Shown: positions 1 to 64,000, counted from the stretch's first letter. The stretch: DNA of 64,000 nt from Candidatus Poribacteria bacterium (GCA_965217715.1 OZ244563.1:1445083-1509082), one strand, 5' to 3'. Made by a program: numbers and translations. The notes: generated by a model from the sequence alone, not told the origin.

Positions 1-1384
1 AAGCCCCGAATCATTCTCTGGTTTGAAAACCGCAATTCGTCTTGGAAAAATGTTCAACAAACAGGTAGAGGCTGTAGGCGTATACGACCCCTATCTGCAC
101 TACATCGTTTTTAATTCCGTTGTAAACGTATTGACTGAACGTGCCGCCAGAACATTCAGATTTAAAGAACAGGAGCAGCTCCACGAAGAGGTAATAGATA
201 CAGGTCTTGCTAAAATATACCAGTCACACCTTGAAGTTGCTCGTTCTATCGCTAAAGAAGATCACGACTATAAACTAAAAATTACTCTCCTTGATGGAAA
301 AGCTTACGAAAAAATACTACAATACACCCGAAAAACTAATCCGTGGCTCCTCGTTTTAGGCAGAATTGGTGTCCATAATGAGCAAGATTCGGACATTGGC
401 AGCACAGCCGAAAACCTCTTACGCCTTTCTCCCTGTAACGTGCTGCTGTCAAGTCAACGTTATTTCCCTCAAATTGATGTAAAAGCAGAAGAAACCCTTG
501 TGTGGACGCAGGAAGCAATGGATCGCATGGAGAAAGCACCTCCACTGGTGCGTGGCATTGCGAAAACTGCAGTGCACCGCTTTGCTATTGAACGCGGGCA
601 TTCTGTTATTACCGAAAGCATTATTGACAAAGCGATGGAAGCGATTATGCCGCAACGCGCCTCTGAAAAACTGACACGTGTCGCAAAAGAGATCGCAGAA
701 CAGAAGGTATTAGAAGTAGGTGATGTGCAAACCTATATCTGTGGGGAATGTGGCTACGCCGCACATGATCAACAACCCGTCCAATGTCCCGTCTGTAGTT
801 CTCCACCAGAACGGTTCCAGATGGTCAATAAAGACTCCATTGAACACATTGCTGTTGACGAAGGTGGCACTGCAGAGGAGGAAACTTTTGATGGTGTTCG
901 CCTGCAATGGTCTGAGCAAGCGAAGAAAGCACTGCGTACCGTACCACGCGGCTATATGCGGCGCAATGTTAAAGCACGAATCGAAAAATCTGCACGATCC
1001 CAAAAGATTGGCACAATTACAAATGATTTCGCCACGCATATTATTGATGACAGCATGGGTGAAGCCGCAGCAGTCCGTGAAGATGCTCCTGAACTCAGAG
1101 CCATGCAAGCACAAACCGAATCTCAAGGAACAGAGACAACAGTAAACATTGAAAGTATCCTTGAATGGACAGAAGATGCTGTAGAACGGTTGAATTTAGT
1201 CCCCGCTGGATTTATGCGAAATATAACCCAAACACGTATTGAACAACGTGCCCAAGAGGTTGATATTTCTGAGATTTCGCTTGATTTTGCAGCACGTGTT
1301 ATAGAAGATGGTAGAAGCCTGGCAAACGAAGTTTTAGGTGAATATTACCAACAATCAAGTAACGGTAATAACGAAGATAGCTAA
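1..1384 (+). CDS. UspA-like domain + rubredoxin-type zinc ribbon + three tandem PCP_red (DPOR ChlB C-terminal-like) repeats; 5' end runs off the window
   Basis: The ORF is open to the window start. The USP-like stretch reads LLVLGRIG...GSTAENLLRLSPCNVLLS. A CxxC...CPVC ribbon follows. Three repeats match W(T/S)xEAxxRLxx(V/I)PxxxR....I, e.g. VWTQEAMDRMEKAPPLVRGIAK, QWSEQAKKALRTVPRGYMRRNVKARIEKSA and EWTEDAVERLNLVPAGFMRNITQTRIEQRA. Confidence 0.5.
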   Translation, partial: SPESFSGLKTAIRLGKMFNKQVEAVGVYDPYLHYIVFNSVVNVLTERAARTFRFKEQEQLHEEVIDTGLAKIYQSHLEVARSIAKEDHDYKLKITLLDGKAYEKILQYTRKTNPWLLVLGRIGVHNEQDSDIGSTAENLLRLSPCNVLLSSQRYFPQIDVKAEETLVWTQEAMDRMEKAPPLVRGIAKTAVHRFAIERGHSVITESIIDKAMEAIMPQRASEKLTRVAKEIAEQKVLEVGDVQTYICGECGYAAHDQQPVQCPVCSSPPERFQMVNKDSIEHIAVDEGGTAEEETFDGVRLQWSEQAKKALRTVPRGYMRRNVKARIEKSARSQKIGTITNDFATHIIDDSMGEAAAVREDAPELRAMQAQTESQGTETTVNIESILEWTEDAVERLNLVPAGFMRNITQTRIEQRAQEVDISEISLDFAARVIEDGRSLANEVLGEYYQQSSNGNNEDS

Positions 1385-1398
1385 AACGGGAATATATT

Positions 1399-1827
1399 AT
1401 GGCGGACCTTCCGACAATTACTTTCCAAATCCTTGGTCCAAATGAAGGCGCCGCAGAGGGATCAAGCAAAGGTTTATGGTTTAAGTTAAAATCTGAGCCA
1501 CCACCATCAGAAGACCTCGTTGTAGGTTTGAAAGTCCGTTCATCTAACGGAAAGATCAGACAATCTGGTGTCATCATGATTCTGAAACATGAAAGCCATT
1601 CTGCAGACTTTTTTTATAAAACAGTGGTAGGTGATCTTGATGTTTGGTTGGAAATTGAACCTATTGACTCCCTTACCAATCTTGAATTTCCTATTTTCAC
1701 AAACGAAGGTTATGTAATAGAGGCAGAGCATAAGTTCCCTGAGTACAACGTTGGAGATCTATCAAAAATAGTTCCTTACCAGTGGAACGGTCACGATCGA
1801 GGCTTATGGACAGACGAGAATCGTTAA
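1399..1827 (+). CDS. hypothetical protein (142 aa)
   Basis: ORF only; no recognisable motif. Confidence 0.3.
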   Translation: MADLPTITFQILGPNEGAAEGSSKGLWFKLKSEPPPSEDLVVGLKVRSSNGKIRQSGVIMILKHESHSADFFYKTVVGDLDVWLEIEPIDSLTNLEFPIFTNEGYVIEAEHKFPEYNVGDLSKIVPYQWNGHDRGLWTDENR

Positions 1828-1928
1828 ACATTGTAATAGCGTAAATAATTGATTCGCGATTCAAGAGACACAGCGTCACACTATACTACAACGGAACTCA
1901 GCAAAGTTCGCTGAAATGGAGATTTATC

Positions 1929-3203
1929 ATGCAAAAGCATATTGTCAACATCCTGCTAATTTCCCTATTTGCGTCTCTAATTCTAATAAACAATGGTTTC
2001 GCTGAAAACTGGCACCAATGGCGTGGACCAAACAACGATGGAATCAGCCAAGAGACCGAAGTGCCTATCCAGTGGAGCCAAACCGAAAATGTTCAATGGC
2101 GCTTACCACTGCCAGGAGAGGGTGCATCTACACCCGTTGTCTGGGGAGATAAGATTTTCCTGACATCTGCTGAAGAAGACGCACTTGTTCTGATGTGCGT
2201 CAACACAGAAGGTGAAGAACTATGGAAACGCACTTTGGGATATGGCAACCGTTCTGCACGCCGTGGCGAAGTCAACTTTGCTGCGCCCTCTCCAACAACT
2301 GACGGTGAACATGTCTGGGCGTTTCTCGGAAGCGGCGATCTCGCCTGTTATGATTTTGAAGGCAATCCCGTCTGGAAGACAAATTTGGAGGATCGTTACG
2401 GCAAATTTAGACTCGGATTCATCATGTCAATGACACCGCTGCTGGACAAGGATAGGCTATACCTTCAACTTATCCATAGTAACGCTTGGTTAGTTCTTGC
2501 ACTTGACAAGATGACAGGTGAAGAAGTATGGAAACATGACCGGAAAAGTGACGCTTTCGCTGAATGCGAACACGCTTACACATCCCCAATTTTATACCGT
2601 GATGCGGAACGTGAATTTCTCGTCGTGCATGGTGCTGACTATGTCACCGCGCACAATCTTGAAGATGGCAGCGAAATTTGGCGATGCGGTGGTATAAATC
2701 CACCGAATAATTATAACCGTTCATTCCGACTCGTTGCTTCTCCTGTGGCCACTGAAGGTCTTATTGTCGTTCCTTCCGCGAAGAGTGGTCCTATTTTAGG
2801 AATAAATCCGTCAGGAACTGGCGATATAACGGACAGCGAATGGCAAACATGGAAACATCCGCGAGACACACCAGATGTTCCATCCCCACTTATCCACGAT
2901 GGCTTAGTCTACCTGTGTCGAGAAAATGGTGACCTGTTATGTCTTGATGCAAAAACGGGAGAGAAGCTTTATCTGATGCGAACACACCGCCAGCGGCACC
3001 GCTCTTCTCCAGTTTATGCTAACGGCTATATCTATCTAACAGCAAGAGATGGTGTTGTCAATGTTGTTAAGGCAGGACGCGAATTTGAAATCGTGGCTAC
3101 GAATTCAATTGACGAAACCGTTGCTGCTTCGCCTGTTATTGCGGATGGAGTTCTCTACTTGCGTAGTTACGATGCCTTGTATGCCATCGGTAAGAAAAAG
3201 TGA
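1929..3203 (+). CDS. secreted PQQ-like beta-propeller repeat protein
   Basis: An N-terminal signal peptide is present. Repeated W-rich blades (NWHQWRGPNNDG, WAFLGSGDLACYDFEGNPVWK, EIWRCGG, LLCLDAKTGEKLY) resemble PQQ/BamB-type propellers. Confidence 0.65.
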   Translation: MQKHIVNILLISLFASLILINNGFAENWHQWRGPNNDGISQETEVPIQWSQTENVQWRLPLPGEGASTPVVWGDKIFLTSAEEDALVLMCVNTEGEELWKRTLGYGNRSARRGEVNFAAPSPTTDGEHVWAFLGSGDLACYDFEGNPVWKTNLEDRYGKFRLGFIMSMTPLLDKDRLYLQLIHSNAWLVLALDKMTGEEVWKHDRKSDAFAECEHAYTSPILYRDAEREFLVVHGADYVTAHNLEDGSEIWRCGGINPPNNYNRSFRLVASPVATEGLIVVPSAKSGPILGINPSGTGDITDSEWQTWKHPRDTPDVPSPLIHDGLVYLCRENGDLLCLDAKTGEKLYLMRTHRQRHRSSPVYANGYIYLTARDGVVNVVKAGREFEIVATNSIDETVAASPVIADGVLYLRSYDALYAIGKKK

Positions 3204-4081
3204 AAAGTTATAAGGAACTCCCGGATGATGCCGGTTCCAACATTATCGGGCAAGTCACTGCACAAGCGAACCGTCTTAGTAAAAGGCTTGCTCCGGTAAA
3301 ACGGACAATCGCTATAATGAGCGGAAAGGGTGGTGTCGGCAAGAGTGCTATTACTGCTAATCTCGCTACTGCTTTGACGTTGGCGGGGTGTGCTGTCGGG
3401 GTTGTTGATGCTGACATCAACGGTCCTACGATTGCCAAAATGATGGGGGTTCGCGACGCAACGCTTGAATATGTATCTACAGGTGTCAAACCGGCAGTCA
3501 GTTCTCTCGGTATTAAGATCATCTCAATGGACTTGCTCCTGTCTGAAGATGATGCACCCGTGCTGTGGAGTGCACATACGCAAAAAGACGCTTTTACATG
3601 GCGTAACACAATGGAAGTAGGCGCACTGCGAGAGTTTATCGGCGACACAGAATGGGGAGAGTTGGACTATCTTCTGCTTGATCTGCCACCAGGTTCTGAC
3701 CGCTTGCCCAATGTGGCTGAACTTATACCAAATCTCGGTGGCGTAGTCGTCGTGACAATTCCCTCCGAAGTCTCACATCTGATTGTCAAAAAATCTATAA
3801 CAATGGCAAGAGACATTCTCAAAGTGCCGATTATCGGTATTGTAGAGAATATGGCGTTTTATGTGTGTAAACATTGTGGTGAACACGAACCTCTCTTTTC
3901 TGCTGCGGATACACCCGCTAATGCGATTCAGTTAACAACGCTCGGCAAAATCCCTTTCGACCCGAAACTCTCACGTTGTAGCGACAGCGGCACCCCTTAT
4001 CTCCATGAACACCCCGATACCCCCGCAAGCAAAGCTATTATAGAAATAGAACAAAATATCCAAAAGTTTTTCAATACATAG
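3200..4081 (+). CDS. apbC: Mrp/ApbC/NBP35-family Fe-S cluster carrier P-loop ATPase
   Basis: Deviant Walker A IAIMSGKGGVGKSAITANLA. A CxxC motif (CKHCGEHEP) sits in the expected position. GTG start overlaps the upstream stop. Confidence 0.75.
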   Translation: MKSYKELPDDAGSNIIGQVTAQANRLSKRLAPVKRTIAIMSGKGGVGKSAITANLATALTLAGCAVGVVDADINGPTIAKMMGVRDATLEYVSTGVKPAVSSLGIKIISMDLLLSEDDAPVLWSAHTQKDAFTWRNTMEVGALREFIGDTEWGELDYLLLDLPPGSDRLPNVAELIPNLGGVVVVTIPSEVSHLIVKKSITMARDILKVPIIGIVENMAFYVCKHCGEHEPLFSAADTPANAIQLTTLGKIPFDPKLSRCSDSGTPYLHEHPDTPASKAIIEIEQNIQKFFNT

Positions 4082-4131
4082 TTCTGGACACCGCCTTTTT
4101 ACTTTTCCGCAAATGATATGGAGATTAAACG

Positions 4132-4650
4132 ATGAAATTCTTATGTATAGACTGTGACACAGCAATGAAATTTAAAGACGTAACCCGTCCTGAACAGGGT
4201 TCCGTCACCGCTGTATTTGAATGTCCCGATTGTTTTACTGAGATAGCAATGTACTTAAATCCATCGGAAACGCAAATGCTAAAATCCTTAGACCTGAAAC
4301 TTGGCGGTAGCAGCGAAGCGGCACAACCGATGCAGATGGTTCGTTCGCAGTTAGAAACCGCAAAGCAAGATTCAATGCCAAACATACCGTCAGAAATGGG
4401 TTCCGGTGAAACTGCTGAAGGTGGAAAGTGTCCCTTTACCTCTGTTATCTCGGATGCTTTTGAGGAAAAATCTGAACCTGATGGTCTCACATGGACACCT
4501 GAAGCACTTGAACGTTTAGAACGAATCCCAAGCTTTGTCCGTCCGATGGCAAAGATGGGAATTGAAAGTTTTGCCAAAGATAACGGACATGACGAAATCA
4601 CTGCCGAAGTGATGGATGCCGCACGCGGAAACTTCCCCGCGCAGTTCTAA
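4132..4650 (+). CDS. zinc-ribbon + PCP_red domain protein
   Basis: Two CxxC pairs at the N-terminus (CIDCD...CPDC). The C-terminus reads TWTPEALERLERIPSFVRPMAKMGIESFAKDNGHDEITAEVMDAARG, which is ChlB C-terminal-like. Confidence 0.5.
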   Translation: MKFLCIDCDTAMKFKDVTRPEQGSVTAVFECPDCFTEIAMYLNPSETQMLKSLDLKLGGSSEAAQPMQMVRSQLETAKQDSMPNIPSEMGSGETAEGGKCPFTSVISDAFEEKSEPDGLTWTPEALERLERIPSFVRPMAKMGIESFAKDNGHDEITAEVMDAARGNFPAQF

Positions 4651-4764
4651 AACCATAAATGCTTGATACCCTCTCGGGTTTCGGCTATAATTAAGGCACA
4701 ATATAGATAGAACTAAAATCCCTAACCTTTGTTTTCACGCATCTTTTGGTAAAGGAGAAACATT

Positions 4765-5557
4765 ATGGCAACCAACGCGAAAAAGGACCAGGTCTCTTAT
4801 GTCCCCACAGATGCATTGACACTTTATCCTGAAGAGGATGGAAAACCGATGGCAGCAAGCGATCTTCATAGGCATCAGTTGTTTTGGACATTAGAAGCAC
4901 TTGAGGCACATTTCTCACATAACCCATCTGTCTATATCTCTGGTGATATTCTGATATATTATGTGGAAGGCTCACCTAATAAGTCTATATCTCCAGATGT
5001 TCTTGTCTCTTTCGAAATAGGAATGAAGGCAAGGCGGACATATTTGGTGTGGGAAGAGGGTAAAGTGCCAGAATTCGTGATGGAGTTCAGCAGTAAAAAC
5101 ACATACCAAAATGACTTAACTAAAAAGATGGATATCTACGCATCACTCAAGATACAGGACTATTTCTTGTATGATGCGGAAGGTCTGTATTTACCATCAC
5201 AACTGATGGGGTTTGAGTTGGTTAATGGCAACTATGTGGCGGTTCAACCAGATGAGAGTGGTGGTATTCGTTCATCGTCCTTAGGTTTAGATTTCCGCAT
5301 AAGGGATCAGGAAATAGGTATCTATGATCCAGTTACGCGTGACTGGGTGCGAACACGTGCAGAAGCAGAAGCGATACGTGCCGATACCGCCGAAGCGAAG
5401 CACGCGCAGAACAAGAAACTACCGCACGACTGAAGGAAACTACACGCGCCGAAACTGCTGAAGCACGCGCAGAACAAGAAACTACCGCACGACAGGAAGC
5501 GGAAGCGGAAGCCGCACAACTCCGAGAAGAGATCGCACGCTTGCAAGCACGCACTTA
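4765..5557 (+). pseudogene. Uma2-family (DUF820) PD-(D/E)xK putative endonuclease; the 3' end has a 63-bp-period tandem repeat and a frame break. The intact reading frame covers 4765-5433.
   Basis: Uma2-like core: SPDVLVSFEI...PEFVMEFSS...DYFLYD. The annotated frame stops at 5431. A different frame continues as EARAEQETTARLKETTRAETAEARAEQETTARQEAEAEAAQLREEIARLQART to a stop at 5555. Compared with the second repeat copy, the first carries an extra 5 nt near 5393-5400. Confidence 0.5.
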
Positions 5558-5615
5558 ATACACTATTTGAAACGTTGTTGGCAAAAATAGAACAACTAAA
5601 ACAGGAAGAGTCGCT

Positions 5616-5912
5616 ATGAAATACGGCTTATCAGACCGAACTCTTGAAAAAATACACGGCGTTTTCAAGCAGTATCCACAGATTGAGAAGGCAATTTTGT
5701 ACGGTTCACGTGCCATAGGCACATATCGAAACGGATCTGACATTGACCTAACCCTCTGTGGCGAAGGATTAACACACAGCGTGCTTTCTAAAATTGACAC
5801 CGATCTTGATGATCTGCTTTTACCTTATACGATTGACCTCTCTGTTTTCAGCAAGATAGGAAATCCGGATATGGTTGCGCAAATTGAACGTGTCGGGGGT
5901 GAACTTTTATGA
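5616..5912 (+). CDS. minimal nucleotidyltransferase (MNT/Pol-beta superfamily) protein
   Basis: The motif LYGSRAIGTYRNGSDIDLTL matches GS...DxD. Confidence 0.65.
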   Translation: MKYGLSDRTLEKIHGVFKQYPQIEKAILYGSRAIGTYRNGSDIDLTLCGEGLTHSVLSKIDTDLDDLLLPYTIDLSVFSKIGNPDMVAQIERVGGELL

Positions 5913-5973
5913 GAAATGTGAGAGCGTATAATCTCATACCTAACCGTAAGGCAAATCGAGCAAATAACAAACA

Positions 5974-6432
5974 ATGCGGACGTTTGTAGAACTTTTCATC
6001 CGAAGTATCCATCTTATTGCGGCAATAGTCTGGTTCGGAGGTGTCATTTTTTCAACACTGATTGCGATGCCGATAGTTCGGCAAAACCTACCAGCGCAAG
6101 ACCTGTTGGAGATTCACAATCGATTTCGCCACTGGATCCGATTGATGATTAATATGCTTTTACTCACAGGCGGCATTGTGGTATTTATTGTTGCATGGAA
6201 TAGTAATATGGAATTAAAATCGGAGTATATGATATATTCAGCTGCAAAGTTGGCAGCATTCGGATTGATGGCACTCTTTTGGGGACTATACAGTTCACTT
6301 TATCGGAAGCACCTGGAGGCAGCACAACCAGATAGTAACGTTATCGTTCCCCATCATATAAACGCATTCGGACATTTGACATTATTTTCAGGATTAGTTG
6401 TATTCGCGCTCGCACTACTATTGAGAAATTAA
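5974..6432 (+). CDS. small integral membrane protein (about 4 TM helices)
   Basis: Hydrophobic segments only. Confidence 0.35.
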   Translation: MRTFVELFIRSIHLIAAIVWFGGVIFSTLIAMPIVRQNLPAQDLLEIHNRFRHWIRLMINMLLLTGGIVVFIVAWNSNMELKSEYMIYSAAKLAAFGLMALFWGLYSSLYRKHLEAAQPDSNVIVPHHINAFGHLTLFSGLVVFALALLLRN

Positions 6433-6444
6433 AATATGTGCCCT

Positions 6445-6474
6445 GGTAGGTGCGGTTAGGAAACCGCACCTACC
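6445..6474. repeat. family-A palindromic element (ggtaggtgcggttaggaaaccgcacctacc)
   Basis: Perfect 30-bp palindrome. Related copies occur at 27332, 27471, 31174, 31998, 35056, 35101, 54402 and 58153. Confidence 0.8.
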
Positions 6475-6500
6475 GCGAAAAAAGATTATGGATTCACTAA

Positions 6501-7805
6501 ATGGAAAACACAAAAGTTCAGGCAGTCTCATGGAATATCACCAGATTGTGCAATCTAAAATGTACGCACTGCTACCTCCCCGCCGGGTTCGTTGATACAG
6601 ACGAGTTTCCGCAAGGGTATTTGAGAGATGCAGAATTGAGCCAATCCGAGTGTTTTCGTATTATTGATGAGATAGCCGAAATTAACCCTCATATTCTGCT
6701 GATACTCACGGGTGGCGAACCGTTGTTACGTCCAGATATTCTGGAGATTTCAAAATACGCTTGGGATACCGGGTTTCTTGTCGTGATGGGAACAAATGGT
6801 GTCCTCCTGAACGACAAAGTCGTTGAAAAGATGCAACAACACGGTGTTACTGGCGCGGGATTAAGTCTGGATTCAATCCAGCCAGCAAATCACGATAAGT
6901 TTCGCGGAATGGAAGGCGCGTGGAAAGCAACGATGGGAGGCGTTGAAGCACTCAAACGTGCACAGCTTGACTTCCTCGTCCAAACCTCTGTGACGCAGTG
7001 GAATTACGATGAAATCCCAGAAATTGTAGAATTTGCATATCAGTTGGGGGCGAAGGTGCTAAACCTCTATTTTCTCGTGCGAACGGGACGGGGTAAGACG
7101 GTAATGGACATTACGCCTGCGCAATATGAGAAGATGCTTGAGACGATGTTCCAACTACAGGCAGAATATAGCGGGAAGATGCTCATCGCCGCGAAATGCG
7201 CACCGCATTACAAACGTGTTATCTATGAACAGCAGTCCGATTCAGCGTTCCTTCAAGGCTATCCGAGTGGTACGTGCCCTTGCGGTATCTATTATTGTCG
7301 CATAAGCCCTGAAGGTGAACTGACACCGTGTCCGTATCTACCTGTCAGCGTTGGCAATCTCAAAGACGAGAGTTTTGTCAAACTGTGGAATGAATCGGAA
7401 GCATTTCATGAGTTGCGAAATAGGGATATGCTGCAAGGGAAGTGTGGTGCATGTGAATTCAGAGAGGTATGCGGTGGATGTAGAGCACGTGCTTTTGCCA
7501 CGACTGGCAACTATCTTGCCGCAGATGAGTCTTGTGAATATCAACCAGGGCAGCAAAGACAACAGCCCGTTCAATTGGAAAAACGGACTGTCTTTGGAAC
7601 AGAACCCGATTACGATTTAAAGTGGAACGATGCAGCGGAAAAGAGATTGAAGCGCGTTCCATCATTTGCGCGCGGTATGGTTGTCAAAAGCGTTGAAAAA
7701 TATGCGCGTGAACACGGCTATCGAGAAATCACACCGGAACTGATGAAAGCGGTCAAAGAGAGGTTTGACAAAACTGGCATTCCCTCTTTCCGACCGCGTC
7801 GATAG
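6501..7805 (+). CDS. radical SAM enzyme with SPASM/twitch auxiliary-cluster domain and C-terminal PCP_red domain
   Basis: The CNLKCTHC sequence fits the Cx3Cx2C radical-SAM motif. Cys-rich SPASM region: CPCGIYYC...CPY, CGACEFREVCGGC. The C-terminus reads KWNDAAEKRLKRVPSFARGMVVKSVEKYAREHGYREITPELMKAVKERF. Confidence 0.75.
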   Translation: MENTKVQAVSWNITRLCNLKCTHCYLPAGFVDTDEFPQGYLRDAELSQSECFRIIDEIAEINPHILLILTGGEPLLRPDILEISKYAWDTGFLVVMGTNGVLLNDKVVEKMQQHGVTGAGLSLDSIQPANHDKFRGMEGAWKATMGGVEALKRAQLDFLVQTSVTQWNYDEIPEIVEFAYQLGAKVLNLYFLVRTGRGKTVMDITPAQYEKMLETMFQLQAEYSGKMLIAAKCAPHYKRVIYEQQSDSAFLQGYPSGTCPCGIYYCRISPEGELTPCPYLPVSVGNLKDESFVKLWNESEAFHELRNRDMLQGKCGACEFREVCGGCRARAFATTGNYLAADESCEYQPGQQRQQPVQLEKRTVFGTEPDYDLKWNDAAEKRLKRVPSFARGMVVKSVEKYAREHGYREITPELMKAVKERFDKTGIPSFRPRR

Positions 7806-7819
7806 ACTTGTATTTTCTT

Positions 7820-7928
7820 CTGTAGGAGGGAATCAACGCCAAATACGCGTGTGGTATTTGGCGGGTTTGTAACCCCGATTTCTTATTTTTCTTTTGTAGG
7901 AGGGGTTTGTAACCCCGATTTCTTACGC
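7820..7928. repeat. family-B (tgtaggag) MITE-like element containing a ccaaatacgcgtgtggtatttgg hairpin and two copies of ttgtaaccccgatttctta
   Basis: Intergenic. Shares tgtaggagg and gtttgtaaccccgat modules with copies at 27397, 29841, 31925, 32050 and 54735. Confidence 0.7.
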
Positions 7929-7951
7929 TAAAAACAGTAGAGGAAACTTGT

Positions 7952-8671
7952 ATGCTAACAGCAAAACAGGTGGAATATTTTCAGGAAAACGGATACCTTA
8001 TTCTTGAAAACTTGATCGATTCAGATGTAATTGATGGGTGGCGGGAACAGATTTGGAAGCATTTCAACTCCAGCTTGGAGACTCCAGAAACGTGGCCCGA
8101 CAATTATGTAGTAGAAAACTTCGGTTTTTCCCCAAATTTCGGACAATTGCCTCCGATGCAAGCGATTATTGAGCGATTGGGCGGTGGTGAGTTTGCAGGT
8201 GGAGGCGGCGCACCACTTGTGAAATGGCCTAACCCAGATGCGGAATGGTCAATGCCGGGTAGTGGACACATTGATGCCTATGGACCTGGTGGATGGAGTC
8301 CGTTTATGATGGGTGCAACGACCTATCTATACGACGTTGAACCCGGTGGCGGTGCTTTTGTCTTTTGGCCCAAAAGCCATCGGACAACACACGAATACTT
8401 CCTCAAATATCCTGAGCAGGTTGATGGAAGTTTTACAGATATTGAAGGGTGGAGTTGGAATTTATTTTCAGATTCATCACCAGAGGGACCGCGAGAGTTT
8501 ATCGGCGCGGCGGGTGATGTTGTGCTATGGCACGCATATCTGTGCCATACAGGTTCTGGCAATATCAGGAACATCCCACGTGTCGGCATATTCGCACGCT
8601 ACCACCATAAACGACGTGAAGAAATTAGATACGAAATTCCGGAAGACCTCTGGAAATATTGGGTAATTTAA
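7952..8671 (+). CDS. PhyH-family (phytanoyl-CoA dioxygenase-like) Fe(II)/2-oxoglutarate oxygenase
   Basis: N-terminal LTAKQVEYFQENGYLILENLI. An HxD motif (GSGHIDAYG) and a distal His (WHAYLCHTGSGN) are present. Confidence 0.6.
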   Translation: MLTAKQVEYFQENGYLILENLIDSDVIDGWREQIWKHFNSSLETPETWPDNYVVENFGFSPNFGQLPPMQAIIERLGGGEFAGGGGAPLVKWPNPDAEWSMPGSGHIDAYGPGGWSPFMMGATTYLYDVEPGGGAFVFWPKSHRTTHEYFLKYPEQVDGSFTDIEGWSWNLFSDSSPEGPREFIGAAGDVVLWHAYLCHTGSGNIRNIPRVGIFARYHHKRREEIRYEIPEDLWKYWVI

Positions 8672-8680
8672 GGAGGAAAC

Positions 8681-9094
8681 ATGAGCGAGCAAACTAACGT
8701 TCAAAAACGACTCACAAGCGTTGAAGACCGTTTGGAGCGTCTGGAAAATCTGCTAACCAGCATTGATGAAAAGCTGGAGCAGATATCGCAAACTGATGTT
8801 ATAGAATCTGGAAGCACAGAAAAGTTTCAACAGTGGGTGACCGATTACGTCTCAATGCGGTTACAGCAACTTGTGCCAGAAACCTGCGATCATCCCGCAG
8901 AAGCAGCGGCACAGGACGGTCCTTTTCTTGATAACACCAATGTGCCGTGCACGGAAGAGGTTGTACATCGCGTTAAACGAATTCCAATCCCGTTTGTGCG
9001 GGAGATGGTTGTCCAACGTGTGGCAGAGAACGCGCGTTCCGCACAAATTGAACGTGTGGATATTGAGTTTTTTGAAAATGCTGCCACGTTCTGA
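8681..9094 (+). CDS. coiled-coil + PCP_red domain protein
   Basis: N-terminal heptad-like region LERLENLLTSIDEKLEQI. C-terminal EEVVHRVKRIPIPFVREMVVQRVAENARSAQIERVDIEFFENA. Confidence 0.5.
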   Translation: MSEQTNVQKRLTSVEDRLERLENLLTSIDEKLEQISQTDVIESGSTEKFQQWVTDYVSMRLQQLVPETCDHPAEAAAQDGPFLDNTNVPCTEEVVHRVKRIPIPFVREMVVQRVAENARSAQIERVDIEFFENAATF

Positions 9095-9227
9095 CAATGT
9101 AAAGCCACAGAGGAGTTCCCTCTGCCGAATTTTGATTGGAAGGACTTCTTGAAGGCTCCTGGCTTATAATGTTATACTACATACATCGGTAGGCACGTTG
9201 TTTTTATGTATATCTTTATTCTTGTAA

Positions 9228-9830
9228 TTGACCAAAGCCGTATTCATGGAGGTTCACATGTCATCTCTTGGCGCACAAACACTCTATACACCTGAGGAAT
9301 ATATTACTTTAGAACGCAAGGCGACTTTTAAAAGTGAATATCTCAGTGGGGAGATACTCGCGATGTCCGGAGCAAGTCTCGCGCATACACGCATCACTTT
9401 GGACATGGCTACCGAACTTAACATCCAATTGAGAGGACAGGAGTGTGAAGTAGTTACCAACGATATGCGTGTGAAGGCTACTCCGACGGTTTCCTATTTC
9501 TATCCGGATATAGTCGTTTTCTGTGGCGAACCAGAATTTGAGGATGAGACCTTTAACACACTCCTCAATCCAGTACTTATCATAGAGGTGCTTTCACCTT
9601 CAACCGAAGTTTATGACAGAAGTGAGAAGTTCGAATACTATAAACAAATCGCAACGCTGAAAGAATATATCCTCGTTTCACAAGACAAGGTGCATGTTGA
9701 ACATCATCGCCTTGAAGATGTAGCGTGGAAGTCGAAAGAATTTCACGCTTTTCAAGACACGCTAACACTCTCTTCCATCGGATGCAAACTCTCTCTGCGC
9801 GATATCTACACACGTGTTAATTTCGATTGA
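9228..9830 (+). CDS. Uma2-family (DUF820) PD-(D/E)xK putative endonuclease
   Basis: TPEEYITLE...EYLSGEI...PDIVVF...LIIEVLSPSTEVYDRSEKFEYYK...EY is the typical Uma2 signature. Confidence 0.65.
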   Translation: MTKAVFMEVHMSSLGAQTLYTPEEYITLERKATFKSEYLSGEILAMSGASLAHTRITLDMATELNIQLRGQECEVVTNDMRVKATPTVSYFYPDIVVFCGEPEFEDETFNTLLNPVLIIEVLSPSTEVYDRSEKFEYYKQIATLKEYILVSQDKVHVEHHRLEDVAWKSKEFHAFQDTLTLSSIGCKLSLRDIYTRVNFD

Positions 9831-9870
9831 CACTTCGAAATTCCATCGGTAACTTGACAGGACACTAATT

Positions 9871-10245
9871 ATGGACTGGGTTTTTAATACATTCTCTGAA
9901 TATCTCGATAACGATTTCAAAAAGCGAATCGGAAATCCGAATCCCACCGTCGCTGACCTATGGAATGCTTTTCAAGTGCTCTTTCCTGCTACTTCCGCCC
10001 AACTTTTAGTACAGGAACCTGTAGGCAACACTGTACGGTTCAAACCGCTCGCTTTCTATTACGCTGACGAAATGGGTCCGTTAATTGATGCTCCTATGGA
10101 TTATCTCAAACAGAATTTCGGAGGCGGGAAGTTTAAAATTAACTTTTATCACGGCATGCAGTTCATCGCGACAATTAATTTCAAGCCAGAAGGTCCAGAA
10201 ATCTGGCGAGATTTACCTGAAATGGAGGTAATCGGTCCCTCATGA
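9871..10245 (+). CDS. hypothetical protein (124 aa)
   Basis: ORF only. Confidence 0.3.
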   Translation: MDWVFNTFSEYLDNDFKKRIGNPNPTVADLWNAFQVLFPATSAQLLVQEPVGNTVRFKPLAFYYADEMGPLIDAPMDYLKQNFGGGKFKINFYHGMQFIATINFKPEGPEIWRDLPEMEVIGPS

Positions 10246-10685
10246 ATCAACAACAAGAGTATGGGGAGTGCCCTCAGTGTGGCAAGGTAAACATCCAGCA
10301 GTTGGATGCGAATTCATGGTTCTGTTTGGATTGTGACTGGGATACTCTTAAGACAATTTCAACGGGCAATGACGAATTACTTGTTTCCTTACGTCATGGT
10401 GATATCCACTCTCGACGTATTGCAGCCCAATCCTTGATCAATATCGGTGATGTAGAACGGCATATCGCTGCTCCTTCAGATACAGAAGCATTGTTGGAGG
10501 CACTTGAAGATGAGGACGCAGATGTGCGTTATTTTGTGGCAGTCGCACTTGGCAAACTCAAAACAAAACATAGCCTCAACAAACTCAAACAACTTGCCCA
10601 AAATGATGCCTCTGCACTTGTGCGGGAGGGTGCGCAAACAGCAGTAAAACAGATAGAATCGCTTGGAGATAAAGGAGACCGATAG
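10242..10685 (+). CDS. zinc-ribbon + HEAT (PBS-lyase-like) repeat protein
   Basis: Zinc ribbon CPQCG...CLDCDW. Repeats DIHSRRIAAQSLINIGD / DADVRYFVAVALGKLK / ALVREGAQTAV. Confidence 0.5.
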   Translation: MNQQQEYGECPQCGKVNIQQLDANSWFCLDCDWDTLKTISTGNDELLVSLRHGDIHSRRIAAQSLINIGDVERHIAAPSDTEALLEALEDEDADVRYFVAVALGKLKTKHSLNKLKQLAQNDASALVREGAQTAVKQIESLGDKGDR

Positions 10686-11753
10686 ATGGAAAGAGTTAAA
10701 ATCGGTTATGTTGGATGCGGGTTTATGGCACAGAAGGTGCATATTCCGAATTTTGCAAGTATTCCAGAGTGTGAAATCGTCGGACTCGCGGAGGTACGTT
10801 CAGAACTTGGCAAAAAAGTGCAACAACGATTCAGCATTCAGCATCTTTATCGGGATCACACTGAACTTGCCCAAAACGCTGATATTGAAGCGGTGGCAGT
10901 ATCCGCTGATTTTGCCTTACAAGGCGAGATTGCCAAAGACCTCCTACGTGCCGGAAAACATGTCTTTATGGAAAAACCGATGGCTATTTCAGTTGAACAA
11001 GCACAAGCTATCGTGGATGCCTCACAAGAATCCGGTAAAAAATTGATGGTAGGCTACATGAAACGCTACGATGCTGGCAACGAGATTGTTAAAGAGAAGA
11101 TCGCACAATTCCGTGAAACAGGTGAAATGGGACGTTTAACTTATGCCCGCAATCACGGCTTTGGTGGCGATTGGGTGTGCAATCTTGATACTCCTATGGA
11201 CAGCACGGATGAACCGAAACCCAGCGCACCGCAGAAATTCCCAGAGTGGCTCCCAAAAAAATGGTGTGGTGGATACATCGGATATCTTCAGCAGTATACA
11301 CACAACATCAATCTAATGCGGTGGTTTCTTGATGCTGGTGATAACGTCACCGTTAAAGCAGTTGACTTGAATAAAAACGGGTATACAGGCGTTGTAATTT
11401 TTGATATGGCTGGCACACGAGTAACGCTGGAAACCGGACATGTTTCCCATTACCGTTGGGATGAACATTCACAAATTTATTTTCAGCACGGTTGGATTCA
11501 CACATGGGCACCGCCGCTGTTGCTGAAGAACACACCTGCAGAGGTCGAAATATACCGCGCAGGCGAAGAGCAGGAGATTACACGACCCATTCCAAGACCT
11601 TCATGGACATGGGCATATCACAGAGAAGCAGAATATTTTGTTAAAAACTTACGCAACCCTGAACCGTTCCGTTCATCTGCTGAAGATACGTTAACAGATG
11701 TAAGATTGTTTGAGGACATCTACCGCATCTTTATCGCACAGCAAGAAAACTAA
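10686..11753 (+). CDS. Gfo/Idh/MocA-family NAD(P)-dependent oxidoreductase
   Basis: N-terminal Rossmann fold KIGYVGCGFMAQKVHIPNF. Family-typical EKPMA motif. Confidence 0.75.
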   Translation: MERVKIGYVGCGFMAQKVHIPNFASIPECEIVGLAEVRSELGKKVQQRFSIQHLYRDHTELAQNADIEAVAVSADFALQGEIAKDLLRAGKHVFMEKPMAISVEQAQAIVDASQESGKKLMVGYMKRYDAGNEIVKEKIAQFRETGEMGRLTYARNHGFGGDWVCNLDTPMDSTDEPKPSAPQKFPEWLPKKWCGGYIGYLQQYTHNINLMRWFLDAGDNVTVKAVDLNKNGYTGVVIFDMAGTRVTLETGHVSHYRWDEHSQIYFQHGWIHTWAPPLLLKNTPAEVEIYRAGEEQEITRPIPRPSWTWAYHREAEYFVKNLRNPEPFRSSAEDTLTDVRLFEDIYRIFIAQQEN

Positions 11754-11875
11754 TATTCCTTTGAAATTATAAAAAACGTTGCATTTCGGCTTGGCAATAG
11801 ATATACTATACTTTAATCTTGTTCATCTACATCAGCATCAGATTACAGTAAAATGCACTTGGAGGCGTTCCTATA

Positions 11876-12325
11876 ATGAAACTTAAATTATTGCTATGCC
11901 TATTCCTTGTTGTGGTTGTCTCACCGACAGTGATGACTCAAAACGATTCTACAGATCAGGAAACGCGCCTTACCCGCATTGAAGTAACTATGGAGCAGAT
12001 GGACCAACGCATGAGCAGAATAGAAAGCAATGTGAGTAGAATAGACGGTCGTTTAGATGCTCTTATTATGTGGGTTGTTGGTTTGCTCGCTGCGTCCTTT
12101 ATCTCTATCTTCGTTTTAATCCTTCAGATTAAAACACAACTCAGCGAGATGAACGCGAAATTCGGTTTGCTACAGAAAGATGTTAGTGCTTTCAACGAAA
12201 GAGTTGATAGAATTGAAGAACGGGTTGATGGGATTGAACGTAGAATTGGTGCACAACTCAACCAAATTCAGAAGGCACTTGCCAAACAATTGGGCATGGA
12301 TCTTGATGATGAGCCGTTAACATGA
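11876..12325 (+). CDS. signal-peptide / coiled-coil / single-TM protein
   Basis: Signal peptide, one internal TM segment and heptad-like segments. Confidence 0.35.
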   Translation: MKLKLLLCLFLVVVVSPTVMTQNDSTDQETRLTRIEVTMEQMDQRMSRIESNVSRIDGRLDALIMWVVGLLAASFISIFVLILQIKTQLSEMNAKFGLLQKDVSAFNERVDRIEERVDGIERRIGAQLNQIQKALAKQLGMDLDDEPLT

Positions 12326-12369
12326 AAGTACTTTAACAGGCAAGCATTCGCAAATTCCATTCCACTCAA

Positions 12370-14685
12370 TTATTTCCGTAACAAAATCTCTGTATTGTTA
12401 ATATTAATCGCGAGTTCGTAGTGCTTTTCCAAGTATTCTGCAATAAGCGGATGGCGTTCCTCAACAGGAATGCCGTCAACATTATCAAACCACCCTCCAG
12501 TCTTAAAAATAACTAACCGTGTCTGATCCCTTTCAAGTGCAGAGATAACCTCCCGCTGCATACCAGGCGTTGCGACATACGACACCATGTGAAATCGAGT
12601 CACACTCGGTCGGTTTGCAAAAAAGAAATAAGCACCCTGACTCGTAAAATCAAAAATCTTTTCATCCGGTGCAGTGTTTTTCTTAATAAAGGCGACTACC
12701 TTCTGAATCTGCGCAACTTGGTCGTCTGGGATATCTACTTGTCCTGCCCGTTCCAATTCTTCAGTTACTATGTTTTGTTTAAATTGATTGGCACACATCC
12801 GTTCCCACTTGTTCCTAAGACTATTTAGTGGATTGTGTACTTCGCCAACATACCAGAAAAACATTACTATAGGAATGAGAATCCACGCTGTTTTCAACAC
12901 ACGGCGCCAGCGCGCCGCATCTCTCAGTAAAGAAAGGCGAGAGCGTAGATTTTCCCCAGGTTCTCCTCCGAAAAGATTGTTCAACAATCCAGATATACCT
13001 CTGTCTATTGGAAACAGGCAGATAAGCCATAAGAAGGTAGCACCGAAATTCAAATGTCCACCATCTGATCTGCCAAGTGCAGTTCGGAAAAATGCAACTC
13101 CACCGAGTAACAGGAGCAGAAGTTTCAGTGCGTCTTCTGGGGAAACGTTAGTTCTACATAACCGTCGATAGGAAAGATATGCCGCTGTAACCACAAAGAC
13201 ACAGATTGGAAGATACCATCGAAACCCCTGGCTGAGGAAAAACGCCTGCCATCCATTTTCTGACAAAAGAGAAAGCGTTGCTGACAGAGATGGGAACTTG
13301 AGTCCCCATGTGGCAAGCTGGTATTTGCATTGTATATACGAATTCCAGATAGCATCATCCAACGCACCGTGGGACAAAAAATAGATTGCTACAGGAAGAA
13401 ACCCTAATAGAAGTCCACAACAATAACCGACTAACGGTAAAGGTCGTAGGTGTAGTTGAATCCTCCGTTGTAGACTGTAAATCACCAAGAAAAGACCGAT
13501 AGCACCAAGTGTATACAAGCCAACTTCAGTGCTGTACCAAAACGCTAAACTGGTAAAAAATCCTGCCAGAAGAAGCTTCCAGCCGAACCTAAGTAGGAAA
13601 AATATCCAAGTCGGTTTTTCAGACAAATTCCGTTGCCAAGGTATAAAAAGTCCTTTCTCGCGATCGTACGTAAGATAGTTTGCAATACAAACAAAACTAA
13701 GTAAACCGAGGCTGTGTCTTGGGGAAACTGAAAAGCTATCCCCAGAAGCGATTAAAAAACATAAGAAGGCAGTTAAGAATCGTCCTCGAAATACCTGCAA
13801 GCCGAGTAAATATATCGCAATGTAACCGAGCGGTCCCAACACACGCTCCATAGAGCGCACCCCCATCAGTGTCGGTTCAAAGATTGTACTACCGAACCAT
13901 GCCAAATACGCATTCTGAAAAAGCCCATGTTGCACATAAACATCGCGGAACACGACACCGCCATGGAGCATCTCATTCAGAGGGGCTAACCGTTCACCTT
14001 CATGGAACATATCAACGCCACCATTAATATTCCCATTATATATAAGCAAATAAATAAAAATGGGGATAAGAATATACTCACACACACTGAGAAAAAAACT
14101 TAAGCTTCTTGGCGTGTTGGACTTTGTCCCACTTTGAAGGGTCAGGGGTTCCGATGAAATAGTATCTATTTTCTCTTTGATTAGTTGGAACTTGGTACAG
14201 AATAGGAGCAATTTGAAAAAGAACGTTAACCCGATTGGAAGTGTTAAGCTTAAAAACCCCGCTTGATCAAAGTTATAAATCTGAAGCCAACTCAACCACA
14301 AAGGCACTGAAGCAAGCGCGTTTAGTTTTAGCACACGGTCTATCGGTTGATTAGTTACTTGGGCAGCCCATTGTGAGTAAGTAAGCCAGCCGAACCAATA
14401 AACCCAAATAGTAGCGGGTATTCCTACAAGCGCGAGTAGGTAATAAAAAAATTCTTGTTGTTTGGGATATTGATCAACACTTATCCGACCAATAACTCCT
14501 GAATTGTCATGGAATTCAAATACAAGAAAGTTTTGAAGTGCTATGCCTAATCCGATTGCAAGCGAGAATGCTGAAATCGCAATAATGCACACGTAAGGAC
14601 GGAGATGAATACTGTAACTTACGTTAAAGTCTGGTAGTAATCTTTGGAGGGAACGGAATAGACCTGTTTGCGGGGTGTGCATCAA
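12370..14685 (-). CDS. large polytopic membrane protein (12 or more TM) with about 180-aa C-terminal soluble domain; possible GT-C-type glycosyltransferase
   Basis: Hydropathy pattern only; no diagnostic motif. Confidence 0.4.
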   Translation of the reverse strand: MMHTPQTGLFRSLQRLLPDFNVSYSIHLRPYVCIIAISAFSLAIGLGIALQNFLVFEFHDNSGVIGRISVDQYPKQQEFFYYLLALVGIPATIWVYWFGWLTYSQWAAQVTNQPIDRVLKLNALASVPLWLSWLQIYNFDQAGFLSLTLPIGLTFFFKLLLFCTKFQLIKEKIDTISSEPLTLQSGTKSNTPRSLSFFLSVCEYILIPIFIYLLIYNGNINGGVDMFHEGERLAPLNEMLHGGVVFRDVYVQHGLFQNAYLAWFGSTIFEPTLMGVRSMERVLGPLGYIAIYLLGLQVFRGRFLTAFLCFLIASGDSFSVSPRHSLGLLSFVCIANYLTYDREKGLFIPWQRNLSEKPTWIFFLLRFGWKLLLAGFFTSLAFWYSTEVGLYTLGAIGLFLVIYSLQRRIQLHLRPLPLVGYCCGLLLGFLPVAIYFLSHGALDDAIWNSYIQCKYQLATWGLKFPSLSATLSLLSENGWQAFFLSQGFRWYLPICVFVVTAAYLSYRRLCRTNVSPEDALKLLLLLLGGVAFFRTALGRSDGGHLNFGATFLWLICLFPIDRGISGLLNNLFGGEPGENLRSRLSLLRDAARWRRVLKTAWILIPIVMFFWYVGEVHNPLNSLRNKWERMCANQFKQNIVTEELERAGQVDIPDDQVAQIQKVVAFIKKNTAPDEKIFDFTSQGAYFFFANRPSVTRFHMVSYVATPGMQREVISALERDQTRLVIFKTGGWFDNVDGIPVEERHPLIAEYLEKHYELAININNTEILLRK

Positions 14686-14734
14686 TCTCTCTTCTTGGTA
14701 GCACAGAAGTGTTCAGTAAAGTTAGGAGTGTAAT

Positions 14735-15448
14735 TTATTGGACAACATCACCTTCAACAGGTTCAACTTGGACTTTGATGTTCTTTAGGTAATCAATAGC
14801 GCGTTCAATTTCATCCGAGGCACCCTGTATTTCTAACATGACCCAACCCGATTCTTCAGTTACGTTGGCGCGCCGAATATTGGTGACCACCCGAAACTGT
14901 TGTCCAATATTGTAAATAATAGGTTCAGTAATTTTTTCAGGCGGAAAAGTTAGACGTACCTTTAATGAGGCTGTTTGCATCCCTCCAGATGGAGTTTGTT
15001 GGAACGGAACTTCAATAAAATCGGATTTAACTTCATCCCAAGCAAAAGCCTTGACAACACGAATTATGTCTTCGTAGATAGAGATGACAAGATATGCCAC
15101 CCCTGGATAAGCAGGTTCGCCCCACATCATCGCGTCCGATTTATCCTTTTCAGAGAAGTATGCCTCATGGTTCGGATGTGAATGATAAAACGCTTTAATC
15201 GAACGATCTTCTGCTTCAATCTCTTTATGTACAAAGATTAGGTCATCGGGGTGCATTAAGTAAGCTGTGTGAGCATCGCGCGGGTAGGCGGCGGGGTCAT
15301 CTTTATGCATTTCGTTTTGGATATTCCGGCAAGGTCTGACAAACTCCTGTGCATCTGCATGTAGAATTACACCACAGCATTCCTCAGGAAATTGTGCCTT
15401 TGCATGTGCACATATCTCATTGAAGGTTTTAGGTAGTAGTGTTAACAT
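14735..15448 (-). CDS. JAMM/MPN+ metalloprotease (Mec+-like) with C-terminal NIL-like ferredoxin-fold domain
   Basis: Glu in PEECCG followed by HSHPNHEAYFSEKD, which fits HxHx7Sx2D. Start moved to MLTLL, since the longer ORF adds a non-conserved leader. Confidence 0.7.
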   Translation of the reverse strand: MLTLLPKTFNEICAHAKAQFPEECCGVILHADAQEFVRPCRNIQNEMHKDDPAAYPRDAHTAYLMHPDDLIFVHKEIEAEDRSIKAFYHSHPNHEAYFSEKDKSDAMMWGEPAYPGVAYLVISIYEDIIRVVKAFAWDEVKSDFIEVPFQQTPSGGMQTASLKVRLTFPPEKITEPIIYNIGQQFRVVTNIRRANVTEESGWVMLEIQGASDEIERAIDYLKNIKVQVEPVEGDVVQ

Positions 15449-15519
15449 ATCGTTTATGAAAATTATATACGAATCGCATACGGGCGGATGTGGTATCCGC
15501 CTGTACACGAAATACCGTT

Positions 15520-15807
15520 TTAGGAAAGGTTTCTGCCGCCAGCAATAGCTGGGATTATTGAAATTTCGGCACCATCAGTGACAGGAGTCGCTTTGCCATC
15601 AAGAAAACGGATATCTTCGTCATTCAGATAGATGTTCACAAACCGACGGATGTTCCCACCTTCATCGCAAAGACGTTCTTTCATCCCGGGATAGTCTGAG
15701 TCCAAATTTTCGATGATGGTTTCAATATCTGTGCCTTTAGTTTCAACCTCCGCGAGATTCTGTGTTAACCTCCTCAGCGGGGTTGGAATACGAACTATTA
15801 CAGCCAT
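15520..15807 (-). CDS. MoaD/ThiS/CysO-like sulfur-carrier protein with short extension after Gly-Gly
   Basis: 95 aa with a beta-grasp-like pattern. C-terminus IPAIAGG followed by RNLS. Confidence 0.55.
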   Translation of the reverse strand: MAVIVRIPTPLRRLTQNLAEVETKGTDIETIIENLDSDYPGMKERLCDEGGNIRRFVNIYLNDEDIRFLDGKATPVTDGAEISIIPAIAGGRNLS

Positions 15808-15893
15808 TTTTCCTCCTTTATCGGGTCAGAATTCTGACGCCGTACTTTTTGTAGAATATGGTAATGGCGGGAAAATCCGCCAATTCGTTAATA

Positions 15894-16652
15894 TCAGATA
15901 GCATAGTGTAACCCACACTCTTTGTTGTTTTCCTCAGCGTCTGTTCCGTTTTGCCAACGCCATCTACCGGCACGTTTGGGTTCACCAGGTCGGATTCGCG
16001 TCGTACAGGTCATACATCCGAGTGATTCATAGTAGTGTCCATGAGCGTCAGGTTTAAAAAGCGGGTTGACAGGCACATCATTCTCACGCACAAATTGCCA
16101 TACTTGCTCGGTTGTCCAGTGAATTAAGGGACTCACCTTGAGAATAGGATGCGTCTTAGATGAGATGATTTCTGCTTTCTGAAAATTTTGTCGTGTTTCA
16201 GATTGATCTTTCCGCGTACCAGTAATCCAAACATCTAATGTTTCTAAAAGCGCTTGCATAGGGCGAATCTTTCGGACATCACAACAGTACTTCTGTTTCG
16301 CTTTGCTGTCAAAAAAGAGGTATTCCCCATGTTCGGTTATCATTTCTTCTACCTCAGTAGTGTTTGGCTGGATCCGTTCAATCTCAATACCGTAGCGTTC
16401 TTCAACTTGATCAAAAAAAGCGTAGGTTTCAGGAAAGAGACGAAACGTGTCTAACGTACACACTCTAAAAGGTAATTTACTTTCAGCGGCGAGATGTATT
16501 TGAACCATACCCGACAACTGACCACTTGTTACAATAGCTGCCCGATCATTAAACTGTTTAAAGAGGCAGAAAAGGATTTCTTGCGGGTCCTCTTTTAAGG
16601 TTATCTGCTGTTTCAATGTTATCATTGAAGCAGTTTCAATTTGAAATGCCAT
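15894..16652 (-). CDS. cysH: assimilatory adenylyl-sulfate/PAPS reductase (thioredoxin-dependent, Fe-S type)
   Basis: C-terminal ECGLH motif. CC...CxxC cysteines (KYCCD, CMTC) are typical of APS-type enzymes. Confidence 0.75.
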   Translation of the reverse strand: MAFQIETASMITLKQQITLKEDPQEILFCLFKQFNDRAAIVTSGQLSGMVQIHLAAESKLPFRVCTLDTFRLFPETYAFFDQVEERYGIEIERIQPNTTEVEEMITEHGEYLFFDSKAKQKYCCDVRKIRPMQALLETLDVWITGTRKDQSETRQNFQKAEIISSKTHPILKVSPLIHWTTEQVWQFVRENDVPVNPLFKPDAHGHYYESLGCMTCTTRIRPGEPKRAGRWRWQNGTDAEENNKECGLHYAI

Positions 16653-16678
16653 TCCGTTTTTTCCTGTTTAGACTCCTT

Positions 16679-17629
16679 TTATGGTAACGTCTCCATTATA
16701 TCGGTTTCAATTTCAAAATAGCGACTCAAGCTGAAGTAGCGTTCACCCGTATCCGGGAGAATCGTGACGACAGTTTTATCAGGTCCCTGTGCTTTAGCTA
16801 CCTGCAATGCAGCATGCACATTTGCTCCAGACGACATGCCTACTAACAAACCTTCTTTTTTTGAAATATCCTTCATGGTTTGATACGCTATCTCTTCAGA
16901 AACCGCAATGACATCATCAACGATGTCTACATTTAATACCTCAGGCACCATGCCTGCGCCAAGTCCATCAATCCGTGTCGGTCCGGGCACTCCACCTGAA
17001 AGTACAGATGAAACCAAAGGTTCTACAGCAACGACTTTTATTTTCGGATTTTCTGCTTTAAGAACTTCACCGACACCTGTTAACGTTCCTCCTGTGCCCA
17101 CACCAATGACAACGAAATCAATATCACTTCCTACAGAATCCAAAATTTCAACTGCAGTCGTCTCACGATGAATCAATGGGTTCGCAGGATTCGTAAACTG
17201 GTTCGGCATATAGTGTCGTGAATTTCGCCGAAGGATTTCTTCCGCTTCCCAGATTGCGCTTGCCATGCCACCGTGTTCGGGTGTAAGCACAATGTTCGCG
17301 CCAAACGCAGACAGAAGGCCATATTTTTCACTACTAACGTTCTCTGGCATTGTCAAAATTACTTGATAGCCACGGGCTACCCCAACAATAGAAAGTCCGA
17401 TACCTGTGTTGCCGGCTGTCGGTTCGACGATAGTGTCCCCCGGTTTTAGAATACCGCGTTCCTCTGCGTCAATGACCATGGCATAACTGATACGATCCTT
17501 AATGCTACCACCAGGATTATAAGATTCCAACTTTGCAAAGATAGTGGCATCCTCTTTCTCTGGCAGCGCATTCAGGCGAACCATCGGTGTATTCCCGATA
17601 AGTTTAGTCAGGTTTTCAGCAATTTTCAT
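16679..17629 (-). CDS. cysK: PLP-dependent cysteine synthase (CysK/CysM family)
   Basis: GGSIKDR lysine motif, GNTGIGL, and GTGGT(L/I)TG loops. Confidence 0.8.
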   Translation of the reverse strand: MKIAENLTKLIGNTPMVRLNALPEKEDATIFAKLESYNPGGSIKDRISYAMVIDAEERGILKPGDTIVEPTAGNTGIGLSIVGVARGYQVILTMPENVSSEKYGLLSAFGANIVLTPEHGGMASAIWEAEEILRRNSRHYMPNQFTNPANPLIHRETTAVEILDSVGSDIDFVVIGVGTGGTLTGVGEVLKAENPKIKVVAVEPLVSSVLSGGVPGPTRIDGLGAGMVPEVLNVDIVDDVIAVSEEIAYQTMKDISKKEGLLVGMSSGANVHAALQVAKAQGPDKTVVTILPDTGERYFSLSRYFEIETDIMETLP

Positions 17630-18063
17630 ATAAAGAACAAATGTGAATGGGTCGGTTGCGACAACTGTTTAAATTTACGCGCGTGGCAACAGAGTTCATG
17701 TAGGGTTTTTGTGTTTAATACATCCCGGACCTCTTCCTCAATTTCAGCGAAAAAAGGACCGATTTCAGACGATTGTTGTGTTTCAAAACCTTTTGTAAAA
17801 TCAACGGGACCCTCTACAGCAGCAAAGATATCACCTATCCGTATTTCATCTGGAGGTAGCGCTAAACTATACCCGCCATCAGGACCACGGCGGCTTGTAG
17901 TTAATCCAGCACCTTTGAGTTGTAAAAGAAGTTTCTCCAAAAACGGACCGGGAATACAACGTTTTTCAGCCAATGTCGTGACTGAAACGAATTCTTTACG
18001 ATACTGTAGACCGAGTTCCAACATCGCACAAACTGCATACTTCAACTTGGCAGATAATTGCAT
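17626..18063 (-). CDS. Rrf2-family (IscR/CymR-like) transcriptional regulator
   Basis: Starts MQLSAKLKYAVCAMLELG with a winged helix. 4-bp overlap with the downstream cysteine synthase, so the two look operonic. Confidence 0.75.
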   Translation of the reverse strand: MQLSAKLKYAVCAMLELGLQYRKEFVSVTTLAEKRCIPGPFLEKLLLQLKGAGLTTSRRGPDGGYSLALPPDEIRIGDIFAAVEGPVDFTKGFETQQSSEIGPFFAEIEEEVRDVLNTKTLHELCCHARKFKQLSQPTHSHLFFI

Positions 18064-18200
18064 CTGTGTTTCTCCCCCTAATTAAATCCTAACCAATTTA
18101 GGCAACTATATTATAATATATCTTACCAAAAAAGTCAAATAATTATGCTATTTCTTACTAAAATAGTCAAATTTAATCTCGTAACGCTTTCGTCGAGTTA

Positions 18201-18229
18201 TTGCATCGGTGTAGGAATTGTGTTATAAT
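18201..18229 (+). promoter_or_regulatory. sigma70-like promoter (TTGCAT-17-TATAAT) upstream of the methyltransferase
   Basis: ttgcat 18201-18206, tataat 18224-18229, 17-nt spacer. About 37 nt upstream of the ATG at 18266. Confidence 0.45.
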
Positions 18230-18265
18230 TTGAAATATACGATAAAGTGGACAGGTTGAAAAAAA

Positions 18266-19561
18266 ATGAAGGATAACGTTAAACAAATTATCAATGACTT
18301 TGGTGAAAGTATTGTTCAAGTAGATGGTGATATTCCGGTTGATTTGCCTGCAAAGGATGGCGATAGGTTTTTGTTTATCAGCCACGACCAAAGTTTTTTG
18401 ACGCACGGCTTACACAAGTACCCTGCCAAGTTTTTTCCTGAATTACCACGTTGGCTCATCAAACGGTATTCTCAAGAACACAATCAAATCCTGGACCCGT
18501 TTGCTGGTAGCGGCACTACAAATGTTGAAGCACTCCTCTCCAAGCGCAATTCTGTTGGAATTGATGTTGACCCATTTTCCCGTTTTATTTCACAAGTAAA
18601 GGTAACCCCTTTGCCAGAAACAGAACTTAAGTCTGCCCAAAAATCGCTTTTGGAGGCTATCCTCAACTACGATTCCTCACAGGTTACCGAATCCGACTTG
18701 CCGAACTTTCCTTATAGAGACAACTGGTTTGACATAGAAATTCTCTTTGAGTTAACCTACTTAAGAAAACATATCCAACAACTGGATACTAACGACGAGA
18801 TCAAAAACTTTTTCAAAGTATGTCTTTCGTCTATTATCCGTTCAGTATCCAATGCTGACGATAATTGCACTCGGACAGTGATTCGAAAGAAATTGAACAA
18901 ATTAGTAAAACCCTCCGATGCGTTGAACCGATTCGCAAAAACAGTTCTCACCAAAGTGCCAAAAATGGTTGCGTTTTCCCAAAACTATCCGACTAACATT
19001 ACCGTTGATTTTCCAGAGGACATGGATGCAAGGAATATCAAGTATGGGGAAGATTATTTCGATCTCGCGGTAACCTCTCCACCGTATGTCAATGCTGTTG
19101 ATTATCCGAGGACCCACCAATTGGAGATGTATTGGCTCGGTTTCGCGCAGGATTCGTTAACTGCTTTGAAGAAACAGAACGTTGGCACGGAGAGTGTTTC
19201 TGTAAGCCATTACAAAAATTTACACGAAATCGGAGTGCCAGAAGCGGACAAGGTGATAGTTCAAATTTTTGAAGCGGATCCAAGACGTGCGTATATCGCT
19301 TTTAAATTCTTGGAGGATATGCGAAAAAACCTCGTTGAAGTCTACAAGGTTTTGCGCAATGGTGGCAGATATATTGTCGTCGTGGGTAATAATCGTATTC
19401 GCGGGCAGCTATTTGAGAATTGGAAGTACCTCATGCCGATTGCCGAAAAAATTGGATTTGAAGTGGAAACCTATTTCGGTTCAGAGATTATCAAACACTT
19501 CATTAAGGTGCCAAGAGAAGAACGTATCAACACTGATTGGATTTTAGTTCTAAAGAAATAA
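18266..19561 (+). CDS. DNA methyltransferase (N4-cytosine or N6-adenine; amino-MTase)
   Basis: AdoMet motif I ILDPFAGSGTTNVEA near aa 77. Catalytic motif IV VTSPPYVNAVDY near aa 270. An intervening region of about 185 aa could be the TRD. Confidence 0.8.
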   Translation: MKDNVKQIINDFGESIVQVDGDIPVDLPAKDGDRFLFISHDQSFLTHGLHKYPAKFFPELPRWLIKRYSQEHNQILDPFAGSGTTNVEALLSKRNSVGIDVDPFSRFISQVKVTPLPETELKSAQKSLLEAILNYDSSQVTESDLPNFPYRDNWFDIEILFELTYLRKHIQQLDTNDEIKNFFKVCLSSIIRSVSNADDNCTRTVIRKKLNKLVKPSDALNRFAKTVLTKVPKMVAFSQNYPTNITVDFPEDMDARNIKYGEDYFDLAVTSPPYVNAVDYPRTHQLEMYWLGFAQDSLTALKKQNVGTESVSVSHYKNLHEIGVPEADKVIVQIFEADPRRAYIAFKFLEDMRKNLVEVYKVLRNGGRYIVVVGNNRIRGQLFENWKYLMPIAEKIGFEVETYFGSEIIKHFIKVPREERINTDWILVLKK

Positions 19562-19578
19562 ACGGACAGAGGTAGAAC

Positions 19579-20100
19579 ATGGCTAACTCAGAACAAAGAG
19601 GTAGACAAGCTTCAGTAGACGGATTCGCTCATGAGCACATTGTGGTCGGAATTCTGATGAAAAAATATCAAAACGTATCATTGGTTGATTTACCTTTGTC
19701 ACCTTACGATATCATTATCGTGCGTAAGGACGCTGATGATACTGAAGACATTATCCGTGCACAAGTCAAAACCGCTAAACAGTCTATTTCTTTCATCGGT
19801 GGATCGAGAGGTGGCGTTGATAGAGAATATCGATCAGGCGTTAAAACTTATAGACAATCCACTGCAACCTCAGACGTTGTTATTGGGATTCATCCAGTAG
19901 ACGATAATACCTACGAACTCTATTTTGTTCCTACGCTTCTTATAGAACACCTTAATCAACAGAGTATTTCTATTAACAAAATCGCTGATTTGAAAGAGAA
20001 TTACTACATTTTGGAAAACTGCAAAAATGAAGAAGTAATCATCGAAAAGTGCCAAGAATATCGTATTCTTACCTCTACTCCGAGCCTTTTCAAGAGTTGA
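19579..20100 (+). CDS. candidate cognate restriction endonuclease / PD-(D/E)xK-like small nuclease (173 aa)
   Basis: Starts 18 nt after the MTase stop. PYDIIIVRKD...IRAQVKT resembles a D...(E/Q)xK core. Assignment is weak. Confidence 0.35.
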   Translation: MANSEQRGRQASVDGFAHEHIVVGILMKKYQNVSLVDLPLSPYDIIIVRKDADDTEDIIRAQVKTAKQSISFIGGSRGGVDREYRSGVKTYRQSTATSDVVIGIHPVDDNTYELYFVPTLLIEHLNQQSISINKIADLKENYYILENCKNEEVIIEKCQEYRILTSTPSLFKS

Positions 20101-20208
20101 TCTCAAATTTTATCCTCTCTTCCAAGACGCTTCAAACCGAAACTGTGTGTCAAAATTTTCTTTCTAATGTCTTGGGTATATAGTTTTGTCTAAAAAGAGC
20201 AAAGCATC

Positions 20209-20910
20209 ATGATACAAGTTGAGTGCGAAAAAAGAAACAATTATCCACATAACAGAGAACTTCTCTTATTTGACAGATGTGCTTTTCAAGCTATTAGCAA
20301 CGAAGAACTGCTCAAAGTGAACGAAAAGTATAATGTCCTTTGCCCTCGGATATTTGTAATGGAATGTCTTGTGCCTAATAGGGAACCTGAACAAAGGAAA
20401 ATACTTTGCGAAAGATTGAGACTGATAGAAAATCCTATAGTTATTAAAGGCAACACCAATATATCCTTTAATCTAAAGATACTCCCAAATCCATTTTATG
20501 ACACACAGTTCCATACAATTCTTACATCAAGAGTAATCGCCAGGAATTGCATCGTATCCAATTCTATAACAATGGAGCGAGTCACACCGGAAGAACTTCT
20601 ATCACATTATGAAGCCCAAATAAGTGATTTCAAACGCGAGATACGGATGAAAACCAGTGCATTAGAGTCCAATAAAGCAAAACTTACTATTAATAAGCTC
20701 GCGGAAGCTCATAGATTCCGCCAAGGACCGGACAACGAAATTCCATCTAAGAAAGAACTCAAACGCCTGTTAGAAGAAGATGGACTCAGTTATGTAACAC
20801 AGGAATTGGAGTACGTTGCTAAAGAAGCACTGCAAGAAATCGAAAAAAAACCGGTAGACCAAATTATTGAAGAGTTCACGGGACTGCTCCTGCTTACCCC
20901 TAGTGGTTAG
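20209..20910 (+). pseudogene. N-terminal 231 codons of an unknown gene interrupted by an IS630-family element
   Basis: The ORF stop (tag 20908-20910) lies inside the IS left inverted repeat. The reading frame resumes exactly after the IS at 22155. Confidence 0.6.
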
Positions 20911-22152
20911 TCCAGTCTAACTTTTCGGGTATAGATGTTTTAATCTGACACGCGCATCGTCCGTTGTAAATTGCCAGTCTACCTGCTTTTGCTCTGCATT
21001 TCTACGTTTTTGCCACGCTTGTGTCTCTCTACGGAGTGTCTCTATATCTGGGATTCGACGACACAAACATTGGCGTGTAAGGACGCTAAGTTCTATTTCC
21101 GCTATATTCAACCAACTTCCATGAATGGGGGTATGCACGATTTCTAAACGCTTCCGGAACCTATCTGCTTCTTCATCTCCAAACACTTTATTGAGTGACG
21201 CGAGTTTATGTGTATTCAGGTTATCACAAACTAAAATGACCTGTTTTGCGGATGGGTAGACCTCATCCAATAGTATTTTGACTTCTTCTGCCCAATCCAC
21301 TGTCTTTCGGTGCGTCCGAACAGACACACGCCGCCATCCCGAGAGTGCCTCTGTAAATAGGAAGATATTTGCTGTGCCTTTGCGTTTATACTCGTTATCT
21401 ACGCGCTTGACTTGTCCCGGTTTCGCAGGATACGGTTCACGAACATCATCCCTAAGTGTGACAGATTGTTCGTCCATGTTCACAACAGGAGTATCCGCAG
21501 CCAAAGGTTTCTGGTAAAGATCAAGCACTTCTTCCATTGACTTTACAAACTCAGCGTCTTTTTCAGGGGGTATCACCCACTGTTGCTGAAGGTGTGGTTT
21601 CAACGCGTTTTTTTTAGTGTCTGCCGCACCGTTTCTGGAGAAATGTTTTCCACAACTTCAAGTCTTACCAACTCTGACGCAAGCAGACGTAACGTCCATT
21701 TGGCAGCACCTTCGGGAGGGGTTCCACAACTCAGTGCTATCAACCTTGCTTCTCCGTCACCATCAAGTTTACGAGGTGTCGGTGGATGCTTCCGCTTCGC
21801 ACGATATAAGGCACGAGAAAAGCCACCTTCCACAAAACGCTGACGCACTTTCGCAACTGTCCTATCAGTGCACTCATACGCCTCAGCTATTCTCGCGTCA
21901 GTCCAGCAGGGACCATTTATATCTGATTTCAGCAAAATATGAGCATGCCTTATCATATATGCCTCTTTTTTACCTGTGTTAATAATATCTGATAACTCCT
22001 GTCGTTCCGCATCGGTCAGTTGGACAACATATTTCTTATTCAAGGGTGTGTTCCTCCTTATGTATTGCTATACTATAAGAGAACACTTTTGTTTGTCAAG
22101 ATGCCGAGAAATCTACAAAAACCAAAACAAACTTTTAGGATGGACTATCCAC
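20903..22152 (-). mobile_element. IS630/Tc1-family insertion sequence (about 1.25 kb), inserted in CTAG with TA duplication
   Basis: Terminal IRs ctagtggttagtccagtctaa (20900-20920) and ttagactggactaaccactag-like ttaggatggactatccactag (22135-22155), matching 18/21. TA at 20901-2 and 22153-4, flanked by C...G. Confidence 0.8.
20917..22043 (-). CDS. IS630-family transposase in two frames (HTH ORF 21600-22043, DDE ORF 20917-21603) joined at an A8 run
   Basis: DDE region has VILVCDNLNTHK and HGSWLNIAEIELS. The ORFs overlap at cactaaaaaaaacg, which is either a -1 frameshift site or a homopolymer error. Confidence 0.75.
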
Positions 22153-22154
22153 TA

Positions 22155-22465
22155 GAGACACAAGGATACTTAGCGATCGAATAATTGGAGAAAAAAGATT
22201 CACAGCGAAAAATTACCCGGAATTGGCATATCCAATGTACATCTGTTATCTGGAGTACTTTATACTTTGTGCTACTCTGCACAACACAAAACATTTTGAC
22301 CAGTCATGGGCACGTGACTTTGAGTACCTAGAATACTTAAATTTTTGCGACAGATTTGTTGCAGATGAGTCGTCTACACCTAAAATAGTTCGATCACTTT
22401 TGTTTGACAACATAAACGAAACACCTATTAGTACTCTAACGGAACTAAAAGAAAGTCTAACTTAA
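22155..22465 (+). pseudogene. C-terminal 103 codons of the IS-interrupted gene
   Basis: In frame with 20209-20902 once the IS is removed. No stop until 22463-22465. Confidence 0.6.
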
Positions 22466-22625
22466 GTAAAAGGATTGCAATGGGTGTGTAAAGTTTTTGA
22501 CAGGAATACACCTTTTCTTTTGTTAGAAGGTCTTTCAACCCAACAAATCGGACTTACAGAGCCCTCCTACAAGAGAGATGAAATGGTTAATGTCAAAATA
22601 TTTTTACCCATTGCTACTATATGAA

Positions 22626-22652
22626 TTGACATATTCATAGTTATGCTATAAA
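22626..22652 (+). promoter_or_regulatory. candidate sigma70-like promoter (TTGACA-15/16-TATAAA) upstream of acs
   Basis: ttgaca 22626-22631, tataaa 22647-22652. About 60 nt upstream of the acs start. Confidence 0.3.
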
Positions 22653-22712
22653 ATGGAATCAAACTTAAGATAACAGAATGGCACAGAGATAAGTTCATAT
22701 AGGAGAGAATAG

Positions 22713-24656
22713 ATGGCTAACGATATTTTTCCACCGATGGAGACTGCCTATCCGATCAGTGATGCTCACGTCAACAGTTTGGAAGCATATCAGGCACGAT
22801 ACGCTGAATCAATTCAAGACCCAGAAGGTTTTTGGGCAGCAATTGCGGAGCGGTTGACGTGGTATCAAAAATGGGATACAGTTCGGGATTATGATTTTGT
22901 CAAAGCACAGATTAAATGGTTTGAAGGCGGCACGTTGAACGCCTGCTATAACTGCCTTGATCGACACGTGGAAGCAGGACACGGCGATGAGACAGCTATT
23001 ATTTGGGAAGGAAATGACCCTTCCGAAGATAAGACATTCAGTTTTAGCGAACTGCTGGTAGAGGTCAAAAAGTTCTCCAATGTCCTAAAAGCACAAGGCG
23101 TTGAAAAAGGTGACCGTGTCTGTATCTACTTGCAAATGGTGCCAGAGTTGGCAATTGCAATGTTGGCATGTGCAAGGATTGGTGCGGTTCATTCCATCGT
23201 TTTCGGTGCGTTTTCAGCCGAATCGCTGCGGGATCGGATTAACGATTCTGCGTGTAAACTGTTGATAACGCAAGATACAGCGCTGCGTGGTACTCGAAGC
23301 GACATCCCGATGAAGGCAAACGCCGATGCCGCAGTTGCAAATTGCCCATCTATTGAAAATGTAGTTGTCGTGAAACGCACTAGTGATGAGGTTGATTTTG
23401 ACGCTTCCCGTGATGTTTGGTGGCACGAAGCGATGGCAACTGCGGATGCCGAATGCGAACCTGAAGTCATGAATGCTGAAGACCCGCTTTTTATTCTTTA
23501 TACATCTGGGTCAACAGGAAAACCGAAAGGTGTTTTGCATACCACAGGCGGCTATCTGGTGTATACCTCTTATTCGCATCAGCAGGTTTTTGACTACCAT
23601 GAAGGTGATGTATATTGGTGCACCGCAGATATAGGTTGGATTACCGGACATTCTTATATTATCTACGGTCCGCTGACTAATCGTGCAATTAGCGTCATGT
23701 TTGAAGGTGTCCCGAATTACCCTGATTTTGGACGTTTTTGGCAAGTCGTTGAGAAGCACAAAATTAATCTTTTCTATACTGCCCCGACAGCCCTGCGTGC
23801 TTTGATGAAAGAGGGGGATACATGGGTAGAAAAATACGATAGGTCTACGCTAAGGTTGCTTGGCACAGTAGGGGAACCGATTAAAGAACCTGAATGGTTG
23901 TGGTATTATAACATTGTTGGTAACAAACGGTGTCCGATCATAGATACATGGTGGCAGACCGAAACAGGTGGAATTCTGATTACACCGTTACCCGCGGCGA
24001 CTCCGCTGAAACCGGGTTCTGCAACGTTCCCGTTCTTTGGCATTGAACCGGTGATATTAGATGAAGAAGGAAACGAAGTAGAAGGTAATCCCGCGACCGG
24101 TTATCTTTGCATTAAAACTGCTTGGCCCGGTATTATGCGCACAGTGTATGGCGACCATGAACGTTTCATTGATGTCTATTTTCGGCGATTCCCCGGCTAT
24201 TACATGACTGGCGATGGTGTGTTGCGTGACGAAGATGGATATTACTGGATTACAGGTCGAGTGGATGACGTGCTGAATGTTTCTGGACACAGGTTAGGCA
24301 CTGCTGAAGTTGAAGGTGCTATCGGGCAACATGATGCTGTTGCGGAAGCTGCGGTTGTCGGATACCCGCATGACATCAAGGGACAGGGTATCTATGCGTA
24401 TGTCACACTTATGACGGGTGAATCAGACTCAGATGACGTGGTAACAGGTATCAAACAGGCAGTACGGCAACATATCGGACCTATCGCTACACCTGATAAA
24501 ATTCAGTTTACACCCGCTTTGCCGAAAACCCGTTCGGGTAAAATTATGCGGCGCATTCTGCGTAAAATAGCAGAAGGTGATATATCTAATCTCGGTGATA
24601 CATCCACACTTGCCGATCCGACTGTGGTTGAAGCGTTAGTTGAAGGCAGACAGTAA
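22713..24656 (+). CDS. acs: acetyl-CoA synthetase (AMP-forming)
   Basis: [14 protein letters not shown]-binding motif. Length 647 aa. Acs-typical N-terminus ([16 protein letters not shown]) and C-terminal Lys region. Confidence 0.9.
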
Positions 24657-24725
24657 TCTTCGAAAAATAAAAGCGGATTGTGTAGTAATTTTCATAAGGG
24701 CAGGTTCCTATGCCTGCCCAATTGC

Positions 24726-25238
24726 ATGAATGAGGAACACTTTGTGGCATCAGCACAAAAAATTGTAGATGTATTGAAAAAGTATAATATCACCCATGTG
24801 GTTGGTGTACCAGACAACGGCAGCGCGCGAATTTACGAATTATTGCGTGAAGATCAGGAAATTGAGGTTATTACAGTAACTCGCGAAGGTGAGGCATTCG
24901 CGATCGCAGCCGGATTATATGTTGGTGGCAAAAAACCTGTGATCATCATACAAAATACTGGCTTCCTTGAATCTGGCGATGCAATCCGCGGCACTGTTAT
25001 TAACATGCAAGTGCCTGTTGTTGTATTCATCGGCTATCGCGGATATCACAACCGTGATGCTGATGGGAAATGGGTTGATTCTGTTGCTACCTTTCTTGAA
25101 CCGACGCTCAAAGCTTGGAACTTGCCGTATCGGTTGTTAGAATCAGACGCTGATATTGGAAGCATTGATTGGGCTTATGGCAAATCTGCCGAAACTTCGT
25201 TGCCTACTGCAGTACTCCTGATTGGACAGGCGAAATAG
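24726..25238 (+). CDS. TPP-enzyme N-terminal (Pyr) domain protein, sulfopyruvate/phosphonopyruvate-decarboxylase alpha-subunit-like
   Basis: HVVGVPDNGSARIYELL...EGEAFAIAAGLYVGGKKPVIIIQNTG pattern. Start moved to the first ATG after an intergenic hairpin. Confidence 0.35.
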   Translation: MNEEHFVASAQKIVDVLKKYNITHVVGVPDNGSARIYELLREDQEIEVITVTREGEAFAIAAGLYVGGKKPVIIIQNTGFLESGDAIRGTVINMQVPVVVFIGYRGYHNRDADGKWVDSVATFLEPTLKAWNLPYRLLESDADIGSIDWAYGKSAETSLPTAVLLIGQAK

Positions 25239-25303
25239 AGCATAGAGGATCGGTTAAATTACCCGTAATATATTACGTTGAAAACTTGACTGGAGCGAAT
25301 TAA

Positions 25304-26506
25304 ATGTTAAGTGTTGAAGAAGCGCGTCAACAGATGTTAGAAACCATCCCTGTTTTGCCAACAGAAAAGCGGGAGATTCTCGACTGTGCAGGTTATGTTC
25401 TCGCCGAAGCACTGCATGCCTCTGAAAATATCCCACCTTTTGACAATTCTGCGATGGATGGTTTTGCAGTCCGTTCAGCAGACGTAAAGGACGCATCTAA
25501 AAAGAATCCTGCTATGCTTTCAGTTGTTGAGACTATCGCTGCAGGATATGCACCCGAAAAACATGTTTCAAGTGGACAAGCTGCACGGATTATGACCGGT
25601 GCAATGATGCCTGATGGAGCAGATGCAGTGGTGATGCAAGAGGTAACTGAACTTGTTGGAGATGAGGTCAAAATCTTTGAAAACGTTGAGGAAAACGAAA
25701 ATGTCCGCTTCACAGGTGAAAGTGTCAAACAAGAAGACTGCGTTATGTCTCCAGGGAAACTGCTTCGTCCACCAGAAGTATCAATGCTTGCTTCGCTTAA
25801 TTGTGCTGAAGTGACAGTGTATCGAAAACCTACAGTTGCCGTTGTCTCGACAGGTGATGAACTTACCCCACTCGGTGAACCGCTAATGCCGGGGAAAATT
25901 CGGGATAGCAATCGATACGGTATGTCCGCGCAAGTTCAGAACGCTGGCGGTATCCCAATTGATATGGGTATTGCTCCTGACGATGAGGCTGAAACAGAGA
26001 GAATCTTTCGTGAATCCCTTGCCAAAGCAGATGCTCTCATCACAAGTGGTGGCGTCTCGGTCGGTGAACACGACGTGGTGAAAAATGTCCTAACGAAATT
26101 GGGAAAGATGAATTTTTGGCGTGTTGCAATGAAGCCGGGCAAACCACAGGCTTACGGTATTATAGATGGAAAACCGATTTTCGGATTACCGGGCAATCCT
26201 GTGTCTTCACTCGTTGTGTTTGAACTCTTTGTACGTCCTGCGCTCCTGAAAATGGCTGGTCACACCGACTTACTACGTCCTACCTTTAAAGCGACCTTAG
26301 CAGCAAACGTTACGAACAAAGATGGACGCGTGAATTATATGCGTGCGATTCTTACAGAGCAGGATGGGCAATACATTGCCAAAACAACTGGGCCACAAGG
26401 CTCCGGTATTCTGCATTCCCTTGTATTGGCGAACGGATTGATTACCATTCCATCTGGTGTGACTTTACATGCAGGCGAGACCGTAGATGCGCAATTTTTA
26501 CACTAA
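25304..26506 (+). CDS. moeA: molybdopterin molybdotransferase
   Basis: DNSAMDGFAV and GGVSVGEHD motifs. 400 aa. Confidence 0.85.
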   Translation: MLSVEEARQQMLETIPVLPTEKREILDCAGYVLAEALHASENIPPFDNSAMDGFAVRSADVKDASKKNPAMLSVVETIAAGYAPEKHVSSGQAARIMTGAMMPDGADAVVMQEVTELVGDEVKIFENVEENENVRFTGESVKQEDCVMSPGKLLRPPEVSMLASLNCAEVTVYRKPTVAVVSTGDELTPLGEPLMPGKIRDSNRYGMSAQVQNAGGIPIDMGIAPDDEAETERIFRESLAKADALITSGGVSVGEHDVVKNVLTKLGKMNFWRVAMKPGKPQAYGIIDGKPIFGLPGNPVSSLVVFELFVRPALLKMAGHTDLLRPTFKATLAANVTNKDGRVNYMRAILTEQDGQYIAKTTGPQGSGILHSLVLANGLITIPSGVTLHAGETVDAQFLH

Positions 26507-26517
26507 ATATTACCGCT

Positions 26518-27255
26518 ATGGGCAGCGCAACAACACTCACCACATATTGGGGAGAGATGGCTTACACCGATTCAGGTGGATTGGGTCATTCTTTATTATT
26601 TCTACATGGTACTGGTTGTGATTCAAGGGATTGGAAGTCGGTAATTGAACATCTACCTCGCCATCAGCGTTGTATAACGCTTGATTTTCGTGGACACGGG
26701 CAGAGTAGTATACCCACCGAACCGTTTAAGTTAACTAACCTCGCTGATGATGTCCTACACCTTATAAACTTGCTGGGGATTCAGGAGGTAATACTCGTTG
26801 GTCATAGTCTCGGCGGTATGGTTGCGATGGAAGTGGCAAAACGTTCATCTTGTCTTGCAGGACTGGTTTTGCTTGAGGGATGGACGAGTCTCTCATCTGC
26901 AGGGAGTGCGTTTGACACAGGAAGGTTTTACGGTTCGCTGTCACAAGTAGAGATTAAGAACGTTCAACGGAAAGCTGAAGAGACGCGAAACCGTTTTAAG
27001 CCGAATGTCTGGGAAGGTTTTTGGACATCTGTCAAAGATTTTGATGCTTACAGTTACCTTGAAAAAGCATGCATTCCAATCTATGAGGTATTTGGCGGAA
27101 TGGGTAAAAATGAATCAACCGAGCAGAAGTTGAGAATTCCATCTAATCCAAATATTCAGTTGATATGGGTGTCTAATGTGGGGCACTATTTGCCACACGA
27201 ATGTCCGGAGTCGGTATCTGAAATCTGCATTAAATTTGTCGAGACATTTTCCTAA
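26518..27255 (+). CDS. alpha/beta-fold hydrolase
   Basis: LLFLHGTG oxyanion-hole region. GHSLGG nucleophile elbow. Confidence 0.7.
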   Translation: MGSATTLTTYWGEMAYTDSGGLGHSLLFLHGTGCDSRDWKSVIEHLPRHQRCITLDFRGHGQSSIPTEPFKLTNLADDVLHLINLLGIQEVILVGHSLGGMVAMEVAKRSSCLAGLVLLEGWTSLSSAGSAFDTGRFYGSLSQVEIKNVQRKAEETRNRFKPNVWEGFWTSVKDFDAYSYLEKACIPIYEVFGGMGKNESTEQKLRIPSNPNIQLIWVSNVGHYLPHECPESVSEICIKFVETFS

Positions 27256-27331
27256 CCGTTCTATTTGCCCGGAGGGTAGGTTCAATTTCCTAACCGAACT
27301 ATAGGCATCAATTTAGTGGATCTGCACCCTG

Positions 27332-27357
27332 GTAGATGCGGTTTCCCAACCGCATCG
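27332..27357. repeat. family-A palindromic element
   Basis: ggtagatgcggtttcccaaccgcatc. A degenerate copy sits at 27276-27300 and another at 27471-27496. Confidence 0.75.
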
Positions 27358-27396
27358 GACTTACCTGAGTTGGCAAACCAGCAATCCGTAAGACTT

Positions 27397-27454
27397 CTTT
27401 GTAGGAGGGCTTTGTAAGCCCGATATATCGGCTTGCAAACGCCTCCCACAAGAG
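27397..27454. repeat. family-B MITE-like element with terminal inverted repeats cttgtaggagggc / gcctcccacaag
   Basis: ctttgtaggagggctttgtaagcccgatatatcggcttgcaaacgcctcccacaagag. Confidence 0.7.
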
Positions 27455-27669
27455 CACCTTGGGATAATACGGAGCGGTTAGGAAACCGCTCCTACCATAG
27501 ATGTTCACATGTTTTAGATTTTACTATAAGAACACTATTTCTCAGGAATTTCAACCGGCAAATCCAGCCGGTCTCCCCACTCTTTCCAAGACCCAATATA
27601 GTTACTTACTTTCGGATAACCGATAAGACGCAACGCCAAATAGGTTTGAGAAGAGCGGTAACCACCCTG

Positions 27670-28374
27670 TCAGTAACACATTACCTGTTTCTCTGGTGTG
27701 ATGCCCACTGCTTCATACATTTGCCGAAGTTCATCTGCGGATTTAAATGAGCCGTTTTCATCAAGGTTATTGAGCCACTCTATATGGATGGAGCCAGGAA
27801 TAGCACCTGCACGGTCAGCGCGGGCAACCCTACCGTAATGTTCATCATCTGTACGGGTATCCAAGGGAATGAAATCTTCTTGGTTTAGCGATGCATGAAT
27901 CACATCCGCATCCATGTGTATATTATGTTTTGCTTCTATCGGAAATTGTGGTACTTCAGGCGGTTCAACGCCTTCAGTGCTGACCGGTCCGTCTGCGGCT
28001 ATCCATGCTTTGAAACCGCCATCAAGTAAACGGGTATTAGAATGACCTAAATACTCGCAAAACCACAAGCCGCGAGAAGCACGTGTTCCTGAAATATCCT
28101 CATACCATATAATTGTTTTAGCATGGTCAAGACCTCGTTGTTGAAACAGATAAGCAATCATCCACATAAAGGAATTAAGTGTTTCTTTGCGTGTATTGAT
28201 GAGGCTCAACCCGAACAGATCAAGATGAAGTGCACCCGGAATATGTCCGCGTAGATATTCATGCGTTGGACGCGTATCAACGATGCATAACGTATCATCG
28301 TCAAGATTGCTTTTCAATTCCTCAGCTGAAATTACCAGTTGAGGATTCACGTAACCTTTGTACGCCATTTTCAA
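27670..28374 (-). CDS. two-domain rhodanese-type sulfurtransferase (thiosulfate/3-mercaptopyruvate)
   Basis: Tandem rhodanese-like halves (HIPGALHLD..., IPGSIHIEW). Active-site Cys loop CEYLGHSNTR. Confidence 0.65.
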   Translation of the reverse strand: MKMAYKGYVNPQLVISAEELKSNLDDDTLCIVDTRPTHEYLRGHIPGALHLDLFGLSLINTRKETLNSFMWMIAYLFQQRGLDHAKTIIWYEDISGTRASRGLWFCEYLGHSNTRLLDGGFKAWIAADGPVSTEGVEPPEVPQFPIEAKHNIHMDADVIHASLNQEDFIPLDTRTDDEHYGRVARADRAGAIPGSIHIEWLNNLDENGSFKSADELRQMYEAVGITPEKQVMCY

Positions 28375-29759
28375 ACTGCCTTTCTGGTAGGATTTCCTCT
28401 ACCATTTTTAATAATCTCTATTGTTTTCCATCTTCCGGTGCGATACCAAAGCCACATAGCAGCACCTTGTACTACATTTGAAAGTGCAATTCCGATCCAA
28501 ACTCCTATCAGTCCGATAAAATGTGACAATAAAATAACAAGCCCTAAACCGACTCCCATTTGTGCAGCGAGGGTAATAATCATTGGTGAAAGGGTATCGC
28601 CTGCACCGTTAAGTGCTTTGCCCAATACTAAGGAAAATGCTATAAATCCAAATGTGAGCGATAGAAACTGAAGGTAAACAGATCCAATTTTTATGACTTC
28701 TGAATCATTGGTAAAAATCTGAATAAACATATCCGGAAAAATGAGGAAAAGCGCGCCAATACCTGCCATAACCGTTGTCCCTAACATATTTCCCACTTTA
28801 GCCGATTTTTCTGCGCGTTCTATCTGATTTGCACCTAAGTTCTGTCCGACTACAGGGGCAACAGCATTCGCAATGCCAAAACCGGGGTTCATTACCAATA
28901 TTCGGAGGCGCATGCAAATCGTATAGGCAGCAACTACATTTTTGCCGTAGGGACCTATGACCCATAGGAAACCGAGACGAGATAAATGTCGCCAGAACCC
29001 TTGCATAGAACTATAAATGCCTAACCTTAAAATGTCAAGCATTTCTACGAGGTCTGCGCGAAATTGGACGTTGCGTAAGGATATTGGGGCACGTCCGCTA
29101 AAACAGAGAAAAAGCAGAATAATGACACCGACACCTCTTCCGATGAGCGTAGCGTAGGCTGAACCTGCTACACCCAGTTTTGGGAATTTCCAAAGTCCAA
29201 AAATTAACAGCGGATCAAGGACAATGTTAATCAATGTGGATAAAATTAATACAACCATCGGTGTGACGGCATCACCGCCTGCACGGAATATTGACCCAAG
29301 CGTCATGGACAAAAACATCGTGCTGATACCGACAAGAATAATATGCATGTAAGTTGTACCGAGCTGTATCACCTCCGCGTCTGTTATTCGGACAGCACGT
29401 AAACCGAATTCTGCTAACGGGTAACCAACAATACCTATACCGATTGCAAAGAAAAATGCAAGTAGGATAGCCTGCATTGCGACGTATCCAGCTTGCGCGT
29501 GATTTCTTGCTCCCAAGTATTGTGCTACCATAATCCCCGCACCAGTTGAAATACCGAGAGAGAAAACAGCAATTAACCTTAACAAATTGCCGCTGACTCC
29601 AACAGCTGCGATTGCTGCCGGTCCAAGCCTTCCAACGAAAATCATATCAACCACATTAAATGCGTCTTGAAGAATGTAGCCAAAAGTTATCGGTACTGCA
29701 AGATGTAGCAGATGACGTAGAAGACTACCTTGAGTCAAATCACCTTGTGTTCTATCCAT
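28371..29759 (-). CDS. MATE-family multidrug efflux transporter
   Basis: 12-TM hydropathy. N-terminal LLRHLLHLAVPITFGYILQ and family-typical spacing. Confidence 0.8.
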   Translation of the reverse strand: MDRTQGDLTQGSLLRHLLHLAVPITFGYILQDAFNVVDMIFVGRLGPAAIAAVGVSGNLLRLIAVFSLGISTGAGIMVAQYLGARNHAQAGYVAMQAILLAFFFAIGIGIVGYPLAEFGLRAVRITDAEVIQLGTTYMHIILVGISTMFLSMTLGSIFRAGGDAVTPMVVLILSTLINIVLDPLLIFGLWKFPKLGVAGSAYATLIGRGVGVIILLFLCFSGRAPISLRNVQFRADLVEMLDILRLGIYSSMQGFWRHLSRLGFLWVIGPYGKNVVAAYTICMRLRILVMNPGFGIANAVAPVVGQNLGANQIERAEKSAKVGNMLGTTVMAGIGALFLIFPDMFIQIFTNDSEVIKIGSVYLQFLSLTFGFIAFSLVLGKALNGAGDTLSPMIITLAAQMGVGLGLVILLSHFIGLIGVWIGIALSNVVQGAAMWLWYRTGRWKTIEIIKNGRGNPTRKAV

Positions 29760-29840
29760 TCATATCCTTACTGCTCTGCTGTATAGTCAATTCCCTTGAC
29801 ACTCCATAACTCTCAACTTAAGCAAAAATTGCTGAATTTT

Positions 29841-29908
29841 CTCTTGTGGGAGGGCTTTGAAAGCCCGATTTATTATCCAAAGGTAGGCGCGTTTTGTAAA
29901 CGCGCCGG
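29841..29908. repeat. family-B-related element (tcttgtgggagggctttgaaagcccgatt...ggcgcgttttgtaaacgcgcc)
   Basis: Shares the gggagggctttg-aagcccgat module. The second half is a separate 21-bp palindrome. Confidence 0.6.
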
Positions 29909-30275
29909 GGTTGTCTGAACCAGGATTCGCAAGATTACAAGATTTTCAGGATTATCTCTATTCTGTACGGATACGCCTTAGGTTTGAATTTCGTATCGCA
30001 AACTTTTAGTTTGCGGACATTGGTGCACAAACTAAAAGTTTGTACTACAAACAACTAAACCTACACGCTAAATTTACACCCATGGGTGTCGCTTCGCTCT
30101 ACCGGACCTACGAAAGAAACTAATGCTATTTGCACTTGCAATTTAACGGCAACTGATTTATACTCAAATAATTGTAATGCTCATAATTTCTACGCTCGGT
30201 AAGCGTTGTTTCAAACCGCGCCTACAAAAAGTTTTCATATATTCTCGAATTTTGAAATAAGGAAAGGAAATAACT

Positions 30276-31091
30276 TTGCGAGTATTGATCATGTCCGATA
30301 TGGAGGGCGTAAGCGGCATCGTTGTGTGGGATCAGGTTGACGGTGGTGCCGCGATGTTTGAAGAGGGTAGACTCCTCTATACTGAAGAAATCAACGCTGC
30401 GGTGCGCGGTGCAAAAGCTGCTGGTGCTACGGAGATCGTCGTTGTCGATTGCCATGGTGCCGGGCGAGGTTGGACATTTAATTCGCTTATACCAGACAGA
30501 ATTCATCCGGATTGTGAGTGGGTGGCACATCACGGGTGGGGACGGTTTGACGACATGTGGAAAGATGGGTGTGACGCGTGTTTGCTTATCGGGATGCATG
30601 CTCGTAACAACACTCCCGATGGTGTGTTGTGCCATACTATTTCTACCGTTCAATATCGGAATCTTTGGTTCAATGATGATCTTGTTGGAGAAACGGGTGT
30701 AAATGCTGCGCTCAACGGACATTATGGTGTTCCGGTTGCACTTGTCACAGGTGATGCGGCAGTTTGTAGAGAAGCAAAAGAACTACTCGGTGATGCACTG
30801 CCGACAGTCGCAGTTAAAAAAGGACTTAGCCGATACAGCGCAAGACATATCCCACCTGTACGCGCGCGTCAACTAATAGAGGATGCTACAAGAGAGGCAC
30901 TCTCCGATATAACAAAGGTCCGTCCTTATGTGCCTGATCAGCCAACAACAATCAAAATTGAGGTCTCAAGTGTGGATAAACTTGCAGACTTCAAAGGGCG
31001 ATCAGGCGTTGAAATAACGGGACCCGTCACCGCTGAGAGCTACGCGAAAGATTGGATGACAGCGTGGAATCAGTTCTGGCCATTTGTCTAA
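30276..31091 (+). CDS. M55-family D-aminopeptidase (DppA-like)
   Basis: The N-terminus MRVLIMSDMEGVSGIV matches the DppA start MKIYISADIEGV. Confidence 0.55.
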   Translation: MRVLIMSDMEGVSGIVVWDQVDGGAAMFEEGRLLYTEEINAAVRGAKAAGATEIVVVDCHGAGRGWTFNSLIPDRIHPDCEWVAHHGWGRFDDMWKDGCDACLLIGMHARNNTPDGVLCHTISTVQYRNLWFNDDLVGETGVNAALNGHYGVPVALVTGDAAVCREAKELLGDALPTVAVKKGLSRYSARHIPPVRARQLIEDATREALSDITKVRPYVPDQPTTIKIEVSSVDKLADFKGRSGVEITGPVTAESYAKDWMTAWNQFWPFV

Positions 31092-31173
31092 ACAGTTCCG
31101 CATTCTATCATAATTGGTAAAGCAAGGAAACGACATCGTCACACAGAGGTGTCAATTTTACGTTCTTCCAGGA

Positions 31174-31199
31174 CGGTAGGTTCGGTTTCCCAACCGAAC
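31174..31199. repeat. family-A palindromic element
   Basis: ggtaggttcggtttcccaaccgaacc. Confidence 0.75.
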
Positions 31200-31331
31200 C
31201 GGACTTATCCAATGCTGTTAGCCGTGGTTATCTATTTTGCAGGACTGTCTCCTTACGCTATAAATGAAATGTTTTGAGATGATCAGAGCGGTTAGAAACC
31301 GCGGCATGTATCTAAAAAGCTTGTGTATATA

Positions 31332-31754
31332 TTAAGATTCTTCAAGAACATCAAGCGGGTCGCCCGAAGCATCTTTGCGTTCCAACAACTCAACCTCATA
31401 TCCATCAGGATCGGTAATAAACGCCATCTTCATTCCACCAGAAGTAAACTGTTTACGCCATTCATCCGGCCAAATCTCCAATCCTGCTTTCTCCAAACCG
31501 TCGCAAAATTCAACAATATCGGGAACACCGATCGCAAAATGCATCAGGTCTTCCTGTACCTGCAGATCAAAATCAGGTGAATATGTTAACTCCAATGTGT
31601 GTGCGTTACCCGGAAGTTCAAGATGCACGATTTGGTTGCCTGCGGGGGATTTATCGCTCCGACTCAGAACTTTGAACCCCAAATGGTCACAATACCATTG
31701 AATAGAGTTATCAAGGTCGCTGACGCGAACCCGTGTATGTAAAAATACTGCCAT
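31332..31754 (-). CDS. glyoxalase/VOC-family protein (lactoylglutathione-lyase-like)
   Basis: HTRVRVSDLDNSIQWYCDHLGF. Second half has HLELPGNAHTLEL, which looks like the metal-binding site. Confidence 0.65.
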   Translation of the reverse strand: MAVFLHTRVRVSDLDNSIQWYCDHLGFKVLSRSDKSPAGNQIVHLELPGNAHTLELTYSPDFDLQVQEDLMHFAIGVPDIVEFCDGLEKAGLEIWPDEWRKQFTSGGMKMAFITDPDGYEVELLERKDASGDPLDVLEES

Positions 31755-31895
31755 TTAAGTCTCCTTATTTTTGTTATGTATGAAGTCAATCAACTATGTA
31801 GAGATACTAACATACTCTTATAATTTTGACAAGAATAATCCCAGCACTGTTATTTCACTTCGTGGTTTAGTAAAATCGAAAATATGTGAAACACA

Positions 31896-32073
31896 TGGTA
31901 GGTGTCAATTTAGTGCCTGATTTTATTGTTGGCGGGCTTTCTAAGCCCGATTATATATCAGTGTATCAGCGTTGAAAACTCCTCCAACAATGTAAGAGGT
32001 GCGTTTAGAAACCGCACCATAGGTGTCAATTTAGTGCCTGATTTTATTGTTGGCGGGCTTTCTAAGCCCAATT
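31896..32073. repeat. two direct copies (31896-31950, 32017-32073) of taggtgtcaatttagtgcctgattttattgttggcgggctttctaagccc separated by a family-A palindrome (31998-32023)
   Basis: 55-bp near-identical direct repeat. The module ataggtgtcaatttag also occurs at 27301, 31148, 54709 and 58177. Confidence 0.7.
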
Positions 32074-32312
32074 TTAACATCTTGAGTTCCGTGAATCAAC
32101 GCCAAATGCGCCTTTGGCATTTGGCGGGAGCGACATATAAATTCTATAACATTACGCCTTCTACGAGGCTCAAGAGCGTGTTCTACCGTGTTTCTATAAA
32201 CAATACACCTCTACGAGGCTATATAAATCCAATAATTGACGCGTATAGTGCCGCTTCCTAACCACACCTACCAAAGTGTAAAAGAAATTCTAGATTTCAC
32301 TATGATCAATTA

Positions 32313-34976
32313 CTAATCACTAGAATAACTATTTACGTGTTCATGAATTGGCTGCCGTTCTCTATTGGCATTAGGGTCAGCGCGACGAGCAATACCTGTA
32401 ATCGCATCAACGGACTCATCCGCCTTAAATCGCAAATACAGTTTTTGTGATTTTGCAGCCATAGACCGATTTTTGAGTGCGCGATAGCACCGCATTATAT
32501 TGTAATGTGCATCCAAATCTTCGAGATCAACTTCAAGCGTCTTCTGGAAATGTCCTAAAGCAGATTCATACTCACGTTTTAGAAAGTGCATGCGACCCAA
32601 TTCATTGCGAACACGGGTATCGCGTGGAAATTGTGAGGCAGCCTGTTGAAGATGTTGAATCGCTATGTCATAGTTTCCATAAGATTCTTGAACGAGGGCA
32701 TAAAAGTAATGCACCTTTGCGCGATGTCGGCTCTCTGGAGGCAATGTTTTCTGAATCTCAAACGCCTTATTGAGCATTGTTTCGGCACCGTCCATATCTC
32801 CTTCTTTGATGCGACATCGTGCAATATTCACCCACCCATCCATGTAGTCAGGGTCAATTTCGGTTACCTTAAGAAAGGCATTTTGTGCTGCTCTAAGGTC
32901 ACCTTGTAGGAGAAGTCCGATGCCGTAATCGTTCCAACGTTCACGCGCGTTTGCCACTTCTGTCTTTTGTTTAGGTGTGTTCTGCGATGATGGTATTACA
33001 TGAAGCGTTGCTTTTGCCTCTGCCATCATAGTAATTGGCAGATTCGGAATCGCCTTGATTTTTCCTGCGACATCCGATGTATCGCCTGTCCAGACCCATT
33101 TGCCATCATCGTAGCCTTTATCCACCTGAAAATTTGTATCCTCTGGGTCGCGGACACCCGCATAAGCCCACTGCGTATGCCACCAGTTAAATTTACGATA
33201 ATTTAGTTTCGCTTCTACGAAGAGAGTGTCTCCACAATCGGCTGGAATTTGCAGACGATACCGCACAGTATCAGCAGCACCCGGCGGAATAGTCCGAGAA
33301 TACAGCACAGTCCGCATCGCCCACGCATTTCGTTTGTTTATCAGGTTACCATGCGCATCTAACATGTAAGCGCGATAAAAATGCGCGCTCGGATCAACAG
33401 GACCATTTCCATCAGGTGCATCAATCCTGCCATTCCAAAACACAATTTTACCGTTCTCATCGGTGGCTTTCACCTCAAGCCAGATGTCAAACGCATCAAT
33501 CGTTCCTGCGGGGAATTGATGACCGACACCTCGTGTTCGCACCACCACCTCAATAAGCGGATCTTCACCTCGCGTTACTTCAATTCCGTCTTTGGGAATC
33601 GGCATACGATTGGCAAACAAGTCTAACGTTATCACATCATTCTGCAAAAAGTCTATCACAGCTTGGAGCTGTTCTTCGTGTTTATTTACAAAGGGGAGCG
33701 CAGTGTTCGCTGCAGGAAAGCGATGGCTGTGAACCTTGCCGTTAATATTTCCTGCATCCGTAGAATCTACAAGAGGCATGTGGCAATCAGCACATTTTTT
33801 CGCCTTATCGGGATAGTAAAATGAAAGTGCACCTTGCTGGGAGACACCACTTTTTTGCCACTGGTCGTAGTCGTTAAAACCACGTACCCATCGAAAATTA
33901 TTGACAGGAAAATCCAGATGCACTTTATGACAAGTTGAACAGAATTCTGCTGTATTGTTTCGGTGGAACGGTTTAAGAAAACTCTTTTTGTGTGGTTCAG
34001 GGTCGAGACGAATGAGATAGTTGTGCAAACTTCGGAGGATACGATTGTCGCTTGACGCTATGTCATGCAAAGGCGGATATTTTATCACATATCCACTGTT
34101 CCCCATTGTATCTTTTACCCTTTCAATAGAGTGGCACGCAGTGCATGCTAAACCCGCTTGTGCCGCAGGCGTATGCAGATTTTCCTCAATCGGTCTATCC
34201 ATGATACCGTTGAGTAGAATAGCAGGATCATGGCATCCACCGCACCATTTAGAAGATTCAATACCGTTCACTTCCTGCATATAGACGATTGATTTACGGT
34301 ACCACTGGTTATTAAATGAGGAAAAATGATGCGCAGATTCGTTCCACTGTTTAAAGATATCCGGATGACACCCCTTTGTGGCACAAGTCTCGGATGTGAG
34401 AAAGAAATCTGTCGGAATCAGGTTTCCCGTTTCAGTTTCAACGGATGCTGGGAAAAAGTGGCCGGTTGTTCCGTCCCCTTCCTCGTACATACTTGCTGGT
34501 GGCAATGCCGGATTTTCGACGAGATAATCCTTATTTGGAAAATAGTGTTGGGAAAGTTTCGCACCAATCGGAAAAAACACAACGCCAACTAATACGCCAA
34601 CAATTACTTTTTTGAATCTTTGCGATAGATTTGTATTGTCCTTCAATAAGTGAATGCAAAAGAGTAGACTTCCAATGCTAATGCTAACAATGTGTGCAAT
34701 GAGAAGCCAGCGATAAGGAGTAGTCGCACCGACTATCATCAAATAGCCGCCGCTAATGATACCAACAATTAAACCGAGAATACCAACACGCCCAATGTTA
34801 GAAATATATTTTGATTTTTGATAGAGATAGACGGTGAATGGGATTATGAGAAGAATTCCGAGTCCAATATGGAAAAGGACATTTAAAATGTAGAAAAGGG
34901 TGGGTTCACCGAAACTGAATAGATATGCACTGTTGAGTAGTAATATGAGGAAAGTCAATACGGTTAATTTGCGCAT
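32313..34976 (-). CDS. membrane-anchored multiheme cytochrome c fused to C-terminal TPR repeats
   Basis: About 4 N-terminal TM helices. CxxCH sites CGGCHDP, CTACHSI, CSTCHKV and CADCHMP, plus one variant CATKGCH. TPR-like C-terminal third. Confidence 0.7.
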   Translation of the reverse strand: MRKLTVLTFLILLLNSAYLFSFGEPTLFYILNVLFHIGLGILLIIPFTVYLYQKSKYISNIGRVGILGLIVGIISGGYLMIVGATTPYRWLLIAHIVSISIGSLLFCIHLLKDNTNLSQRFKKVIVGVLVGVVFFPIGAKLSQHYFPNKDYLVENPALPPASMYEEGDGTTGHFFPASVETETGNLIPTDFFLTSETCATKGCHPDIFKQWNESAHHFSSFNNQWYRKSIVYMQEVNGIESSKWCGGCHDPAILLNGIMDRPIEENLHTPAAQAGLACTACHSIERVKDTMGNSGYVIKYPPLHDIASSDNRILRSLHNYLIRLDPEPHKKSFLKPFHRNNTAEFCSTCHKVHLDFPVNNFRWVRGFNDYDQWQKSGVSQQGALSFYYPDKAKKCADCHMPLVDSTDAGNINGKVHSHRFPAANTALPFVNKHEEQLQAVIDFLQNDVITLDLFANRMPIPKDGIEVTRGEDPLIEVVVRTRGVGHQFPAGTIDAFDIWLEVKATDENGKIVFWNGRIDAPDGNGPVDPSAHFYRAYMLDAHGNLINKRNAWAMRTVLYSRTIPPGAADTVRYRLQIPADCGDTLFVEAKLNYRKFNWWHTQWAYAGVRDPEDTNFQVDKGYDDGKWVWTGDTSDVAGKIKAIPNLPITMMAEAKATLHVIPSSQNTPKQKTEVANARERWNDYGIGLLLQGDLRAAQNAFLKVTEIDPDYMDGWVNIARCRIKEGDMDGAETMLNKAFEIQKTLPPESRHRAKVHYFYALVQESYGNYDIAIQHLQQAASQFPRDTRVRNELGRMHFLKREYESALGHFQKTLEVDLEDLDAHYNIMRCYRALKNRSMAAKSQKLYLRFKADESVDAITGIARRADPNANRERQPIHEHVNSYSSD

Positions 34977-35055
34977 TCATTCACCTGCAAAAGGCTGAAG
35001 CATGTTTGCTTCAACCTATAATTTATAGTCAAAACCATAATTATTTATACACTGT

Positions 35056-35128
35056 GGTAGGTTCGGTTTCCTAACCGAACCGGCGTTTATTCAGTCTCAT
35101 AGATGCGGTTAGGAAACCGCATCTACCA
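35056..35128. repeat. two adjacent family-A palindromes (35056-35083, 35101-35128)
   Basis: ggtaggttcggtttcctaaccgaaccgg and agatgcggttaggaaaccgcatctaccatg. Confidence 0.8.
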
Positions 35129-35222
35129 TGAGTGTGCACATATTTTTAATTTCACTATAAATTCACCGTGAAGGATTGTCGGTTTAGTTGCTCTACACAT
35201 TGCAATTTTTCAATATTTTATT

Positions 35223-35993
35223 TCATCCTGCGGTATAGCCTCCATCAATAGGTAAAGCGATGCCCGTAACGAACGCAGATTCATCGGAGGCAAGGTATAA
35301 TGCACCATAAGCAATTTCTTCTGGTTGACCAAGTCTACGCATAGGATGCTTATTAGCAAGTTTCTGATATTCTTCTGGATTTTTGACAACTCCAGCGACC
35401 AAAGGTGTTTCCACGAAGCCCGGACAGATGCAGTTTACACGGATATTGTCTTCCGCGTAATCAAGTGCCATGCCGCGTGTCAAGTTCGTGACAGCACCTT
35501 TAGATGCCACATACGCTGCCCTTACGTCCGCGCCGACAATACCGTAAATGGATGACATATTGATAATTGATCCGCCACCGTTCTTTTGCATAGCAGGAAT
35601 AGCTGCCTTGGCACAAAGAAAAACACCTGTAATGTTCACATCTAAACAACGGTGCCAATCTTCTTCTGACAATTCAGCAACAGGCAAACGCATTGCAATT
35701 CCAGCGTTATTGAACAGAATATCAAGTTTGCCGTAGTTTTTTACGGTTTGCTTTACCATCTGTTCAGTGTCGTTTTTAATTGTCACGTCGGTTTGGACAT
35801 AAATTGCTTCGTTACCAGCGTCTTGAATGTCAATGGCGGTCTGGTTCCCGCCCTGTTGATCAATATCAGCAACGACAACCTTCGCACCGTGCTCAGCAAA
35901 TAGTATCGCGGTGGCTTTGCCAATACCAGAGGCTGCACCTGTGATGATAGCAACTTTATCTTTAAGTCGCACCGTTAAACTTTTTCCTTCCAA
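35223..35993 (-). CDS. short-chain dehydrogenase/reductase (SDR)
   Basis: TGAASGIGKA cofactor motif. YVASKGAV catalytic YxxxK. Confidence 0.8.
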   Translation of the reverse strand: MEGKSLTVRLKDKVAIITGAASGIGKATAILFAEHGAKVVVADIDQQGGNQTAIDIQDAGNEAIYVQTDVTIKNDTEQMVKQTVKNYGKLDILFNNAGIAMRLPVAELSEEDWHRCLDVNITGVFLCAKAAIPAMQKNGGGSIINMSSIYGIVGADVRAAYVASKGAVTNLTRGMALDYAEDNIRVNCICPGFVETPLVAGVVKNPEEYQKLANKHPMRRLGQPEEIAYGALYLASDESAFVTGIALPIDGGYTAG

Positions 35994-36925
35994 GCAGCTG
36001 GATTCTGTTCAGGCTCACCAATTCGGTTTCTCAATACGCCAATGTTCTCAACTTCAAGTTCAATCACATCACCAGGTTGAATCCATCGGTCAAGCTCCCA
36101 ACCGCACCCATTTCCGACAGTGCCGGATCCTAAAAATTCACCCGGAAAGAGCGTCTCTGACTGCGAGACAAATGAGATCATTTCAGCGAAAGAATAATAC
36201 ATATCGGAAGTACTACCTTCTGCCCACACTTCACCGTTGACCCTTGCTGTCATTTTCAGATTATACGGATCACCGATTTCATCAGGCGTAACAAGGCACG
36301 GTCCCATAATGTTGCTGTTATCAAAATCCTTTCCTTTTGCAGGACCAAGTGACAATGTCATGTGGCGAAATTGAATATCGCGCGCGCTAATATCGTTGTA
36401 AACCGTATATCCAGCAATGTACTCAGGGGCTTCTTCAATTGAGATGTTCTTCCCTGTTTTACCGATGTAAACGCCCCATTCAAGTTCAAAGTCAAGCTTT
36501 TCTGTGTAGTTAGGCCATGTAACAACGGCTTCGTGTCCAGCAATAGAAGCAGGACTTGTGCTGCCTCGATAGTAGTTAGGTAGTTTGAACCATTCAGACG
36601 ATATTTCTTTTCCAGTAATACGCGAGGCGGCATCCATGTGCGTTTTGAATACACCGAAATCACGCAAACTCGCGGGACGTGGAAATGGTGCAAGCAATTG
36701 AACATCGGACACGGAAAAAACGACATCGGGCAAATCGGAACCGTCGCTAAATTCCTTTTGGACTGTGTCAATCCGTTTTTGTGCGTTTGTAGCGCAATTC
36801 TGTTCAAAGAATTGGATCATATCAGGGACATCTAAGTTGAGATCAATAATCTTATCACCATTAACCCATGCACCGAGGCGGGAATGTTCGTCTAACGATG
36901 ACTTTTTGAATGTAACAAGTTTCAC
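35975..36925 (-). CDS. fumarylacetoacetate-hydrolase (FAH)-family protein
   Basis: FAH-typical C-terminus GDVIELEVENIGVLRNRIG and metal-binding acidic residues. Confidence 0.65.
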   Translation of the reverse strand: MKLVTFKKSSLDEHSRLGAWVNGDKIIDLNLDVPDMIQFFEQNCATNAQKRIDTVQKEFSDGSDLPDVVFSVSDVQLLAPFPRPASLRDFGVFKTHMDAASRITGKEISSEWFKLPNYYRGSTSPASIAGHEAVVTWPNYTEKLDFELEWGVYIGKTGKNISIEEAPEYIAGYTVYNDISARDIQFRHMTLSLGPAKGKDFDNSNIMGPCLVTPDEIGDPYNLKMTARVNGEVWAEGSTSDMYYSFAEMISFVSQSETLFPGEFLGSGTVGNGCGWELDRWIQPGDVIELEVENIGVLRNRIGEPEQNPAAWKEKV

Positions 36926-37111
36926 AGGTATTCCTCTTCAAAAGACGTTTCTGATTTTATATCACAGATTCATTAAAAAATCAACATTTTTGAAAATACT
37001 GCCCATTACTACACATTAAAAAAGAGCACCTTCCTATTAGGAAGATGCTCTCTGAAAAACGCACTTTAATTGATGATACTATCTGAATTTTACATCAATA
37101 TCATCTTGAAG

Positions 37112-37930
37112 TTAACGCGTTGTTTTGAGATGACCCCAAGTAGTTGTTGCTTTTCCAGCGGGTTCAACGGGAGTAACGAGATCTGGTTGTTGTGAGATAA
37201 AGTCAATCATCTCAATGAGGACTTGACCGCGAGGGAGAGTTCCGTTGTTCCCCTCCTGCATACAAATACCAACACGACCACTGCTATTGTTCAACTTGAT
37301 GATACCCGGGTCAAAGAATCCAGCACCGTTGTCTCCAAAAGCGGCTTCAACGCTCCAGGGATCAACAATCTGCTCACTTTTGAACGGTCGGTTAGAGGTA
37401 TAATCCACCAATGAAGGGGTGAATTTTTTACCAATGTCAGTCGGAGTAATCTGAGTTCCACCACCCCACATATCAGCGTTGATGTTGATAATAGTCTTCA
37501 ATCCATCCTGACCATTAGCGCCGCCACCTTCAGTAACATAGAAGATGTAGTCACAACAATTCAGAATGATATTACCGCCGTAGAGGAACCTTTCAGCAAT
37601 AGAATCGTCAACTTGCACATTCCCGGGTGTGTATAGGGTTGTTGGGAACCATCCGAAAATGATGAGAATGTCTGCCACATCATCGTCAATACGTTCTTCT
37701 GCATACGGACCAATTTCCGCATCGGTTTTATAAACAACTTCGCCAACAGAGGGCACGTCATTTTTCAGGTTGTCAAAGACAATTTTGCGCTGAATATCAC
37801 CATTCTCTTGTGAAATCCATCCCACGCCTTCGCTAAAAATCGCAACATCGCCAAGAGCTGCCCAACTTGATGCTGTGACGGTGAAAGCGAACAGGATCGT
37901 AAATAAGATTAACAATTGTCTAATTTTCAT
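37112..37930 (-). CDS. secreted protein of unknown function, paralog A; C-terminal KATTTWGHLK motif
   Basis: Signal peptide. Shares motifs with 38010-38828 (GGNIxLNxxDYIFYVxxGxGxNGxxGLK, ININADMWGGGT, IVDPWxVExxFGDNGAG). Confidence 0.4.
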   Translation of the reverse strand: MKIRQLLILFTILFAFTVTASSWAALGDVAIFSEGVGWISQENGDIQRKIVFDNLKNDVPSVGEVVYKTDAEIGPYAEERIDDDVADILIIFGWFPTTLYTPGNVQVDDSIAERFLYGGNIILNCCDYIFYVTEGGGANGQDGLKTIININADMWGGGTQITPTDIGKKFTPSLVDYTSNRPFKSEQIVDPWSVEAAFGDNGAGFFDPGIIKLNNSSGRVGICMQEGNNGTLPRGQVLIEMIDFISQQPDLVTPVEPAGKATTTWGHLKTTR

Positions 37931-38009
37931 TATTTCTCCTTATAGATCTAATTCAATGGATCAATGATTTGTAGGGACGTAACGAAAAGTACGTCCCTAC
38001 AGGTACAAG

Positions 38010-38828
38010 TTAAATATCAGATTTGATATATGCCCACGTCGTCGTAACTTTTTCGTTGGGATCAACTGCTGCTGCACCAAGGACATCAGCTAAATAATTG
38101 TCAATCATCTCGGCGAATACTTCACCTCGTGGAAGTCCATCATTACCAGATATTTGATAAGCGATGCCGATTCTGCCACCGGTTTTTGTGTCGTGAACAA
38201 TGGCTGGATCCAGGAGTCCGGCACCATTATCCCCGAAAACAACCTCAACTTCCCATGGATCAACAATCTGAGCTGCCTTGAAGGTACGTGCTGAGGTAAA
38301 GGCGGCAAGACTGGGGGTATATTTCTTACCGTCGTCTGTTGGTTTGATGGCAGTGCCACCAGCCCACATATCGGCGTTAATGTCCATCATGTTTTTCAAG
38401 CCTTGCTCGCCGTTCGTACCAGCACCTTGCACGACGTAGAAGATATAATCCGCAGTATTGAGGAAGATATTTCCACCTTCAAGGAATTTTTCGGCCACAG
38501 AATCGTCAGGTTTCCCATTACCGGGTGGATAGAGTGTCGCTGGAAAGTCACCAAAGGTAACGATAATATCCGCTTGACGGTTGTCGGTGTGGTCTTCTGC
38601 CCATGACCCAATTTCTTTTTCGGTTAATGTGACAACCTTTTTGGGCCTCTTGAGAAGTTCAGTCAATTCTTCACCTTCTCTTGCTGCGGCAGCTTGTCCA
38701 ATCCAGCCAGCTCGTTCAGTATAGATTGCTACTTCTCCCATAGGTGCTGCTATGCTTATACTTGGAGTAGCGGTTATAGCAAGAAAATACCCCAAGATAC
38801 ATGCCGTTAAAATAATCACTTTTTTCAT
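38010..38828 (-). CDS. secreted protein of unknown function, paralog B; C-terminal KVTTTWAYIK motif
   Basis: Signal peptide. Alignable with 37112-37930 over the whole length. Confidence 0.4.
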   Translation of the reverse strand: MKKVIILTACILGYFLAITATPSISIAAPMGEVAIYTERAGWIGQAAAAREGEELTELLKRPKKVVTLTEKEIGSWAEDHTDNRQADIIVTFGDFPATLYPPGNGKPDDSVAEKFLEGGNIFLNTADYIFYVVQGAGTNGEQGLKNMMDINADMWAGGTAIKPTDDGKKYTPSLAAFTSARTFKAAQIVDPWEVEVVFGDNGAGLLDPAIVHDTKTGGRIGIAYQISGNDGLPRGEVFAEMIDNYLADVLGAAAVDPNEKVTTTWAYIKSDI

Positions 38829-39502
38829 GAAAAACTCCTTTTATATAGTTTGTGGTAAAGCTTCCTAAAAAACATTAGGAATCCTCACGCGTTGTGTTAA
38901 TAAATATTAGGTGAGAGTATCCCAACTTCTTGAAATAAAATAGCCCACACATTCTCCAAGTTAAATGGAGAGCGTACGGGCGCGATGAAAGATTGACAGT
39001 TACTACCGATTTTCGCTTGTTCGTTAACCTGCGTATTATTACAAGTGTTAATGCGTTGAGGGGGGGGTAATAACTTAAAGTTAATAAAGCGAGTGATGAG
39101 TGAAGGCGTAGAAGGGATAGAGACACACCAACTATGGTGTTGGCTTATTTTAATTGAGACCGCTTTTTCAACATAGGTATTGATATTAGTATTTTGCATT
39201 TTTTTATCCCCGCAATGTTAAGCATTATTTTGATAACAGTGGGGAACAATTCCCTCATCTTTGCCTAAGTTTCCATCACACAAATTCTAAAACTTGCTTG
39301 CATTATACAAAACTTTACCAAAAATGTCAAGAATTAATTTTAATAATTGTCCAGGACTTACGCATTTTCTCTTAAAGTCCCCTTGATAAGGGGGATTTAG
39401 GGGGTAAAAATACCGAAATAACGGCTTTTTAAGTCCAATATTTCCTTTTTCTGCTAAATTTGCGTAAGTCCTGAATTGTCTATATAGTCAAATCGTATTG
39501 AC

Positions 39503-40795
39503 TTATGGCAGAGCAGGTTTGCTTAACAGGAGTGCAGGAGGCGATTCACCTATCAGAGTCAGTAAAAATTCGACTAAATCATTTACTTCTTGTTCGCTCA
39601 GGTTAAGCGGTTCAAGCGTGCCTTCACGCCTGCCGACAAATCCTGATGGAACGCCACCTGCATTATTAAAGTCAATGATAGATTCTAATGTTGGAAACTC
39701 ACCTGTATGGAAGTACGGGGCAGTGAGCGCTACATTTCGAAGTGTTGGCGTTTTGAACTGTCCTTGATGTTGCCGGGTCGGTTCCAAAAAATCCAGGATT
39801 CTTTGTGGTATATCTGGATTATCGCTATAGATACCGCCGCCATTAAACGGGTTAGCCAAGAGTTGCTTAATGCCATCGTATCTACCTGTATCTGGTGGAA
39901 GTTTTCCCTGAGGGACACCAAGGTTATGAAATTCGTTGTCTGTGAAATTAGGGTTGTCATGGCAGAGAATACAAACACCTTTCCCTATAAAAAGTTTTAA
40001 ACCGCGTTTTGCTTCAATTCCGATCACATCCAAATCACCACCAACATATTGATCGAACGGTGCGTTTCGGCTGATCAAAAGCCGTTCGTAAGCTTCAATT
40101 GCTTTTCCAATATTGGCAAAAACGGTATTAACTGCTATCTTGTCCTTTTCGGACATATTGTCAAACTGGACATCACCCGGTTTGCCCCCAAGCGGGAAGC
40201 GAGTAGAATCTGCTAAATTAGGCAATGGACCAAATACGGCTTCATAATCTTTTTGATACAACCGCTTAATAAGATGTGCATACTGAAGACGTGTGCCTGC
40301 TTGTTCTTTTTCTCCTTCCAGCGCAATTAACGCTTGTGACCACAGTGAATCAGCACGCCCATCCCAAAACTGCCATTTGTTGTAAGCCACATTGAGCAGT
40401 GTCGGGGCGTTCCTCATCCCTCTCCCTGCTCCTAATGAAGTCGCTTCAACGTCTGCGAATCCGTGAAAAGGTGAGTGACATGTTGCACATGCGACAGTGC
40501 CATCTTTTGAAAATCGTTCATCAAAGAAGAACAACTGTCCCAATCGTGCAGCATCAGCATTATCGGCAACGCGATTTGTCCGATTTGGTGGGGGTGTGGC
40601 AGGTAGAGGGGATAAACGTTGAATTACTGCCCATTCACGTTTTGTGAAGATATCTACTTCTATTTCAATATCTTCATTGATTGGTAGATAACTATCATCT
40701 CCACAACCGATAAGAGGTATTGTGATGCAGCATACAATACCAAGAATTATTATACTGATACGCTGTATTTCCGAAGTAGAAATAAGAAATGACAT
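39503..40795 (-). CDS. di-heme cytochrome c peroxidase (CCP/MauG family)
   Basis: Two CxxCH sites (CATCHSP, CILCHDNPNF), N-terminal anchor, 430 aa. Confidence 0.8.
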   Translation of the reverse strand: MSFLISTSEIQRISIIILGIVCCITIPLIGCGDDSYLPINEDIEIEVDIFTKREWAVIQRLSPLPATPPPNRTNRVADNADAARLGQLFFFDERFSKDGTVACATCHSPFHGFADVEATSLGAGRGMRNAPTLLNVAYNKWQFWDGRADSLWSQALIALEGEKEQAGTRLQYAHLIKRLYQKDYEAVFGPLPNLADSTRFPLGGKPGDVQFDNMSEKDKIAVNTVFANIGKAIEAYERLLISRNAPFDQYVGGDLDVIGIEAKRGLKLFIGKGVCILCHDNPNFTDNEFHNLGVPQGKLPPDTGRYDGIKQLLANPFNGGGIYSDNPDIPQRILDFLEPTRQHQGQFKTPTLRNVALTAPYFHTGEFPTLESIIDFNNAGGVPSGFVGRREGTLEPLNLSEQEVNDLVEFLLTLIGESPPALLLSKPALP

Positions 40796-40910
40796 CCTAT
40801 ATTTTCCATGTCTTTTATATTCAAATCCTAAATATACCGACCTTCTGGTAGGCGAAATTTCAAATCGCGCTTACAGCATGGATTTTAGCCTAACAAGTTT
40901 GGAATCGGAA

Positions 40911-41816
40911 TTACTCATCTTTAGGGGCATCCATGGCACATCGGAATCCGATAATTTGTCCACTCGCAACAATGTCATCATATTCTCGGAAAGCACACCG
41001 CATGTGGTCTAAACCGGCAAACCAACTGGCTCCTCGCCAAGATTTTTTCCCCATCCCACTATTTTTGGGCCCTTTTGGATTTTCCCTTGGACTTACCGTA
41101 TAGTAATCCATATCAAACCAGTCTGAGACCCATTCGGCGACATTTCCAACCATATTTAGTGCGCCGTAAGGACTTGCCCCCTTATGAAAACTATCCACAG
41201 GTGCAGCCATCGCAAACCCGTCCAAATGCCCATCAAATTTACCTTCATCGTCAAAGTTGCATTTGGTAGGATCGAATTCATTGCCCCACGGCCAAATACG
41301 TCCATCTGTTCCGCGTGATGCCTTTTCCCATTCCGCCTCAGTTGGCAACCGTTTTCCAACCCATTCCGCGTATGCTATAGCGTCACCCCATGTCACACCA
41401 ACAACTGGCTGATCCGGATGATTGAATTTTGGATTGTCCCAAAAAATCGAATTTCGATGTCCTGTCGCCTCAACAAATTTAGAATAGTCAGCGTTAGAAA
41501 CCTCATATTTATCAATAAAAAAAGCATCTAAATATACCTTATGCTGTGGGAGTTCATCAAGTGGATCCGTCATCGGGTCTTTGTCTGGGTCACTTCCCAT
41601 CAAAAAATCACCGGCAGGAACAAACACCATTCCTTCCGGAATGTCTATTGTACTTTCCTCTTCTTTTGGAAGTTCCTCTAAAATCTCCATTTCATCGGTT
41701 GATTCTGGGACTTTATCTTCAACAAGGAGTTTCTCGTCTCCACCACAACCGTATAGGACGAACATCAGTATCATCAAGAGATATATGAATGATTTCAATT
41801 TAATTTTTATTTTCAT
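40911..41816 (-). CDS. FGE/SUMF1-domain lipoprotein (formylglycine-generating-enzyme-like) 1
   Basis: Lipobox LYGCGG. WEKASRGTDGRIWPWGN, RGASWF and C-terminal GFRCA motifs. Start reset to MKIKIK; the longer ORF overlaps the upstream gene. Confidence 0.75.
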   Translation of the reverse strand: MKIKIKLKSFIYLLMILMFVLYGCGGDEKLLVEDKVPESTDEMEILEELPKEEESTIDIPEGMVFVPAGDFLMGSDPDKDPMTDPLDELPQHKVYLDAFFIDKYEVSNADYSKFVEATGHRNSIFWDNPKFNHPDQPVVGVTWGDAIAYAEWVGKRLPTEAEWEKASRGTDGRIWPWGNEFDPTKCNFDDEGKFDGHLDGFAMAAPVDSFHKGASPYGALNMVGNVAEWVSDWFDMDYYTVSPRENPKGPKNSGMGKKSWRGASWFAGLDHMRCAFREYDDIVASGQIIGFRCAMDAPKDE

Positions 41817-41871
41817 AGTTAGAAGGGTAATTAAGTAGAATTCTGGAAAAACTTTATGTTGCTGCAGAAAT

Positions 41872-42699
41872 TTAAGGTGTTTTTGCACAGCGAAATCCAA
41901 CAGAACTACTGTGATCGCTGCATTGTGCGGGATAAATATAAAAAACTGTGGCACGTGTATCGCCAGGACCGTTAGTCCACGAACCACCACGGATTGTGTA
42001 AATTTCCCCATTAGTCTGCTCGGATTTTCCATGTCCATTTTCAGTTTCAGCGAGGGCACTTGTTACCCATTCCCAAACATTGCCAGACATGTCATGCAGA
42101 CCATAAGGACTAACTCCTTGAGCGAAACTTCCTACCGGGGCAGGATGCATAGCGTATCCATCCAAATTGCCATTCATCTGTCCATCGTCATCAAAATTTC
42201 CCAGTGATGGGTTATAACCATTACCCCAAGGATAGAGCCGACCATCTATACTTCGCGCTGCTTTTTCCCACTCAATATCAGTAGGTAATCTTTTCCCTGC
42301 CCATTCAGCATAAGTTTCAGCATCTTCCCAATTGACGCCAACAACAGGTTGATCAGGTGCATTAAGCGATGGGTTGTCCCAAAATTTTGGTATGCGATGA
42401 CCAGTTTCTGACAAGAATTCCGCGTATTGGCCGTTTGTGACTTCATATTTATCAATATAAAATGCTTCAACAAAAACGACCTGTGAATCCACCTCGTTAC
42501 CAAACGTCAGGTCGGTTTTTTCATTAGTTCCTATAGTTACTTCACCAGCAGGAATTAAAACCATCTCTTCAACATCAATGGTTGTATGATTACCTGATGT
42601 ATCAGGTTGGATAGGGTGTTCTGGGTTATCTTCGCTGCTACAAGCAATTAAACCGATTTTCAACACAAAAATAAAAAATAAAATGAAGTAAAATTTCAT
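41872..42699 (-). CDS. FGE/SUMF1-domain lipoprotein 2
   Basis: Lipobox LIACS. WEKAARSIDGRLYPWGN, RGGSW, and C-terminal GFRCAKTP. Start reset to MKFYF. Confidence 0.75.
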   Translation of the reverse strand: MKFYFILFFIFVLKIGLIACSSEDNPEHPIQPDTSGNHTTIDVEEMVLIPAGEVTIGTNEKTDLTFGNEVDSQVVFVEAFYIDKYEVTNGQYAEFLSETGHRIPKFWDNPSLNAPDQPVVGVNWEDAETYAEWAGKRLPTDIEWEKAARSIDGRLYPWGNGYNPSLGNFDDDGQMNGNLDGYAMHPAPVGSFAQGVSPYGLHDMSGNVWEWVTSALAETENGHGKSEQTNGEIYTIRGGSWTNGPGDTRATVFYIYPAQCSDHSSSVGFRCAKTP

Positions 42700-42753
42700 A
42701 TTATTCTCCATATCAGTTACCAGCATTAAGCTAATTTCGTCTGGATATCTGCC

Positions 42754-43728
42754 CTACTCTGCAGTTTCGGCAGTTAAGGATAGGAACAACTCTTCTAAAC
42801 TCTTCTCGTCAGTACGCATTTCAAGCAGATTCCATCCGTTATCAACGATCATTTTTGCGACTTCTGCTCGGATATCACCTGTCAGAGTGTACTGAATGTG
42901 GAATGTCAACGAATCATCAGTGCCTACTTCAGACTGTTCCGTTGAAACAACGTCAGGGATATTTTTTAGTGTTTCTCCTATTTTATCAGGTTGTTCACCT
43001 GTTACCACAAGGGTAAGTGTCTTTACAGGAGCGACGTTTTCTTCTTCAATCGCGGTTAATCTTGAAACAGCGCGACCGTTCGACAATTGAACATCACCTG
43101 TAATTTTGCCATTACTGATAATCAGTAGCCGTTCACACGTTTGACTTGCTTCGGGGAGAATATGGGTGCTAAAAAGAATCGTGCGCTCTTTGCCAAGTTC
43201 CTTGATTAATTCTCGGATCTCAACAATCTGGCGAGGGTCTAAACCGGAGGTCGGTTCATCAAGAATTAATACTTCGGGTTCATGAATCAAGGCTTGTGCT
43301 AAACCGACGCGTTGCCGAAAACCGCGAGATAATTGCCCAATAATCTGATTTCGTCTTACGGTTAATCCGCAAGATTCAATAGCAATATCCAACCGTTCTT
43401 TGATGTGTTTACGCGAAACGCCTCGGATTTTTGCCATGTAAGCGAGATACTTTGTAACCGTCATTTCAGTGTAAAGTGGAATGTTTTCAGGAAGATATCC
43501 GATCCGTTTCCGCACCTCACGTGATTCCTTGAAAACATCGTATCCTGCAACGAAGACTTTCCCGCTACTTGCAGGCATAAAGCAGGTTAGGATACGCATT
43601 GTCGTAGTTTTGCCGGCACCGTTGGGGCCAAGAAATCCTACAATTTGCCCCTTGTCAACGCTAAAAGATATATCCTTTAGTGCTTGAAACGGTCCGTAAT
43701 TTTTTGAGAGGTTTTGAACTTCAATCAT
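42754..43728 (-). CDS. ABC transporter ATP-binding protein (ABC-2 type, with C-terminal extension); no adjacent permease
   Basis: Walker A GPNGAGKTT, signature LSRGFRQRVGLA, Walker B LILDEPTSGLD. Confidence 0.8.
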   Translation of the reverse strand: MIEVQNLSKNYGPFQALKDISFSVDKGQIVGFLGPNGAGKTTTMRILTCFMPASSGKVFVAGYDVFKESREVRKRIGYLPENIPLYTEMTVTKYLAYMAKIRGVSRKHIKERLDIAIESCGLTVRRNQIIGQLSRGFRQRVGLAQALIHEPEVLILDEPTSGLDPRQIVEIRELIKELGKERTILFSTHILPEASQTCERLLIISNGKITGDVQLSNGRAVSRLTAIEEENVAPVKTLTLVVTGEQPDKIGETLKNIPDVVSTEQSEVGTDDSLTFHIQYTLTGDIRAEVAKMIVDNGWNLLEMRTDEKSLEELFLSLTAETAE

Positions 43729-44041
43729 TTTGGCTATTTCTTACGTTGAATTCATCTGCTGTATTGTAAAGCAAAGATAGACGCTATTGCTATTACAATG
43801 GTTGCTAAATTGATAATATTCCATATTTCACGTAATGCGAAGACTCTGATGATCGGGTTGTAGATGATAACCATAAGAACTAAAACGATACTCCAACCGA
43901 ATTTACCTATGACTATGGAGCGGATCGTGAGATATATAAAAACTGCACAACAGATCTATCTTAGATAAGTGTAGTTACGCATAAGGATTACTGGGATTGA
44001 GTGCAATTATAGTAAATTATGTAAATAAGTTCACATATATT

Positions 44042-44108
44042 CTGTAGGAGCGATCTCCGAATCGCGACTAAACCACTGGTAATCGGGAATCGGAGTTCCC
44101 TCCTACAG
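44042..44108. repeat. family-B MITE-like element with perfect terminal IRs ctgtaggag...ctcctacag
   Basis: ctgtaggagcgatctccgaatcgcgac-taaaccactggt-aatcgggaatcggagttccctcctacag. A reverse-orientation copy lies at 54937-54997. Confidence 0.8.
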
Positions 44109-44242
44109 TTCAGATGTAAAGTTAATTGTAGAATCCACTATAATAGTAAAAGAAACGAGTTGTGCTAAATAACTATATGTAGAACTCTATTTCACAAAAG
44201 AAGGTGTTTCGAAAGTCATTATCCTATATTTATATGGTCTTC

Positions 44243-44388
44243 AGTCCCGACAAATGCCACACGCGCATTTGGCGTTGATTTGGTAGGGACGATATGTTTA
44301 TAGAAAAAGGTCGGACGAGCACTTTTTAGTCCCGACAAATGCCACACGCGCATTTGGCGTTGATTTGGTAGGGACGATATGTTTATAG
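44243..44388. repeat. two direct 61-bp copies (44243-44303, 44328-44388) of agtcccgacaaatgccacacgcgcatttggcgttgatttggtagggacgatatgtttatag
   Basis: Each copy contains the hairpin caaatgc...gcatttg and the gtagggacgatatgttt module that also appears at 57954, 58233 and 58286. Confidence 0.8.
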
Positions 44389-44473
44389 CACAAATGCAAA
44401 TATATGTGAAAACCAACAAAACATATTGTTAACTGGCACAAGTCGTATAATTAACCATAAATGTCAGTGTGTG

Positions 44474-45196
44474 TCAAAGCTCACCGATGCAGAACACGGT
44501 ATTCTTTGCTTCTAAACTCCGAATTTCGGAATAGTGGTAAACTTGGGTAACTTCCACTCCATTTTTAATGATGGCAGTAGGACGTTCTATAACGAAGTCA
44601 GCGAAGTGCAATGCGTTGAAAGCAACGTAAGCGAGTCTGAACGTCTCAATCTGCCGATCGTATCGTTTTGACAGATCTGGAAATAGAACAATTCCTGTAT
44701 CAACTTGGTAGATGCCTGCGTTTTCATCTATGTTCATCGTTTTAACTGGACACTCGATAATTGCCCGCTGATGTGTATTGGTATCCCATATTTCTGTGTG
44801 CGTTACGATGGGTAGACATTTTTGTGTCGCCTCAAAAATAGCTGCGTTGCTATCAAGGACCCGGACCTGCGATGCATCTTCAACATCAAACAAGGGGCCT
44901 CCCCAATAATCCTGCGCCGGTCTATACTCTACGTAGTTATCGTTACAGTAAGCATGTCTTCTGAATACCGCTATATGTTCTTCACCAAAAACAGGGAGGA
45001 AGTCATAGTTTGGATTTGTGAAGAGATTTTTCTCCGCAAAGGTGTGTTCACTCTTACACGAACCACATTGGTAATAATCGCTGAAACTTCCATCTGTGTT
45101 ATCTATGATGCGGCATCGAGATTCGACCCAAAAGCGGGGGGCATTTCCGTTGCCAACAGAGTTGATAAAAGAAAGTCCATAATCAAGGCAATTCAT
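44474..45196 (-). CDS. hypothetical protein (240 aa), Cys-containing, no signal peptide
   Basis: ORF only. Lies inside the inverted-repeat-bracketed 44044-45526 segment. Confidence 0.35.
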   Translation of the reverse strand: MNCLDYGLSFINSVGNGNAPRFWVESRCRIIDNTDGSFSDYYQCGSCKSEHTFAEKNLFTNPNYDFLPVFGEEHIAVFRRHAYCNDNYVEYRPAQDYWGGPLFDVEDASQVRVLDSNAAIFEATQKCLPIVTHTEIWDTNTHQRAIIECPVKTMNIDENAGIYQVDTGIVLFPDLSKRYDRQIETFRLAYVAFNALHFADFVIERPTAIIKNGVEVTQVYHYSEIRSLEAKNTVFCIGEL

Positions 45197-45456
45197 TGAT
45201 TTTCCCTTAGGTGTGGTATATGATTTATTAAACTCATTTTATCCCAACAGTGTTCACCTGTCAATCGGCATCTCTTGTTTCATCTACCCCACAGTCCCTT
45301 TCATTTTTATTTCTTACACATTGCGGAAGTCTTATTGAATTAAAGCAAATAGTTCAATAAATTCAGAAACCTATAACGAACTGGATGGTACCTAACCTAC
45401 ATAAGATTCAGAAACAACTACATAGTGGAGTGTCTACCGAAATTTTGCGGGTAAAG

Positions 45457-45526
45457 GTCGCGATTCGGAGATCGCTCCTACTGAAGATGGGTCTATCTTT
45501 GTAGGAGGGAACTCCGATTCCCGATT
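45457..45526. repeat. inverted copies of both halves of the 44042 element (45457-45481 matches 44044-44068; 45500-45526 matches 44081-44107)
   Basis: Perfect reverse-complement matches of 25 and 27 nt. Confidence 0.8.
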
Positions 45527-45564
45527 ACTGACACGAATCACAATTTTAGAGCGGACAATCCATA

Positions 45565-46458
45565 TTAATCAACAATACTTTCAATTTTTCGTTGGATAGT
45601 AAATTCCTGATCTCTGGGACGACCAGACAGATATAAATTATTATCTGGATTGACTGCTTCGGATTCGGCAAGCACCTCTGGTAAGTCAACTGGCACAGAA
45701 TTCACTTCAACTCTATCTGGATAGACATGAACCTCCCGCCACATCATCGGGTAACATATAATACCAGATGTTACAATACATAATAAACCCTGTTCTCTAA
45801 AGACGCGATTGAGGTGTTGGTGTCCACAAAAGAAGCCCAAAATTTGTTTCTCAAAAGGTGCTACGATTTCAAGAATCTCCGCGGAGTTTGCAATTCTCGA
45901 ACCAATGCCTTGAAATTCTACACTTGGAAAGGGTAGTTGGTGAGAAAAAAAGAAGATTTCTTCACCGTAATCTGCAGATTTTTTCATTTCGCGTTCTACC
46001 CACGCAAGTTGATTCGTGCTGACATAGCCGTGCGTCAAGTCTTCGGGTACTTCTTGCGCATCAAGCAGAATAAATCGGATGTTTTCCTTGACGAAGCTGA
46101 CAGATCCCATACCATTTATACCAAATCGTTCTATATACGAGACTTTAAAACCAGTTTCAGGATCAAGATCATGATTACCGGGCATATAGTAACAGGGCAT
46201 ATTTAGACGTTCACCAAGTGATTTAGCGGTATTTAGAGCTTCTACATACTCCTCCGCAGACATATCAAAACTTTGTCCACCGCAAACAATATCTCCTCCA
46301 TGAACTACAAATGCAGGATCAAAAGCATTGAGTTGTTCAATCATCTTTTCATAAAGTGCAACACTGTTTTTTTGCTGTTGCAGTCCACCCGCAAAATTTT
46401 GAGTGGCATTCGGATAGAGATGTGTGTCTGTAATAAAGGCGAACTTGAAGGGTGTCAT
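45565..46458 (-). CDS. calcineurin-like metallophosphoesterase
   Basis: GDIVCGG and GNHD motifs. The longer ORF includes GDxHG-like VVHGGDI. Confidence 0.7.
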   Translation of the reverse strand: MTPFKFAFITDTHLYPNATQNFAGGLQQQKNSVALYEKMIEQLNAFDPAFVVHGGDIVCGGQSFDMSAEEYVEALNTAKSLGERLNMPCYYMPGNHDLDPETGFKVSYIERFGINGMGSVSFVKENIRFILLDAQEVPEDLTHGYVSTNQLAWVEREMKKSADYGEEIFFFSHQLPFPSVEFQGIGSRIANSAEILEIVAPFEKQILGFFCGHQHLNRVFREQGLLCIVTSGIICYPMMWREVHVYPDRVEVNSVPVDLPEVLAESEAVNPDNNLYLSGRPRDQEFTIQRKIESIVD

Positions 46459-47213
46459 GATGTAACTCTTTTTTTTAAAATTGCAATATAAGTCGGTTTG
46501 TCTGATTCAATGTAACGTTCAATTGTCCAACTTGTCCCAACAAGAATTTCTTCCAATTCCGATTTTGAAACGAACAAGTAGTCGAACCAAGGAGTAGCAT
46601 ATTGTTTGTAGCGTATCCGCAGCCTGAGTTGCCCACCCATTCTCCCTCGATCACGGTTAGATTGATGATAAGCAAGATGGACGAGATTTTCTGTCTGGTA
46701 AGGATCAACCGTTTCAGCGATAATCTTTCCGTCATCTGTTGTCATGCTCGCAAATCGTTTCAATAACCATTTTGTCCTCTTATAGCTGCTAACGAGTCCA
46801 AAATTGTGTCCCATCATAAGAATCGTGTTGAACACACCGATTTTTGCATTGAGTTGTGTTATCGGTGTGACCAAAGCGTTTTTGAGTCCGCGTTGTTGAC
46901 AGAGTTTTATGGCTAAAGGCGAAATGTCAGTAGCTAAGACATCATGTCCTTTTCCCTGAAGATAGAGAGCATGTCGTCCTGCACCACAACCGATATCTAA
47001 AACACGCCCGGTAGCATATTCTATCGCGACTTTTTGATGTTCTGCCCATTCAGGGTATTCCGCAAAGTATGCCAGTGGTCCCAAACGACTCGTGTCAATA
47101 TAACCATCCTCTCGCTCAACGATTTCAACATTCTGCTCCCCATTCTGATAATCAAGGAGAAGGTGTCCAAAAGCATCTTGTTTATCGGTTAATCCTTTAC
47201 TATTTTTTGACAT
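46455..47213 (-). CDS. class I SAM-dependent methyltransferase
   Basis: VLDIGCGAGRHALYL motif I. Start reset to an internal Met to limit overlap with the sulfatase. Confidence 0.65.
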   Translation of the reverse strand: MSKNSKGLTDKQDAFGHLLLDYQNGEQNVEIVEREDGYIDTSRLGPLAYFAEYPEWAEHQKVAIEYATGRVLDIGCGAGRHALYLQGKGHDVLATDISPLAIKLCQQRGLKNALVTPITQLNAKIGVFNTILMMGHNFGLVSSYKRTKWLLKRFASMTTDDGKIIAETVDPYQTENLVHLAYHQSNRDRGRMGGQLRLRIRYKQYATPWFDYLFVSKSELEEILVGTSWTIERYIESDKPTYIAILKKRVTS

Positions 47214-48558
47214 ATCCGGTCGTACCGTTCCGTTCTGCCTTATGTGCCTCCCAATAATCTTCAATATCTTGTCGCCACGTTTGTGCCGCTTCTGTCAACT
47301 CAGCGGTAAGCTCTGGATGTTCGTCTTTCAAATTAGTCGTTTCACCCATGTCTGTTTCAAGGTCAGCGAGGTGGACATCGTCTTCGGGGGGTGCGCCTTC
47401 TACCAATTGACCATTCAGTACTAATTTCCACTTGTCACGACGTATTGCTGTCTGATTTCCCATTTCCCAATAAATATCAGTGTGCGGAGAGAATTGCCCA
47501 TCACATACCATCGGTATTAAATCTAATCCATCAAGTTCATATTTGGAAAGATCACCATCAGCAGCGGATAGAAAAGTCGGAAAAACATCCATTGCTGCAC
47601 CCATTAGATTTACTTGACTTAATACGTTTCCGGGAGGAATTTCTTTAGGCCACTTCATAATCCCAGGTGAACGGATACCCCCTTCATATAGACTAAACTT
47701 GTGTCCTTTGAGTTTCCCCGCACTGCCACCGTAGTATGGGTCTTGTGTGCCATCTAACCAATTTCGAGTTTCACGCGAAGGACCGTTATCGCTCTGGAAA
47801 TATGAGAAGGTGTTTTCAGCGATACCTTGACGTTCCAATTCAGCAAAAATTTCACCGACACTATCGTCAACAGCACTTAGCATTGCAGCCATAATTTGTC
47901 TATCCCAAGGTAGATTGAGAAACCTGTCTACATATTCCTGTGGGGCGTGCATCGGATAATGTGGGGCATTGTAAGGCACATAGAGGAAAAATGGCTTGCC
48001 GAGTTCAACCGATTTTCGAATATATCTCACTGCATATTCTGTTATTAACTCCGTAAAGTATTCACCGTTTCGATATATCTCCTCACCGTTTTCCCAAAGG
48101 TCATGTGTTTGGTCAAAATCTGGTCGTCCCAATGCCCAATAAAAGATATGTGAATAGAAATCAATGCATCCCGCCATAAATCCGAACCAATCATCAAACC
48201 CGTGATCCTCAGGTCGTGAACCTTCTGCAAGACCAAGATGCCACTTCCCTGACATTGCTGAATAATAACCGAGTTCCTTAAGGGCAGTTGCAAGTGTAGA
48301 AACGGAAGGTGGCAATCCTGTAGCAGTGCGATGGCCAGCTAAGATCGATCGCACACCTGCATGGCAGGGATACCGTCCTGTTAATAACGCAGCACGCGAA
48401 GGAGAACAGACAGGTGAGTTGGAGTACCAATCTTTAAAAAGGATACCTTCAGCTGCCATTCTATCCAGATGTGGTGTTTTGAAATCAGTGGCACCCATGC
48501 AGGATAGGTCACCGTAGCCTTGATCGTCAGTCAAAAAGATAATGAAATTGGGTTGCAT
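47200..48558 (-). CDS. type I sulfatase (arylsulfatase family), FGE-dependent
   Basis: LTDDQGYGDL. The CSPSRAALLTGR motif matches the CxPxR formylglycine site. Family-typical GKWHLG. Confidence 0.85.
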   Translation of the reverse strand: MQPNFIIFLTDDQGYGDLSCMGATDFKTPHLDRMAAEGILFKDWYSNSPVCSPSRAALLTGRYPCHAGVRSILAGHRTATGLPPSVSTLATALKELGYYSAMSGKWHLGLAEGSRPEDHGFDDWFGFMAGCIDFYSHIFYWALGRPDFDQTHDLWENGEEIYRNGEYFTELITEYAVRYIRKSVELGKPFFLYVPYNAPHYPMHAPQEYVDRFLNLPWDRQIMAAMLSAVDDSVGEIFAELERQGIAENTFSYFQSDNGPSRETRNWLDGTQDPYYGGSAGKLKGHKFSLYEGGIRSPGIMKWPKEIPPGNVLSQVNLMGAAMDVFPTFLSAADGDLSKYELDGLDLIPMVCDGQFSPHTDIYWEMGNQTAIRRDKWKLVLNGQLVEGAPPEDDVHLADLETDMGETTNLKDEHPELTAELTEAAQTWRQDIEDYWEAHKAERNGTTGYVKK

Positions 48559-48804
48559 TGTATACCTCGTTCTTATCTGGCTATTTGCGGAGTAACATCC
48601 GCTGTGTTGACGTGAAATCCCCGGCAGTGAACGTATAAAAATAAGCCCACTTGCGATGGGTTCACCACGCTCGTTTCTGCCATCCCAATAGGCTGCACGA
48701 CTTTTGCTACCGTACAGACCTGCTTCCTGATTTTCTAAACGTTAACGTCCGAATCAGATCGCTATCTACTGAATAGATACGCAACGTCACTTCCACAGCT
48801 GCCC

Positions 48805-49528
48805 CTAACCGATACGGGAACCACGTCTCCGGATTAAATAGGTTCGGGTAGTTTTGAAAAACCGCTGTCGTTTTAATCTTTCCCCAGGTTGTGGGTGGTT
48901 GGCATAGGTGTGACGTGCCACAGCATCACTGTGCCATCCAAACTCCCACTCGCGAGTGTTTGTCCATCCGGACTGAACGCTACGCCATAGACCTGACCCG
49001 TATGTCCTGTGAGTGTTTTCTTGTGTTGACCCGTTTTCGCATCCCATAAATGGATAGTCTTGACCCAACTCCCACTCGCGAGTGTTTGTCCATCCGGGCT
49101 GAACGCTACGCTAAAGACCCAAACCGTATCTTCTATGAGTGTTTTCTGTGTTGACCCGTTTTCGCATCCCATAAATGGATAGTCTTGTGATCCGAACTCG
49201 CGGGTGTTTGTCCATCCGGACTGAACGCTACAATACGGCCCCGATCCGTATGTCCCGTGAGCAAATCAAGTGCTTTACCAGTCGCTACGTCGTATATCCA
49301 AATACCAGCATCGCTCACAACTTCAAGACACGTCCCATCTGGAAAATATGTAAACCCGTTTATATTGCCTTTACCGAGGCGTGCTTTAGCACCCTCGGGT
49401 AAACCCGGCGTTGTGTAGTCTTGGGCGAAAGCAGTGGGTAAATGTACATTGAAAATTAAAAATCCTGCCAAAACAATCGAAAATAATAACTTTGTTTTTA
49501 TCAAAATCGTTCCTTTTATTTTTTCCAA
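48805..49528 (-). pseudogene. secreted WD40-repeat protein broken across three frames (ORFs 49133-49528, 48873-49172, 48805-49068)
   Basis: Signal peptide then WD repeats (IHLWDAKTGQH, VAFSPDGQTLASGS). About 126-bp DNA-level tandem repeats (cccactcgcgagtgtttgtccatccggactgaacgctac appears 3 times) carry indels. Confidence 0.5.
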
Positions 49529-51054
49529 AAACTTCGGTCTAAACTCCGATATTGTATTGCCTCAGAGACGTGTGTCGTTTCTATATTCGGATTTTCCTCC
49601 AGATCAGCGATGGTACGTGACACTTTCAAGATGCGGTCATAAGCTCTTGCGCTCAATCCCAACTGATTGATGGCAACGCGAAGCAGGTCCTGTGCTTGCG
49701 ATTCAATTTTACAATATTCACGAATCTGCTTGGATTCCATATTAGCGTTCGCGTGTATTGTGGTGCTATCAAAACGTTGATGCTGAATTCGGCGTGCAGC
49801 TTCTACCCGTTCGCGCACGGTTGCTGACGGTTCACCTGTGACATCCGCCGAAAGTTCGGCATATTTCACTGCGGGCACCTCAACTTGGATATCAATCCTA
49901 TCCAATAGCGGTCCTGAAATCCGAGAAACATAAGTTTGAATTTGGTTAGCGGAACATTTGCATTCGCGATTTGGATCGCTGAAAAAACCGCAGGGACACG
50001 GGTTCATCGCTGCAACCAGCATAAAATTGGCAGGGTAGGTAAGCGATGCAGCTGCACGCGAAATCGTCACATGACCATCTTCCAATGGCTGCCGCATGAC
50101 TTCAAGCACGTTCCTGCGAAATTCGGGAAGTTCGTCAAGGAAGAGAACACCGTTATGTGAAAGACTCACCTCACCGGGACGCGGGACTTTTCCACCACCA
50201 ATCAAACCTGCGTCAGAAATTGTGTGATGCGGCGAACGAAACGGACGCGTCGCTACCAACGGAGTATCGTTTGGCAGAATACCGACAATACTCTGGATTT
50301 TTGTCGTTTCTAAAGATTCGTCTATAGACAACATTGGCAGAATCGAAGAAATTCGTTTAGCAATCATGGTTTTACCGGAACCGGGTGGACCAATCATAAT
50401 CAGATTGTGTCCACCTGCCGCTGCTACCTCAACTGCTCGTTTCACATGTTCTTGTCCTTTTACATCAACTAAATCAAGGAGGGATTCCGCGTCTCCTTTT
50501 TCGACCGTAGTGCTGAGTGTCGGGGGTTCCGGCGGTATATCCTTTGCAGAATTCAGGAATGCGGCAGCTTCCGTTAGACTTTCTACAGGGTAAACGTTCA
50601 ACCCTTCAACAATTGCTGCCTCTTTAGCATTTTCAGCGGGCAGGATGAGATTCTGCACGCCATTGTCTTTTGCTGCTATGGCAATAGGGAGTCCACCTTG
50701 TATGCTGCGAATGTTCCCATCAAGTGCAAGCTCACCCAATACCATAGTGCTTTCAAGATTAACTAAATCTACCTGATTCGTGGCAGCCATTACACCGATG
50801 GCGATGGGAAGATCAAATGCTGACCCTGCTTTGCGGATATGTGCAGGTGCTAAATTGGCGGTAATTCGGCTGGGAGGGAAGTAAAATCCTGAGTTTTTTA
50901 TTGCCGCTGTAACCCGATCTCTGCTTTCCTTGATAGCACTGTCCGGTAAGCCAACGGTGCTGAATGCGGGGAGACCATCCGCTACATCCACCTCTACTGT
51001 GACAATATAAGCATCAATTCCAAGTACTGCGCTGCTTAGGACAGTTGCTAGCAT
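49516..51054 (-). CDS. YifB/ComM-family Mg-chelatase-like AAA+ ATPase
   Basis: N-terminal [23 protein letters not shown], Walker A GPPGSGKT, Lon-like N-terminal domain. 512 aa. Confidence 0.85.
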
Positions 51055-51154
51055 ACGATTGTTTCCTTCTCAAATTTGTCGAATATTTCCGTTCAAAAGG
51101 TTTTTTATTTTGCCCAATTTCAAATCCGATTCAGGTTGTTACAAATGATTCCCT

Positions 51155-52174
51155 CTAACGTGCATCCTCAGTAAGTTTATGGAGTGTTTGGAGCTGTCTT
51201 TGGTCAGATATTACAAAGAGCGCATCCCCCGCTTCAATTTTCAAATCTCCTGAAGGGTTATAGATATATGTTCCATCCTTGCTGCGAATAGCTATCACAA
51301 CTAACCCTGTTTCTTCCTTTATAGTGGCTTGTTCTATTGTAATTCCATCAAGTTTAGAGTCAGGTTGGATAATAGATTCAGCGAATCGTGTTGTTTGTCG
51401 ACTTACTTGCATTTTAGCAAAAAAATCAATTAAATGCGGCTCAAGTATGCCAGAAGCGAGTCGAATTCCGCCGATATGGTCTGGTAAAACGACTTCATCC
51501 GCCCCTGCGCTGACAAGTTTGTCCGGGGAATTATGTTCCACTGCTTTAGAGGCAACCCGCAGGGTGGGATTAAGGTTTTTGGCAGAAATGACGACAAATA
51601 GATTATCTTGATCACGACTTAAACAAGCAACAAGCCCCTTGGCACGTTCAACACCTGCACGGATAAGCACATCATCATCGGTTGCATCACCGTGTAGGTA
51701 TAAAAAATCATGGATTTCGGCGAGATGTTCCAATCGTTCCTCATCCACTTCTATCCCGACAAAACTGGCTTCTGCCTTGAGCATCTCCTCAAGTACATGC
51801 ACGCCAGTGTCCCCTATTCCACAGATAATATAATGGTTAGATAGTTTATCAACAGTTCGTATCATTTTTCTTTGTTTGAAAAAACTCAATAATTGTCCTT
51901 CAATCAGGATGGCAGTTGTGATGGTAATGCAATAGACGAACATTCCAACACCGCCGATAAGTAGAAACATGGTGAAAATTTGTCCGGCTTTACTCATCTC
52001 CCCATCATCATAACCCGCTGTTGTTACCGTAATTAAGGTCATCCAAACTGCGTCAAGTAGATCCCAATCTTTATGGGGATTGTCCTTTTCGAGTATGGTA
52101 TAACCGACAGTACCGATGATGAGGAGGCCAAACAACAGACTGAAGGCGATGATGATCTTGCGTTGATAATTCAT
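51155..52174 (-). CDS. potassium-channel-like protein with RCK/TrkA-N and TrkA-C domains; non-canonical filter TTAGYDDG
   Basis: Two TM helices plus a pore loop. RCK domain with GxGxxG (ICGIGDTG). Confidence 0.6.
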   Translation of the reverse strand: MNYQRKIIIAFSLLFGLLIIGTVGYTILEKDNPHKDWDLLDAVWMTLITVTTAGYDDGEMSKAGQIFTMFLLIGGVGMFVYCITITTAILIEGQLLSFFKQRKMIRTVDKLSNHYIICGIGDTGVHVLEEMLKAEASFVGIEVDEERLEHLAEIHDFLYLHGDATDDDVLIRAGVERAKGLVACLSRDQDNLFVVISAKNLNPTLRVASKAVEHNSPDKLVSAGADEVVLPDHIGGIRLASGILEPHLIDFFAKMQVSRQTTRFAESIIQPDSKLDGITIEQATIKEETGLVVIAIRSKDGTYIYNPSGDLKIEAGDALFVISDQRQLQTLHKLTEDAR

Positions 52175-52240
52175 TATCCTCCGTTTTAATGTCGTCTATG
52201 TGCGACTTACAGATACCTTGTCTATTACCCATCAGAGCTT

Positions 52241-52645
52241 CTAATTAGGAGTACTGTTTGCTTCTTCGTTTTCCGTTTCTCCTGTCTCAGTTGAGATGTC
52301 TTCCTCGTTTGGTGTATCTTGTTCTGCCGTATCATGAGATTCGTCCTGTTTAAGTGTATCTTGCTGGCTATTGACAGCACGGACATATCCTATTCTCAAA
52401 TCATAGAGAGAATTTGCTAAAAAATTGGATTCAGGGGCGGTTAAGTTTCCTTTTGTTTTTTCTTCTAACATCTCTAAGGTATCAATCATTCGTTTTGCTA
52501 AACCGAGATTGACAATAACTGTTTCTGTTTCCGGGTCTCGGAAGCCCTGAAGATAGAGATGCGCGGTTGTGATCAGGTCAGAGATAAAAGATACAAAATC
52601 AACTGGCGGGAGTTGAACCTCTTCCTGAGTTGTGTTTTCTTCCAT
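52241..52645 (-). CDS. acidic hypothetical protein (134 aa)
   Basis: ORF only; Glu/Asp-rich tail. Confidence 0.3.
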   Translation of the reverse strand: MEENTTQEEVQLPPVDFVSFISDLITTAHLYLQGFRDPETETVIVNLGLAKRMIDTLEMLEEKTKGNLTAPESNFLANSLYDLRIGYVRAVNSQQDTLKQDESHDTAEQDTPNEEDISTETGETENEEANSTPN

Positions 52646-52728
52646 TTAACTTCTCCTGATTTGACGCAATGATTCCGATGAGATATAATCGGAAGTTTTA
52701 TAGAAATTCTTTTATGGATTAAACAAAA

Positions 52729-53097
52729 TTATTCATCAAAAATAATTATTTGTGTGAGTAGACTTCCCGCTTGGTTGTTGTTGTTTGGGTTTTCGTTCAT
52801 AGCCAAAAAAATAACACCATCTGCGGGGGCAGGATTATCGTAGCGTGACCCGACAGCGAAAACGGCACTTCCGATTTTTGCGATGAGCGCACCAACGTTA
52901 GTACCAGGAAGAAGAAAACCATCTCCAGCAGGGGTTTTAGGCACACCGTCAGCACCGCACCACCCTGTTCGATTTTGTAGGTCAGGCGACCATGCACCAT
53001 CGGCATCAATTACAAGACGTTGTCCTTTTTTCACGCGTACATAACTTTCTTGCCAAACTGGACTCGGACGAGATGTCCGAATAACTGTTAACGCCAT
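52729..53097 (-). CDS. PA-IL (LecA)-like lectin-domain protein
   Basis: GALIAKIGSAV versus LecA GALVMKIGNSG. DADGAWSPD versus AAGWASYGP. C-terminal Asn-rich loop then IIIF. Confidence 0.35.
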   Translation of the reverse strand: MALTVIRTSRPSPVWQESYVRVKKGQRLVIDADGAWSPDLQNRTGWCGADGVPKTPAGDGFLLPGTNVGALIAKIGSAVFAVGSRYDNPAPADGVIFLAMNENPNNNNQAGSLLTQIIIFDE

Positions 53098-53160
53098 TCA
53101 ATTCTCCTTGCTACTTTGAGATTTGGACGGTCGTTGCGATATGACTGACCGTCCAATTTC

Positions 53161-53784
53161 TTAATTTTCGCTGCGTTCGCGAATTGTAATATTCGTTATT
53201 TTATCATTCTTTTCAATACTGTCTAAAACATCTAAACCTTTGACAACTTTACCAAGGATAGTCCAATCTCCATCCAATTCGATTGCATCTTTACAGATCA
53301 TGAACTCGTCACCATTAGCAAGGTTTGATCCCTCTTCAGTTATCATTAGCACTGTCCCTTTTACAAGAGGATGCTCGCTTGTTTCGATGGAGAGCGTGTC
53401 ATCAGCAAAACTTGAACCGGCTTGTATAAAGAGTTCCTGAACCTCGTGAAATTTCTCACTTCGGTAAAACCCGCGGCTCGCGTTAGTGATAAAGTTTTTC
53501 GAAGCTTGTGGTGCATCAGATGCAAAAAATTCGAATTCAATATTACCTTTTGCCGTTTCAATCACAGCTATTGCGTTTGCTGGGTCAATCATTGGCTTGG
53601 CTTCTGGCTCTGTTTTTTCACTATCTTCTGCAGGTTTAATTACCTCTTGTGGGGTTGTTGTTTCTGTTGTGGATTCCGATTCCTTTTGGTCTTGCTGAGC
53701 ACAACCGGACACAAAAGTAACAAATAGACACATTAACACCAAGATTATGACTGGGAATTGATTAATTTTCTGCTGCCTTAACAT
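53161..53784 (-). CDS. divergent cyclophilin-like lipoprotein
   Basis: Lipobox VSGCAQQ. IEFEFFASDAPQASKNF and FHEV resemble a cyclophilin core with substitutions. Confidence 0.45.
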   Translation of the reverse strand: MLRQQKINQFPVIILVLMCLFVTFVSGCAQQDQKESESTTETTTPQEVIKPAEDSEKTEPEAKPMIDPANAIAVIETAKGNIEFEFFASDAPQASKNFITNASRGFYRSEKFHEVQELFIQAGSSFADDTLSIETSEHPLVKGTVLMITEEGSNLANGDEFMICKDAIELDGDWTILGKVVKGLDVLDSIEKNDKITNITIRERSEN

Positions 53785-54349
53785 ATTTTGACTTTACCTC
53801 CAATCGGATTGTAGTCATGACATCGCCTATCTGTAAAAGATCGACGACATCCATTCCTTGAATGACGCCACCGAAAGTGGTATATTGTCCGTCGAGATGA
53901 GGCTGTGGTTTGAGGCAGATATAGAACTGGCTTCCGGACGAATCGGGGATATCTGCACGTGCCATCGCTACCGTACCTCTTAGGTGCTTCCGCTGATTCG
54001 GATTTGTGTATTCGTCCTTAATGGTCCAACCGGGACTACCTGTTCCATCACCTCTCGGACATCCTCCTTGAACAATATTCAAACCGGGTGCGTCAACTAT
54101 TCGATGAAATGTTAATCCATCGTAGAACTTCTGTTTTATCAATTTTTTGAAGTTTTCGACTGCCACAGGGGCAGACTCAATATAGAACTCAATCACGAAT
54201 GTCCCTTTTTTAGTTTTAACGACTGCGACTTCCTCCTTAGGAACTTCGACCTGCTCCTTAGGATCTTTGCTTGAGAAAAAGGGGAGCACGCAACCCGTTA
54301 AGGTGAGTGTAACTATAATCTGTGGTAATAGATGAGCCAATGTCTTCAT
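53762..54349 (-). CDS. cyclophilin-type peptidyl-prolyl cis-trans isomerase (secreted)
   Basis: FVIEFYIESAPVAVENFKKL...FHRIV...QGGCP...SGSQFYICL...LDGQYTTFGGVIQGMDVV. Confidence 0.8.
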   Translation of the reverse strand: MKTLAHLLPQIIVTLTLTGCVLPFFSSKDPKEQVEVPKEEVAVVKTKKGTFVIEFYIESAPVAVENFKKLIKQKFYDGLTFHRIVDAPGLNIVQGGCPRGDGTGSPGWTIKDEYTNPNQRKHLRGTVAMARADIPDSSGSQFYICLKPQPHLDGQYTTFGGVIQGMDVVDLLQIGDVMTTIRLEVKSKYVKAAEN

Positions 54350-54499
54350 TATTTTCCTTTGCTATATTAACGTGAGTTCGGCATAAGCAATTTTGGGTAT
54401 TGGTGCGGTTAGAAAACTACACCTACCGTGGCTATGAGAATTGAATTCAAAGCATTAAGTACTTCATATCTCTTACACCGAACTCACGTTATATTATAG

Positions 54500-54644
54500 C
54501 GTATCTCATAAATCGTGCAAGAGAAGTTTTATCCATTAGACTTAAAATAAGCAGCGTTTGTAGTAGCACAATTCATTGTGCGTCTAAACGTTTTTATGTT
54601 GAACTCATGTGATCTGAATTAACAAATCGTATTTATGAGATACG
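54500..54644. repeat. family-C MITE-like element (TIR cgtatctcataaat / atttatgagatacg; core gtttgtagtagcacaattcattgtgcgt)
   Basis: A direct copy sits at 56750-56882 on the other side of gene 55022-56593. Confidence 0.7.
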
Positions 54645-54936
54645 GCCTACATTCTGTAGGAGTGAACTCACGGGCGCGAACACAAAATTGTTGGGTATCA
54701 CCAGCTCAACCCATAGGTGTCAATTTTAGGATCTATCTCCCTGTTGGAGGGGTTTTTAACCCCGATATAACCGCTTGAATCTCACAAAATCGGGCTTACA
54801 AGGAACTACAACAAGAGAAAATCCAGCAATTTTTTCTTAAGTTGACAGCTATGGGTATCGCCAGCTCAACCCAACCTACGAATTCTCGGGCAAAAAGTTG
54901 GATATCGCTAACGCTCCACCCAATCTACTGTTAAAC

Positions 54937-54997
54937 TGTAGGAGGAAACTCCGATTCCCGACAAAAAACGGGTCGCGACCAGGAAGTCGCTCCTACA
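54937..54997. repeat. family-B MITE-like element (reverse-orientation relative of 44042-44108)
   Basis: ctgtaggaggaaactccgattcccga...gtcgcgaccaggaagtcgctcctacag. Confidence 0.75.
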
Positions 54998-55021
54998 GAA
55001 TATAGAACGAACCACCTGCAT

Positions 55022-56593
55022 TTAATTAGATTCGACCTGTGCTACATTTTCCTCATACTCAAAAATACGTTCGGGACTGGACAGGTTCAAGATAGCAAAC
55101 CCTTCGTATTCGTGGACGGTGTAGGTATGCCTACCCCGCTGCACCTCATATACCCGTATTTTTTCGGTGATTAAAACAACAATCTCATCCGGAGCCCTCT
55201 CACCGTATAATATCGTATCACCGATGACAGGATCGCCATCAAGACTTTCACTCCAAGGCTGAGGGTTTAATAGAATACGCACTTCAACGCGGTCCTCCGG
55301 ATCACCGATGGCTTTGTAGAGTCCTGTTATCTTATAGTTTCTACGCACAACCGACTCAGTCCGTATCCGATATCTGCCTAACACTTTCAATTCAGGTGTT
55401 AGCGAGATTTCAGGTAGGTTCTTGTTCGGGTCTACGTCTCCGACTTGTGGTGGCGGTGCATCTGCTGGTCTTTCAGTGTAAAAGCGCGAGTTACCAAGAA
55501 CGAAATGATCGCAGTGTCTACCATCATCGGCATCTGTCATTATCAACGTCAATTTCTCTGTGCCTGCGGGAATATCAAAACCGACTCTCGTTATTTCTTC
55601 ACCCGTTATGACACCAGAATCGTAGATCTCAATACCATCTGCTAAACAATAAAGCTGAACAGTGGCACTGCCTTCGCAGGGGTTCGGCAGCAGCACAGCA
55701 CTATCAAAATAAACGAAGTCGTGATCGGACAAGTCAAATTCCATGAAACTTCTCACAGCTGCATAGATCCAATGTTGGAAAGTATTAATATCCCAGTCCA
55801 GAAAACCGCTCTGCCTTTTTGTGATTTCTCCACCGAGTATTTTTTCCCAAGTGCCATCGTTGTGATGAGTCCAATCATTGCTATGGTTAGTCGGTCTAAT
55901 TGCATTTTCACTCTCAGAATAATGTGAGAGGTATGCACCTGTATACGTGCTTTTACCTTCAGGCACTTCGAGCAACAGGCGTGTGTTGCCGATAATATAA
56001 TGATTACAGCTGCCATCACCGACATCAGCAACTTTGAGCGTCAGTGTTTTGGTGCCAACAGGAATTTCAAATTCCATCTTGATAATATCTTTGGTTGTGA
56101 TAGCACCTGTTTTGTAGACATGAACACCGTCCGCTAACCATATCACATCTATGGCGGCACCACCGTCACAAAGATGGGGACGCACGACAGCACCTTCAAA
56201 AAATACATAATCATGATCTTCTAAAGCGAAATCAAATTTACTTTCGGCGTGTGAGAAGAACCAATAGTCAAAAGTATTGAGCAAACTACTACTTACAGAG
56301 AAAGCATTGGACGGTCTTTGTGATAACTCCTCACCTTTCACTTTCTCCCAAATTCCGTGTTCCCAACCTGCCCATTCACTGCTATCGTTAATAGGTATCA
56401 TCGCTTCAGGACTTTCAGAGGATAATGATAGATATCGTTCAGAAGGTCCTACATCTCCATCCATCATCACATCCATGGCAGACTTCTGCATCTCGTTACA
56501 GCCAGCAGAAAAACAACAGATGACAACCAAACTAACAAATACTGCAGATAAGTAACGATTAAATTTCATTTGTAAATTCCTTCTAATACGCAT
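55022..56593 (-). CDS. secreted lipoprotein with two tandem homologous about 200-aa beta-sandwich-like domains (possible carbohydrate-binding modules)
   Basis: Lipobox FSAGC. Internal duplication: W(A/T)xxxxGxWEK...LSDHD(Y/F)V(F/Y)F...P..C(D/E)G.A...L.ADG...Y.(T/S)G.IT....I...F.IP.GT..LTL...D..DG.....H(Y/F)..GN.R. Confidence 0.4.
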   Translation of the reverse strand: MRIRRNLQMKFNRYLSAVFVSLVVICCFSAGCNEMQKSAMDVMMDGDVGPSERYLSLSSESPEAMIPINDSSEWAGWEHGIWEKVKGEELSQRPSNAFSVSSSLLNTFDYWFFSHAESKFDFALEDHDYVFFEGAVVRPHLCDGGAAIDVIWLADGVHVYKTGAITTKDIIKMEFEIPVGTKTLTLKVADVGDGSCNHYIIGNTRLLLEVPEGKSTYTGAYLSHYSESENAIRPTNHSNDWTHHNDGTWEKILGGEITKRQSGFLDWDINTFQHWIYAAVRSFMEFDLSDHDFVYFDSAVLLPNPCEGSATVQLYCLADGIEIYDSGVITGEEITRVGFDIPAGTEKLTLIMTDADDGRHCDHFVLGNSRFYTERPADAPPPQVGDVDPNKNLPEISLTPELKVLGRYRIRTESVVRRNYKITGLYKAIGDPEDRVEVRILLNPQPWSESLDGDPVIGDTILYGERAPDEIVVLITEKIRVYEVQRGRHTYTVHEYEGFAILNLSSPERIFEYEENVAQVESN

Positions 56594-56749
56594 ATATTCT
56601 ATTTTTCTAAGTATTGAGGTTTGCTCGTTCTGAGTATTCTTGCCGTTCTATAGGTCTAAAAGGGCACGACACGTGTTTATGCCGAATTCTCCCTAAATGA
56701 GTATGTTCAGGATATTATATCCCAACAAAATTATCAAGGAAGTTACAGT

Positions 56750-56882
56750 CTATCTCATAAATAGTAGAAGGACTTTGTAAACCCAATTTATAAAACACCG
56801 TGTTTGTAGTTGCACAATTCATTATGCGTTATGGTAAGGTTAAACACTGTGAAACCAGCAAATTCGGATTTATGAGATACGC
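56750..56882. repeat. family-C MITE-like element (direct copy of 54500-54644)
   Basis: tctatctcataaat ... gtttgtagttgcacaattcattatgcgt ... atttatgagatacgc. Confidence 0.7.
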
Positions 56883-56887
56883 TCTAA

Positions 56888-57664
56888 TTATTTAGATTTA
56901 AGGCGCGCCCAAGTTGTCGTTAATTTGTCTTGGGGAAGAACATCCGCCGCATTAGGATTATCCATATCTATTCTGAGTTCATCCTCGGTTAACGCATAGT
57001 TGTACATTTTGATTTCGTCAAGGGCACCGTTGACAAAACGTTGGTTTCCCCCGCGTGCGCCAATAAAAAGTGGTTCATTGTTAGCAGTAAGCTTTCCCTT
57101 ACATTCCAATTCTTTATTGAGTTCACCATCAATATACAACTTGATTGTGGTGCCATCCCACGTGCCTGCAAGAAAGTGCCACGTTTCATCTTGTATATTG
57201 TCGCCAATATTATGTTCTCGACAATTATCGGGTAAATCGAAAAATTGAAGGAGTGAACCGCCTCGGTAGAACGCTGCAAGCGTATACAAACCCGCCTTCC
57301 AAGTGGTTCCTTTTTCAACACCGGTTTGCTCATTGCCTGCCGGGCGGAGATTTGCCCAGTGTTCAATTGTAATGCCATCAACCATATCCAAACTGTCATG
57401 GTCAGAAATTTCTGCCCATGTTTTTCCATCAAAATCTACTGCTTTCCCAAATTTACCGTCAACCAAATCGGGGTTGCCCTTAAAGGTCGCATCATTACCA
57501 AATTTAGAGAGATCTTCTGCAACGTCTCCTTTCAACTCATCAAAAGAGAGGTACAAAACAAGATCATTTGCAGAAAAAATCTCGGTTGTGAAAATAACAG
57601 TGAACAACATTACACACACTGCAATGTTAGTTAGAACTCTATCGCGTTTTGCCCAGTATTTCAT
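56888..57664 (-). CDS. secreted LamG-like (concanavalin-A-like lectin/glucanase, Laminin_G_3-type) protein; C-terminal KLTTTWARLK motif
   Basis: The motif LDEIKMYNYALTEDEL matches the LamG_3 D(E/D)VRIYNRALS-like signature. N-terminal hydrophobic leader. Confidence 0.5.
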   Translation of the reverse strand: MKYWAKRDRVLTNIAVCVMLFTVIFTTEIFSANDLVLYLSFDELKGDVAEDLSKFGNDATFKGNPDLVDGKFGKAVDFDGKTWAEISDHDSLDMVDGITIEHWANLRPAGNEQTGVEKGTTWKAGLYTLAAFYRGGSLLQFFDLPDNCREHNIGDNIQDETWHFLAGTWDGTTIKLYIDGELNKELECKGKLTANNEPLFIGARGGNQRFVNGALDEIKMYNYALTEDELRIDMDNPNAADVLPQDKLTTTWARLKSK

Positions 57665-57943
57665 GTATATACCTCATTAAAATTTTATACTGTCCTGCCT
57701 AAGAGTTTGTTTCCAATCTTAAGCGAACATGGTTTGAGAATCAAAAGTCCCGAAGTGTACGACCTATATATTAAGAATACCAAAACATTTGGAAAAAGTC
57801 AAGGATTTTCTTAAATAGACATTATAACGTTTTAATTGTGAGTTGTTATTGGTCTTAAAATAAAATCTAAAGTTCGTCCGTTGGGGTTCGCTGCCCTCTA
57901 TCCTTATGTATCAATTTTAGGATTTTCCGAATGTGTGTCCTAC

Positions 57944-58448
57944 ACTTAGTCCCGTAGGGACGATATGTTTTCGCAGCGCATTGGCAATTCCTATGTCGTT
58001 CCTACGGAACTCAAGAGGTGTTGGTATTTTTTCTATAAACATAGCGTTCCTACGGAACTCAAGAGGTCCGAGACATTCGGTAAACCTTAATTCAAATTAA
58101 ATCATTATAATGTCTACTGAATTGTCTGAATCTCGGATTATATACAACCATTGGTAGATGCGGTTTCCTAACCGCACCATAAGCGTCAATTTAAGGAAAT
58201 GCATCTATTTTTGTGTGTGTCCTACACTTAGTCCCGTAGGGACGATATGTTTATAGTAGGACGTGCCATCCCTATACTTAGTCCCGTAGGGACGATATGT
58301 TTTCGCAGCGCATTGGCAATTCCTATGTCGTTCCTACGGAACTCAAGAGGTGTTGGTATTTTTTCTATAAACATAGCGTTCCTACGGAACTCAAGAGGTC
58401 CGAGACATTCGGTAAACCTTAATTCAAATTAAATCATTATAATGTCTA
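57944..58448. repeat. two 173-bp direct copies (57944-58116, 58276-58448) plus a partial third (58215-58256), separated by a family-A palindrome (58153-58178)
   Basis: Each unit holds gtcccgtagggac and two gttcctacggaac palindromes within duplicated cgttcctacggaactcaagaggt. Confidence 0.85.
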
Positions 58449-58606
58449 ATGATTTCTGAGGGTTGATTATAGGTGCCAGTCACTGAATCATCTAAACCAT
58501 AATTTATAGGATTTGGGGTTATCGTTCTCTCCTTAATTTGCCAATTTCCATGAAATTTGCTATAATCTCAGCAGATAGACATATATAATATTGAAACGAG
58601 AAAATT

Positions 58607-60637
58607 ATGCTAAAACAGACGATTCAAAACAAGACTTTCACGAATTCAATTGGCATGCAGTTCCTAAGGATTGAACCCGGCACTTTTATGATGGGTTCAG
58701 AACAAGCAAATCTTGCAGATGAATTAACAGCAGGCAAGGAATATCTGCGGGATGGTGATTGGGACGAACAACCGATACATCAAGTGACACTCAGCACGCC
58801 GTTTTACATCGGCATTTTTCAGGTGACAAACGCACAATTTGAAGAATTTCAACCTAATCATACCGAACTACGCGGAAAACTCGGCTTCTCGCAGGACGAT
58901 GATGAAGCCGTTGTTTTTGTGGATTGGCACGATGCAACCCGTTTCTGCAAATGGCTATCTGAGAAGGAAGGGCTACCTTATCGATTGCCGACCGAAGCGG
59001 AATGGGAATACGTTTGCCGCGCAGGGACAAAAACGCATTTCCATACCGGTGACACCTTACCTCCTGAATTTCATAAAAACGTTGGGGAGAGTTGGTATCC
59101 GGATATAGGACGGAGCGGTGGTGCAGAGGAAATCGTGCCTTTGCATGTTGGCATGACAGTGCCAAATGCATGGGGTATATACGACATGCACGGAAACGTT
59201 GAGGAGTGGTGTCAAGATTGGTATGGACTTTATGAATCAGACCTACAAATTGATCCCATTGGAAGAGAATCGGGTTTGTATCGTGTGACGCGAGGCGGTA
59301 GTCATTCCACTCTGCTCTGTTATTTGCGTTCTGCAAATCGGATGGGGGCTGTGCCTGAAGATAAACATTGGTATATCGGATTTCGTGTTCTTTGTGGCGA
59401 GATTCCTGAAACTGCTACGCTTTTACCAGTGCCGAAGGTGGCGTTATGGGGAAGTGATGTCAAACAAGCTATGGCACGGCAAGATGTGCCTACTACTGCG
59501 CCATATTTTGCTGAACCGATCCCATTTGTCCGAATTCCAGATGGTTCTAATGGACCGCTTTTTTCAAGACATAACCACGTTCCTGCGATTGTGGAGTGTC
59601 CAAACGGAGATATGTTCGCAGCATGGTATTCGTGTGTAACAGAGCGGGGACGTGAGTTGACGCTGGCTGCAAGTCGTTTGCGTTTTGGTGAATCGGAATG
59701 GGAAGTTGCTGAACCATTTTGGGGACCGCCTGACCGAAACAATCACGCGACCTCTTTATGGTGTAATGAGAACGGAAGGATTTACCATTTCAACGGTCTT
59801 TCTGCAGCAGCGACATGGGGACCTTTAGCATTGATAATCCGTTATTCTGACGACAACGGAGCGACATGGTCCAAACCTCGTTTTATTTCGCCTGAACATC
59901 GTTTACGTCACATGCCCATCGCTTCTGTTTTCCGAAGGCAAGATGACTCAATCCTCCTTGCATGTGATGCAGTGACGGGGGGAAACGGTGGCACAGCGAT
60001 CTGGTTAAGCAACGATGATGGAGAAACTTGGTACGATCCAGGTGCAGGACAACCTGTTCCCGAATTTGCGGCAGGAAAAAGCGGCGGTTGGATTGCTGGA
60101 ATACACGCTGCAGTTGTGGAATTGTCTGATGGTCGACTTATGGCGTATGGACGGGGTGATACCATTGACGAGCGTATGCCGAAAAGTGTTTCTGAAGATG
60201 GCGGTAAAACGTGGCACTACAGTGCGAGCCCATTTCCTGTTGTTTCGGGTGGGCAAAGATGCGTATTGCTGCGACTTCAGGAAGGACCGATCTTTCTGGC
60301 ATCCTTTACAGGAAGCCGTAAAACGCCAGAAACAATGTCAATTGTAGACGAATCTGGAAATGAACGTATAGTAACAGGGCTTTTTAGTGCGCTCTCTTAT
60401 GATGATGGGATAACTTGGTCTCATATTCGCTTGATTTCAGACGATGGACCTGACCGAGAAATCGAAACAATGGATGGACGGCCTTTTGTTATGGGATTCA
60501 ATAGTGCTGAACCCGGCGGATATCTCGCTGTATGCCAAGGTCAGAACGGCATCATACATCTAATTAGCAGTAAACAACATTATCGGTTTAACTACGCATG
60601 GCTAAAAGAACCGCCACCATCGGAAGTGAGGAAATAA
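58607..60637 (+). CDS. FGE/SUMF1-domain fused to BNR (sialidase-like) beta-propeller protein
   Basis: N-terminal half: WEYVCRAGTKTHFHTGD, RGGSH, GFRV (no C-terminal Cys). C-terminal half has four Asp-box motifs: SDDNGATW, SNDDGETW, SEDGGKTW, SYDDGITW. Confidence 0.7.
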   Translation: MLKQTIQNKTFTNSIGMQFLRIEPGTFMMGSEQANLADELTAGKEYLRDGDWDEQPIHQVTLSTPFYIGIFQVTNAQFEEFQPNHTELRGKLGFSQDDDEAVVFVDWHDATRFCKWLSEKEGLPYRLPTEAEWEYVCRAGTKTHFHTGDTLPPEFHKNVGESWYPDIGRSGGAEEIVPLHVGMTVPNAWGIYDMHGNVEEWCQDWYGLYESDLQIDPIGRESGLYRVTRGGSHSTLLCYLRSANRMGAVPEDKHWYIGFRVLCGEIPETATLLPVPKVALWGSDVKQAMARQDVPTTAPYFAEPIPFVRIPDGSNGPLFSRHNHVPAIVECPNGDMFAAWYSCVTERGRELTLAASRLRFGESEWEVAEPFWGPPDRNNHATSLWCNENGRIYHFNGLSAAATWGPLALIIRYSDDNGATWSKPRFISPEHRLRHMPIASVFRRQDDSILLACDAVTGGNGGTAIWLSNDDGETWYDPGAGQPVPEFAAGKSGGWIAGIHAAVVELSDGRLMAYGRGDTIDERMPKSVSEDGGKTWHYSASPFPVVSGGQRCVLLRLQEGPIFLASFTGSRKTPETMSIVDESGNERIVTGLFSALSYDDGITWSHIRLISDDGPDREIETMDGRPFVMGFNSAEPGGYLAVCQGQNGIIHLISSKQHYRFNYAWLKEPPPSEVRK

Positions 60638-60638
60638 G

Positions 60639-61529
60639 ATGAAACTACCCTTTTTGCACCAAGAATTAGAGGTGAGAACTGATTTGCGAGAGAGTAATGA
60701 CATCCTTGACAGTCCAGATGCATTGCAAGATCGGATAACAGAAGATGGGTATCTATTGATCCGTGGACTACACGACAAAGAGACAGTGCTTGCTGCACGC
60801 CAAGCAATTCTGGAGAAATTGGCAGCGAAAGGGATGCTCGCTCCTGATACACCTCTCATGGATGGTATCTTCAATCCAGAATATCCAGAACCCACTTCAA
60901 CAGGGTCTATGGGAAATACAGCATTAACACAACTGCCAGCATTTAAAGCAGTCGTTGAAGGTGCACCGATTATGAAATTTTTCAAGCATTTTCTCGGTAG
61001 TGAGGCGCGAACGTTTGATTTCAAATGGCTGCGCACTGCCGGTCCTGGATCAGGTTCACCGATTCATTACGATATTGTCTTTATGGGCAGAGGTACGCAA
61101 AACCTATATTCATGCTGGACACCTTTCGGTGATGTTTCTTTGGATATGGGCCCGATCGTTTTCTGCCTCGGCTCTAACCGATTTGAAAAAGTGAGGCAAA
61201 CTTACGGACAAGCAGACGTTGACCGCGATCTGATTAAAGGACATTTTAGTGACGATCCGCTTGAAATTGTTGAGAAATTCGGTGGACATTGGGCAACAAC
61301 ATCGTTTTCGGTTGGAGATGTTATCATATTCAGTATGTTTTTGATGCATGCGTCCCTCGTCAACACATCCAACAAAATACGAATTACTGCAGACACGCGC
61401 TATCAACTCGCAGCGGAACCGATCGATGAACGATGGATTGGGGAAAGTCCTCAAGGACATTACGCTTGGAAACAGAAAGATGCCAAAATTGAGTCATTAG
61501 AGGAATCACGACGTAAGTGGGGCGTTTAA
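60639..61529 (+). CDS. PhyH-family Fe(II)/2-oxoglutarate dioxygenase
   Basis: HxD (PIHYD) and distal His (LMHAS). Start is 2 nt after the upstream stop. Confidence 0.6.
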   Translation: MKLPFLHQELEVRTDLRESNDILDSPDALQDRITEDGYLLIRGLHDKETVLAARQAILEKLAAKGMLAPDTPLMDGIFNPEYPEPTSTGSMGNTALTQLPAFKAVVEGAPIMKFFKHFLGSEARTFDFKWLRTAGPGSGSPIHYDIVFMGRGTQNLYSCWTPFGDVSLDMGPIVFCLGSNRFEKVRQTYGQADVDRDLIKGHFSDDPLEIVEKFGGHWATTSFSVGDVIIFSMFLMHASLVNTSNKIRITADTRYQLAAEPIDERWIGESPQGHYAWKQKDAKIESLEESRRKWGV

Positions 61530-61560
61530 CCATTGACCAGGATTATGGAGTTATATTGAT

Positions 61561-62646
61561 ATGAATAGTAATTCAGCTGCACCGCCTAAAAGCAGAAATT
61601 CTCGGTTTGTTCAGTTTTTTCTTATTTTGGTAATAGCTGTTGCAATCGGTTTCACGATCCGTCATTTCAAGGGCAAACCCCACACTACCTCTGAGGGACC
61701 AGCATGGGAAGTATACTTCAGCGAAGTCGGTGCCGTCAAAAGTCCTAATTCCTTAGAGAAGCGGCTTGTTGCAAAACTCAGTTCTGCAAAAGAACGGGTG
61801 GACGCAGCGCTGTATGATTTGGATTCCGTACCGGTAGCAGATGCTTTAATTGAAGCGCATGAACGAGGCATAAATGTACGAGTCTTCACTGAACACGATA
61901 ATATTAATGAAAACAAAAAAGGCAAGGAATCGGAAATTATACGTTTGCAGAAGGCAGGTATTCCCGTCGGAGATGATGGTGATAATGTAGGTTATATGCA
62001 TCACAAATTTATCGTGATAGACGAACGATATGTCTGGACAGGTTCGTATAACCCCACCTACAGAGGCGCGCACAAGAACAACAATAACGTTGTCTGGATT
62101 GATTCTGAACCGCTTGCGTATAACTTCACACAGGAATTTCGGGAGATGTATATCTTAGCAGAAATGAATAGGTCATCGGATCCGCATATCCCATTCCCAC
62201 ACATTACTCTTAACGATGGAACACAGATTTCAACCTATTTCGCTCCAGAAAACGACACGATTTCTCCCCTATTGAAAGAGATTAAATCAGCAAAAAAGTC
62301 AATTTATTTTATGGCGTTTTCGTTTACACACGATACACTTGGTAAGGCAATGCGCGATCGATATAAAAAAGGTATTCCGATAGGAGGTGTGTTTGAAAAA
62401 AGACAAATTGATAGGTATTCTGAATACGAGTCAATGCAGAATGCTGGTATCCCCGTAATTGCGGATGACGGTCCGGGAACTATGCATCACAAGGTGATCG
62501 TGATTGATGAAGAGACAGTGATTACGGGTTCATATAATTTCTCAAAGAATGCTGAAATGAAAAACAGTGAAAACTTATTGATAATCAAGGAAAACAAGGA
62601 TATTGCCCGCGCATATTTAGATGAGTTTAACCGATTAAAGTGGTAG
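61561..62646 (+). CDS. phospholipase D-superfamily protein with two HKD motifs and N-terminal membrane anchor
   Basis: HHKFIVIDERYVWTGSYNPT and HHKVIVIDEETVITGSYNFS. Confidence 0.75.
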   Translation: MNSNSAAPPKSRNSRFVQFFLILVIAVAIGFTIRHFKGKPHTTSEGPAWEVYFSEVGAVKSPNSLEKRLVAKLSSAKERVDAALYDLDSVPVADALIEAHERGINVRVFTEHDNINENKKGKESEIIRLQKAGIPVGDDGDNVGYMHHKFIVIDERYVWTGSYNPTYRGAHKNNNNVVWIDSEPLAYNFTQEFREMYILAEMNRSSDPHIPFPHITLNDGTQISTYFAPENDTISPLLKEIKSAKKSIYFMAFSFTHDTLGKAMRDRYKKGIPIGGVFEKRQIDRYSEYESMQNAGIPVIADDGPGTMHHKVIVIDEETVITGSYNFSKNAEMKNSENLLIIKENKDIARAYLDEFNRLKW

Positions 62647-62657
62647 GCGAAAAAGTG

Positions 62658-63773
62658 CTATCTTTCTCCAAGTTTGATAGTATAGTCCTGCTCGCGCCCG
62701 TTCCTATTGATTTTAAGGATGATTTCAGTATTTGGTGATGCGGTTCCAACACGTCTCAAAAGTTCGAGATAGTTTGTCACAGGTGTATTATTATATTCAA
62801 GAATAATATCCTTAGGCAAAAGCCCGATTTTGTGTGCTGGACTATCTTCTACGACACGCTTAACATAAACTCCAAAATCACTTATTTCAATATCAACACC
62901 AAGCCAACCACGCGGCACCTTGCCATGTTTTATAATTTCGGTGGCAACGGATTTAACCGTTTCAATTGGTACTGCAAAAGTAATGTTTTGGCTATTCCAC
63001 ATCTGCATCGGCAGCTGCAGCTGAAGTGGGTTCCAATCGTTAGGTTCAGTAAGGACAGCAAGGATCATTCCAACGACCTCTCCCGATGTGTTTACAATTG
63101 CTCCACCACTATTCCCCGGAGAAATAGGTGCGTTGATTTTAATGAGTTCAGCGCACGGGTGAGCAGGTAAGGTTTCCCGACCACTTACAATACCGAATGA
63201 AACGATTGGATGTTCGCCCTGCGAACTCCCAATTGTGAAAACCCATGAACCCATATCAATTTTATCGGAATTTCCTTTTTTTATTTGCATAGGTAATTTG
63301 TTATCCACCTTAAGTACAACAAGATCGGTCAACTCGTCCATCCCGATGATTTTTGCTGGAACTTTCTTGTTATTATTGAAGACAACTTCAATCTTGCTGG
63401 GCATTATATCAAAAGTAGTTGTAGCAATGTGTCCTTCCTTATCAAGAATAATCCCGGAACTGATGTTTTCGCCGGGAATTATTCTAATTATATCTGGAGG
63501 TAATTGTGCGGGTGTATGGGGAATTATTCTAATTATGTCTGGAGGTAATTGTACGGGTGTATTTTGTGATGCAATAACTTTGACAACAGCAGGGCGGGCA
63601 GAGGTGACAACCTTCTTGAATTCTTTTTCAAGCAGCTGTAACACATTTTCCTGTCCAAAACTTGGTGTTATGGCGCAGATGAGAAAAATAAACGTACTTA
63701 TACCAAGTAGCTTGTATAGAATAGAAAATTTCGTGTTTATATTTTGATTCTGTTTTAATTTGTTGGGAACCAT
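62658..63773 (-). CDS. HtrA/DegP-like trypsin-fold serine protease with C-terminal PDZ domain; 14-aa tandem repeat in the N-terminal region
   Basis: GNSGGAIVN active-site Ser. TDLVVLKVD (Asp). PDZ-like LGVDIEISDFGVYVKRVVEDSPA. DNA tandem repeat of about 42 bp at 63470-63550 encoding (Q/A)LPPDIIRIIP twice. Confidence 0.75.
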   Translation of the reverse strand: MVPNKLKQNQNINTKFSILYKLLGISTFIFLICAITPSFGQENVLQLLEKEFKKVVTSARPAVVKVIASQNTPVQLPPDIIRIIPHTPAQLPPDIIRIIPGENISSGIILDKEGHIATTTFDIMPSKIEVVFNNNKKVPAKIIGMDELTDLVVLKVDNKLPMQIKKGNSDKIDMGSWVFTIGSSQGEHPIVSFGIVSGRETLPAHPCAELIKINAPISPGNSGGAIVNTSGEVVGMILAVLTEPNDWNPLQLQLPMQMWNSQNITFAVPIETVKSVATEIIKHGKVPRGWLGVDIEISDFGVYVKRVVEDSPAHKIGLLPKDIILEYNNTPVTNYLELLRRVGTASPNTEIILKINRNGREQDYTIKLGER

Positions 63774-64000
63774 TTATTTATCCTCATCAAAGTAGTGGTC
63801 TACTTTATAGATATTCATACAAGAGAATTATAACCCTCCGCCGGTTGGTGTAGAGGTGTAACTGACACGCTTCAAGGTATAGTGTTTTTGCATCGGTTGT
63901 GTTGAAATCGCATCTGAGAAATCGGATGTTCCTGAAGCGCGCTGTAGAAATTGGTTGCTGATTGATGGCGATCCAGAAGAAAATCCAGGACGTGGTGTGC

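What the first reader, a model, noticed from the sequence alone, without database searches (positions are those of the whole stretch)
1..9094. Gene cluster in which four proteins carry six copies of the PCP_red (DPOR ChlB C-terminal-like) domain, next to radical-SAM/SPASM, Mrp/ApbC, PQQ-propeller and PhyH genes
A roughly 45-aa motif, W(T/S)xEAxxRLxR(I/V)PxFVRxM...ITxEL...A, occurs three times in the ORF at 1-1384. It occurs once each at the C-terminus of the zinc-ribbon protein (4132-4650), the radical-SAM/SPASM enzyme (6501-7805) and a coiled-coil protein (8681-9094). This pattern matches the C-terminal domain of protochlorophyllide-reductase subunit B (IPFFVRGKxRRNTEKFA...IT). That domain is otherwise rare and uncharacterised outside DPOR. 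The cluster also holds an Fe-S carrier ATPase, a secreted PQQ-like propeller and a 2OG oxygenase, all on the same strand. This looks like a maturation pathway (metallocofactor or peptide/protein modification) that uses PCP_red as a common docking module. I know of no described system with this composition.
Basis: partly seen in the sequence, partly recalled or inferred. Interest (0 to 1): 0.75.

Follow-up and report, generated by a model that had tools for sequence, protein, structure and literature searches.

The report
Conserved PCP_red / radical-SAM gene module
A sponge-symbiont (Poribacteria) genome carries its version of an undescribed operon, shared by at least seven bacterial phyla, in which a haem-synthase-like radical SAM enzyme and several partner proteins all carry the small domain otherwise known only from the chlorophyll enzyme DPOR; it probably processes or hands over haem for respiratory oxidases.

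Summary
Pfam PCP_red (PF08369) matches three times in the ORF at 2-1384 and once each in the ORFs at 4132-4650 and 6501-7805, all above threshold. The sixth copy (8681-9094) is weaker: 22.6 bits against a cut-off of 32.5.

The cluster is real and no description of it was found.
- a tandem-Usp protein with PCP_red repeats and a rubredoxin-like ribbon;
- an AhbD/NirJ2-like radical SAM/SPASM enzyme ending in PCP_red;
- a small four-helix membrane protein, CopD-like here and DUF420 elsewhere.

This trio or pair recurs in Poribacteria, Nitrospira, Ca. Manganitrophus, Ca. Binatia and Mariprofundaceae. In Brocadiales the enzyme itself carries three PCP_red copies. The Usp-PCP_red gene often lies beside cytochrome bd-like oxidase, cytochrome c, Rieske/cytochrome b or ResB genes. 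The PQQ propeller, PhyH and Mrp genes were linked to it only in Poribacteria loci.

PCP_red proteins are enriched in isolated Cys-Pro motifs that resemble haem-regulatory motifs (KCPFT in this window).

My best guess (confidence 0.4) is an oxygen-independent iron-tetrapyrrole processing and hand-over system for membrane oxidases. Function is untested.

The parts
2..1384 (+). C-terminal 460 aa of a tandem-Usp / PCP_red / rubredoxin-like / PCP_red / PCP_red protein; the gene starts left of the window and the full-length homologue is 647 aa
   Evidence: Pfam: Usp 43.3 bits (aa 1-149), PCP_red 95.9 bits with 3 stretches, RUBY_RBDX aa 245-272 at 22.5 bits, below its 26.5-bit cut-off. It is 74% identical to the 647-aa protein of L001. 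The Usp domain reads GRIGVHNEQDSDIGST, which fits the G-x2-G-x9-G-S/T ATP motif (read from the sequence; motif from memory).
503..634 (+). PCP_red copy 1
   Evidence: Pfam best stretch aa 168-211; alignment A6
734..817 (+). Rubredoxin-like Cys4 ribbon (CGEC...CPVC)
   Evidence: PF21349 RUBY_RBDX, aa 245-272, E=7.4e-5, 22.5 bits, below its 26.5-bit cut-off. The same domain recurs in homologues from other phyla.
908..1039 (+). PCP_red copy 2
   Evidence: One of the three Pfam stretches. Position taken from the motif at aa 303 and alignment A6.
1166..1297 (+). PCP_red copy 3
   Evidence: One of the three Pfam stretches. Position taken from the motif at aa 389 and alignment A6.
1399..1827 (+). 142-aa protein with no family match; lineage-specific neighbour
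   Evidence: No Pfam or NCBIfam hit. Found in 20 of the related loci.
1929..3203 (+). Secreted PQQ_2/BamB-like beta-propeller; Poribacteria-specific neighbour whose stop overlaps the Mrp start
   Evidence: PQQ_2 77.6 bits. Scores on the PQQ-dehydrogenase NCBIfam models are far below their cut-offs. Present in 31 of 80 Poribacteria loci and in none of the non-Poribacteria loci.
3200..4081 (+). Mrp/ApbC-type Fe-S cluster carrier ATPase; Poribacteria-specific accessory
   Evidence: PF10609 241 bits; NCBIfam MrpORP 241 bits and ApbC 170 bits, both below their cut-offs. Present in 32 of 80 Poribacteria loci and in L001; not in L167, L168 or L170.
4132..4650 (+). Cys4 zinc-ribbon protein with an invariant GGKCPFTSV linker motif and a C-terminal PCP_red
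   Evidence: PCP_red 65.9 bits, aa 121-165. C5, C8, C31, C34, K99, C100, P101 and F102 are invariant in 13 orthologues.
4426..4437 (+). KCPF: isolated Cys-Pro motif resembling a haem-regulatory motif
   Evidence: Invariant in alignment A4. KCPFT also ends the 73-aa PCP_red protein of Mariprofundaceae. Cys-Pro is enriched family-wide, p=4e-17.
4765..5912 (+). Inserted genes: Uma2-family nuclease and a Pol-beta-type nucleotidyltransferase; not part of the system
   Evidence: Pfam. Present in only 19 and 16 loci. A promoter-like site matching 11 of 12 positions lies at 4663-4691. L001 has a different insert at the same place.
5974..6432 (+). 152-aa four-helix membrane protein, CopD-like; conserved core member
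   Evidence: CopD PF05425 32.7 bits against a 32.1 cut-off; weak UPF0093/HemJ hit. Adjacent to the radical SAM gene in all 80 Poribacteria loci and in Nitrospira, Manganitrophus and L098. H13, W20, G22 and G23 are invariant.
6501..7805 (+). AhbD/NirJ2-like radical SAM/SPASM enzyme with C-terminal PCP_red (aa 375-419, nt 7623-7757)
   Evidence: Pfam. NCBIfam AhbD 323 bits, NirJ2 307 bits, both below the 500-bit cut-offs. The CX3CX2C motif and nine further Cys are invariant in 48 homologues. AF2 model pLDDT 80.8, pTM 0.83.
7952..8671 (+). PhyH-family Fe(II)/2-oxoglutarate oxygenase; Poribacteria-specific neighbour
   Evidence: PhyH 35.8 bits. Follows the radical SAM gene in 76 of 80 Poribacteria loci and is duplicated in L041. 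Absent in L001 and in other phyla.
8681..9094 (+). 137-aa coiled-coil protein with a divergent PCP_red-like C-terminus (nt 8957-9082)
   Evidence: PCP_red 22.6 bits, below the cut-off. hhalign E=5e-4. Present in 78 of 80 Poribacteria loci and in L001. Strongly conserved; C69, H71 and C90 are invariant.

Best explanation
Shown: the window holds the Poribacteria version of a conserved operon I could not find described anywhere. Its core has three parts. (i) A radical SAM/SPASM enzyme of a distinct clade next to the haem enzymes AhbD/NirJ2, always ending in one to three PCP_red domains. (ii) A tandem-Usp protein carrying two to six PCP_red domains, usually with a rubredoxin-like Cys4 ribbon. (iii) A small four-helix membrane protein, CopD-like here and replaced elsewhere by the unrelated DUF420/CtaM family. 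Lineages add extra PCP_red-only proteins; here these are the zinc-ribbon protein and the 137-aa protein. Poribacteria add an Mrp Fe-S carrier.

Inferred: the enzyme performs an oxygen-independent, SAM-radical side-chain reaction on an iron tetrapyrrole. The most concrete version is AhbD-type decarboxylation of coprohaem to haem b. The alternative is a further modification of haem. The Cys4 ribbons move electrons to or from its clusters. Mrp supplies its three [4Fe-4S] clusters. The PCP_red domains are the common contact surface by which enzyme and partners dock and pass the tetrapyrrole on. Cys-Pro loops such as KCPFT act as transient thiolate ligands. The membrane protein links the process to the assembly of membrane respiratory oxidases such as cytochrome bd-like enzymes.
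For: Conservation across phyla. The Usp-PCP_red gene is directly followed by the radical SAM-PCP_red gene in Nitrospira (L167), Ca. Manganitrophus (L168) and metagenome loci L098, L100 and L133; one or two small genes lie between them in Mariprofundaceae (L170) and Ca. Binatia (L006); the two lie about 6 kb apart in L172; in Poribacteria they sit in one same-strand cluster several genes apart. In Brocadiales three PCP_red copies are fused to the enzyme. In a neighbour-joining tree all 16 PCP_red-fused enzymes form one clade beside NirJ2.

Tetrapyrrole link. The best models for every member tested are AhbD and NirJ2 at 320-340 bits; peptide maturases score about 130 bits. Nine further invariant Cys fit two auxiliary clusters, as in AhbD (PMC10452713). 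AhbD is known to work alone in organisms that lack the rest of the Ahb pathway (PMC13564367).

Respiratory context. Cytochrome bd-like subunit I, cytochrome c, EB_dh haem-b domains, Rieske/cytochrome b or ResB lie next to the module in L006, L108, L170, L171, L172 and L173. CopD-like and DUF420 proteins occupy the same operon slot without detectable homology. Both families are tied to haem-copper oxidase assembly in B. subtilis (PMC13344008).

Cys-Pro motifs. Of 324 isolated Cys in 146 PCP_red representatives, 54 are followed by Pro (16.7% against 4.4% expected, p=4e-17). The next residue is mostly F or V, and His follows within four residues in 19 cases. Cys-Pro loops are transient haem-binding sites that can pass haem on to a His (PMC10377097).

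Oxygen-dependent counterpart. The PCP_red-rubredoxin-PCP_red-PCP_red cassette is also fused to a haem-oxygenase-fold iron enzyme in Nitrospinae. This recalls the radical SAM versus oxygen-dependent enzyme pairs of tetrapyrrole synthesis (from memory).
Against: No biochemical or genetic datum exists for any member. The enzyme fails the curated cut-offs of AhbD and NirJ2 (323 and 307 against 500), so its substrate may differ. I could not check whole genomes for ChdC, canonical AhbD or the other haem genes. No conserved His, Cys, Met or Tyr that could ligate iron lies inside PCP_red. I found no stated role for the last ~55 residues of ChlB/BchB in the DPOR papers I could read. Linker Cys-Pro motifs occur in only 2 of the 9 full modules examined. 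About half of the radical SAM-PCP_red loci have no Usp-PCP_red gene within 10 kb. No haem-synthesis gene lies next to the module in the 64-kb window. The membrane partners could point to copper rather than haem.
Confidence: 0.4

Rival explanations
1. Protein or peptide maturation. The SPASM enzyme modifies a Cys or another residue in the small PCP_red proteins. Candidate sites are KCPFT in the zinc-ribbon protein and C69/H71/C90 in the 137-aa protein. PCP_red would be the recognition domain shared by enzyme and substrates.
For: SPASM enzymes often modify peptides or proteins; the nearest solved folds are PqqE, SkfB, SuiB and anSME. The small PCP_red proteins have invariant Cys in conserved loops. 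KCPFT recurs in two phyla. PCP_red sits on both enzyme and candidate substrates.
Against: HMM scores are 2.5 times higher for the tetrapyrrole enzymes than for any peptide maturase. The small proteins are not universal: Nitrospira L167, L098 and Binatia L006 have none. The constant partner is a 550-900-aa Usp protein, not a short precursor. No protease or exporter typical of RiPP clusters is conserved next to it.
Confidence: 0.2
2. Copper handling for oxidase assembly. The membrane protein (CopD-like or DUF420) moves copper. The Cys-Pro(-His) loops and Cys4 ribbons of the PCP_red proteins bind Cu(I). The radical SAM enzyme makes or matures a copper-dependent site in bd-like or haem-copper oxidases.
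For: CopD and CtaM/DUF420 are both implicated in copper trafficking to oxidases (PMC13344008). They substitute for each other in the operon without homology. A CusB/RND pair follows the module in L098. Cys and His in flexible loops can bind Cu(I) (from memory).
Against: The CopD match is at threshold (32.7 against 32.1 bits) and far below the NCBIfam CopD cut-off (32 against 195). The protein is a 152-aa four-helix fragment with one conserved His and no CopC partner. Nothing links AhbD/NirJ-type enzymes to copper. This reading could also be complementary to the haem reading rather than exclusive.
Confidence: 0.12
3. A redox, oxygen or haem-responsive regulatory pair. The ATP-binding tandem-Usp protein senses energy or redox state, or haem through its ribbon and Cys-Pro sites. 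It switches the radical SAM enzyme on under low oxygen by docking through PCP_red.
For: The Usp domains carry the ATP motif (read from the sequence). In several lineages the enzyme gene lies beside histidine kinases and response regulators instead of Usp. Usp-PCP_red genes also occur without the enzyme, beside oxidase genes.
Against: This does not say what the enzyme does, so it is a layer on top of the other readings. Arrays of up to six PCP_red copies are not explained by simple on/off docking.
Confidence: 0.13
4. Ordinary synteny. The radical SAM gene is simply this organism's AhbD with a decorative tail, and the neighbouring PCP_red genes are functionally unrelated.
For: Most of the 80 Poribacteria loci are close relatives (82-96% identity), so shared gene order there proves little. 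Some lineages have the enzyme alone.
Against: The pairing recurs in at least six other lineages with different surrounding genes. A domain found in only 1669 clusters of 1.84 billion appears on three to four adjacent genes in several phyla. The Brocadiales fusion points the same way.
Confidence: 0.05

Closest known systems
AhbD (haem b synthase) and NirJ2: radical SAM/SPASM enzymes of the sirohaem-dependent haem pathway
   Same: Same fold and domain order (CX3CX2C radical SAM core plus a SPASM domain with enough Cys for two auxiliary clusters). These are the best-scoring families over their full length. AhbD also occurs alone in organisms lacking AhbA-C (PMC13564367).
   Different: Scores 323 and 307 bits against 500-bit cut-offs. 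The sequences form a separate clade. They always carry C-terminal PCP_red domain(s) and are linked to Usp-PCP_red and a membrane protein. No AhbA/B/C genes were seen nearby.
DPOR subunit B (ChlB/BchB) C-terminal domain, the only characterised home of PCP_red
   Same: The repeats match the last ~55 residues of ChlB/BchB (Pfam, NCBIfam and PDB 2xdq_B 453-508). Both contexts involve an Fe-S enzyme acting on a tetrapyrrole, if my reading is right.
   Different: No nitrogenase-like domain and no ChlL/ChlN. The organisms are not phototrophs. The domain is multiplied and spread over several proteins. Its role in DPOR itself is not stated in the papers I could read.
Haem-regulatory (Cys-Pro) motif proteins such as Irr, Hap1, ALAS and HO-2
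   Same: Isolated Cys-Pro followed by a hydrophobic residue, often with a nearby His, in flexible linkers (PMC10377097). The examples GATCPIDH and KCPFGH resemble the Hap1 consensus (consensus from memory).
   Different: No sequence relation beyond the short motif. Haem binding is untested here. The motif is absent from most of the full modules examined.
CopD/YcnJ and CtaM (DUF420): oxidase-assembly membrane proteins
   Same: The module's third gene belongs to one or the other family. Both are needed for functional haem-copper oxidases in B. subtilis (PMC13344008).
   Different: The protein here is only 152 aa, matches CopD at threshold, has no CopC or YtkA domain, and has one invariant His. 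It also gives a weak hit to HemJ/UPF0093.
PqqE/PqqD, MftC and anSME-type SPASM maturases with a partner-recognition domain
   Same: A SPASM enzyme plus a small helical domain shared with, or binding to, partner proteins. These are the closest solved structures.
   Different: Sequence similarity is much lower than to the haem enzymes. PCP_red is unrelated to the PqqD/RRE fold as far as the Pfam matches show. No short precursor peptide gene is present.

Membership tests
Pfam PCP_red (PF08369) | Score at or above the 32.5-bit gathering threshold | tested here: met
   95.9 bits (3 stretches), 65.9 and 57.9 bits for the ORFs at 2-1384, 4132-4650 and 6501-7805
Pfam PCP_red (PF08369), sixth copy in 8681-9094 | Score at or above the 32.5-bit gathering threshold | tested here: not met
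   22.6 bits, E=1.1e-4. Supporting but weak: BLASTP E=7e-6 and hhalign E=5e-4, probability 31%. The conserved Trp is replaced by Cys.
DPOR subunit B (ChlB/BchB) | Nitrogenase-like catalytic domains, full-length match to TIGR01278/NF002789, ChlL/ChlN partners | tested here: not met
   Only profile positions about 444-535 (the C-terminal tail) match, at 39-62 bits against cut-offs of 490-509. No Oxidored_nitro domain.
AhbD haem b synthase (TIGR04545) | Equivalog score of at least 500 bits | tested here: not met
   323.3 bits over the full model. Relatives from Brocadiales and Binatia score 338 and 320 bits.
AhbD haem b synthase | Converts Fe-coproporphyrin III to haem b | not testable with these tools
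   Needs an enzyme assay or complementation
NirJ2 (TIGR04055) | Equivalog score of at least 500 bits | tested here: not met
   306.6 bits. True NirJ2 proteins from loci L123 and L126 score 608-614 bits.
Radical SAM / SPASM subfamily | CX3CX2C motif, Radical_SAM and SPASM Pfam domains, Cys set for auxiliary clusters | tested here: met
   C17-x3-C21-x2-C24. PF04055 80.3 bits and PF13186 32.7 bits. Nine further invariant Cys. SPASM-type fold in the AF2 model.
Universal stress protein (Usp, PF00582) | Pfam score at or above 24 bits; ATP-binding motif G-x2-G-x9-G-S/T | tested here: met
   43.3 bits. GRIGVHNEQDSDIGST read in the translation. Full-length homologues have two Usp domains.
Mrp/ApbC/NBP35 Fe-S carrier | PF10609 match, deviant Walker A, CxxC cluster-bridging motif | tested here: met
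   241 bits. GKGGVGKS and CKHC are present in the translation. The equivalog cut-offs for ApbC and MrpORP are not reached.
CopD copper-resistance/import protein | Pfam and NCBIfam cut-offs; eight-helix CopD body; CopC partner | tested here: inconclusive
   Pfam 32.7 bits against a 32.1 cut-off. NCBIfam CopD 32 bits against 195. Only 152 aa and about four helices. No CopC.
PQQ-dependent dehydrogenase | Score at the cut-off of the quinoprotein dehydrogenase models | tested here: not met
   27-37 bits against cut-offs of 480-833. It is a PQQ_2/BamB-like propeller only.
PhyH Fe(II)/2OG oxygenase | Pfam score at or above 22 bits | tested here: met
   35.8 bits. Substrate unknown.

The most novel reading that the evidence does not exclude
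PCP_red may be a dedicated tetrapyrrole hand-over domain. The module would then be a previously unseen haem maturation and insertion line for cytochrome bd-like and related membrane oxidases in Nitrospira, Manganitrophus, Binatia, iron-oxidising Zetaproteobacteria, anammox bacteria and Poribacteria. The radical SAM enzyme would make, without oxygen, either haem b or a modified haem for these oxidases. A haem-oxygenase-fold enzyme fused to the same PCP_red cassette would do the equivalent step with oxygen in Nitrospinae.
Probability: 0.15. Interest if true: 0.85.

Novelty: new variant of a known kind. Interest (0 to 1): 0.68.

Why it matters
The module occurs in lineages that drive nitrite, manganese, iron and ammonium oxidation, and in abundant sponge symbionts. 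These organisms depend on unusual, haem-rich respiratory chains whose assembly is largely unknown. A dedicated, conserved set of genes built around a haem-synthase-like radical SAM enzyme gives concrete candidates for three problems:
- how haem is finished or modified without oxygen in these organisms;
- how it reaches cytochrome bd-like oxidases;
- what the orphan C-terminal domain of the chlorophyll enzyme ChlB/BchB is for.

It also turns several thousand 'universal stress protein' and 'radical SAM protein' annotations into a testable system.

Tried and rejected
- Literature: six of the nine searches run looked for a description of this system (PCP_red/PF08369; AhbD with anammox; Poribacteria with radical SAM and haem; protochlorophyllide with Nitrospira and Usp; coprohaem decarboxylase with Nitrospira; cytochrome bd-like with radical SAM). 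None found the system.
- Role of PCP_red in DPOR: the papers I could open do not discuss the last ~55 residues. The di-copper site and the trans helix lie at BchB 398-420, upstream of PCP_red, so I dropped my remembered 'substrate lid' argument. Two look-ups of the 2013 PNAS DPOR complex paper failed.
- Genome scan: the 80 loci kept were all Poribacteria, so it gave within-phylum synteny only. Other phyla came from the metagenome scan and from contig look-ups.
- AF2 model of the enzyme: good quality (pTM 0.83), but coordinates are not exposed, so I could not see where PCP_red packs. Foldseek against the PDB returned only generic SPASM enzymes; no AhbD/NirJ structure was among the hits.
- CopD-like versus DUF420: no homology, so I treat it as an analogous replacement.
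- Upstream region in the second Poribacteria clade (L041): unrelated genes.
- Window genes beyond 12 kb: no haem-synthesis genes.
- Promoter and terminator scan: counts did not differ from shuffled sequence.

Full report
**Organism and layout**

The closest relatives of the radical SAM protein are all from Candidatus Poribacteria, symbionts of sponges and corals, at 82-96% identity.

On the + strand of 1-9094 the genes are as follows:

| Coordinates | Product |
|---|---|
| 2-1384 | C-terminal 460 aa of a Usp / PCP_red / rubredoxin-like / PCP_red / PCP_red protein |
| 1399-1827 | 142-aa protein with no family match |
| 1929-3203 | secreted PQQ_2/BamB-like propeller |
| 3200-4081 | Mrp/ApbC |
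| 4132-4650 | Cys4 ribbon + PCP_red |
| 4765-5433 | Uma2 nuclease |
| 5616-5912 | nucleotidyltransferase |
| 5974-6432 | CopD-like four-helix membrane protein |
| 6501-7805 | radical SAM + SPASM + PCP_red |
| 7952-8671 | PhyH |
| 8681-9094 | coiled coil + PCP_red-like tail |

**Observation check**

Five of the six claimed copies pass Pfam's curated threshold by a wide margin. They map to the last ~55 residues of ChlB/BchB.

The sixth copy scores 22.6 bits, below the 32.5 cut-off, and lacks the conserved Trp. BLASTP (E=7e-6) and profile-profile comparison (E=5e-4, probability 31%) make it a probable divergent copy. Its family is very strongly conserved: the mean column identity is 83% over 32 species, and C69, H71 and C90 are invariant.

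**What is conserved**

I compared the window proteins with 80 Poribacteria species loci.
- CopD-like, radical SAM-PCP_red, PhyH and the 137-aa gene stay together in 76-80 of them.
- The Usp-PCP_red, propeller, Mrp and zinc-ribbon genes lie directly upstream in only about 29-33. These are the loci closest to the window.
- A more distant Poribacteria genome (L001, 81% identity) again has Usp-PCP_red, a second Usp, Mrp, zinc-ribbon-PCP_red, CopD-like, radical SAM-PCP_red and the 137-aa gene. It lacks the propeller and PhyH, and a different insert sits where the window has Uma2 and the nucleotidyltransferase.

Outside the phylum the same core recurs:

| Lineage (locus) | Gene order |
|---|---|
| Nitrospira (L167) | B12-radical SAM, Usp-PCP_red-rubredoxin-PCP_red, radical SAM-PCP_red, CopD-like |
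| Ca. Manganitrophus (L168) | Usp-PCP_red, radical SAM-PCP_red, 330-aa protein with four PCP_red stretches, CopD |
| Mariprofundaceae (L170) | ResB, Usp-PCP_red, 73-aa PCP_red protein, radical SAM-PCP_red, 320-aa PCP_red protein, DUF420 |
| Ca. Binatia (L006) | cytochrome c, EB_dh, Usp-PCP_red x3, two membrane proteins, radical SAM-PCP_red, cytochrome bd-like subunit I, three cytochromes c |
| Metagenome L098 | B12-radical SAM, Usp-PCP_red x3, radical SAM-PCP_red, CopD-like, CusB/RND pair |
| Metagenome L100, L133 | DUF420, Usp-PCP_red, radical SAM-PCP_red x3 |
| L172 | cytochrome bd-like oxidase and cytochromes c, Usp-PCP_red, then radical SAM-PCP_red about 6 kb further on |
| Brocadiales | the enzyme itself carries three PCP_red domains and stands alone beside a histidine kinase |

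Usp-PCP_red genes without the enzyme lie beside cytochrome bd-like, Rieske and cytochrome b genes in L171 and in Dormibacteraeota.

About half of the enzyme loci show no Usp-PCP_red gene within the sequence available.

The PQQ propeller, PhyH and Mrp genes were seen only in Poribacteria loci. PhyH genes are also found elsewhere in this window (60639-61526).

**The enzyme**

All PCP_red-fused enzymes that I tested score 320-340 bits on both AhbD and NirJ2 models, whose cut-off is 500. Genuine NirJ2 proteins recovered in the same scan score 608-614 bits. PqqE and the mycofactocin maturase score about 130 bits.

In a neighbour-joining tree of the catalytic cores, all 16 fused enzymes form one clade. 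It sits next to NirJ2 and a group of N-terminally extended relatives (no bootstrap).

The CX3CX2C motif and nine more Cys are invariant. This fits two auxiliary clusters, as shown for AhbD (PMC10452713). The AF2 model is confident (pLDDT 80.8, pTM 0.83). It shows PCP_red as three helices after a disordered linker. I could not inspect how they pack.

**The PCP_red family**

A profile of the six window copies finds 1669 clusters (50% identity) among 1.84 billion representatives, 452 of them at E<=1e-10. The proteins are 99-1147 aa long and carry one to six copies.

Twenty of them sampled with Pfam gave these architectures:
- tandem Usp + PCP_red repeats, with or without a rubredoxin-like ribbon (15 proteins);
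- radical SAM/SPASM + PCP_red (1 protein);
- PCP_red only (3 proteins);
- PCP_red, rubredoxin, PCP_red, PCP_red + a haem-oxygenase-fold 'iron-containing redox enzyme' (1 protein).

The last architecture occurs in about 15 clusters from Nitrospinae and Deltaproteobacteria MAGs.

**Cys-Pro motifs**

The zinc-ribbon protein has an invariant GGKCPFTSV in its linker. The 73-aa PCP_red protein of Mariprofundaceae ends in KKCPFTGEES.

Across 146 non-enzyme representatives, 54 of 324 isolated Cys are followed by Pro. That is 16.7% against a Pro frequency of 4.4% (binomial p=4e-17). They occur in 42 proteins. The next residue is F in 19 cases and V in 13. His lies within four residues in 19 cases.

Cys-Pro loops are the commonest transient haem-binding motif and can pass haem to a nearby His (PMC10377097). 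Only two of the nine full modules I examined have such a linker motif, so this is supporting evidence, not a defining feature.

**The membrane partner**

The CopD-like protein matches CopD at threshold and HemJ/UPF0093 weakly. It has one invariant His in helix 1, in the pattern H-L-x5-W-x-G-G.

In three loci from at least two lineages (L100, L133 and L170) DUF420 takes its place. The two families show no detectable homology. CopD (YcnJ) and DUF420 (CtaM) are both needed for functional haem-copper oxidases in B. subtilis and are thought to move copper (PMC13344008).

**Interpretation**

The shown facts are these: a conserved multi-phylum module; a haem-enzyme-like radical SAM core; PCP_red on every soluble partner; frequent Cys4 ribbons; a membrane partner from oxidase-assembly families; and frequent respiratory haem-protein neighbours.

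From these I infer an oxygen-independent iron-tetrapyrrole processing and hand-over system serving membrane oxidases. PCP_red would be the shared docking domain, the ribbons the electron carriers and Mrp the cluster supplier. I put this at about 0.4.

The rivals are protein maturation (0.2), a regulatory Usp switch (0.13), copper handling (0.12) and mere synteny (0.05). Several of these could be combined with the main reading.

**Novelty**

The catalytic core belongs to a known enzyme class. The module, the spread of PCP_red beyond DPOR and its partners were not described in anything I could find. I therefore file it as a new variant of a known kind, of fairly high interest.

Noticed in passing
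window 4663-5912: A Uma2-family nuclease gene and a Pol-beta-type nucleotidyltransferase gene sit inside the cluster, preceded by a near-consensus promoter-like site (11 of 12 positions). They are present in only 16-19 of the related loci, so they look like an insertion.
   Followed up: partly
window 18266-20097; L001 7267-9228: The N-terminal residues of the 431-aa and 173-aa ORFs here closely resemble those of the N6_N4 methyltransferase and 173-aa proteins that interrupt the PCP_red cluster in another Poribacteria genome (L001), judged by eye without an alignment. This may be a mobile two-gene cassette.
   Followed up: partly
window 7863-7882, 7903-7922, 54750-54769: The 20-mer GGGTTTGTAACCCCGATTTC, a small hairpin plus a T-rich tail, occurs twice in tandem between the radical SAM and PhyH genes. 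A copy with three mismatches lies at 54750. None is expected by chance.
   Followed up: partly
L167 8200-9807; L098 3692-5308: In Nitrospira and in L098 a B12-binding radical SAM gene of about 535 aa lies directly upstream of the Usp-PCP_red gene. In Nitrospira a UbiE-type methyltransferase gene precedes it. This may be an additional lineage-specific member of the module.
   Followed up: no
L104-L117 (for example L106 8957-11041): The nearest relatives without PCP_red (about 41% identity) are 640-730-aa proteins. They carry an unannotated N-terminal extension of about 350 aa in front of an AhbD/NirJ2-like core (370-380 bits, below the cut-offs). This looks like another uncharacterised subfamily.
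   Followed up: partly
L041 11341-12894: In a second Poribacteria clade two PhyH paralogues lie in tandem between the radical SAM gene and the 137-aa gene.
   Followed up: partly
window 9871-11753: A 124-aa protein with no family match, a zinc-ribbon + HEAT-repeat protein (weak PBS-lyase HEAT hit) and a GFO/IDH/MocA oxidoreductase follow the cluster in about 75 of 80 Poribacteria loci. Whether this is functional linkage or plain synteny is undecided.
   Followed up: partly
window 32316-34976 (-), 39506-40795 (-): An 887-aa protein with weak multihaem c554/MtrC-like hits (individual stretches below threshold) plus TPR repeats, and a di-haem cytochrome c peroxidase/MauG-family protein, show that this genome encodes periplasmic c-type haem proteins.
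   Followed up: no
window 40914-42059 (-), 47203-48558 (-), 58607-61526 (+): Two FGE-sulfatase-domain proteins (one fused to BNR repeats), a sulfatase and a second PhyH-family gene are present.
   Followed up: no
window 14738-15508 (-): A 257-aa protein with a prokaryotic JAB domain and a NIL domain is encoded here. By reading alone, not verified, the ORFs downstream of it on the same strand (15523-18063) look like a small ThiS-like protein, a cysteine-synthase-like protein and an Rrf2-like regulator.
   Followed up: no

What the first reader, a model, noticed from the sequence alone, without database searches (positions are those of the whole stretch)
18201..22465. Promoter-MTase-small nuclease-unknown gene island; the third gene is split by an IS630 element and can be reconstructed exactly
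Behind a consensus-like TTGCAT-17-TATAAT promoter lie a DNA amino-methyltransferase (DPFAGSGTT / SPPY), a 173-aa ORF with a PD...(Q)xK-like core and an unknown gene. The IS630-family element (20903-22152) sits in a CTAG site with a TA duplication. Removing it, and one TA, joins 20209-20902 to 22155-22465 into one uninterrupted 334-codon ORF; ORF 22223-22465 is its tail. This points to a recent insertional knock-out of the third component of a possible three-gene restriction/defence module. The island also looks AT-richer than its flanks. The unknown third gene has no recognisable motif and may be a new defence-associated component.
Basis: seen in the sequence. Interest (0 to 1): 0.8.

Follow-up and report, generated by a model that had tools for sequence, protein, structure and literature searches.

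The report
IS-split PIN nuclease beside restriction system
A jumping gene has recently cut in two a previously undescribed PIN-type nuclease gene that sits next to an ordinary two-gene restriction-modification system in a Poribacteria genome; relatives of this nuclease keep turning up beside other restriction and defence genes, so it is a candidate new defence gene, not a third subunit of this restriction system.

Summary
An IS630-family element (20903-22152) lies in a CTAG site with a TA duplication. Removing it plus one TA joins 20209-20902 to 22155-22465 into a 334-codon ORF. A near-identical environmental contig (L022) lacks the IS and reads the predicted junction. A related Poribacteria genome (L001) has the intact 334-aa gene at the same locus.

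Family members lie directly next to four unrelated kinds of restriction gene or other defence and toxin genes. The gene is most likely an independent, defence-island-associated nuclease. That function is inferred, not shown.

The parts
18201..18229 (+). Promoter-like site for the MTase-ORF2 operon: TTGCAT (18201-18206), 17-nt spacer, TGn (18221-18223), TATAAT (18224-18229)
   Evidence: Read directly from the sequence. Conserved in L001 as TTGCAT-17-TGcTACAAT. The -35 matches TTGACA in only 3 of 6 positions, so the consensus scan did not list it. Function is inferred.
18266..19561 (+). Type II DNA amino-methyltransferase, 431 aa. Motif I (DPFAGSGTT, residues 77-85) lies N-terminal to motif IV (SPPY, about residues 270-273), i.e. 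the alpha-type order.
   Evidence: PADLOC MTase_II PDLC03362 at 2.7e-76. Pfam N6_N4_Mtase at 6.2e-17. Weak PDB sequence hits to an N4-cytosine MTase and a putative modification methylase. 90% identical in L001 and 60-83% identical in 49 metagenome loci, always directly upstream of ORF2.
19579..20100 (+). Putative Type II restriction endonuclease, 173 aa, PD-(D/E)xK fold. Candidate catalytic residues are E19, D44, Q62-x-K64.
20209..20902 (+). 5' part (codons 1-231 plus 1 nt) of the interrupted PIN-like nuclease gene (ORF3). As it stands it gives a 233-aa truncated product ending at 20910.
   Evidence: (P0003 is the exact truncated product).
20903..22152 (-). IS630-family insertion sequence, 1250 bp. 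IRs at 20903-20920 and 22135-22152. TA target duplication at 20901-20902 and 22153-22154 within CTAG. Transposase read on the minus strand as orfA 22043-21600 and orfB 21603-20917, joined by a -1 shift at an A8 run (T8 at 21608-21615 on the + strand). Own promoter TTGACA-16-TATAGT at 22099-22072 (minus strand).
   Evidence: The element is absent from the otherwise near-identical contig L022. It is the only copy in the window.
22155..22465 (+). 3' part (codons 232-334 plus stop) of the interrupted PIN-like nuclease gene. It carries the C-terminal half of the PIN active site (D286, E303).
   Evidence: It has no stops or frameshifts and is identical to L022 except for one A in a homopolymer.

Best explanation
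The 18.2-22.5 kb island holds two independent modules and one recent mobile-element insertion.

(a) Restriction-modification cassette. An extended -10 promoter drives an alpha-type SPPY amino-methyltransferase and, 17 bp downstream, a 173-aa PD-(D/E)xK endonuclease. The MTase would mark the host's own sites and the nuclease would cut unmarked incoming DNA. The fold, the conserved residues and the obligatory MTase partnership are shown. Cleavage and the recognition sequence are inferred or unknown.

(b) Stand-alone nuclease gene. A 334-aa gene encodes a VapC-like PIN-domain nuclease. Its core is split between beta4 and beta5 by a helical insert of about 115 residues. The four metal-binding acidic residues (D22, E52, D286, E303) are conserved across the wider family. 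It is a member of a small, unannotated family whose close relatives are all from Poribacteria. The family behaves as a single-gene cassette that lands beside different restriction and defence genes. The most likely role is a Mg2+/Mn2+-dependent nuclease, probably an RNase, acting as a defence or abortive-infection effector or toxin. It has no separate antitoxin gene, and the helical insert is a candidate regulatory or sensor element. This role is inferred from fold and neighbourhood only.

(c) IS630 insertion. An IS630-family element inserted into one of the very few CTAG sites left in this CTAG-depleted genome and duplicated TA. The insertion separates the N-terminal half of the PIN site (D22, E52) from the C-terminal half (D286, E303), which inactivates the gene. 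The event is recent and still polymorphic in the population.
For: Excision and empty site: (L022 reads the predicted junction; L023 has the IS). Syntenic intact orthologue.

Two-gene RM cassette:
- MTase family hits.
- ORF2 fold and invariant E/D/QxK residues.
- MTase directly upstream in L010 and L013-L015. An amino-MTase is present in 72 of 77 metagenome loci with room; 58 have it directly upstream on the same strand.
- ORF2 also pairs with a second, only 21-25% identical MTase lineage in other orientations, as expected if the nuclease needs some cognate methylase.
- 0 of 40 loci have an ORF3 relative downstream, and 50 loci show no recurrent third gene.

ORF3 as a PIN-like nuclease:
- AF2 pLDDT 82, pTM 0.82.
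- D22, E52 and D286 are invariant and position 303 is always acidic in a 17-sequence alignment reaching 19-22% identity.

Small family: 34 representatives among 1.84 billion proteins. All 9 genome hits are Poribacteria.

Defence neighbourhoods:
- Type ISP enzyme and GmrSD.
- ResIII helicase and trypsin-TPR.
- ParE-like.
- SNF2/NOV_C helicase and ThsB_TIR.
- Type ISP, Mrr_cat_2 and Hypoth_Ymh.
- RelA_SpoT.
- N6_N4 MTase-HNH fusion 4 bp upstream.

Selection: dN/dS between window and L001 is 0.28 for ORF3, against 0.08-0.10 for the RM genes.

CTAG: 7 sites in 64 kb against about 110 expected. Two of the six pre-insertion sites lie in ORF3.
Against: - No biochemical or phenotypic data exist for any family member. 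Defence is guilt by association from about 9 independent neighbourhoods, without a formal background test.
- PIN membership rests on a predicted structure. No PIN Pfam model matches any of 17 family members, even at E<=5. I could not inspect the model coordinates to confirm that the four acidic residues cluster.
- D297, well conserved among close relatives, varies in distant ones, so the exact quartet assignment is inferred.
- The ORF2 model has only moderate confidence (pLDDT 68; residues 67-94 are unmodelled), and it has Q rather than D/E in the (D/E)xK motif.
- ORF2 is unusually conserved for a restriction enzyme (64-92% identity across many environments). This could hint at another constraint.
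- The IS-free contig L022 has one extra A in ORF3 (a frameshift) at 2x coverage. This may be an assembly error, or that allele may also be dead.
Confidence: 0.65

Rival explanations
1. Three-component system. ORF3 would be an obligate third subunit of this particular restriction/defence module, and its loss would disable or alter the system.
For: ORF3 is co-oriented with ORF2 and lies only 108 bp downstream. The same MTase-ORF2-ORF3 arrangement is conserved in L001 and L022.
Against: None of 40 metagenome MTase-ORF2 loci with downstream room has an ORF3 relative, and neither do L010 or L013-L015. ORF2 has more than 1072 clusters against about 37 for ORF3. ORF3 relatives in 8 other contexts lack this MTase and ORF2. 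ORF3 evolves about 3 times faster in dN/dS than the RM genes.
Confidence: 0.07
2. ORF3 is a selfish toxin or addiction gene: a VapC-like PIN toxin whose antitoxin is fused, cis-acting or missing. It would stabilise islands or hitch-hike in them and give no phage defence. The IS insertion would simply have removed a costly gene.
For: VapC toxins are among the best structural matches. One neighbourhood has a ParE-like gene and another a RelA_SpoT gene. Remnant copies in L008 and L009 and the IS knock-out suggest frequent loss. [quoted passage not shown]
Against: No antitoxin-like small gene is conserved next to the family; upstream and downstream DNA is unrelated between loci. dN/dS of 0.28 shows that the protein was maintained by selection. 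This reading is hard to separate from a defence role with the present data.
Confidence: 0.2
3. ORF2 is not a restriction endonuclease. It could instead be a mobility or homing-type nuclease, or a repair PD-(D/E)xK nuclease, that travels with an orphan methyltransferase.
For: The best structural match is the homing endonuclease I-Ssp6803I, followed by Holliday-junction resolvases. Conservation is unusually high for a restriction enzyme. No REBASE-derived PADLOC REase model matches.
Against: ORF2 is almost always adjacent to an amino-MTase, of two different lineages and in different orientations. This is the hallmark of a toxic nuclease that needs protective methylation. Several genuine Type II REases (NhoI, HhaI, PvuII, HinP1I) are also among the structural matches. 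The cassette sits in many unrelated chromosomal contexts.
Confidence: 0.1
4. ORF3 is a housekeeping RNA-processing PIN nuclease that happens to lie next to the RM genes.
For: Many PIN proteins process rRNA or mRNA; Utp24, Nob1, SMG6 and Rrp44 are among the structural matches.
Against: The family is extremely rare and patchy: 34 representatives in 1.84 billion proteins. It is found in varied non-syntenic places. Its GC is lower than 99.6% of same-size windows in this 64-kb window. It keeps CTAG sites that the host genome has purged. It is dispensable, given the IS knock-out and remnants elsewhere.
Confidence: 0.03

Closest known systems
VapC-like PIN-domain nucleases (PIN domain-like superfamily, VapC-like structural group; Matelska et al. 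2017, PMC5499597)
   Different: ORF3 has 334 aa rather than about 130. A helical insert of about 115 residues splits the domain between beta4 and beta5. No VapB-type antitoxin gene is present. No PIN Pfam model matches any member.
DUF4935 (PF16289) / PIN_12: roughly 350-aa monocistronic PIN-like proteins of unknown function
   Same: Similar size, and encoded as a single gene. It has a PIN-like core with long helical additions and conserved acidic residues. 1y82 is also named as a structural relative of DUF4935 in PMC5499597.
   Different: In DUF4935 the PIN domain is the contiguous N-terminal 200 residues, followed by an alpha/beta region. Here the PIN core is interrupted and completed by the C-terminal 80 residues. 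ORF3 gives no PF16289 hit at E<=1, and no family member does at E<=5.
PIN-like toxins embedded in Type I restriction-modification loci (PMC5499597) and, functionally, the PrrC/EcoprrI anticodon-nuclease arrangement (PrrC from my own knowledge, not checked here)
   Same: A ribonuclease-type toxin domain is encoded next to, and co-oriented with, restriction genes, sometimes without an antitoxin. PrrC is a latent RNase kept silent by its RM partner and released when phage inhibits restriction. This gives a plausible model for an RM-adjacent nuclease.
   Different: The published survey found PIN genes with Type I subunits and explicitly none with Type II systems. Here the partners are Type II, Type ISP and an MTase-HNH fusion. 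PrrC is an ABC-ATPase/HEPN-type protein, not a PIN protein. No physical or functional coupling has been tested.
Type II restriction-modification systems with small PD-(D/E)xK endonucleases (e.g. PvuII, HhaI, NhoI)
   Same: An MTase gene is immediately followed by a small nuclease of the restriction fold. The cassette is mobile between genomic contexts.
   Different: The nuclease has no sequence match to any solved or PADLOC-modelled REase. It has QxK in place of (D/E)xK. It is unusually conserved, at 64-92% identity over hundreds of loci. Its specificity is unknown.
IS630 family insertion sequences
   Same: DDE_3 transposase matching NF033545; TA duplication; CTAG target; short terminal inverted repeats; length of 1.25 kb.
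   Different: The transposase is read in two frames joined at an A8 run. Whether this is programmed slippage, a mutation or a homopolymer assembly error was not resolved.

Membership tests
IS630 family insertion sequence | DDE transposase of the IS630/Tc1-mariner type | tested here: met
   The C-terminal ORF scores 130.2 bits against NF033545 (cutoff 100) and hits Pfam DDE_3 at 3e-20. The N-terminal ORF matches HMM positions 13-107, and the two are contiguous in the model.
IS630 family insertion sequence | Duplication of a TA dinucleotide at the target (NTAN/CTAG), with terminal inverted repeats | tested here: met
   TA lies at 20901-20902 and 22153-22154 within CTAG, and the IRs match in 14 of 18 positions. 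The empty site in L022 has a single CTAG.
Type II restriction-modification system | A separate DNA methyltransferase with an AdoMet-binding motif and a (S/D/N)PP(Y/F) catalytic motif | tested here: met
   DPFAGSGTT and SPPY are present. PADLOC MTase_II scores 2.7e-76 and Pfam N6_N4_Mtase 6e-17.
Type II restriction-modification system | A separate endonuclease gene adjacent to, and co-inherited with, the methyltransferase | tested here: met
   ORF2 has the PD-(D/E)xK fold. An amino-MTase is present in 72 of 77 loci with room, including two MTase lineages.
Type II restriction-modification system | Sequence-specific cleavage blocked by the cognate methylation | not testable with these tools
   This needs enzyme assays or methylome data. 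REBASE was not available.
PIN domain-like superfamily (VapC-like group) | Rossmann-like alpha/beta/alpha fold with a 5-stranded parallel sheet | tested here: met
PIN domain-like superfamily (VapC-like group) | Three or four conserved acidic residues at the canonical positions | tested here: met
   D22 (end of beta1), E52 (helix after beta2) and D286 are invariant, and position 303 (after the last strand) is always E or D in 17 sequences down to 19% identity. Their clustering in 3D was not inspected.
PIN domain-like superfamily (VapC-like group) | Match to a curated PIN sequence model (Pfam clan CL0280 families) | tested here: not met
   ORF3 has no Pfam hit at E<=1. No PIN-type family is hit by any of 17 members at E<=5.
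VapBC type II toxin-antitoxin system | An adjacent small antitoxin gene with a DNA-binding domain, usually upstream and overlapping | tested here: not met
   The 108-bp spacer upstream of ORF3 holds no ORF. The flanks are not conserved between loci, and the small neighbouring ORFs differ.
DUF4935 (PF16289) | Match to PF16289, with a contiguous N-terminal PIN-like region followed by an alpha/beta C-terminal region | tested here: not met
   There is no PF16289 hit. The PIN core here is split by a helical insert.
Known anti-phage defence systems (PADLOC-DB v2.0.0) | Match of ORF2 or ORF3 to any PADLOC protein model | tested here: not met
   Both have 0 families at E<=1. Only the MTase matches.
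HEPN domain protein (JGI's name for homologue P0032) | All-helical HEPN fold with an Rx4-6H motif | tested here: not met

The most novel reading that the evidence does not exclude
The split-PIN family is a new single-gene anti-phage effector that works as a 'guard' of neighbouring restriction enzymes. On this reading it would be a latent nuclease, held in check through its helical insert. It would be released when a phage anti-restriction factor disables the adjacent Type II, Type ISP or MTase-HNH system, analogous to PrrC with EcoprrI. That would explain why the gene repeatedly sits immediately downstream of, and co-oriented with, unrelated RM enzymes.
Probability: 0.12. Interest if true: 0.7.

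Novelty: new variant of a known kind. Interest (0 to 1): 0.45.

Why it matters
The restriction-modification pair and the IS630 insertion are ordinary biology, although the nuclease is an uncharacterised and unusually conserved putative restriction enzyme with many environmental copies.

What is new is the third gene. It defines a rare PIN-like nuclease family absent from Pfam, NCBIfam, PADLOC, PHROGs and the PDB. The family has an unusual split-domain architecture.

Its members repeatedly lie beside four unrelated kinds of restriction enzyme, and elsewhere beside other defence and toxin genes. A published survey of PIN-like proteins reported links to Type I systems only and none to Type II systems (PMC5499597).

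If the family proves to be a defence effector, or a guard of restriction systems, it would add a new single-gene module to the bacterial immune repertoire. It comes from a candidate phylum (Poribacteria) known here only from metagenome-assembled genomes.

The natural IS knock-out, with both alleles present in public metagenomes, offers a ready-made comparison of strains with and without the gene.

Tried and rejected
- Sequence-family searches for ORF2 and ORF3 (Pfam, NCBIfam, PADLOC, PHROGs) gave nothing meaningful. Scanning 8 distant relatives and all 17 members of alignment A4 against Pfam also gave nothing.
- PDB sequence searches found no relatives for ORF2, or for ORF3 as a profile.
- tblastn of ORF2 against plasmids and phages, and of ORF3 against plasmids, found no match.
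- Foldseek of the ORF3 model against viral structures found nothing at E<=0.001.
- The afdb50 fold library was not available. Full-length structural analogues that include the helical insert could therefore not be sought.
- I looked for conserved flanking DNA, repeats or a shared promoter around ORF3 genes in 9 loci. None is shared beyond syntenic pairs, so there is no sign of a defined mobile cassette boundary.
- I tested whether the 369-aa gene downstream of ORF2 in L010 is a hidden PIN relative. It is not (hhalign probability 0.2%).
- JGI's 'HEPN domain' label on homologue P0032 was rejected on fold grounds.
- Palindrome avoidance did not identify the RM specificity. CTAG, GGCC, CATATG and GACGTC are all depleted, so no single site can be assigned to this system.

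Full report
**1. Observation**

Region 18.2-22.5 kb contains, on the + strand:
- a 431-aa ORF (18266-19561);
- a 173-aa ORF (19579-20100);
- a 233-aa ORF (20209-20910);
- an 80-aa ORF (22223-22465).

Between the last two, on the minus strand, lie two overlapping transposase ORFs.

The transposase is IS630-family. Its C-terminal part scores 130 bits against NCBIfam NF033545 (cutoff 100). It also hits Pfam DDE_3 and HTH_32.

The element runs from 20903 to 22152. Its imperfect inverted repeats are GTGGtTAGTCCA... and GTGGaTAGTCCA.... It is flanked by TA at 20901-20902 and 22153-22154, and each copy lies inside a CTAG.

Deleting the element and one TA gives 1005 nt, which is 334 codons plus a stop with no internal stop. 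The 22223-22465 ORF is its in-frame tail.

**2. Independent proof of the reconstruction**

- Exact-protein look-up of ORF2 found a 7-kb contig from another sample (L022). It is 99.95% identical to window 18915-20903 and then continues directly at 22149. It reads ...CTGCTTACCCCTAGAGACACAAGG..., the predicted empty site with a single CTAG.
- A second contig (L023) is 100% identical across the left IS junction. Both alleles therefore exist in nature.
- L022 differs from the reconstructed ORF3 by one extra A in a homopolymer, which breaks the frame. The contig name indicates 2x coverage, so I treat this as a probable assembly error, but that is not proven.
- A related Poribacteria MAG (L001, CBDANF010000003.1) has the same gene order: PAPS reductase, CysK, Rrf2, MTase (90% identity), ORF2 (90%), an intact 334-aa ORF3 (80%), and acetyl-CoA synthetase.
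- About 35 further homologues of 296-366 aa align over the full reconstructed length.

**3. Recency**

- The two ORF3 halves carry no stops or frameshifts.
- The target duplication and inverted repeats are intact.
- The IS has its own strong promoter-like site, TTGACA-16-TATAGT.
- The transposase is split only by a -1 shift at an A8 run, and the two parts are contiguous in the family HMM.
- Between window and L001, ORF3 has dN/dS 0.28. It was under purifying selection, though weaker than the MTase (0.083), ORF2 (0.098) or the flanking housekeeping genes (0.04-0.09).

**4. MTase and ORF2 form a closed two-gene restriction-modification cassette**

The MTase:
- It matches PADLOC Type II MTase model PDLC03362 (2.7e-76) and Pfam N6_N4_Mtase.
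- Motif I precedes SPPY, with about 185 residues between them. This is the alpha-type order.
- SPPY is typical of N4-cytosine enzymes. This is my own knowledge, and the target base was not tested.

ORF2:
- It has no sequence-family or PDB sequence match.
- Its AF2 model has pLDDT 68; the core is confident and loop 67-94 is not.
- E19, D44, Q62 and K64 are invariant in 45 homologues.
- The family is large (more than 1072 clusters at 90% identity) and strikingly conserved, at 64-92% identity.

Co-occurrence:
- In L010 and L013-L015 the MTase lies directly upstream, and no ORF3 relative follows.
- 80 metagenome loci were examined. Of the 77 with room upstream, 72 carry an amino-MTase.
- Of the loci with an MTase hit, 49 have a full-length match to this MTase family (60-83% identity). 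The gaps to ORF2 are mostly 2-48 bp.
- About 14 loci instead carry a distant MTase lineage (21-25% identity) in other orientations.
- A nuclease that always travels with some methylase, whichever lineage, is the signature of a restriction enzyme.
- None of 40 loci with at least 1.2 kb downstream holds an ORF3/PIN relative. Clustering of downstream ORFs in 50 loci found no recurrent third gene.

**5. ORF3 is a split PIN-like nuclease of a rare family**

Structure:
- The AF2 model built on 35 homologues is confident (pLDDT 82, pTM 0.82).
- The core is formed by residues about 17-135 and about 253-320.
- Residues 138-250 form a helical insert. Its middle (about 160-200) has low confidence and is deleted in a 296-aa subfamily.

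Active site:
- The alignment was extended to relatives of 19-22% identity.
- D22 (end of beta1), E52 (helix after beta2) and D286 are invariant, and position 303 (just after the last strand, F-V-T-x-E/D) is always acidic.
- This is the canonical PIN quartet by position in the secondary structure. I could not inspect the coordinates.
- The IS separates D22 and E52 from D286 and E303, so the truncated 233-aa product cannot form the site. This is an inference.

Family size and annotation:
- An exhaustive HMMER search of 1.84 billion representatives with the family profile found only 34 proteins.
- All 9 hits in the species-representative genome collection are Candidatus Poribacteria.
- A second-iteration search added a subfamily of about 358 aa, again with no Pfam domain and no informative name.
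- No PIN Pfam model matches any member.
- JGI's 'HEPN' label on one homologue is not supported by the fold.

**6. Where the family sits**

The independent neighbourhoods examined were:
1. This island, also in L001 and L022: a Type II RM pair directly upstream on the same strand.
2. L003 and L018: a 1042-aa Type ISP RM enzyme directly upstream. In L003 a GmrSD enzyme lies directly downstream.
3. L002 and L017: a ResIII/SNF2-type helicase of about 1046-1049 aa, a small ORF and a trypsin-TPR protein upstream.
4. L016: a ParE-like gene set upstream.
5. L019: an SNF2/NOV_C helicase and a ThsB-type TIR gene downstream.
6. L020 and L021 (distant relative P0174): a Type ISP enzyme, Hypoth_Ymh and Mrr_cat_2 genes.
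7. L024 (358-aa subfamily): a ParA-like ATPase and a RelA_SpoT gene upstream, with an IS200-type transposase nearby.
8. L025, a paralogue in the L001 genome: 4 bp downstream of an N6_N4 MTase-HNH fusion.
9. L005: small unknown genes only.

In summary:
- Four of the nine contexts have a restriction or modification gene as the immediate neighbour, and a fifth (L020/L021) has Type ISP and Mrr-type genes a few hundred bp downstream. The partners fall into four unrelated kinds (Type II pair, Type ISP, GmrSD, MTase-HNH fusion).
- Eight of the nine have defence or toxin-type genes within a few kb.
- Flanking DNA is not conserved between contexts.
- L008 and L009 retain only C-terminal remnants.
- This pattern fits a single-gene defence-island cassette with frequent gain and loss. 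It is not a formal enrichment test.

**7. Composition and the choice of target**

- With the IS removed, the island has GC 0.392. This is below every same-size window elsewhere in the 64 kb (mean 0.436, sd 0.017).
- ORF3 alone (GC 0.376) is lower than 99.6% of 1-kb windows.
- The genome is extremely depleted in CTAG: 7 observed against about 110 expected under a maximal-order Markov model.
- Two of those seven sites are the duplicated IS junctions, and one more lies in the ORF3 tail. The 1-kb ORF3 therefore held 2 of the 6 pre-insertion CTAGs in 64 kb.
- An IS that uses CTAG/TA targets would have few other places to land. This plausibly explains why this gene was hit (inference).
- The flanks are housekeeping genes: sulfur assimilation, an Rrf2 regulator, acetyl-CoA synthetase, MoeA and a MATE transporter. 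This is a small islet, not a large defence island.

**8. Mechanism proposed**

Shown:
- the gene structures, the excision and the population polymorphism;
- the two predicted folds and the conserved residues;
- the co-occurrence statistics.

Inferred:
- The MTase-ORF2 pair acts as a Type II RM system of unknown specificity, transcribed from the conserved extended -10 promoter. Its -35 matches the consensus in only 3 of 6 positions.
- ORF3 is a metal-dependent nuclease, probably an RNase like the VapC-like group. It would act as a stand-alone defence effector or toxin, with regulation possibly residing in the helical insert.
- The IS insertion abolishes ORF3 function.

A more speculative model is that ORF3 guards the adjacent restriction enzyme in the manner of PrrC with EcoprrI. 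PrrC is recalled from my own knowledge.

**9. Comparison with the literature**

- The PIN superfamily survey (PMC5499597) describes PIN-like toxins coupled to Type I RM subunits, sometimes without antitoxins. It states that none were seen with Type II systems.
- It also describes DUF4935, monocistronic PIN-like proteins of about 350 aa with helical inserts. This is the nearest described kind. ORF3 fails the PF16289 model, and its domain layout differs.
- Titles and abstracts of sponge-microbiome studies report enrichment of defence-related features in sponge symbionts, which is consistent background (PMC5649159 and PMC5099237).

**10. Verdict**

- The three-gene-module interpretation is replaced by a two-gene RM cassette plus an independent, IS-inactivated, novel PIN-like gene.
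- The RM pair and the IS are new members of known kinds.
- The PIN-like family is a new variant of a known kind, and its function is unproven.
- Interest is moderate.

Noticed in passing
whole window (CTAG at 20900, 22152, 22328, 23380, 32290, 32320, 51048): Several short palindromes are strongly avoided. Observed versus maximal-order Markov expectation: CTAG 7 vs 110, GGCC 25 vs 100, CATATG 0 vs 13.5, GACGTC 0 vs 6.5. This suggests long-term pressure from several restriction systems or repair biases. The horizontally acquired ORF3 held 2 of the 6 pre-insertion CTAG sites.
   Followed up: partly
L026-L105 (metagenome loci with ORF2 homologues): The ORF2 nuclease family (64-78% identical to the window copy) pairs with two unrelated amino-methyltransferase lineages. 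One is 60-83% identical to the window MTase and lies directly upstream. The other is only 21-25% identical and lies in divergent or other orientations. The nuclease is unusually conserved for a restriction enzyme.
   Followed up: partly
window 18110-18172 (minus-strand sites 18138-18110 and 18170-18142): Two tandem promoter-like sites for the divergent Rrf2-CysK-PAPS reductase operon are built on a 19-bp direct repeat, CTTACnAAAAnAGTCAAAT (18122-18140 and 18154-18172). They are conserved in L001 and may be the operator/promoter region of the Rrf2 regulator.
   Followed up: no
window 21608-21615 (T8 on + strand, A8 on the transposase strand): The IS630 transposase is read as two ORFs (147 and 228 aa). 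A -1 shift at the A8 run would fuse them into one protein that is contiguous in the family HMM. This could be programmed slippage, an inactivating mutation or a homopolymer assembly error.
   Followed up: partly
L001 about 5640-5905 and 7722-8000: The syntenic genome carries about 270 bp of extra DNA between the conserved promoter and the MTase start. It also has about 170 bp extra in the ORF2-ORF3 spacer, including a G/C-rich hairpin (CCCCCCTACCCCCC...GGGGGAGGG). These look like small inserted repeat elements.
   Followed up: no
L022 position about 2042 (reconstructed ORF3 nt 748): The IS-free allele has one extra A in an A-run that frameshifts ORF3. The contig name indicates 2x coverage, so this is probably an assembly error. 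If it is real, ORF3 has been inactivated twice independently.
   Followed up: partly
L008 8001-8342; L009 142-342: Only C-terminal remnants (residues 221-334 and 267-333) of ORF3 homologues remain in two other Poribacteria genomes. This indicates repeated decay of this gene family.
   Followed up: no
L025 4632-7026: The L001 genome has a distant paralogue of ORF3 (P0188, 341 aa). It lies 4 bp downstream of a 454-aa N6_N4 methyltransferase fused to an HNH nuclease. This is another PIN-like/RM pairing and a possible two-gene system in its own right.
   Followed up: partly
window vs L001, genes 15894-24656: Synonymous divergence is lower in the island (dS 0.39-0.58) than in the left-flank genes (0.79-0.90). 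Acs on the right has dS 0.51. This may reflect AT-biased codon usage or a more recent exchange of the island and right flank between lineages.
   Followed up: no

Follow-up and report, generated by a model that had tools for sequence, protein, structure and literature searches.

A short C-terminal tag on exported proteins of Poribacteria that also precedes T9SS-type C-terminal domains

Why do three exported proteins of different architecture, encoded within one stretch of poribacterial DNA, end in the same few residues, and could this ending be a sorting or processing signal? The stretch analysed here (64,000 nucleotides of Candidatus Poribacteria bacterium, GCA_965217715.1 OZ244563.1:1445083-1509082; hereafter the window) contains the three open reading frames singled out by the original prediction, whose limits we confirmed and all of which lie on the minus strand. 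Gene A (37112..37930) encodes a protein of 272 residues ending in GKATTTWGHLKTTR, gene B (38010..38828) its tandem paralog, also of 272 residues and 48% identical to A, ending in EKVTTTWAYIKSDI, and gene C (56888..57664) a LamG protein of 258 residues ending in DKLTTTWARLKSK. All three are predicted to be exported, each beginning with a hydrophobic, signal-like segment (that of A, recognised in its sequence, is MKIRQLLILFTILFAFTVTASSWA at 37859..37930). C matches PF13385 (Laminin_G_3; E=4.7e-24, residues 79-230), and neither A nor B has a Pfam or NCBIfam match. The AF2 model of A (pTM 0.83) found ThuA-like proteins as its best Foldseek matches, pointing to a ThuA / class-I glutamine-amidotransferase-like fold, and the 116 homologs of A are all of Poribacteria type. 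The tags themselves comprise VEPAGKATTTWGHLK plus TTR in A (37115..37168), VDPNEKVTTTWAYIK plus SDI in B (38013..38066, kept in the B-type orthologs P0065-P0111) and VLPQDKLTTTWARLK plus SK in C (56891..56941, where the tail is conserved in orthologs).

A, B and C have the end K-x-T-T-T-W-[GA]-x-[LI]-K in common, plus two or three further residues. The K-x-T-T-T-W core originally proposed therefore stands, whereas the motif proved longer than thought and reaches upstream to phi-A-V-[ED]-P-x-G, giving the extended consensus phi-A-V-[ED]-P-x-G-K-L-T-T-T-W-[GA]-x-[LIV]-K, with a few polar residues between it and the stop. In the six-frame translation of the window TTTW is present at just three places, the C-termini of A, B and C, and a search with the degenerate DNA equivalent of KxTTTW[GA]x[LIVMF]K gave three matches in the window against 0.00 expected from 100 shuffles. 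The coding 30-mers of the three tags differ at many synonymous sites, and the match is therefore at the protein level and not a copied DNA repeat, as had been supposed. The tag is undescribed in database models and in the literature, and a literature search on the motif, on T9SS or on secretion signals in Poribacteria returned nothing relevant, the TTTWG matches being degenerate DNA primers.

We scanned the DNA of ~185,000 GTDB species genomes for the tag with no constraint on its position. The matches fell almost exclusively in Poribacteria, and all of the poribacterial ones (~130) lay 1-12 residues before a stop (mode 3); five matches in unrelated taxa were at arbitrary positions. With a looser motif, 170 of 175 occurrences were within 12 residues of the stop, and a hydrophobic N-terminus was present in 146 of 161 tagged ORFs (91%) versus 178 of 544 untagged ones (33%), so that both the C-terminal enrichment and the enrichment among signal-peptide proteins that the original prediction had anticipated were borne out. 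About 1 in 20 genes (~5%) in the sampled poribacterial DNA carries the tag. In tag-only proteins, which end shortly after it, K(+4), counted from the tryptophan at position 0, is followed by 1-12 and almost always 1-5 polar residues (mode 3); the terminal residue of tagged proteins is chiefly R, K, Q or N, and it is K(+4) in none of the 163 tag-only proteins. Among the tagged proteins there are seven lipoboxes and four RR motifs; a TM segment in the interior was found in none of them.

When the tails were removed before clustering, the carriers still formed at least 26 blastp clusters. They include LamG, CBM9, CBM_4_9, F5/8-C, GH43_C2, DUF1080, PA14, HmuY, PD40 and DUF4960 proteins as well as matchless ones, the majority being small lectin- or CBM-like modules, and the folds that bear the tag range from alpha/beta (ThuA-like) and jelly-roll (LamG, CBM) to propeller and HmuY. 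Among the LamG orthologs of C, 114 of 120 retain the tail, down to ~59% identity; with the cluster count, this answers the concern that the motif might be confined to one paralogous family and the LamG match be due to chance. Across 36 members of family A, down to 39% identity, the tail keeps V255, K260 and W265 without exception and T264 and K269 almost without exception. V(-10) and K(-5) are each 95% conserved in the tag-only set, V(-10) and P(-8) having been absent from the search pattern behind these figures, and the two lysines of the tail, K(-5) and K(+4), are 95-100% conserved. Stop positions and motif are constant across more than 100 independent assemblies while the linker before the tag varies, and the coding 30-mers of the tag are nearly all different (135 of 138 unique), with all four Thr codons in use. 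This pattern of substitutions gives good support to the view that selection at the level of the protein sequence maintains the tag. It is likewise well supported that the tag is a portable module whose unrelated passenger families number at least 26, and that it is a lineage-specific, flexible linear motif of ~17-20 residues ending soluble, Sec-exported proteins of Poribacteria and environmental relatives.

The original prediction also held that the ending matches no known sorting signal. For PEP-CTERM, LPXTG and GlyGly-CTERM this is correct, and for the T9SS CTD it is not, given that the tag lies 6 residues upstream of such a domain in more than 100 metagenomic proteins. A CTD follows a perfect tag in the FG-GAP proteins encoded at the poribacterial loci L043, L053 and L115, and in metagenomes, including contigs from freshwater and groundwater, at least 120 loci combine W-G-x-phi-K with a CTD; the same metagenome loci also hold 35 tag-only ORFs. 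In the metagenomic tag+CTD set, the positions left unconstrained are conserved as well (V-10 79%, P-8 67%, G-6 57%, K-5 86%, T-1 78%), and the gap from tag to NYPNPF is 6 residues in 91 of 106 sequences. A single profile, V(-10), P(-8), G(-6), K(-5), T(-1), W(0), G/A(+1), L/I/V(+3) and K(+4), is common to the 163 tag-only and 106 tag+CTD sequences, and A, B and C match it at every key position. We refer to this family, defined in the present work by the profile followed by a tail of at most 12 residues or by a CTD at +6, as the pre-CTD junction motif. The tag+CTD proteins score 31-41 bits on TIGR04183 (cutoff 23), and their CTD, whose fold resembles FlgD, the CTDs of PorU and PorZ and those of RemA/RemZ in the translocon, is a bona fide type-A CTD. 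Homology of the tag to the conserved element 6 residues before T9SS type-A CTDs in proteins of the same lineages is thus well supported.

The window holds one further gene of this kind, which is frameshifted. On the minus strand at 48584..49495, three-frame translations with at least four shifts reconstruct a signal peptide, WD40 repeats, a degenerate tag and a T9SS/FlgD-type CTD. The tag, read from the translation as PPTTWGKIK (48872..48898), is a fourth occurrence overlooked by the original prediction; K(-5) and L(-4) are missing from it, and it lies 6 residues upstream of the frameshift-broken, FlgD-Ig-like CTD (NYPNLFNPETWFPY...AAYWDGRNERGEPIASG...YFYTFTAGDFTSTQRMLLRK; 48584..48853), which is identified by profile matches of the reconstructed sequence (PF13860 FlgD_ig E=4.5e-7, CHU_C 7e-4, NCBIfam PorU-CTD region 1.4e-6). 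We take the gene to be a pseudogene or else a repeat region that is error-prone or collapsed.

Such frameshifts bring up the explanation that tag-only proteins are former tag+CTD proteins, with the CTD truncated or lost to an assembly frameshift, and that the tag is a junction peptide devoid of function. Tag-only tails do resemble a junction cut before the CTD body (WGDVKRTLR and stop versus WGQVKRTEL followed by YQNYP). However, none of 157 tag-only genes had CTD-like coding in any frame within 420 nt downstream, a test that recovered the domain in 113 of 113 positive controls, and we therefore rejected the notion that tag-only genes are frameshifted tag+CTD genes. Downstream of A, B and C no CTD coding was seen either; these proteins have no Por_Secre_tail, FlgD_ig or TIGR04183 match and extend 17-20 residues beyond the passenger domain. 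Moreover, a relic would not be expected to occur on at least 26 families, to keep its stop and motif constant beside a varying linker in more than 100 independent assemblies and at identities as low as 39%, or to hold its tail at 1-5 residues with no drift. This explanation is largely refuted, and we regard it as very improbable.

Could the tail, instead of acting as a signal, be an integral structural element that forms either the final beta-strand of the passenger fold or the strand with which the CTD opens? Its alternating, T- and W-rich sequence is strand-like and its spacing to the CTD is fixed. On the other hand, folds as different as alpha/beta (ThuA-like), jelly-roll, propeller and HmuY share this tail, and AF2 gives it no structure either on family A or before the CTD: in the model of A its pLDDT is 35-57, from which the tail is predicted to be flexible, and in a model of the tag+CTD unit, built on a shallow alignment of 6 sequences, the tag does not exceed ~60 whereas the CTD body reaches 84-97. 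The match to the curated CTD model TIGR04183 begins at least 8 residues after the motif, which leaves the tag outside its ~72 positions. A structural role of this sort thus appears highly improbable. On the one passenger domain of family A, the C-terminal modules alternate between tag, CTD, and dockerin plus CTD. The last of these is found in P0063, which has no tag, and none of the 120 poribacterial CTDs nearest to that of P0063 has one; CTD function therefore needs no tag. On the basis of these tagless CTDs, the start of TIGR04183 after the tag and the AF2 disorder, we rejected the tag as the first strand of the poribacterial CTD.

How the tag relates to T9SS cargo and to other C-terminal signals can be seen from a comparison. 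Like the T9SS type-A CTD (TIGR04183 / PF18962 Por_Secre_tail; FlgD_ig-like), the tag is found C-terminally on signal-peptide proteins of many architectures; the CTD abuts it in tag+CTD proteins and is its alternative in family A. Tagged proteins, A, B and C included, have the Sec signal peptide of T9SS cargo; the Ig-like beta-sandwich is present in the CTD body of tag+CTD proteins and absent from the tag. Unlike the CTD, a domain of ~70-100 residues, the tag has ~17 residues, is unstructured and lies upstream, and tag-only proteins are CTD-free. It resembles LPXTG, PEP-CTERM, GlyGly-CTERM and PGF-CTERM in being a short conserved motif near the C-terminus of unrelated exported families, in its restriction to a lineage and in the many copies found in each genome. 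These sortase and exosortase signals are tripartite, however, consisting of a motif, a transmembrane helix and a basic cluster, whereas the tag is followed by 1-5 polar residues with no hydrophobic segment. Because neither transmembrane helix nor basic cluster follows it, the tag is not of the PEP-CTERM/LPXTG/GlyGly-CTERM type, and even at E<=1 no NCBIfam model of the sortase type matched A, B or C. Two further candidates were rejected: an outer-membrane-protein beta-signal, which has a terminal F or W on a beta-barrel (tagged proteins end in R, K, Q or N, on soluble lectin-like or alpha/beta carriers), and an encapsulin or microcompartment cargo peptide, which acts on cytoplasmic cargo (91% of the carriers have a signal-like N-terminus).

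Braun's lipoprotein (Lpp) is an exported envelope protein whose C-terminal Lys is cross-linked to peptidoglycan, and its exposed C-terminal tail resembles the tag in carrying a conserved Lys. By analogy, an L,D-transpeptidase might cross-link K-5 or K+4 to peptidoglycan or another envelope polymer, the proteins being periplasmic. The conservation of both lysines would fit such a tether, and all tagged classes, including inner-membrane sigma-propeller fusions, are compatible with the periplasm. Yet the reactive Lys of Lpp is terminal, whereas that of the tag is always followed by at least one residue (0/163 end at K(+4)); the motif is much longer, a tether of this kind leaves its strictly conserved W, V and T without a role, we found no link between the tag and L,D-transpeptidases, and the carriers, to judge by their sequences, are not lipoproteins. 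We consider this tether improbable.

A non-covalent docking peptide deserves more weight. Similar to dockerin in the dockerin-cohesin system, the tag is a C-terminal add-on to many small carbohydrate-binding or enzymatic domains, and its tail could bind a common envelope receptor or scaffold (a beta-propeller, a TPR protein or a CTD-like Ig domain being candidates), such that small lectin or CBM modules would be displayed or retained uncleaved. The conserved, flexible motif with its hydrophobic and aromatic anchor positions would suit this, as would carriers that are mostly single carbohydrate-binding modules, typical of scaffold-docked cargo. WD40, PQQ and TPR proteins are plentiful near tagged genes, and P0063 has dockerin plus CTD where family A has the tag. 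In contrast to dockerin, the tag is a 17-residue linear peptide with no dockerin sequence or Ca-binding repeats and no known cohesin-like partner; Dockerin_1 matched none of A, B, C and 20 carrier representatives, and tagless P0063 alone has a match. Docking also gives no account of why the motif is always 1-12 residues from the stop or before a removable CTD and never before other domains, nor of why no tag-only protein ends at K(+4), and no receptor was found among the neighbours. We therefore see docking as somewhat unlikely.

In the 8-kb loci around tagged genes and in the 64-kb window we found no sortase, exosortase, rhombosortase-like enzyme, protease or receptor beside them. The recurrent neighbours are metabolic or repeat proteins, with WD40, PQQ and TPR families abundant, and these are just the families that abound in the phylum. 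T9SS components were likewise not found in the window or the 8-kb loci, and T9SS in Poribacteria is unreported in the literature. The FGE-sulfatase genes beside A and B reach 82-124 bits on GldK/PorK (cutoff 350), and we rejected them as GldK/PorK on the grounds that the likeness is generic to the fold and the scores fall far under the cutoff. Dedicated sorting enzymes of the sortase or exosortase type are usually encoded away from their substrates. Since no cognate enzyme was found beside tagged genes or in the window, a sorting or processing role is one that we infer, as are cleavage, attachment, a partner and the final location of tagged proteins; the motif, its position, distribution, conservation, flexibility and physical link to the CTD were established.

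The tag sits on many exported proteins and also just before a removable secretion domain, which makes it probable that it is a hitherto undescribed label that addresses proteins to the cell envelope or attaches them there. As to how it would act, we tentatively favour a linear signal: it would show where the mature exported protein ends, would be followed by either a CTD or a short tail, and would serve to attach the protein to the envelope or to retain it there. After the motif there would be only two options, a CTD or 1-5 dispensable residues, and an envelope factor would recognise the exposed tail near the free C-terminus. In characterised T9SS, the CTD is removed by the sortase-like peptidase PorU. 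PorU cleaves the CTD off and joins A-LPS to the new C-terminus (PMC5445135). The factor would most likely be a PorU-like transpeptidase for which the CTD or the short tail is the leaving group, or alternatively a receptor. The protein would thereby be attached to or retained at the envelope, with its carbohydrate-binding module displayed.

Several observations weigh against this reading. First, tag-only proteins are devoid of a CTD, which T9SS requires for translocation across the outer membrane, and their encounter with a surface sortase is thus left unexplained. Second, cleavage by canonical PorU shows low site specificity and involves no conserved motif upstream, and canonical cargo has no pre-CTD motif (PMC5445135). 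Third, many environmental tag+CTD proteins are inner-membrane-anchored ECF-sigma / TM / propeller fusions, which fit export and cleavage poorly. Finally, the window and the 8-kb loci revealed no T9SS component, candidate sortase or receptor, and the 120 tagless CTDs argue that the tag is dispensable for CTD function. We view as more doubtful still, and unlikely, a new kind of sorting signal, namely a minimal sortase-type motif lacking TM helix and CTD, after whose K(+4) a PorU-like or wholly new transpeptidase would cut, with 1-5 residues or a T9SS CTD as leaving group; ~5% of the poribacterial proteome, mainly lectin-like, would then be covalently bound to the envelope, and the ECF-sigma/propeller/tag/CTD fusions might couple gene expression to the state of the pathway.

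LPXTG, PEP-CTERM and T9SS CTDs are C-terminal signals each of which led to a dedicated envelope-assembly machine. The T9SS-type CTD described here has a conserved, separable upstream element able to function without the CTD, and we know of no such CTD-independent element in the T9SS of Bacteroidota. The phylum that bears the tag comprises uncultivated, ecologically important sponge symbionts, for which the tag offers a simple sequence rule predicting a set of exported envelope or surface proteins, and its carbohydrate-binding carriers are candidates for the recognition of host or matrix glycans.

The original prediction that three proteins end in a common motif was borne out by open reading frames on the minus strand: the ThuA-like tandem paralogs A (37112-37930, 272 aa, ending ...GKATTTWGHLKTTR) and B (38010-38828, 272 aa, ...EKVTTTWAYIKSDI), 79 bp apart and 48% identical, and the LamG protein C (56888-57664, 258 aa, ...DKLTTTWARLKSK*). 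A and B have no match in Pfam or NCBIfam, C matches PF13385 (E=4.7e-24, Pfam), and all three carry a hydrophobic signal-like N-terminal segment. Over six frames, TTTW occurs three times in the window, always at the ends of A, B and C, and a degenerate DNA pattern for this C-terminal tag gave three matches versus 0.00 expected from shuffling. The coding 30-mers differ at synonymous sites among all three genes, so that different DNA indeed lies behind the same tag. No sequence resembling a T9SS type-A C-terminal domain (CTD) lies 3' of A or C. Two overlapping FGE-sulfatase ORFs of 382 and 284 aa (40911-42726, minus strand) share the strand of B and A and lie upstream of them, flanked by a MauG/MbnH-like di-haem peroxidase (39503-40795) and an ABC ATPase (42754-43728); the equivalent region of a 3x-coverage ENA contig (L001:5229-6922) is split into three FGE-sulfatase genes, a pattern suggestive of frameshifts or tandem paralogs. 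Directly downstream of gene C on the same strand, a 523-aa glycan-binding NPCBM/NEW2-domain protein (55022-56593, minus strand) has neither tag nor CTD.

We searched GTDB, with a single genome for each species (~185,000), for DNA coding for K-x-T-T-T-W-[GA]-x-[LIVMF]-K at any position and obtained at least 118 loci, with ~95% of the matches listed falling in Candidatus Poribacteria. Among the 138 listed, all poribacterial matches lie 1-12 residues from a stop codon (mode 3); in the five hits listed from Bradyrhizobium, Synechococcus, Anaerophaga, Moraxella and a Rhodobacteraceae MAG, the match has an arbitrary position or falls in a tiny ORF. C-terminal enrichment also held for a looser motif in 0.92 Mb of poribacterial DNA, where 170 of 175 occurrences in ORFs 150 aa or longer are no more than 12 aa from the stop. 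This loose motif marks 163 of the 839 non-overlapping ORFs in the sample, which was selected for tags, and the rate inside the window is 3 of ~55 genes. Perfect tag-only proteins (tag, a few residues, then stop) are also found on contigs binned outside Poribacteria, namely a Planctomycetota MAG (L064, JACNGQ010000400.1), a 'Pseudomonadota' sponge MAG (L035, JAPPIL010000222.1) and uncultured bacteria (L031, L063 and L074), which may reflect mis-binned poribacterial contigs, real presence in other phyla or horizontal transfer.

Numbered relative to W, the tag has L/T/F at -12, A at -11, V at -10 (95%), E/D at -9, P/A at -8, G/D at -6, K at -5 (95%), L at -4, T at -3 to -1, G/A at +1, L/I/V at +3 and K at +4, V(-10) and P(-8) being outside the search pattern. 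The tail beyond K(+4) comprises 1-5, rarely up to 12, residues rich in R, S, K, T and Q; K(+4) is the very last residue in none of 163 proteins, and we regard an Lpp-like lysine cross-link as improbable. Because 135 of 138 coding 30-mers are unique and each T position uses all four Thr codons, the tag is maintained by selection on the peptide, not by copying of a DNA repeat. That it is a functionless relic is hard to credit. The 116 homologs of A (family A) come from Candidatus Poribacteria wherever the source name gives an organism, and full-length members down to 39% identity all end in K-x-x-[TV]-T-W-[GA]-x-[LI]-K, 0-4 residues and a stop. In a 36-sequence alignment of this family V255, K260 and W265 never change and T264 and K269 hardly do, in contrast to the variable linker preceding the tag; 114 of 120 LamG orthologs retain DKL[AT]T[TV]WARLK plus two residues. 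Family A is confidently predicted to adopt a ThuA/class-I glutamine-amidotransferase-like alpha/beta domain (pTM 0.83, a distant match), and the pLDDT of 35-57 over the final ~20 residues points to a flexible tail; that the tag is an integral structural strand is very improbable.

The tag had been placed on signal-peptide proteins of different architecture, and both parts of this claim hold: after tail removal the carriers form 26 blastp clusters, and a hydrophobic N-terminus is present in 146 of 161 tagged versus 178 of 544 untagged ORFs. Carrier families include LamG (the largest cluster), CBM9, CBM_4_9, F5/8-type-C, GH43_C2 (ConA-like), 3-keto-disaccharide hydrolase/DUF1080, PA14, HmuY, PD40 propeller and DUF4960, and several clusters have no Pfam match. 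Median carrier length is 266 aa, with a few giants of 968-1681 aa; a lipobox was seen in only 7 tagged proteins, an RR motif in only 4 and an internal TM segment in none. The carriers are small, soluble, Sec-exported proteins, for the most part carbohydrate-binding modules. One passenger domain with differing C-terminal modules is the pattern used to recognise sorting signals, as in the NCBIfam 'choice-of-anchor' families. Single-domain family-A proteins end in the tag and many multidomain relatives end in a CTD; one family member (P0063) has a dockerin and CTD in the tag's place, and another group has a Cys-rich dockerin-like terminus. Among P0357-P0504 the family-A domain, which has no Pfam model, reaches 8 copies in giant proteins (P0367, 4446 aa), and the Cys-rich end of one such group (...YLF...PP.P.P.CG.DP....C....C) recalls planctomycete dockerin-like C-termini.

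The claim that the motif matches no known sorting signal stands in one part: no TM helix or basic cluster follows the tag, which is therefore not a tripartite sortase/exosortase signal. The other part gave way, as the tag adjoins T9SS-type CTDs. A looser scan of the window found PPTTWGKIK at 48872-48898 (minus strand), followed after 6 residues by NYPNLFNPETWFPY...AAYWDGRNERGEPIASG...YFYTFTAGDFTSTQRMLLRK, a FlgD_ig/T9SS-type CTD (PF13860, E=4.5e-7) at the end of a WD40 gene that also encodes a signal peptide. This gene (48584-49528, minus strand), with at least 4 frameshifts over ~900 nt and only ~3 WD40 blades, is either a pseudogene in decay, a repeat collapsed in assembly or a run of sequencing errors. 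At three poribacterial loci (L043, L053 and L115) a ~620-aa FG-GAP/ASPIC protein has a perfect tag and then directly the CTD (VTSVEPTGKLSTTWGKVKAAE-IFQNYPNPFNPETWIPY). We also scanned metagenomes for W-G-x-phi-K with N-[YF]-P-N-P-F-N-P beginning 3-10 residues after it, which yielded at least 120 loci, the majority of the matches listed being from freshwater sediment, lakes and groundwater. The unconstrained positions of the 106 unique sequences listed match the tag profile (V(-10) 79% plus I 15%, P(-8) 67%, G(-6) 57%, K(-5) 86%, T(-1) 78%), 91 of these sequences have 6 residues between K(+4) and NYPNPF, and W is 101 aa from the stop in 74 of the tag+CTD sequences listed; 35 ORFs at the same loci, among the matches listed, end in the tag alone.

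The CTD of the tag+CTD proteins scores 31-41 bits with TIGR04183 (cutoff 23) and is by sequence a genuine type-A sorting domain. Since the match begins at YPNPF, 8 residues past K(+4) and 12 past W, the tag lies outside the CTD model; at only ~17 residues, lacking an HMM match and a fold, it is no member of the type-A CTD family. For a tag+CTD unit, AF2 confidently models the CTD body as a beta-sandwich (pLDDT 84-97) resembling FlgD, the PorU and PorZ CTDs and the RemA/RemZ CTDs bound in the T9SS translocon, and leaves the tag segment, where the alignment is shallow, unstructured (pLDDT ~60 or less). The 120 CTDs closest to that of P0063 all follow ...TPKETALLP and none follows a tag, which defines three classes (tag-only, tag+CTD and CTD-only); the tag is no general component of poribacterial CTDs. 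These best CTD matches (P0237-P0356) are 93-165-aa 'proteins' of almost CTD alone, many beginning at an internal Met in a ~40-aa helical segment that is conserved ahead of the CTD (QWL.QAQ.LNLTDATSQRGI.FLEQLLA.LTPKETALLP). Large dockerin/CTD proteins whose gene calls were fragmented are their probable source, and the segment is a second junction element, distinct from the tag. Tag-only genes are not broken tag+CTD genes: CTD-like coding was found in any frame within 420 nt downstream in 0 of 157, compared to 113 of 113 positive controls, and tag-only stops are kept across many independent assemblies. The tag is tied both physically and in evolution to the type-A CTD.

What follows the motif is solely the short variable tail or, at a fixed distance, a CTD. 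Characterised T9SS rely on PorU, a sortase-like cysteine peptidase that cuts off the CTD once the protein has crossed the outer membrane and joins anionic LPS to the C-terminus thus created (PMC5445135). By analogy, mature proteins of both classes would end with the tag, tag-only proteins resembling pre-trimmed tag+CTD proteins. As the tag is strongly conserved, flexible and near the C-terminus, with at least one residue always after it, it may be a linear site recognised by some envelope factor that acts close to the C-terminus. We tentatively prefer a transpeptidase that would use the short tail or CTD as leaving group and attach the tagged protein to the envelope. Several points argue against a transpeptidase: Porphyromonas gingivalis PorU shows little specificity for its site (PMC5445135), tag-only proteins lack the CTD required for T9SS outer-membrane crossing, and many environmental tag+CTD proteins are ECF-sigma/TM/WD40-or-NHL fusions whose N-terminus is cytoplasmic. 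A non-covalent docking peptide is a less likely reading, though the likeliest of the rivals, and the remaining probability falls to mechanisms beyond these.

Neither the tagged-gene neighbours (GFO/IDH/MocA, TPR/FG-GAP, enolase-like, PhyH, FGE-sulfatase, WD40, PQQ and SDR families) nor the 64-kb window, with its further K channel, cyclophilin, NPCBM, PLD and HtrA-PDZ genes, includes a candidate enzyme or T9SS part, the window's FGE-sulfatase ORFs being far below the GldK/PorK cutoff; this too argues against the transpeptidase. An HtrA/DegQ-type serine protease (62658-63773, minus strand, ~5 kb from gene C) with a PDZ domain, a domain that binds C-terminal peptides, and two tandem cyclophilin PPIases (53161-54349, minus strand, ~3 kb from gene C) are ordinary periplasmic quality-control genes. 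The environmental fusions of ~1000 aa join an N-terminal ECF sigma-70 domain (regions 2 and 4) and one TM-like segment to WD40 or NHL repeats, the tag and a type-A CTD (among others L155:5040-8063(-), L206:6468-9512(-), L221:2063-5017(-), L182:974-3922(-) and L186:1169-4240(+)). It is odd for an inner-membrane-anchored sigma/anti-sigma-like protein to bear a 'secretion' CTD at its periplasmic end, and such fusions may make transcription respond to the state of the sorting pathway.

No model in Pfam or NCBIfam (release 20, June 2026) covers the tag, and full-text literature searches found no description of it. The motif, its distribution and its CTD link are solid and apparently undescribed, and its behaviour is closest to that of C-terminal sorting/attachment signals. 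We infer that in its uncultivated carrier organisms the tag functions as a C-terminal sorting signal of a new variety, linked to T9SS-type CTDs.
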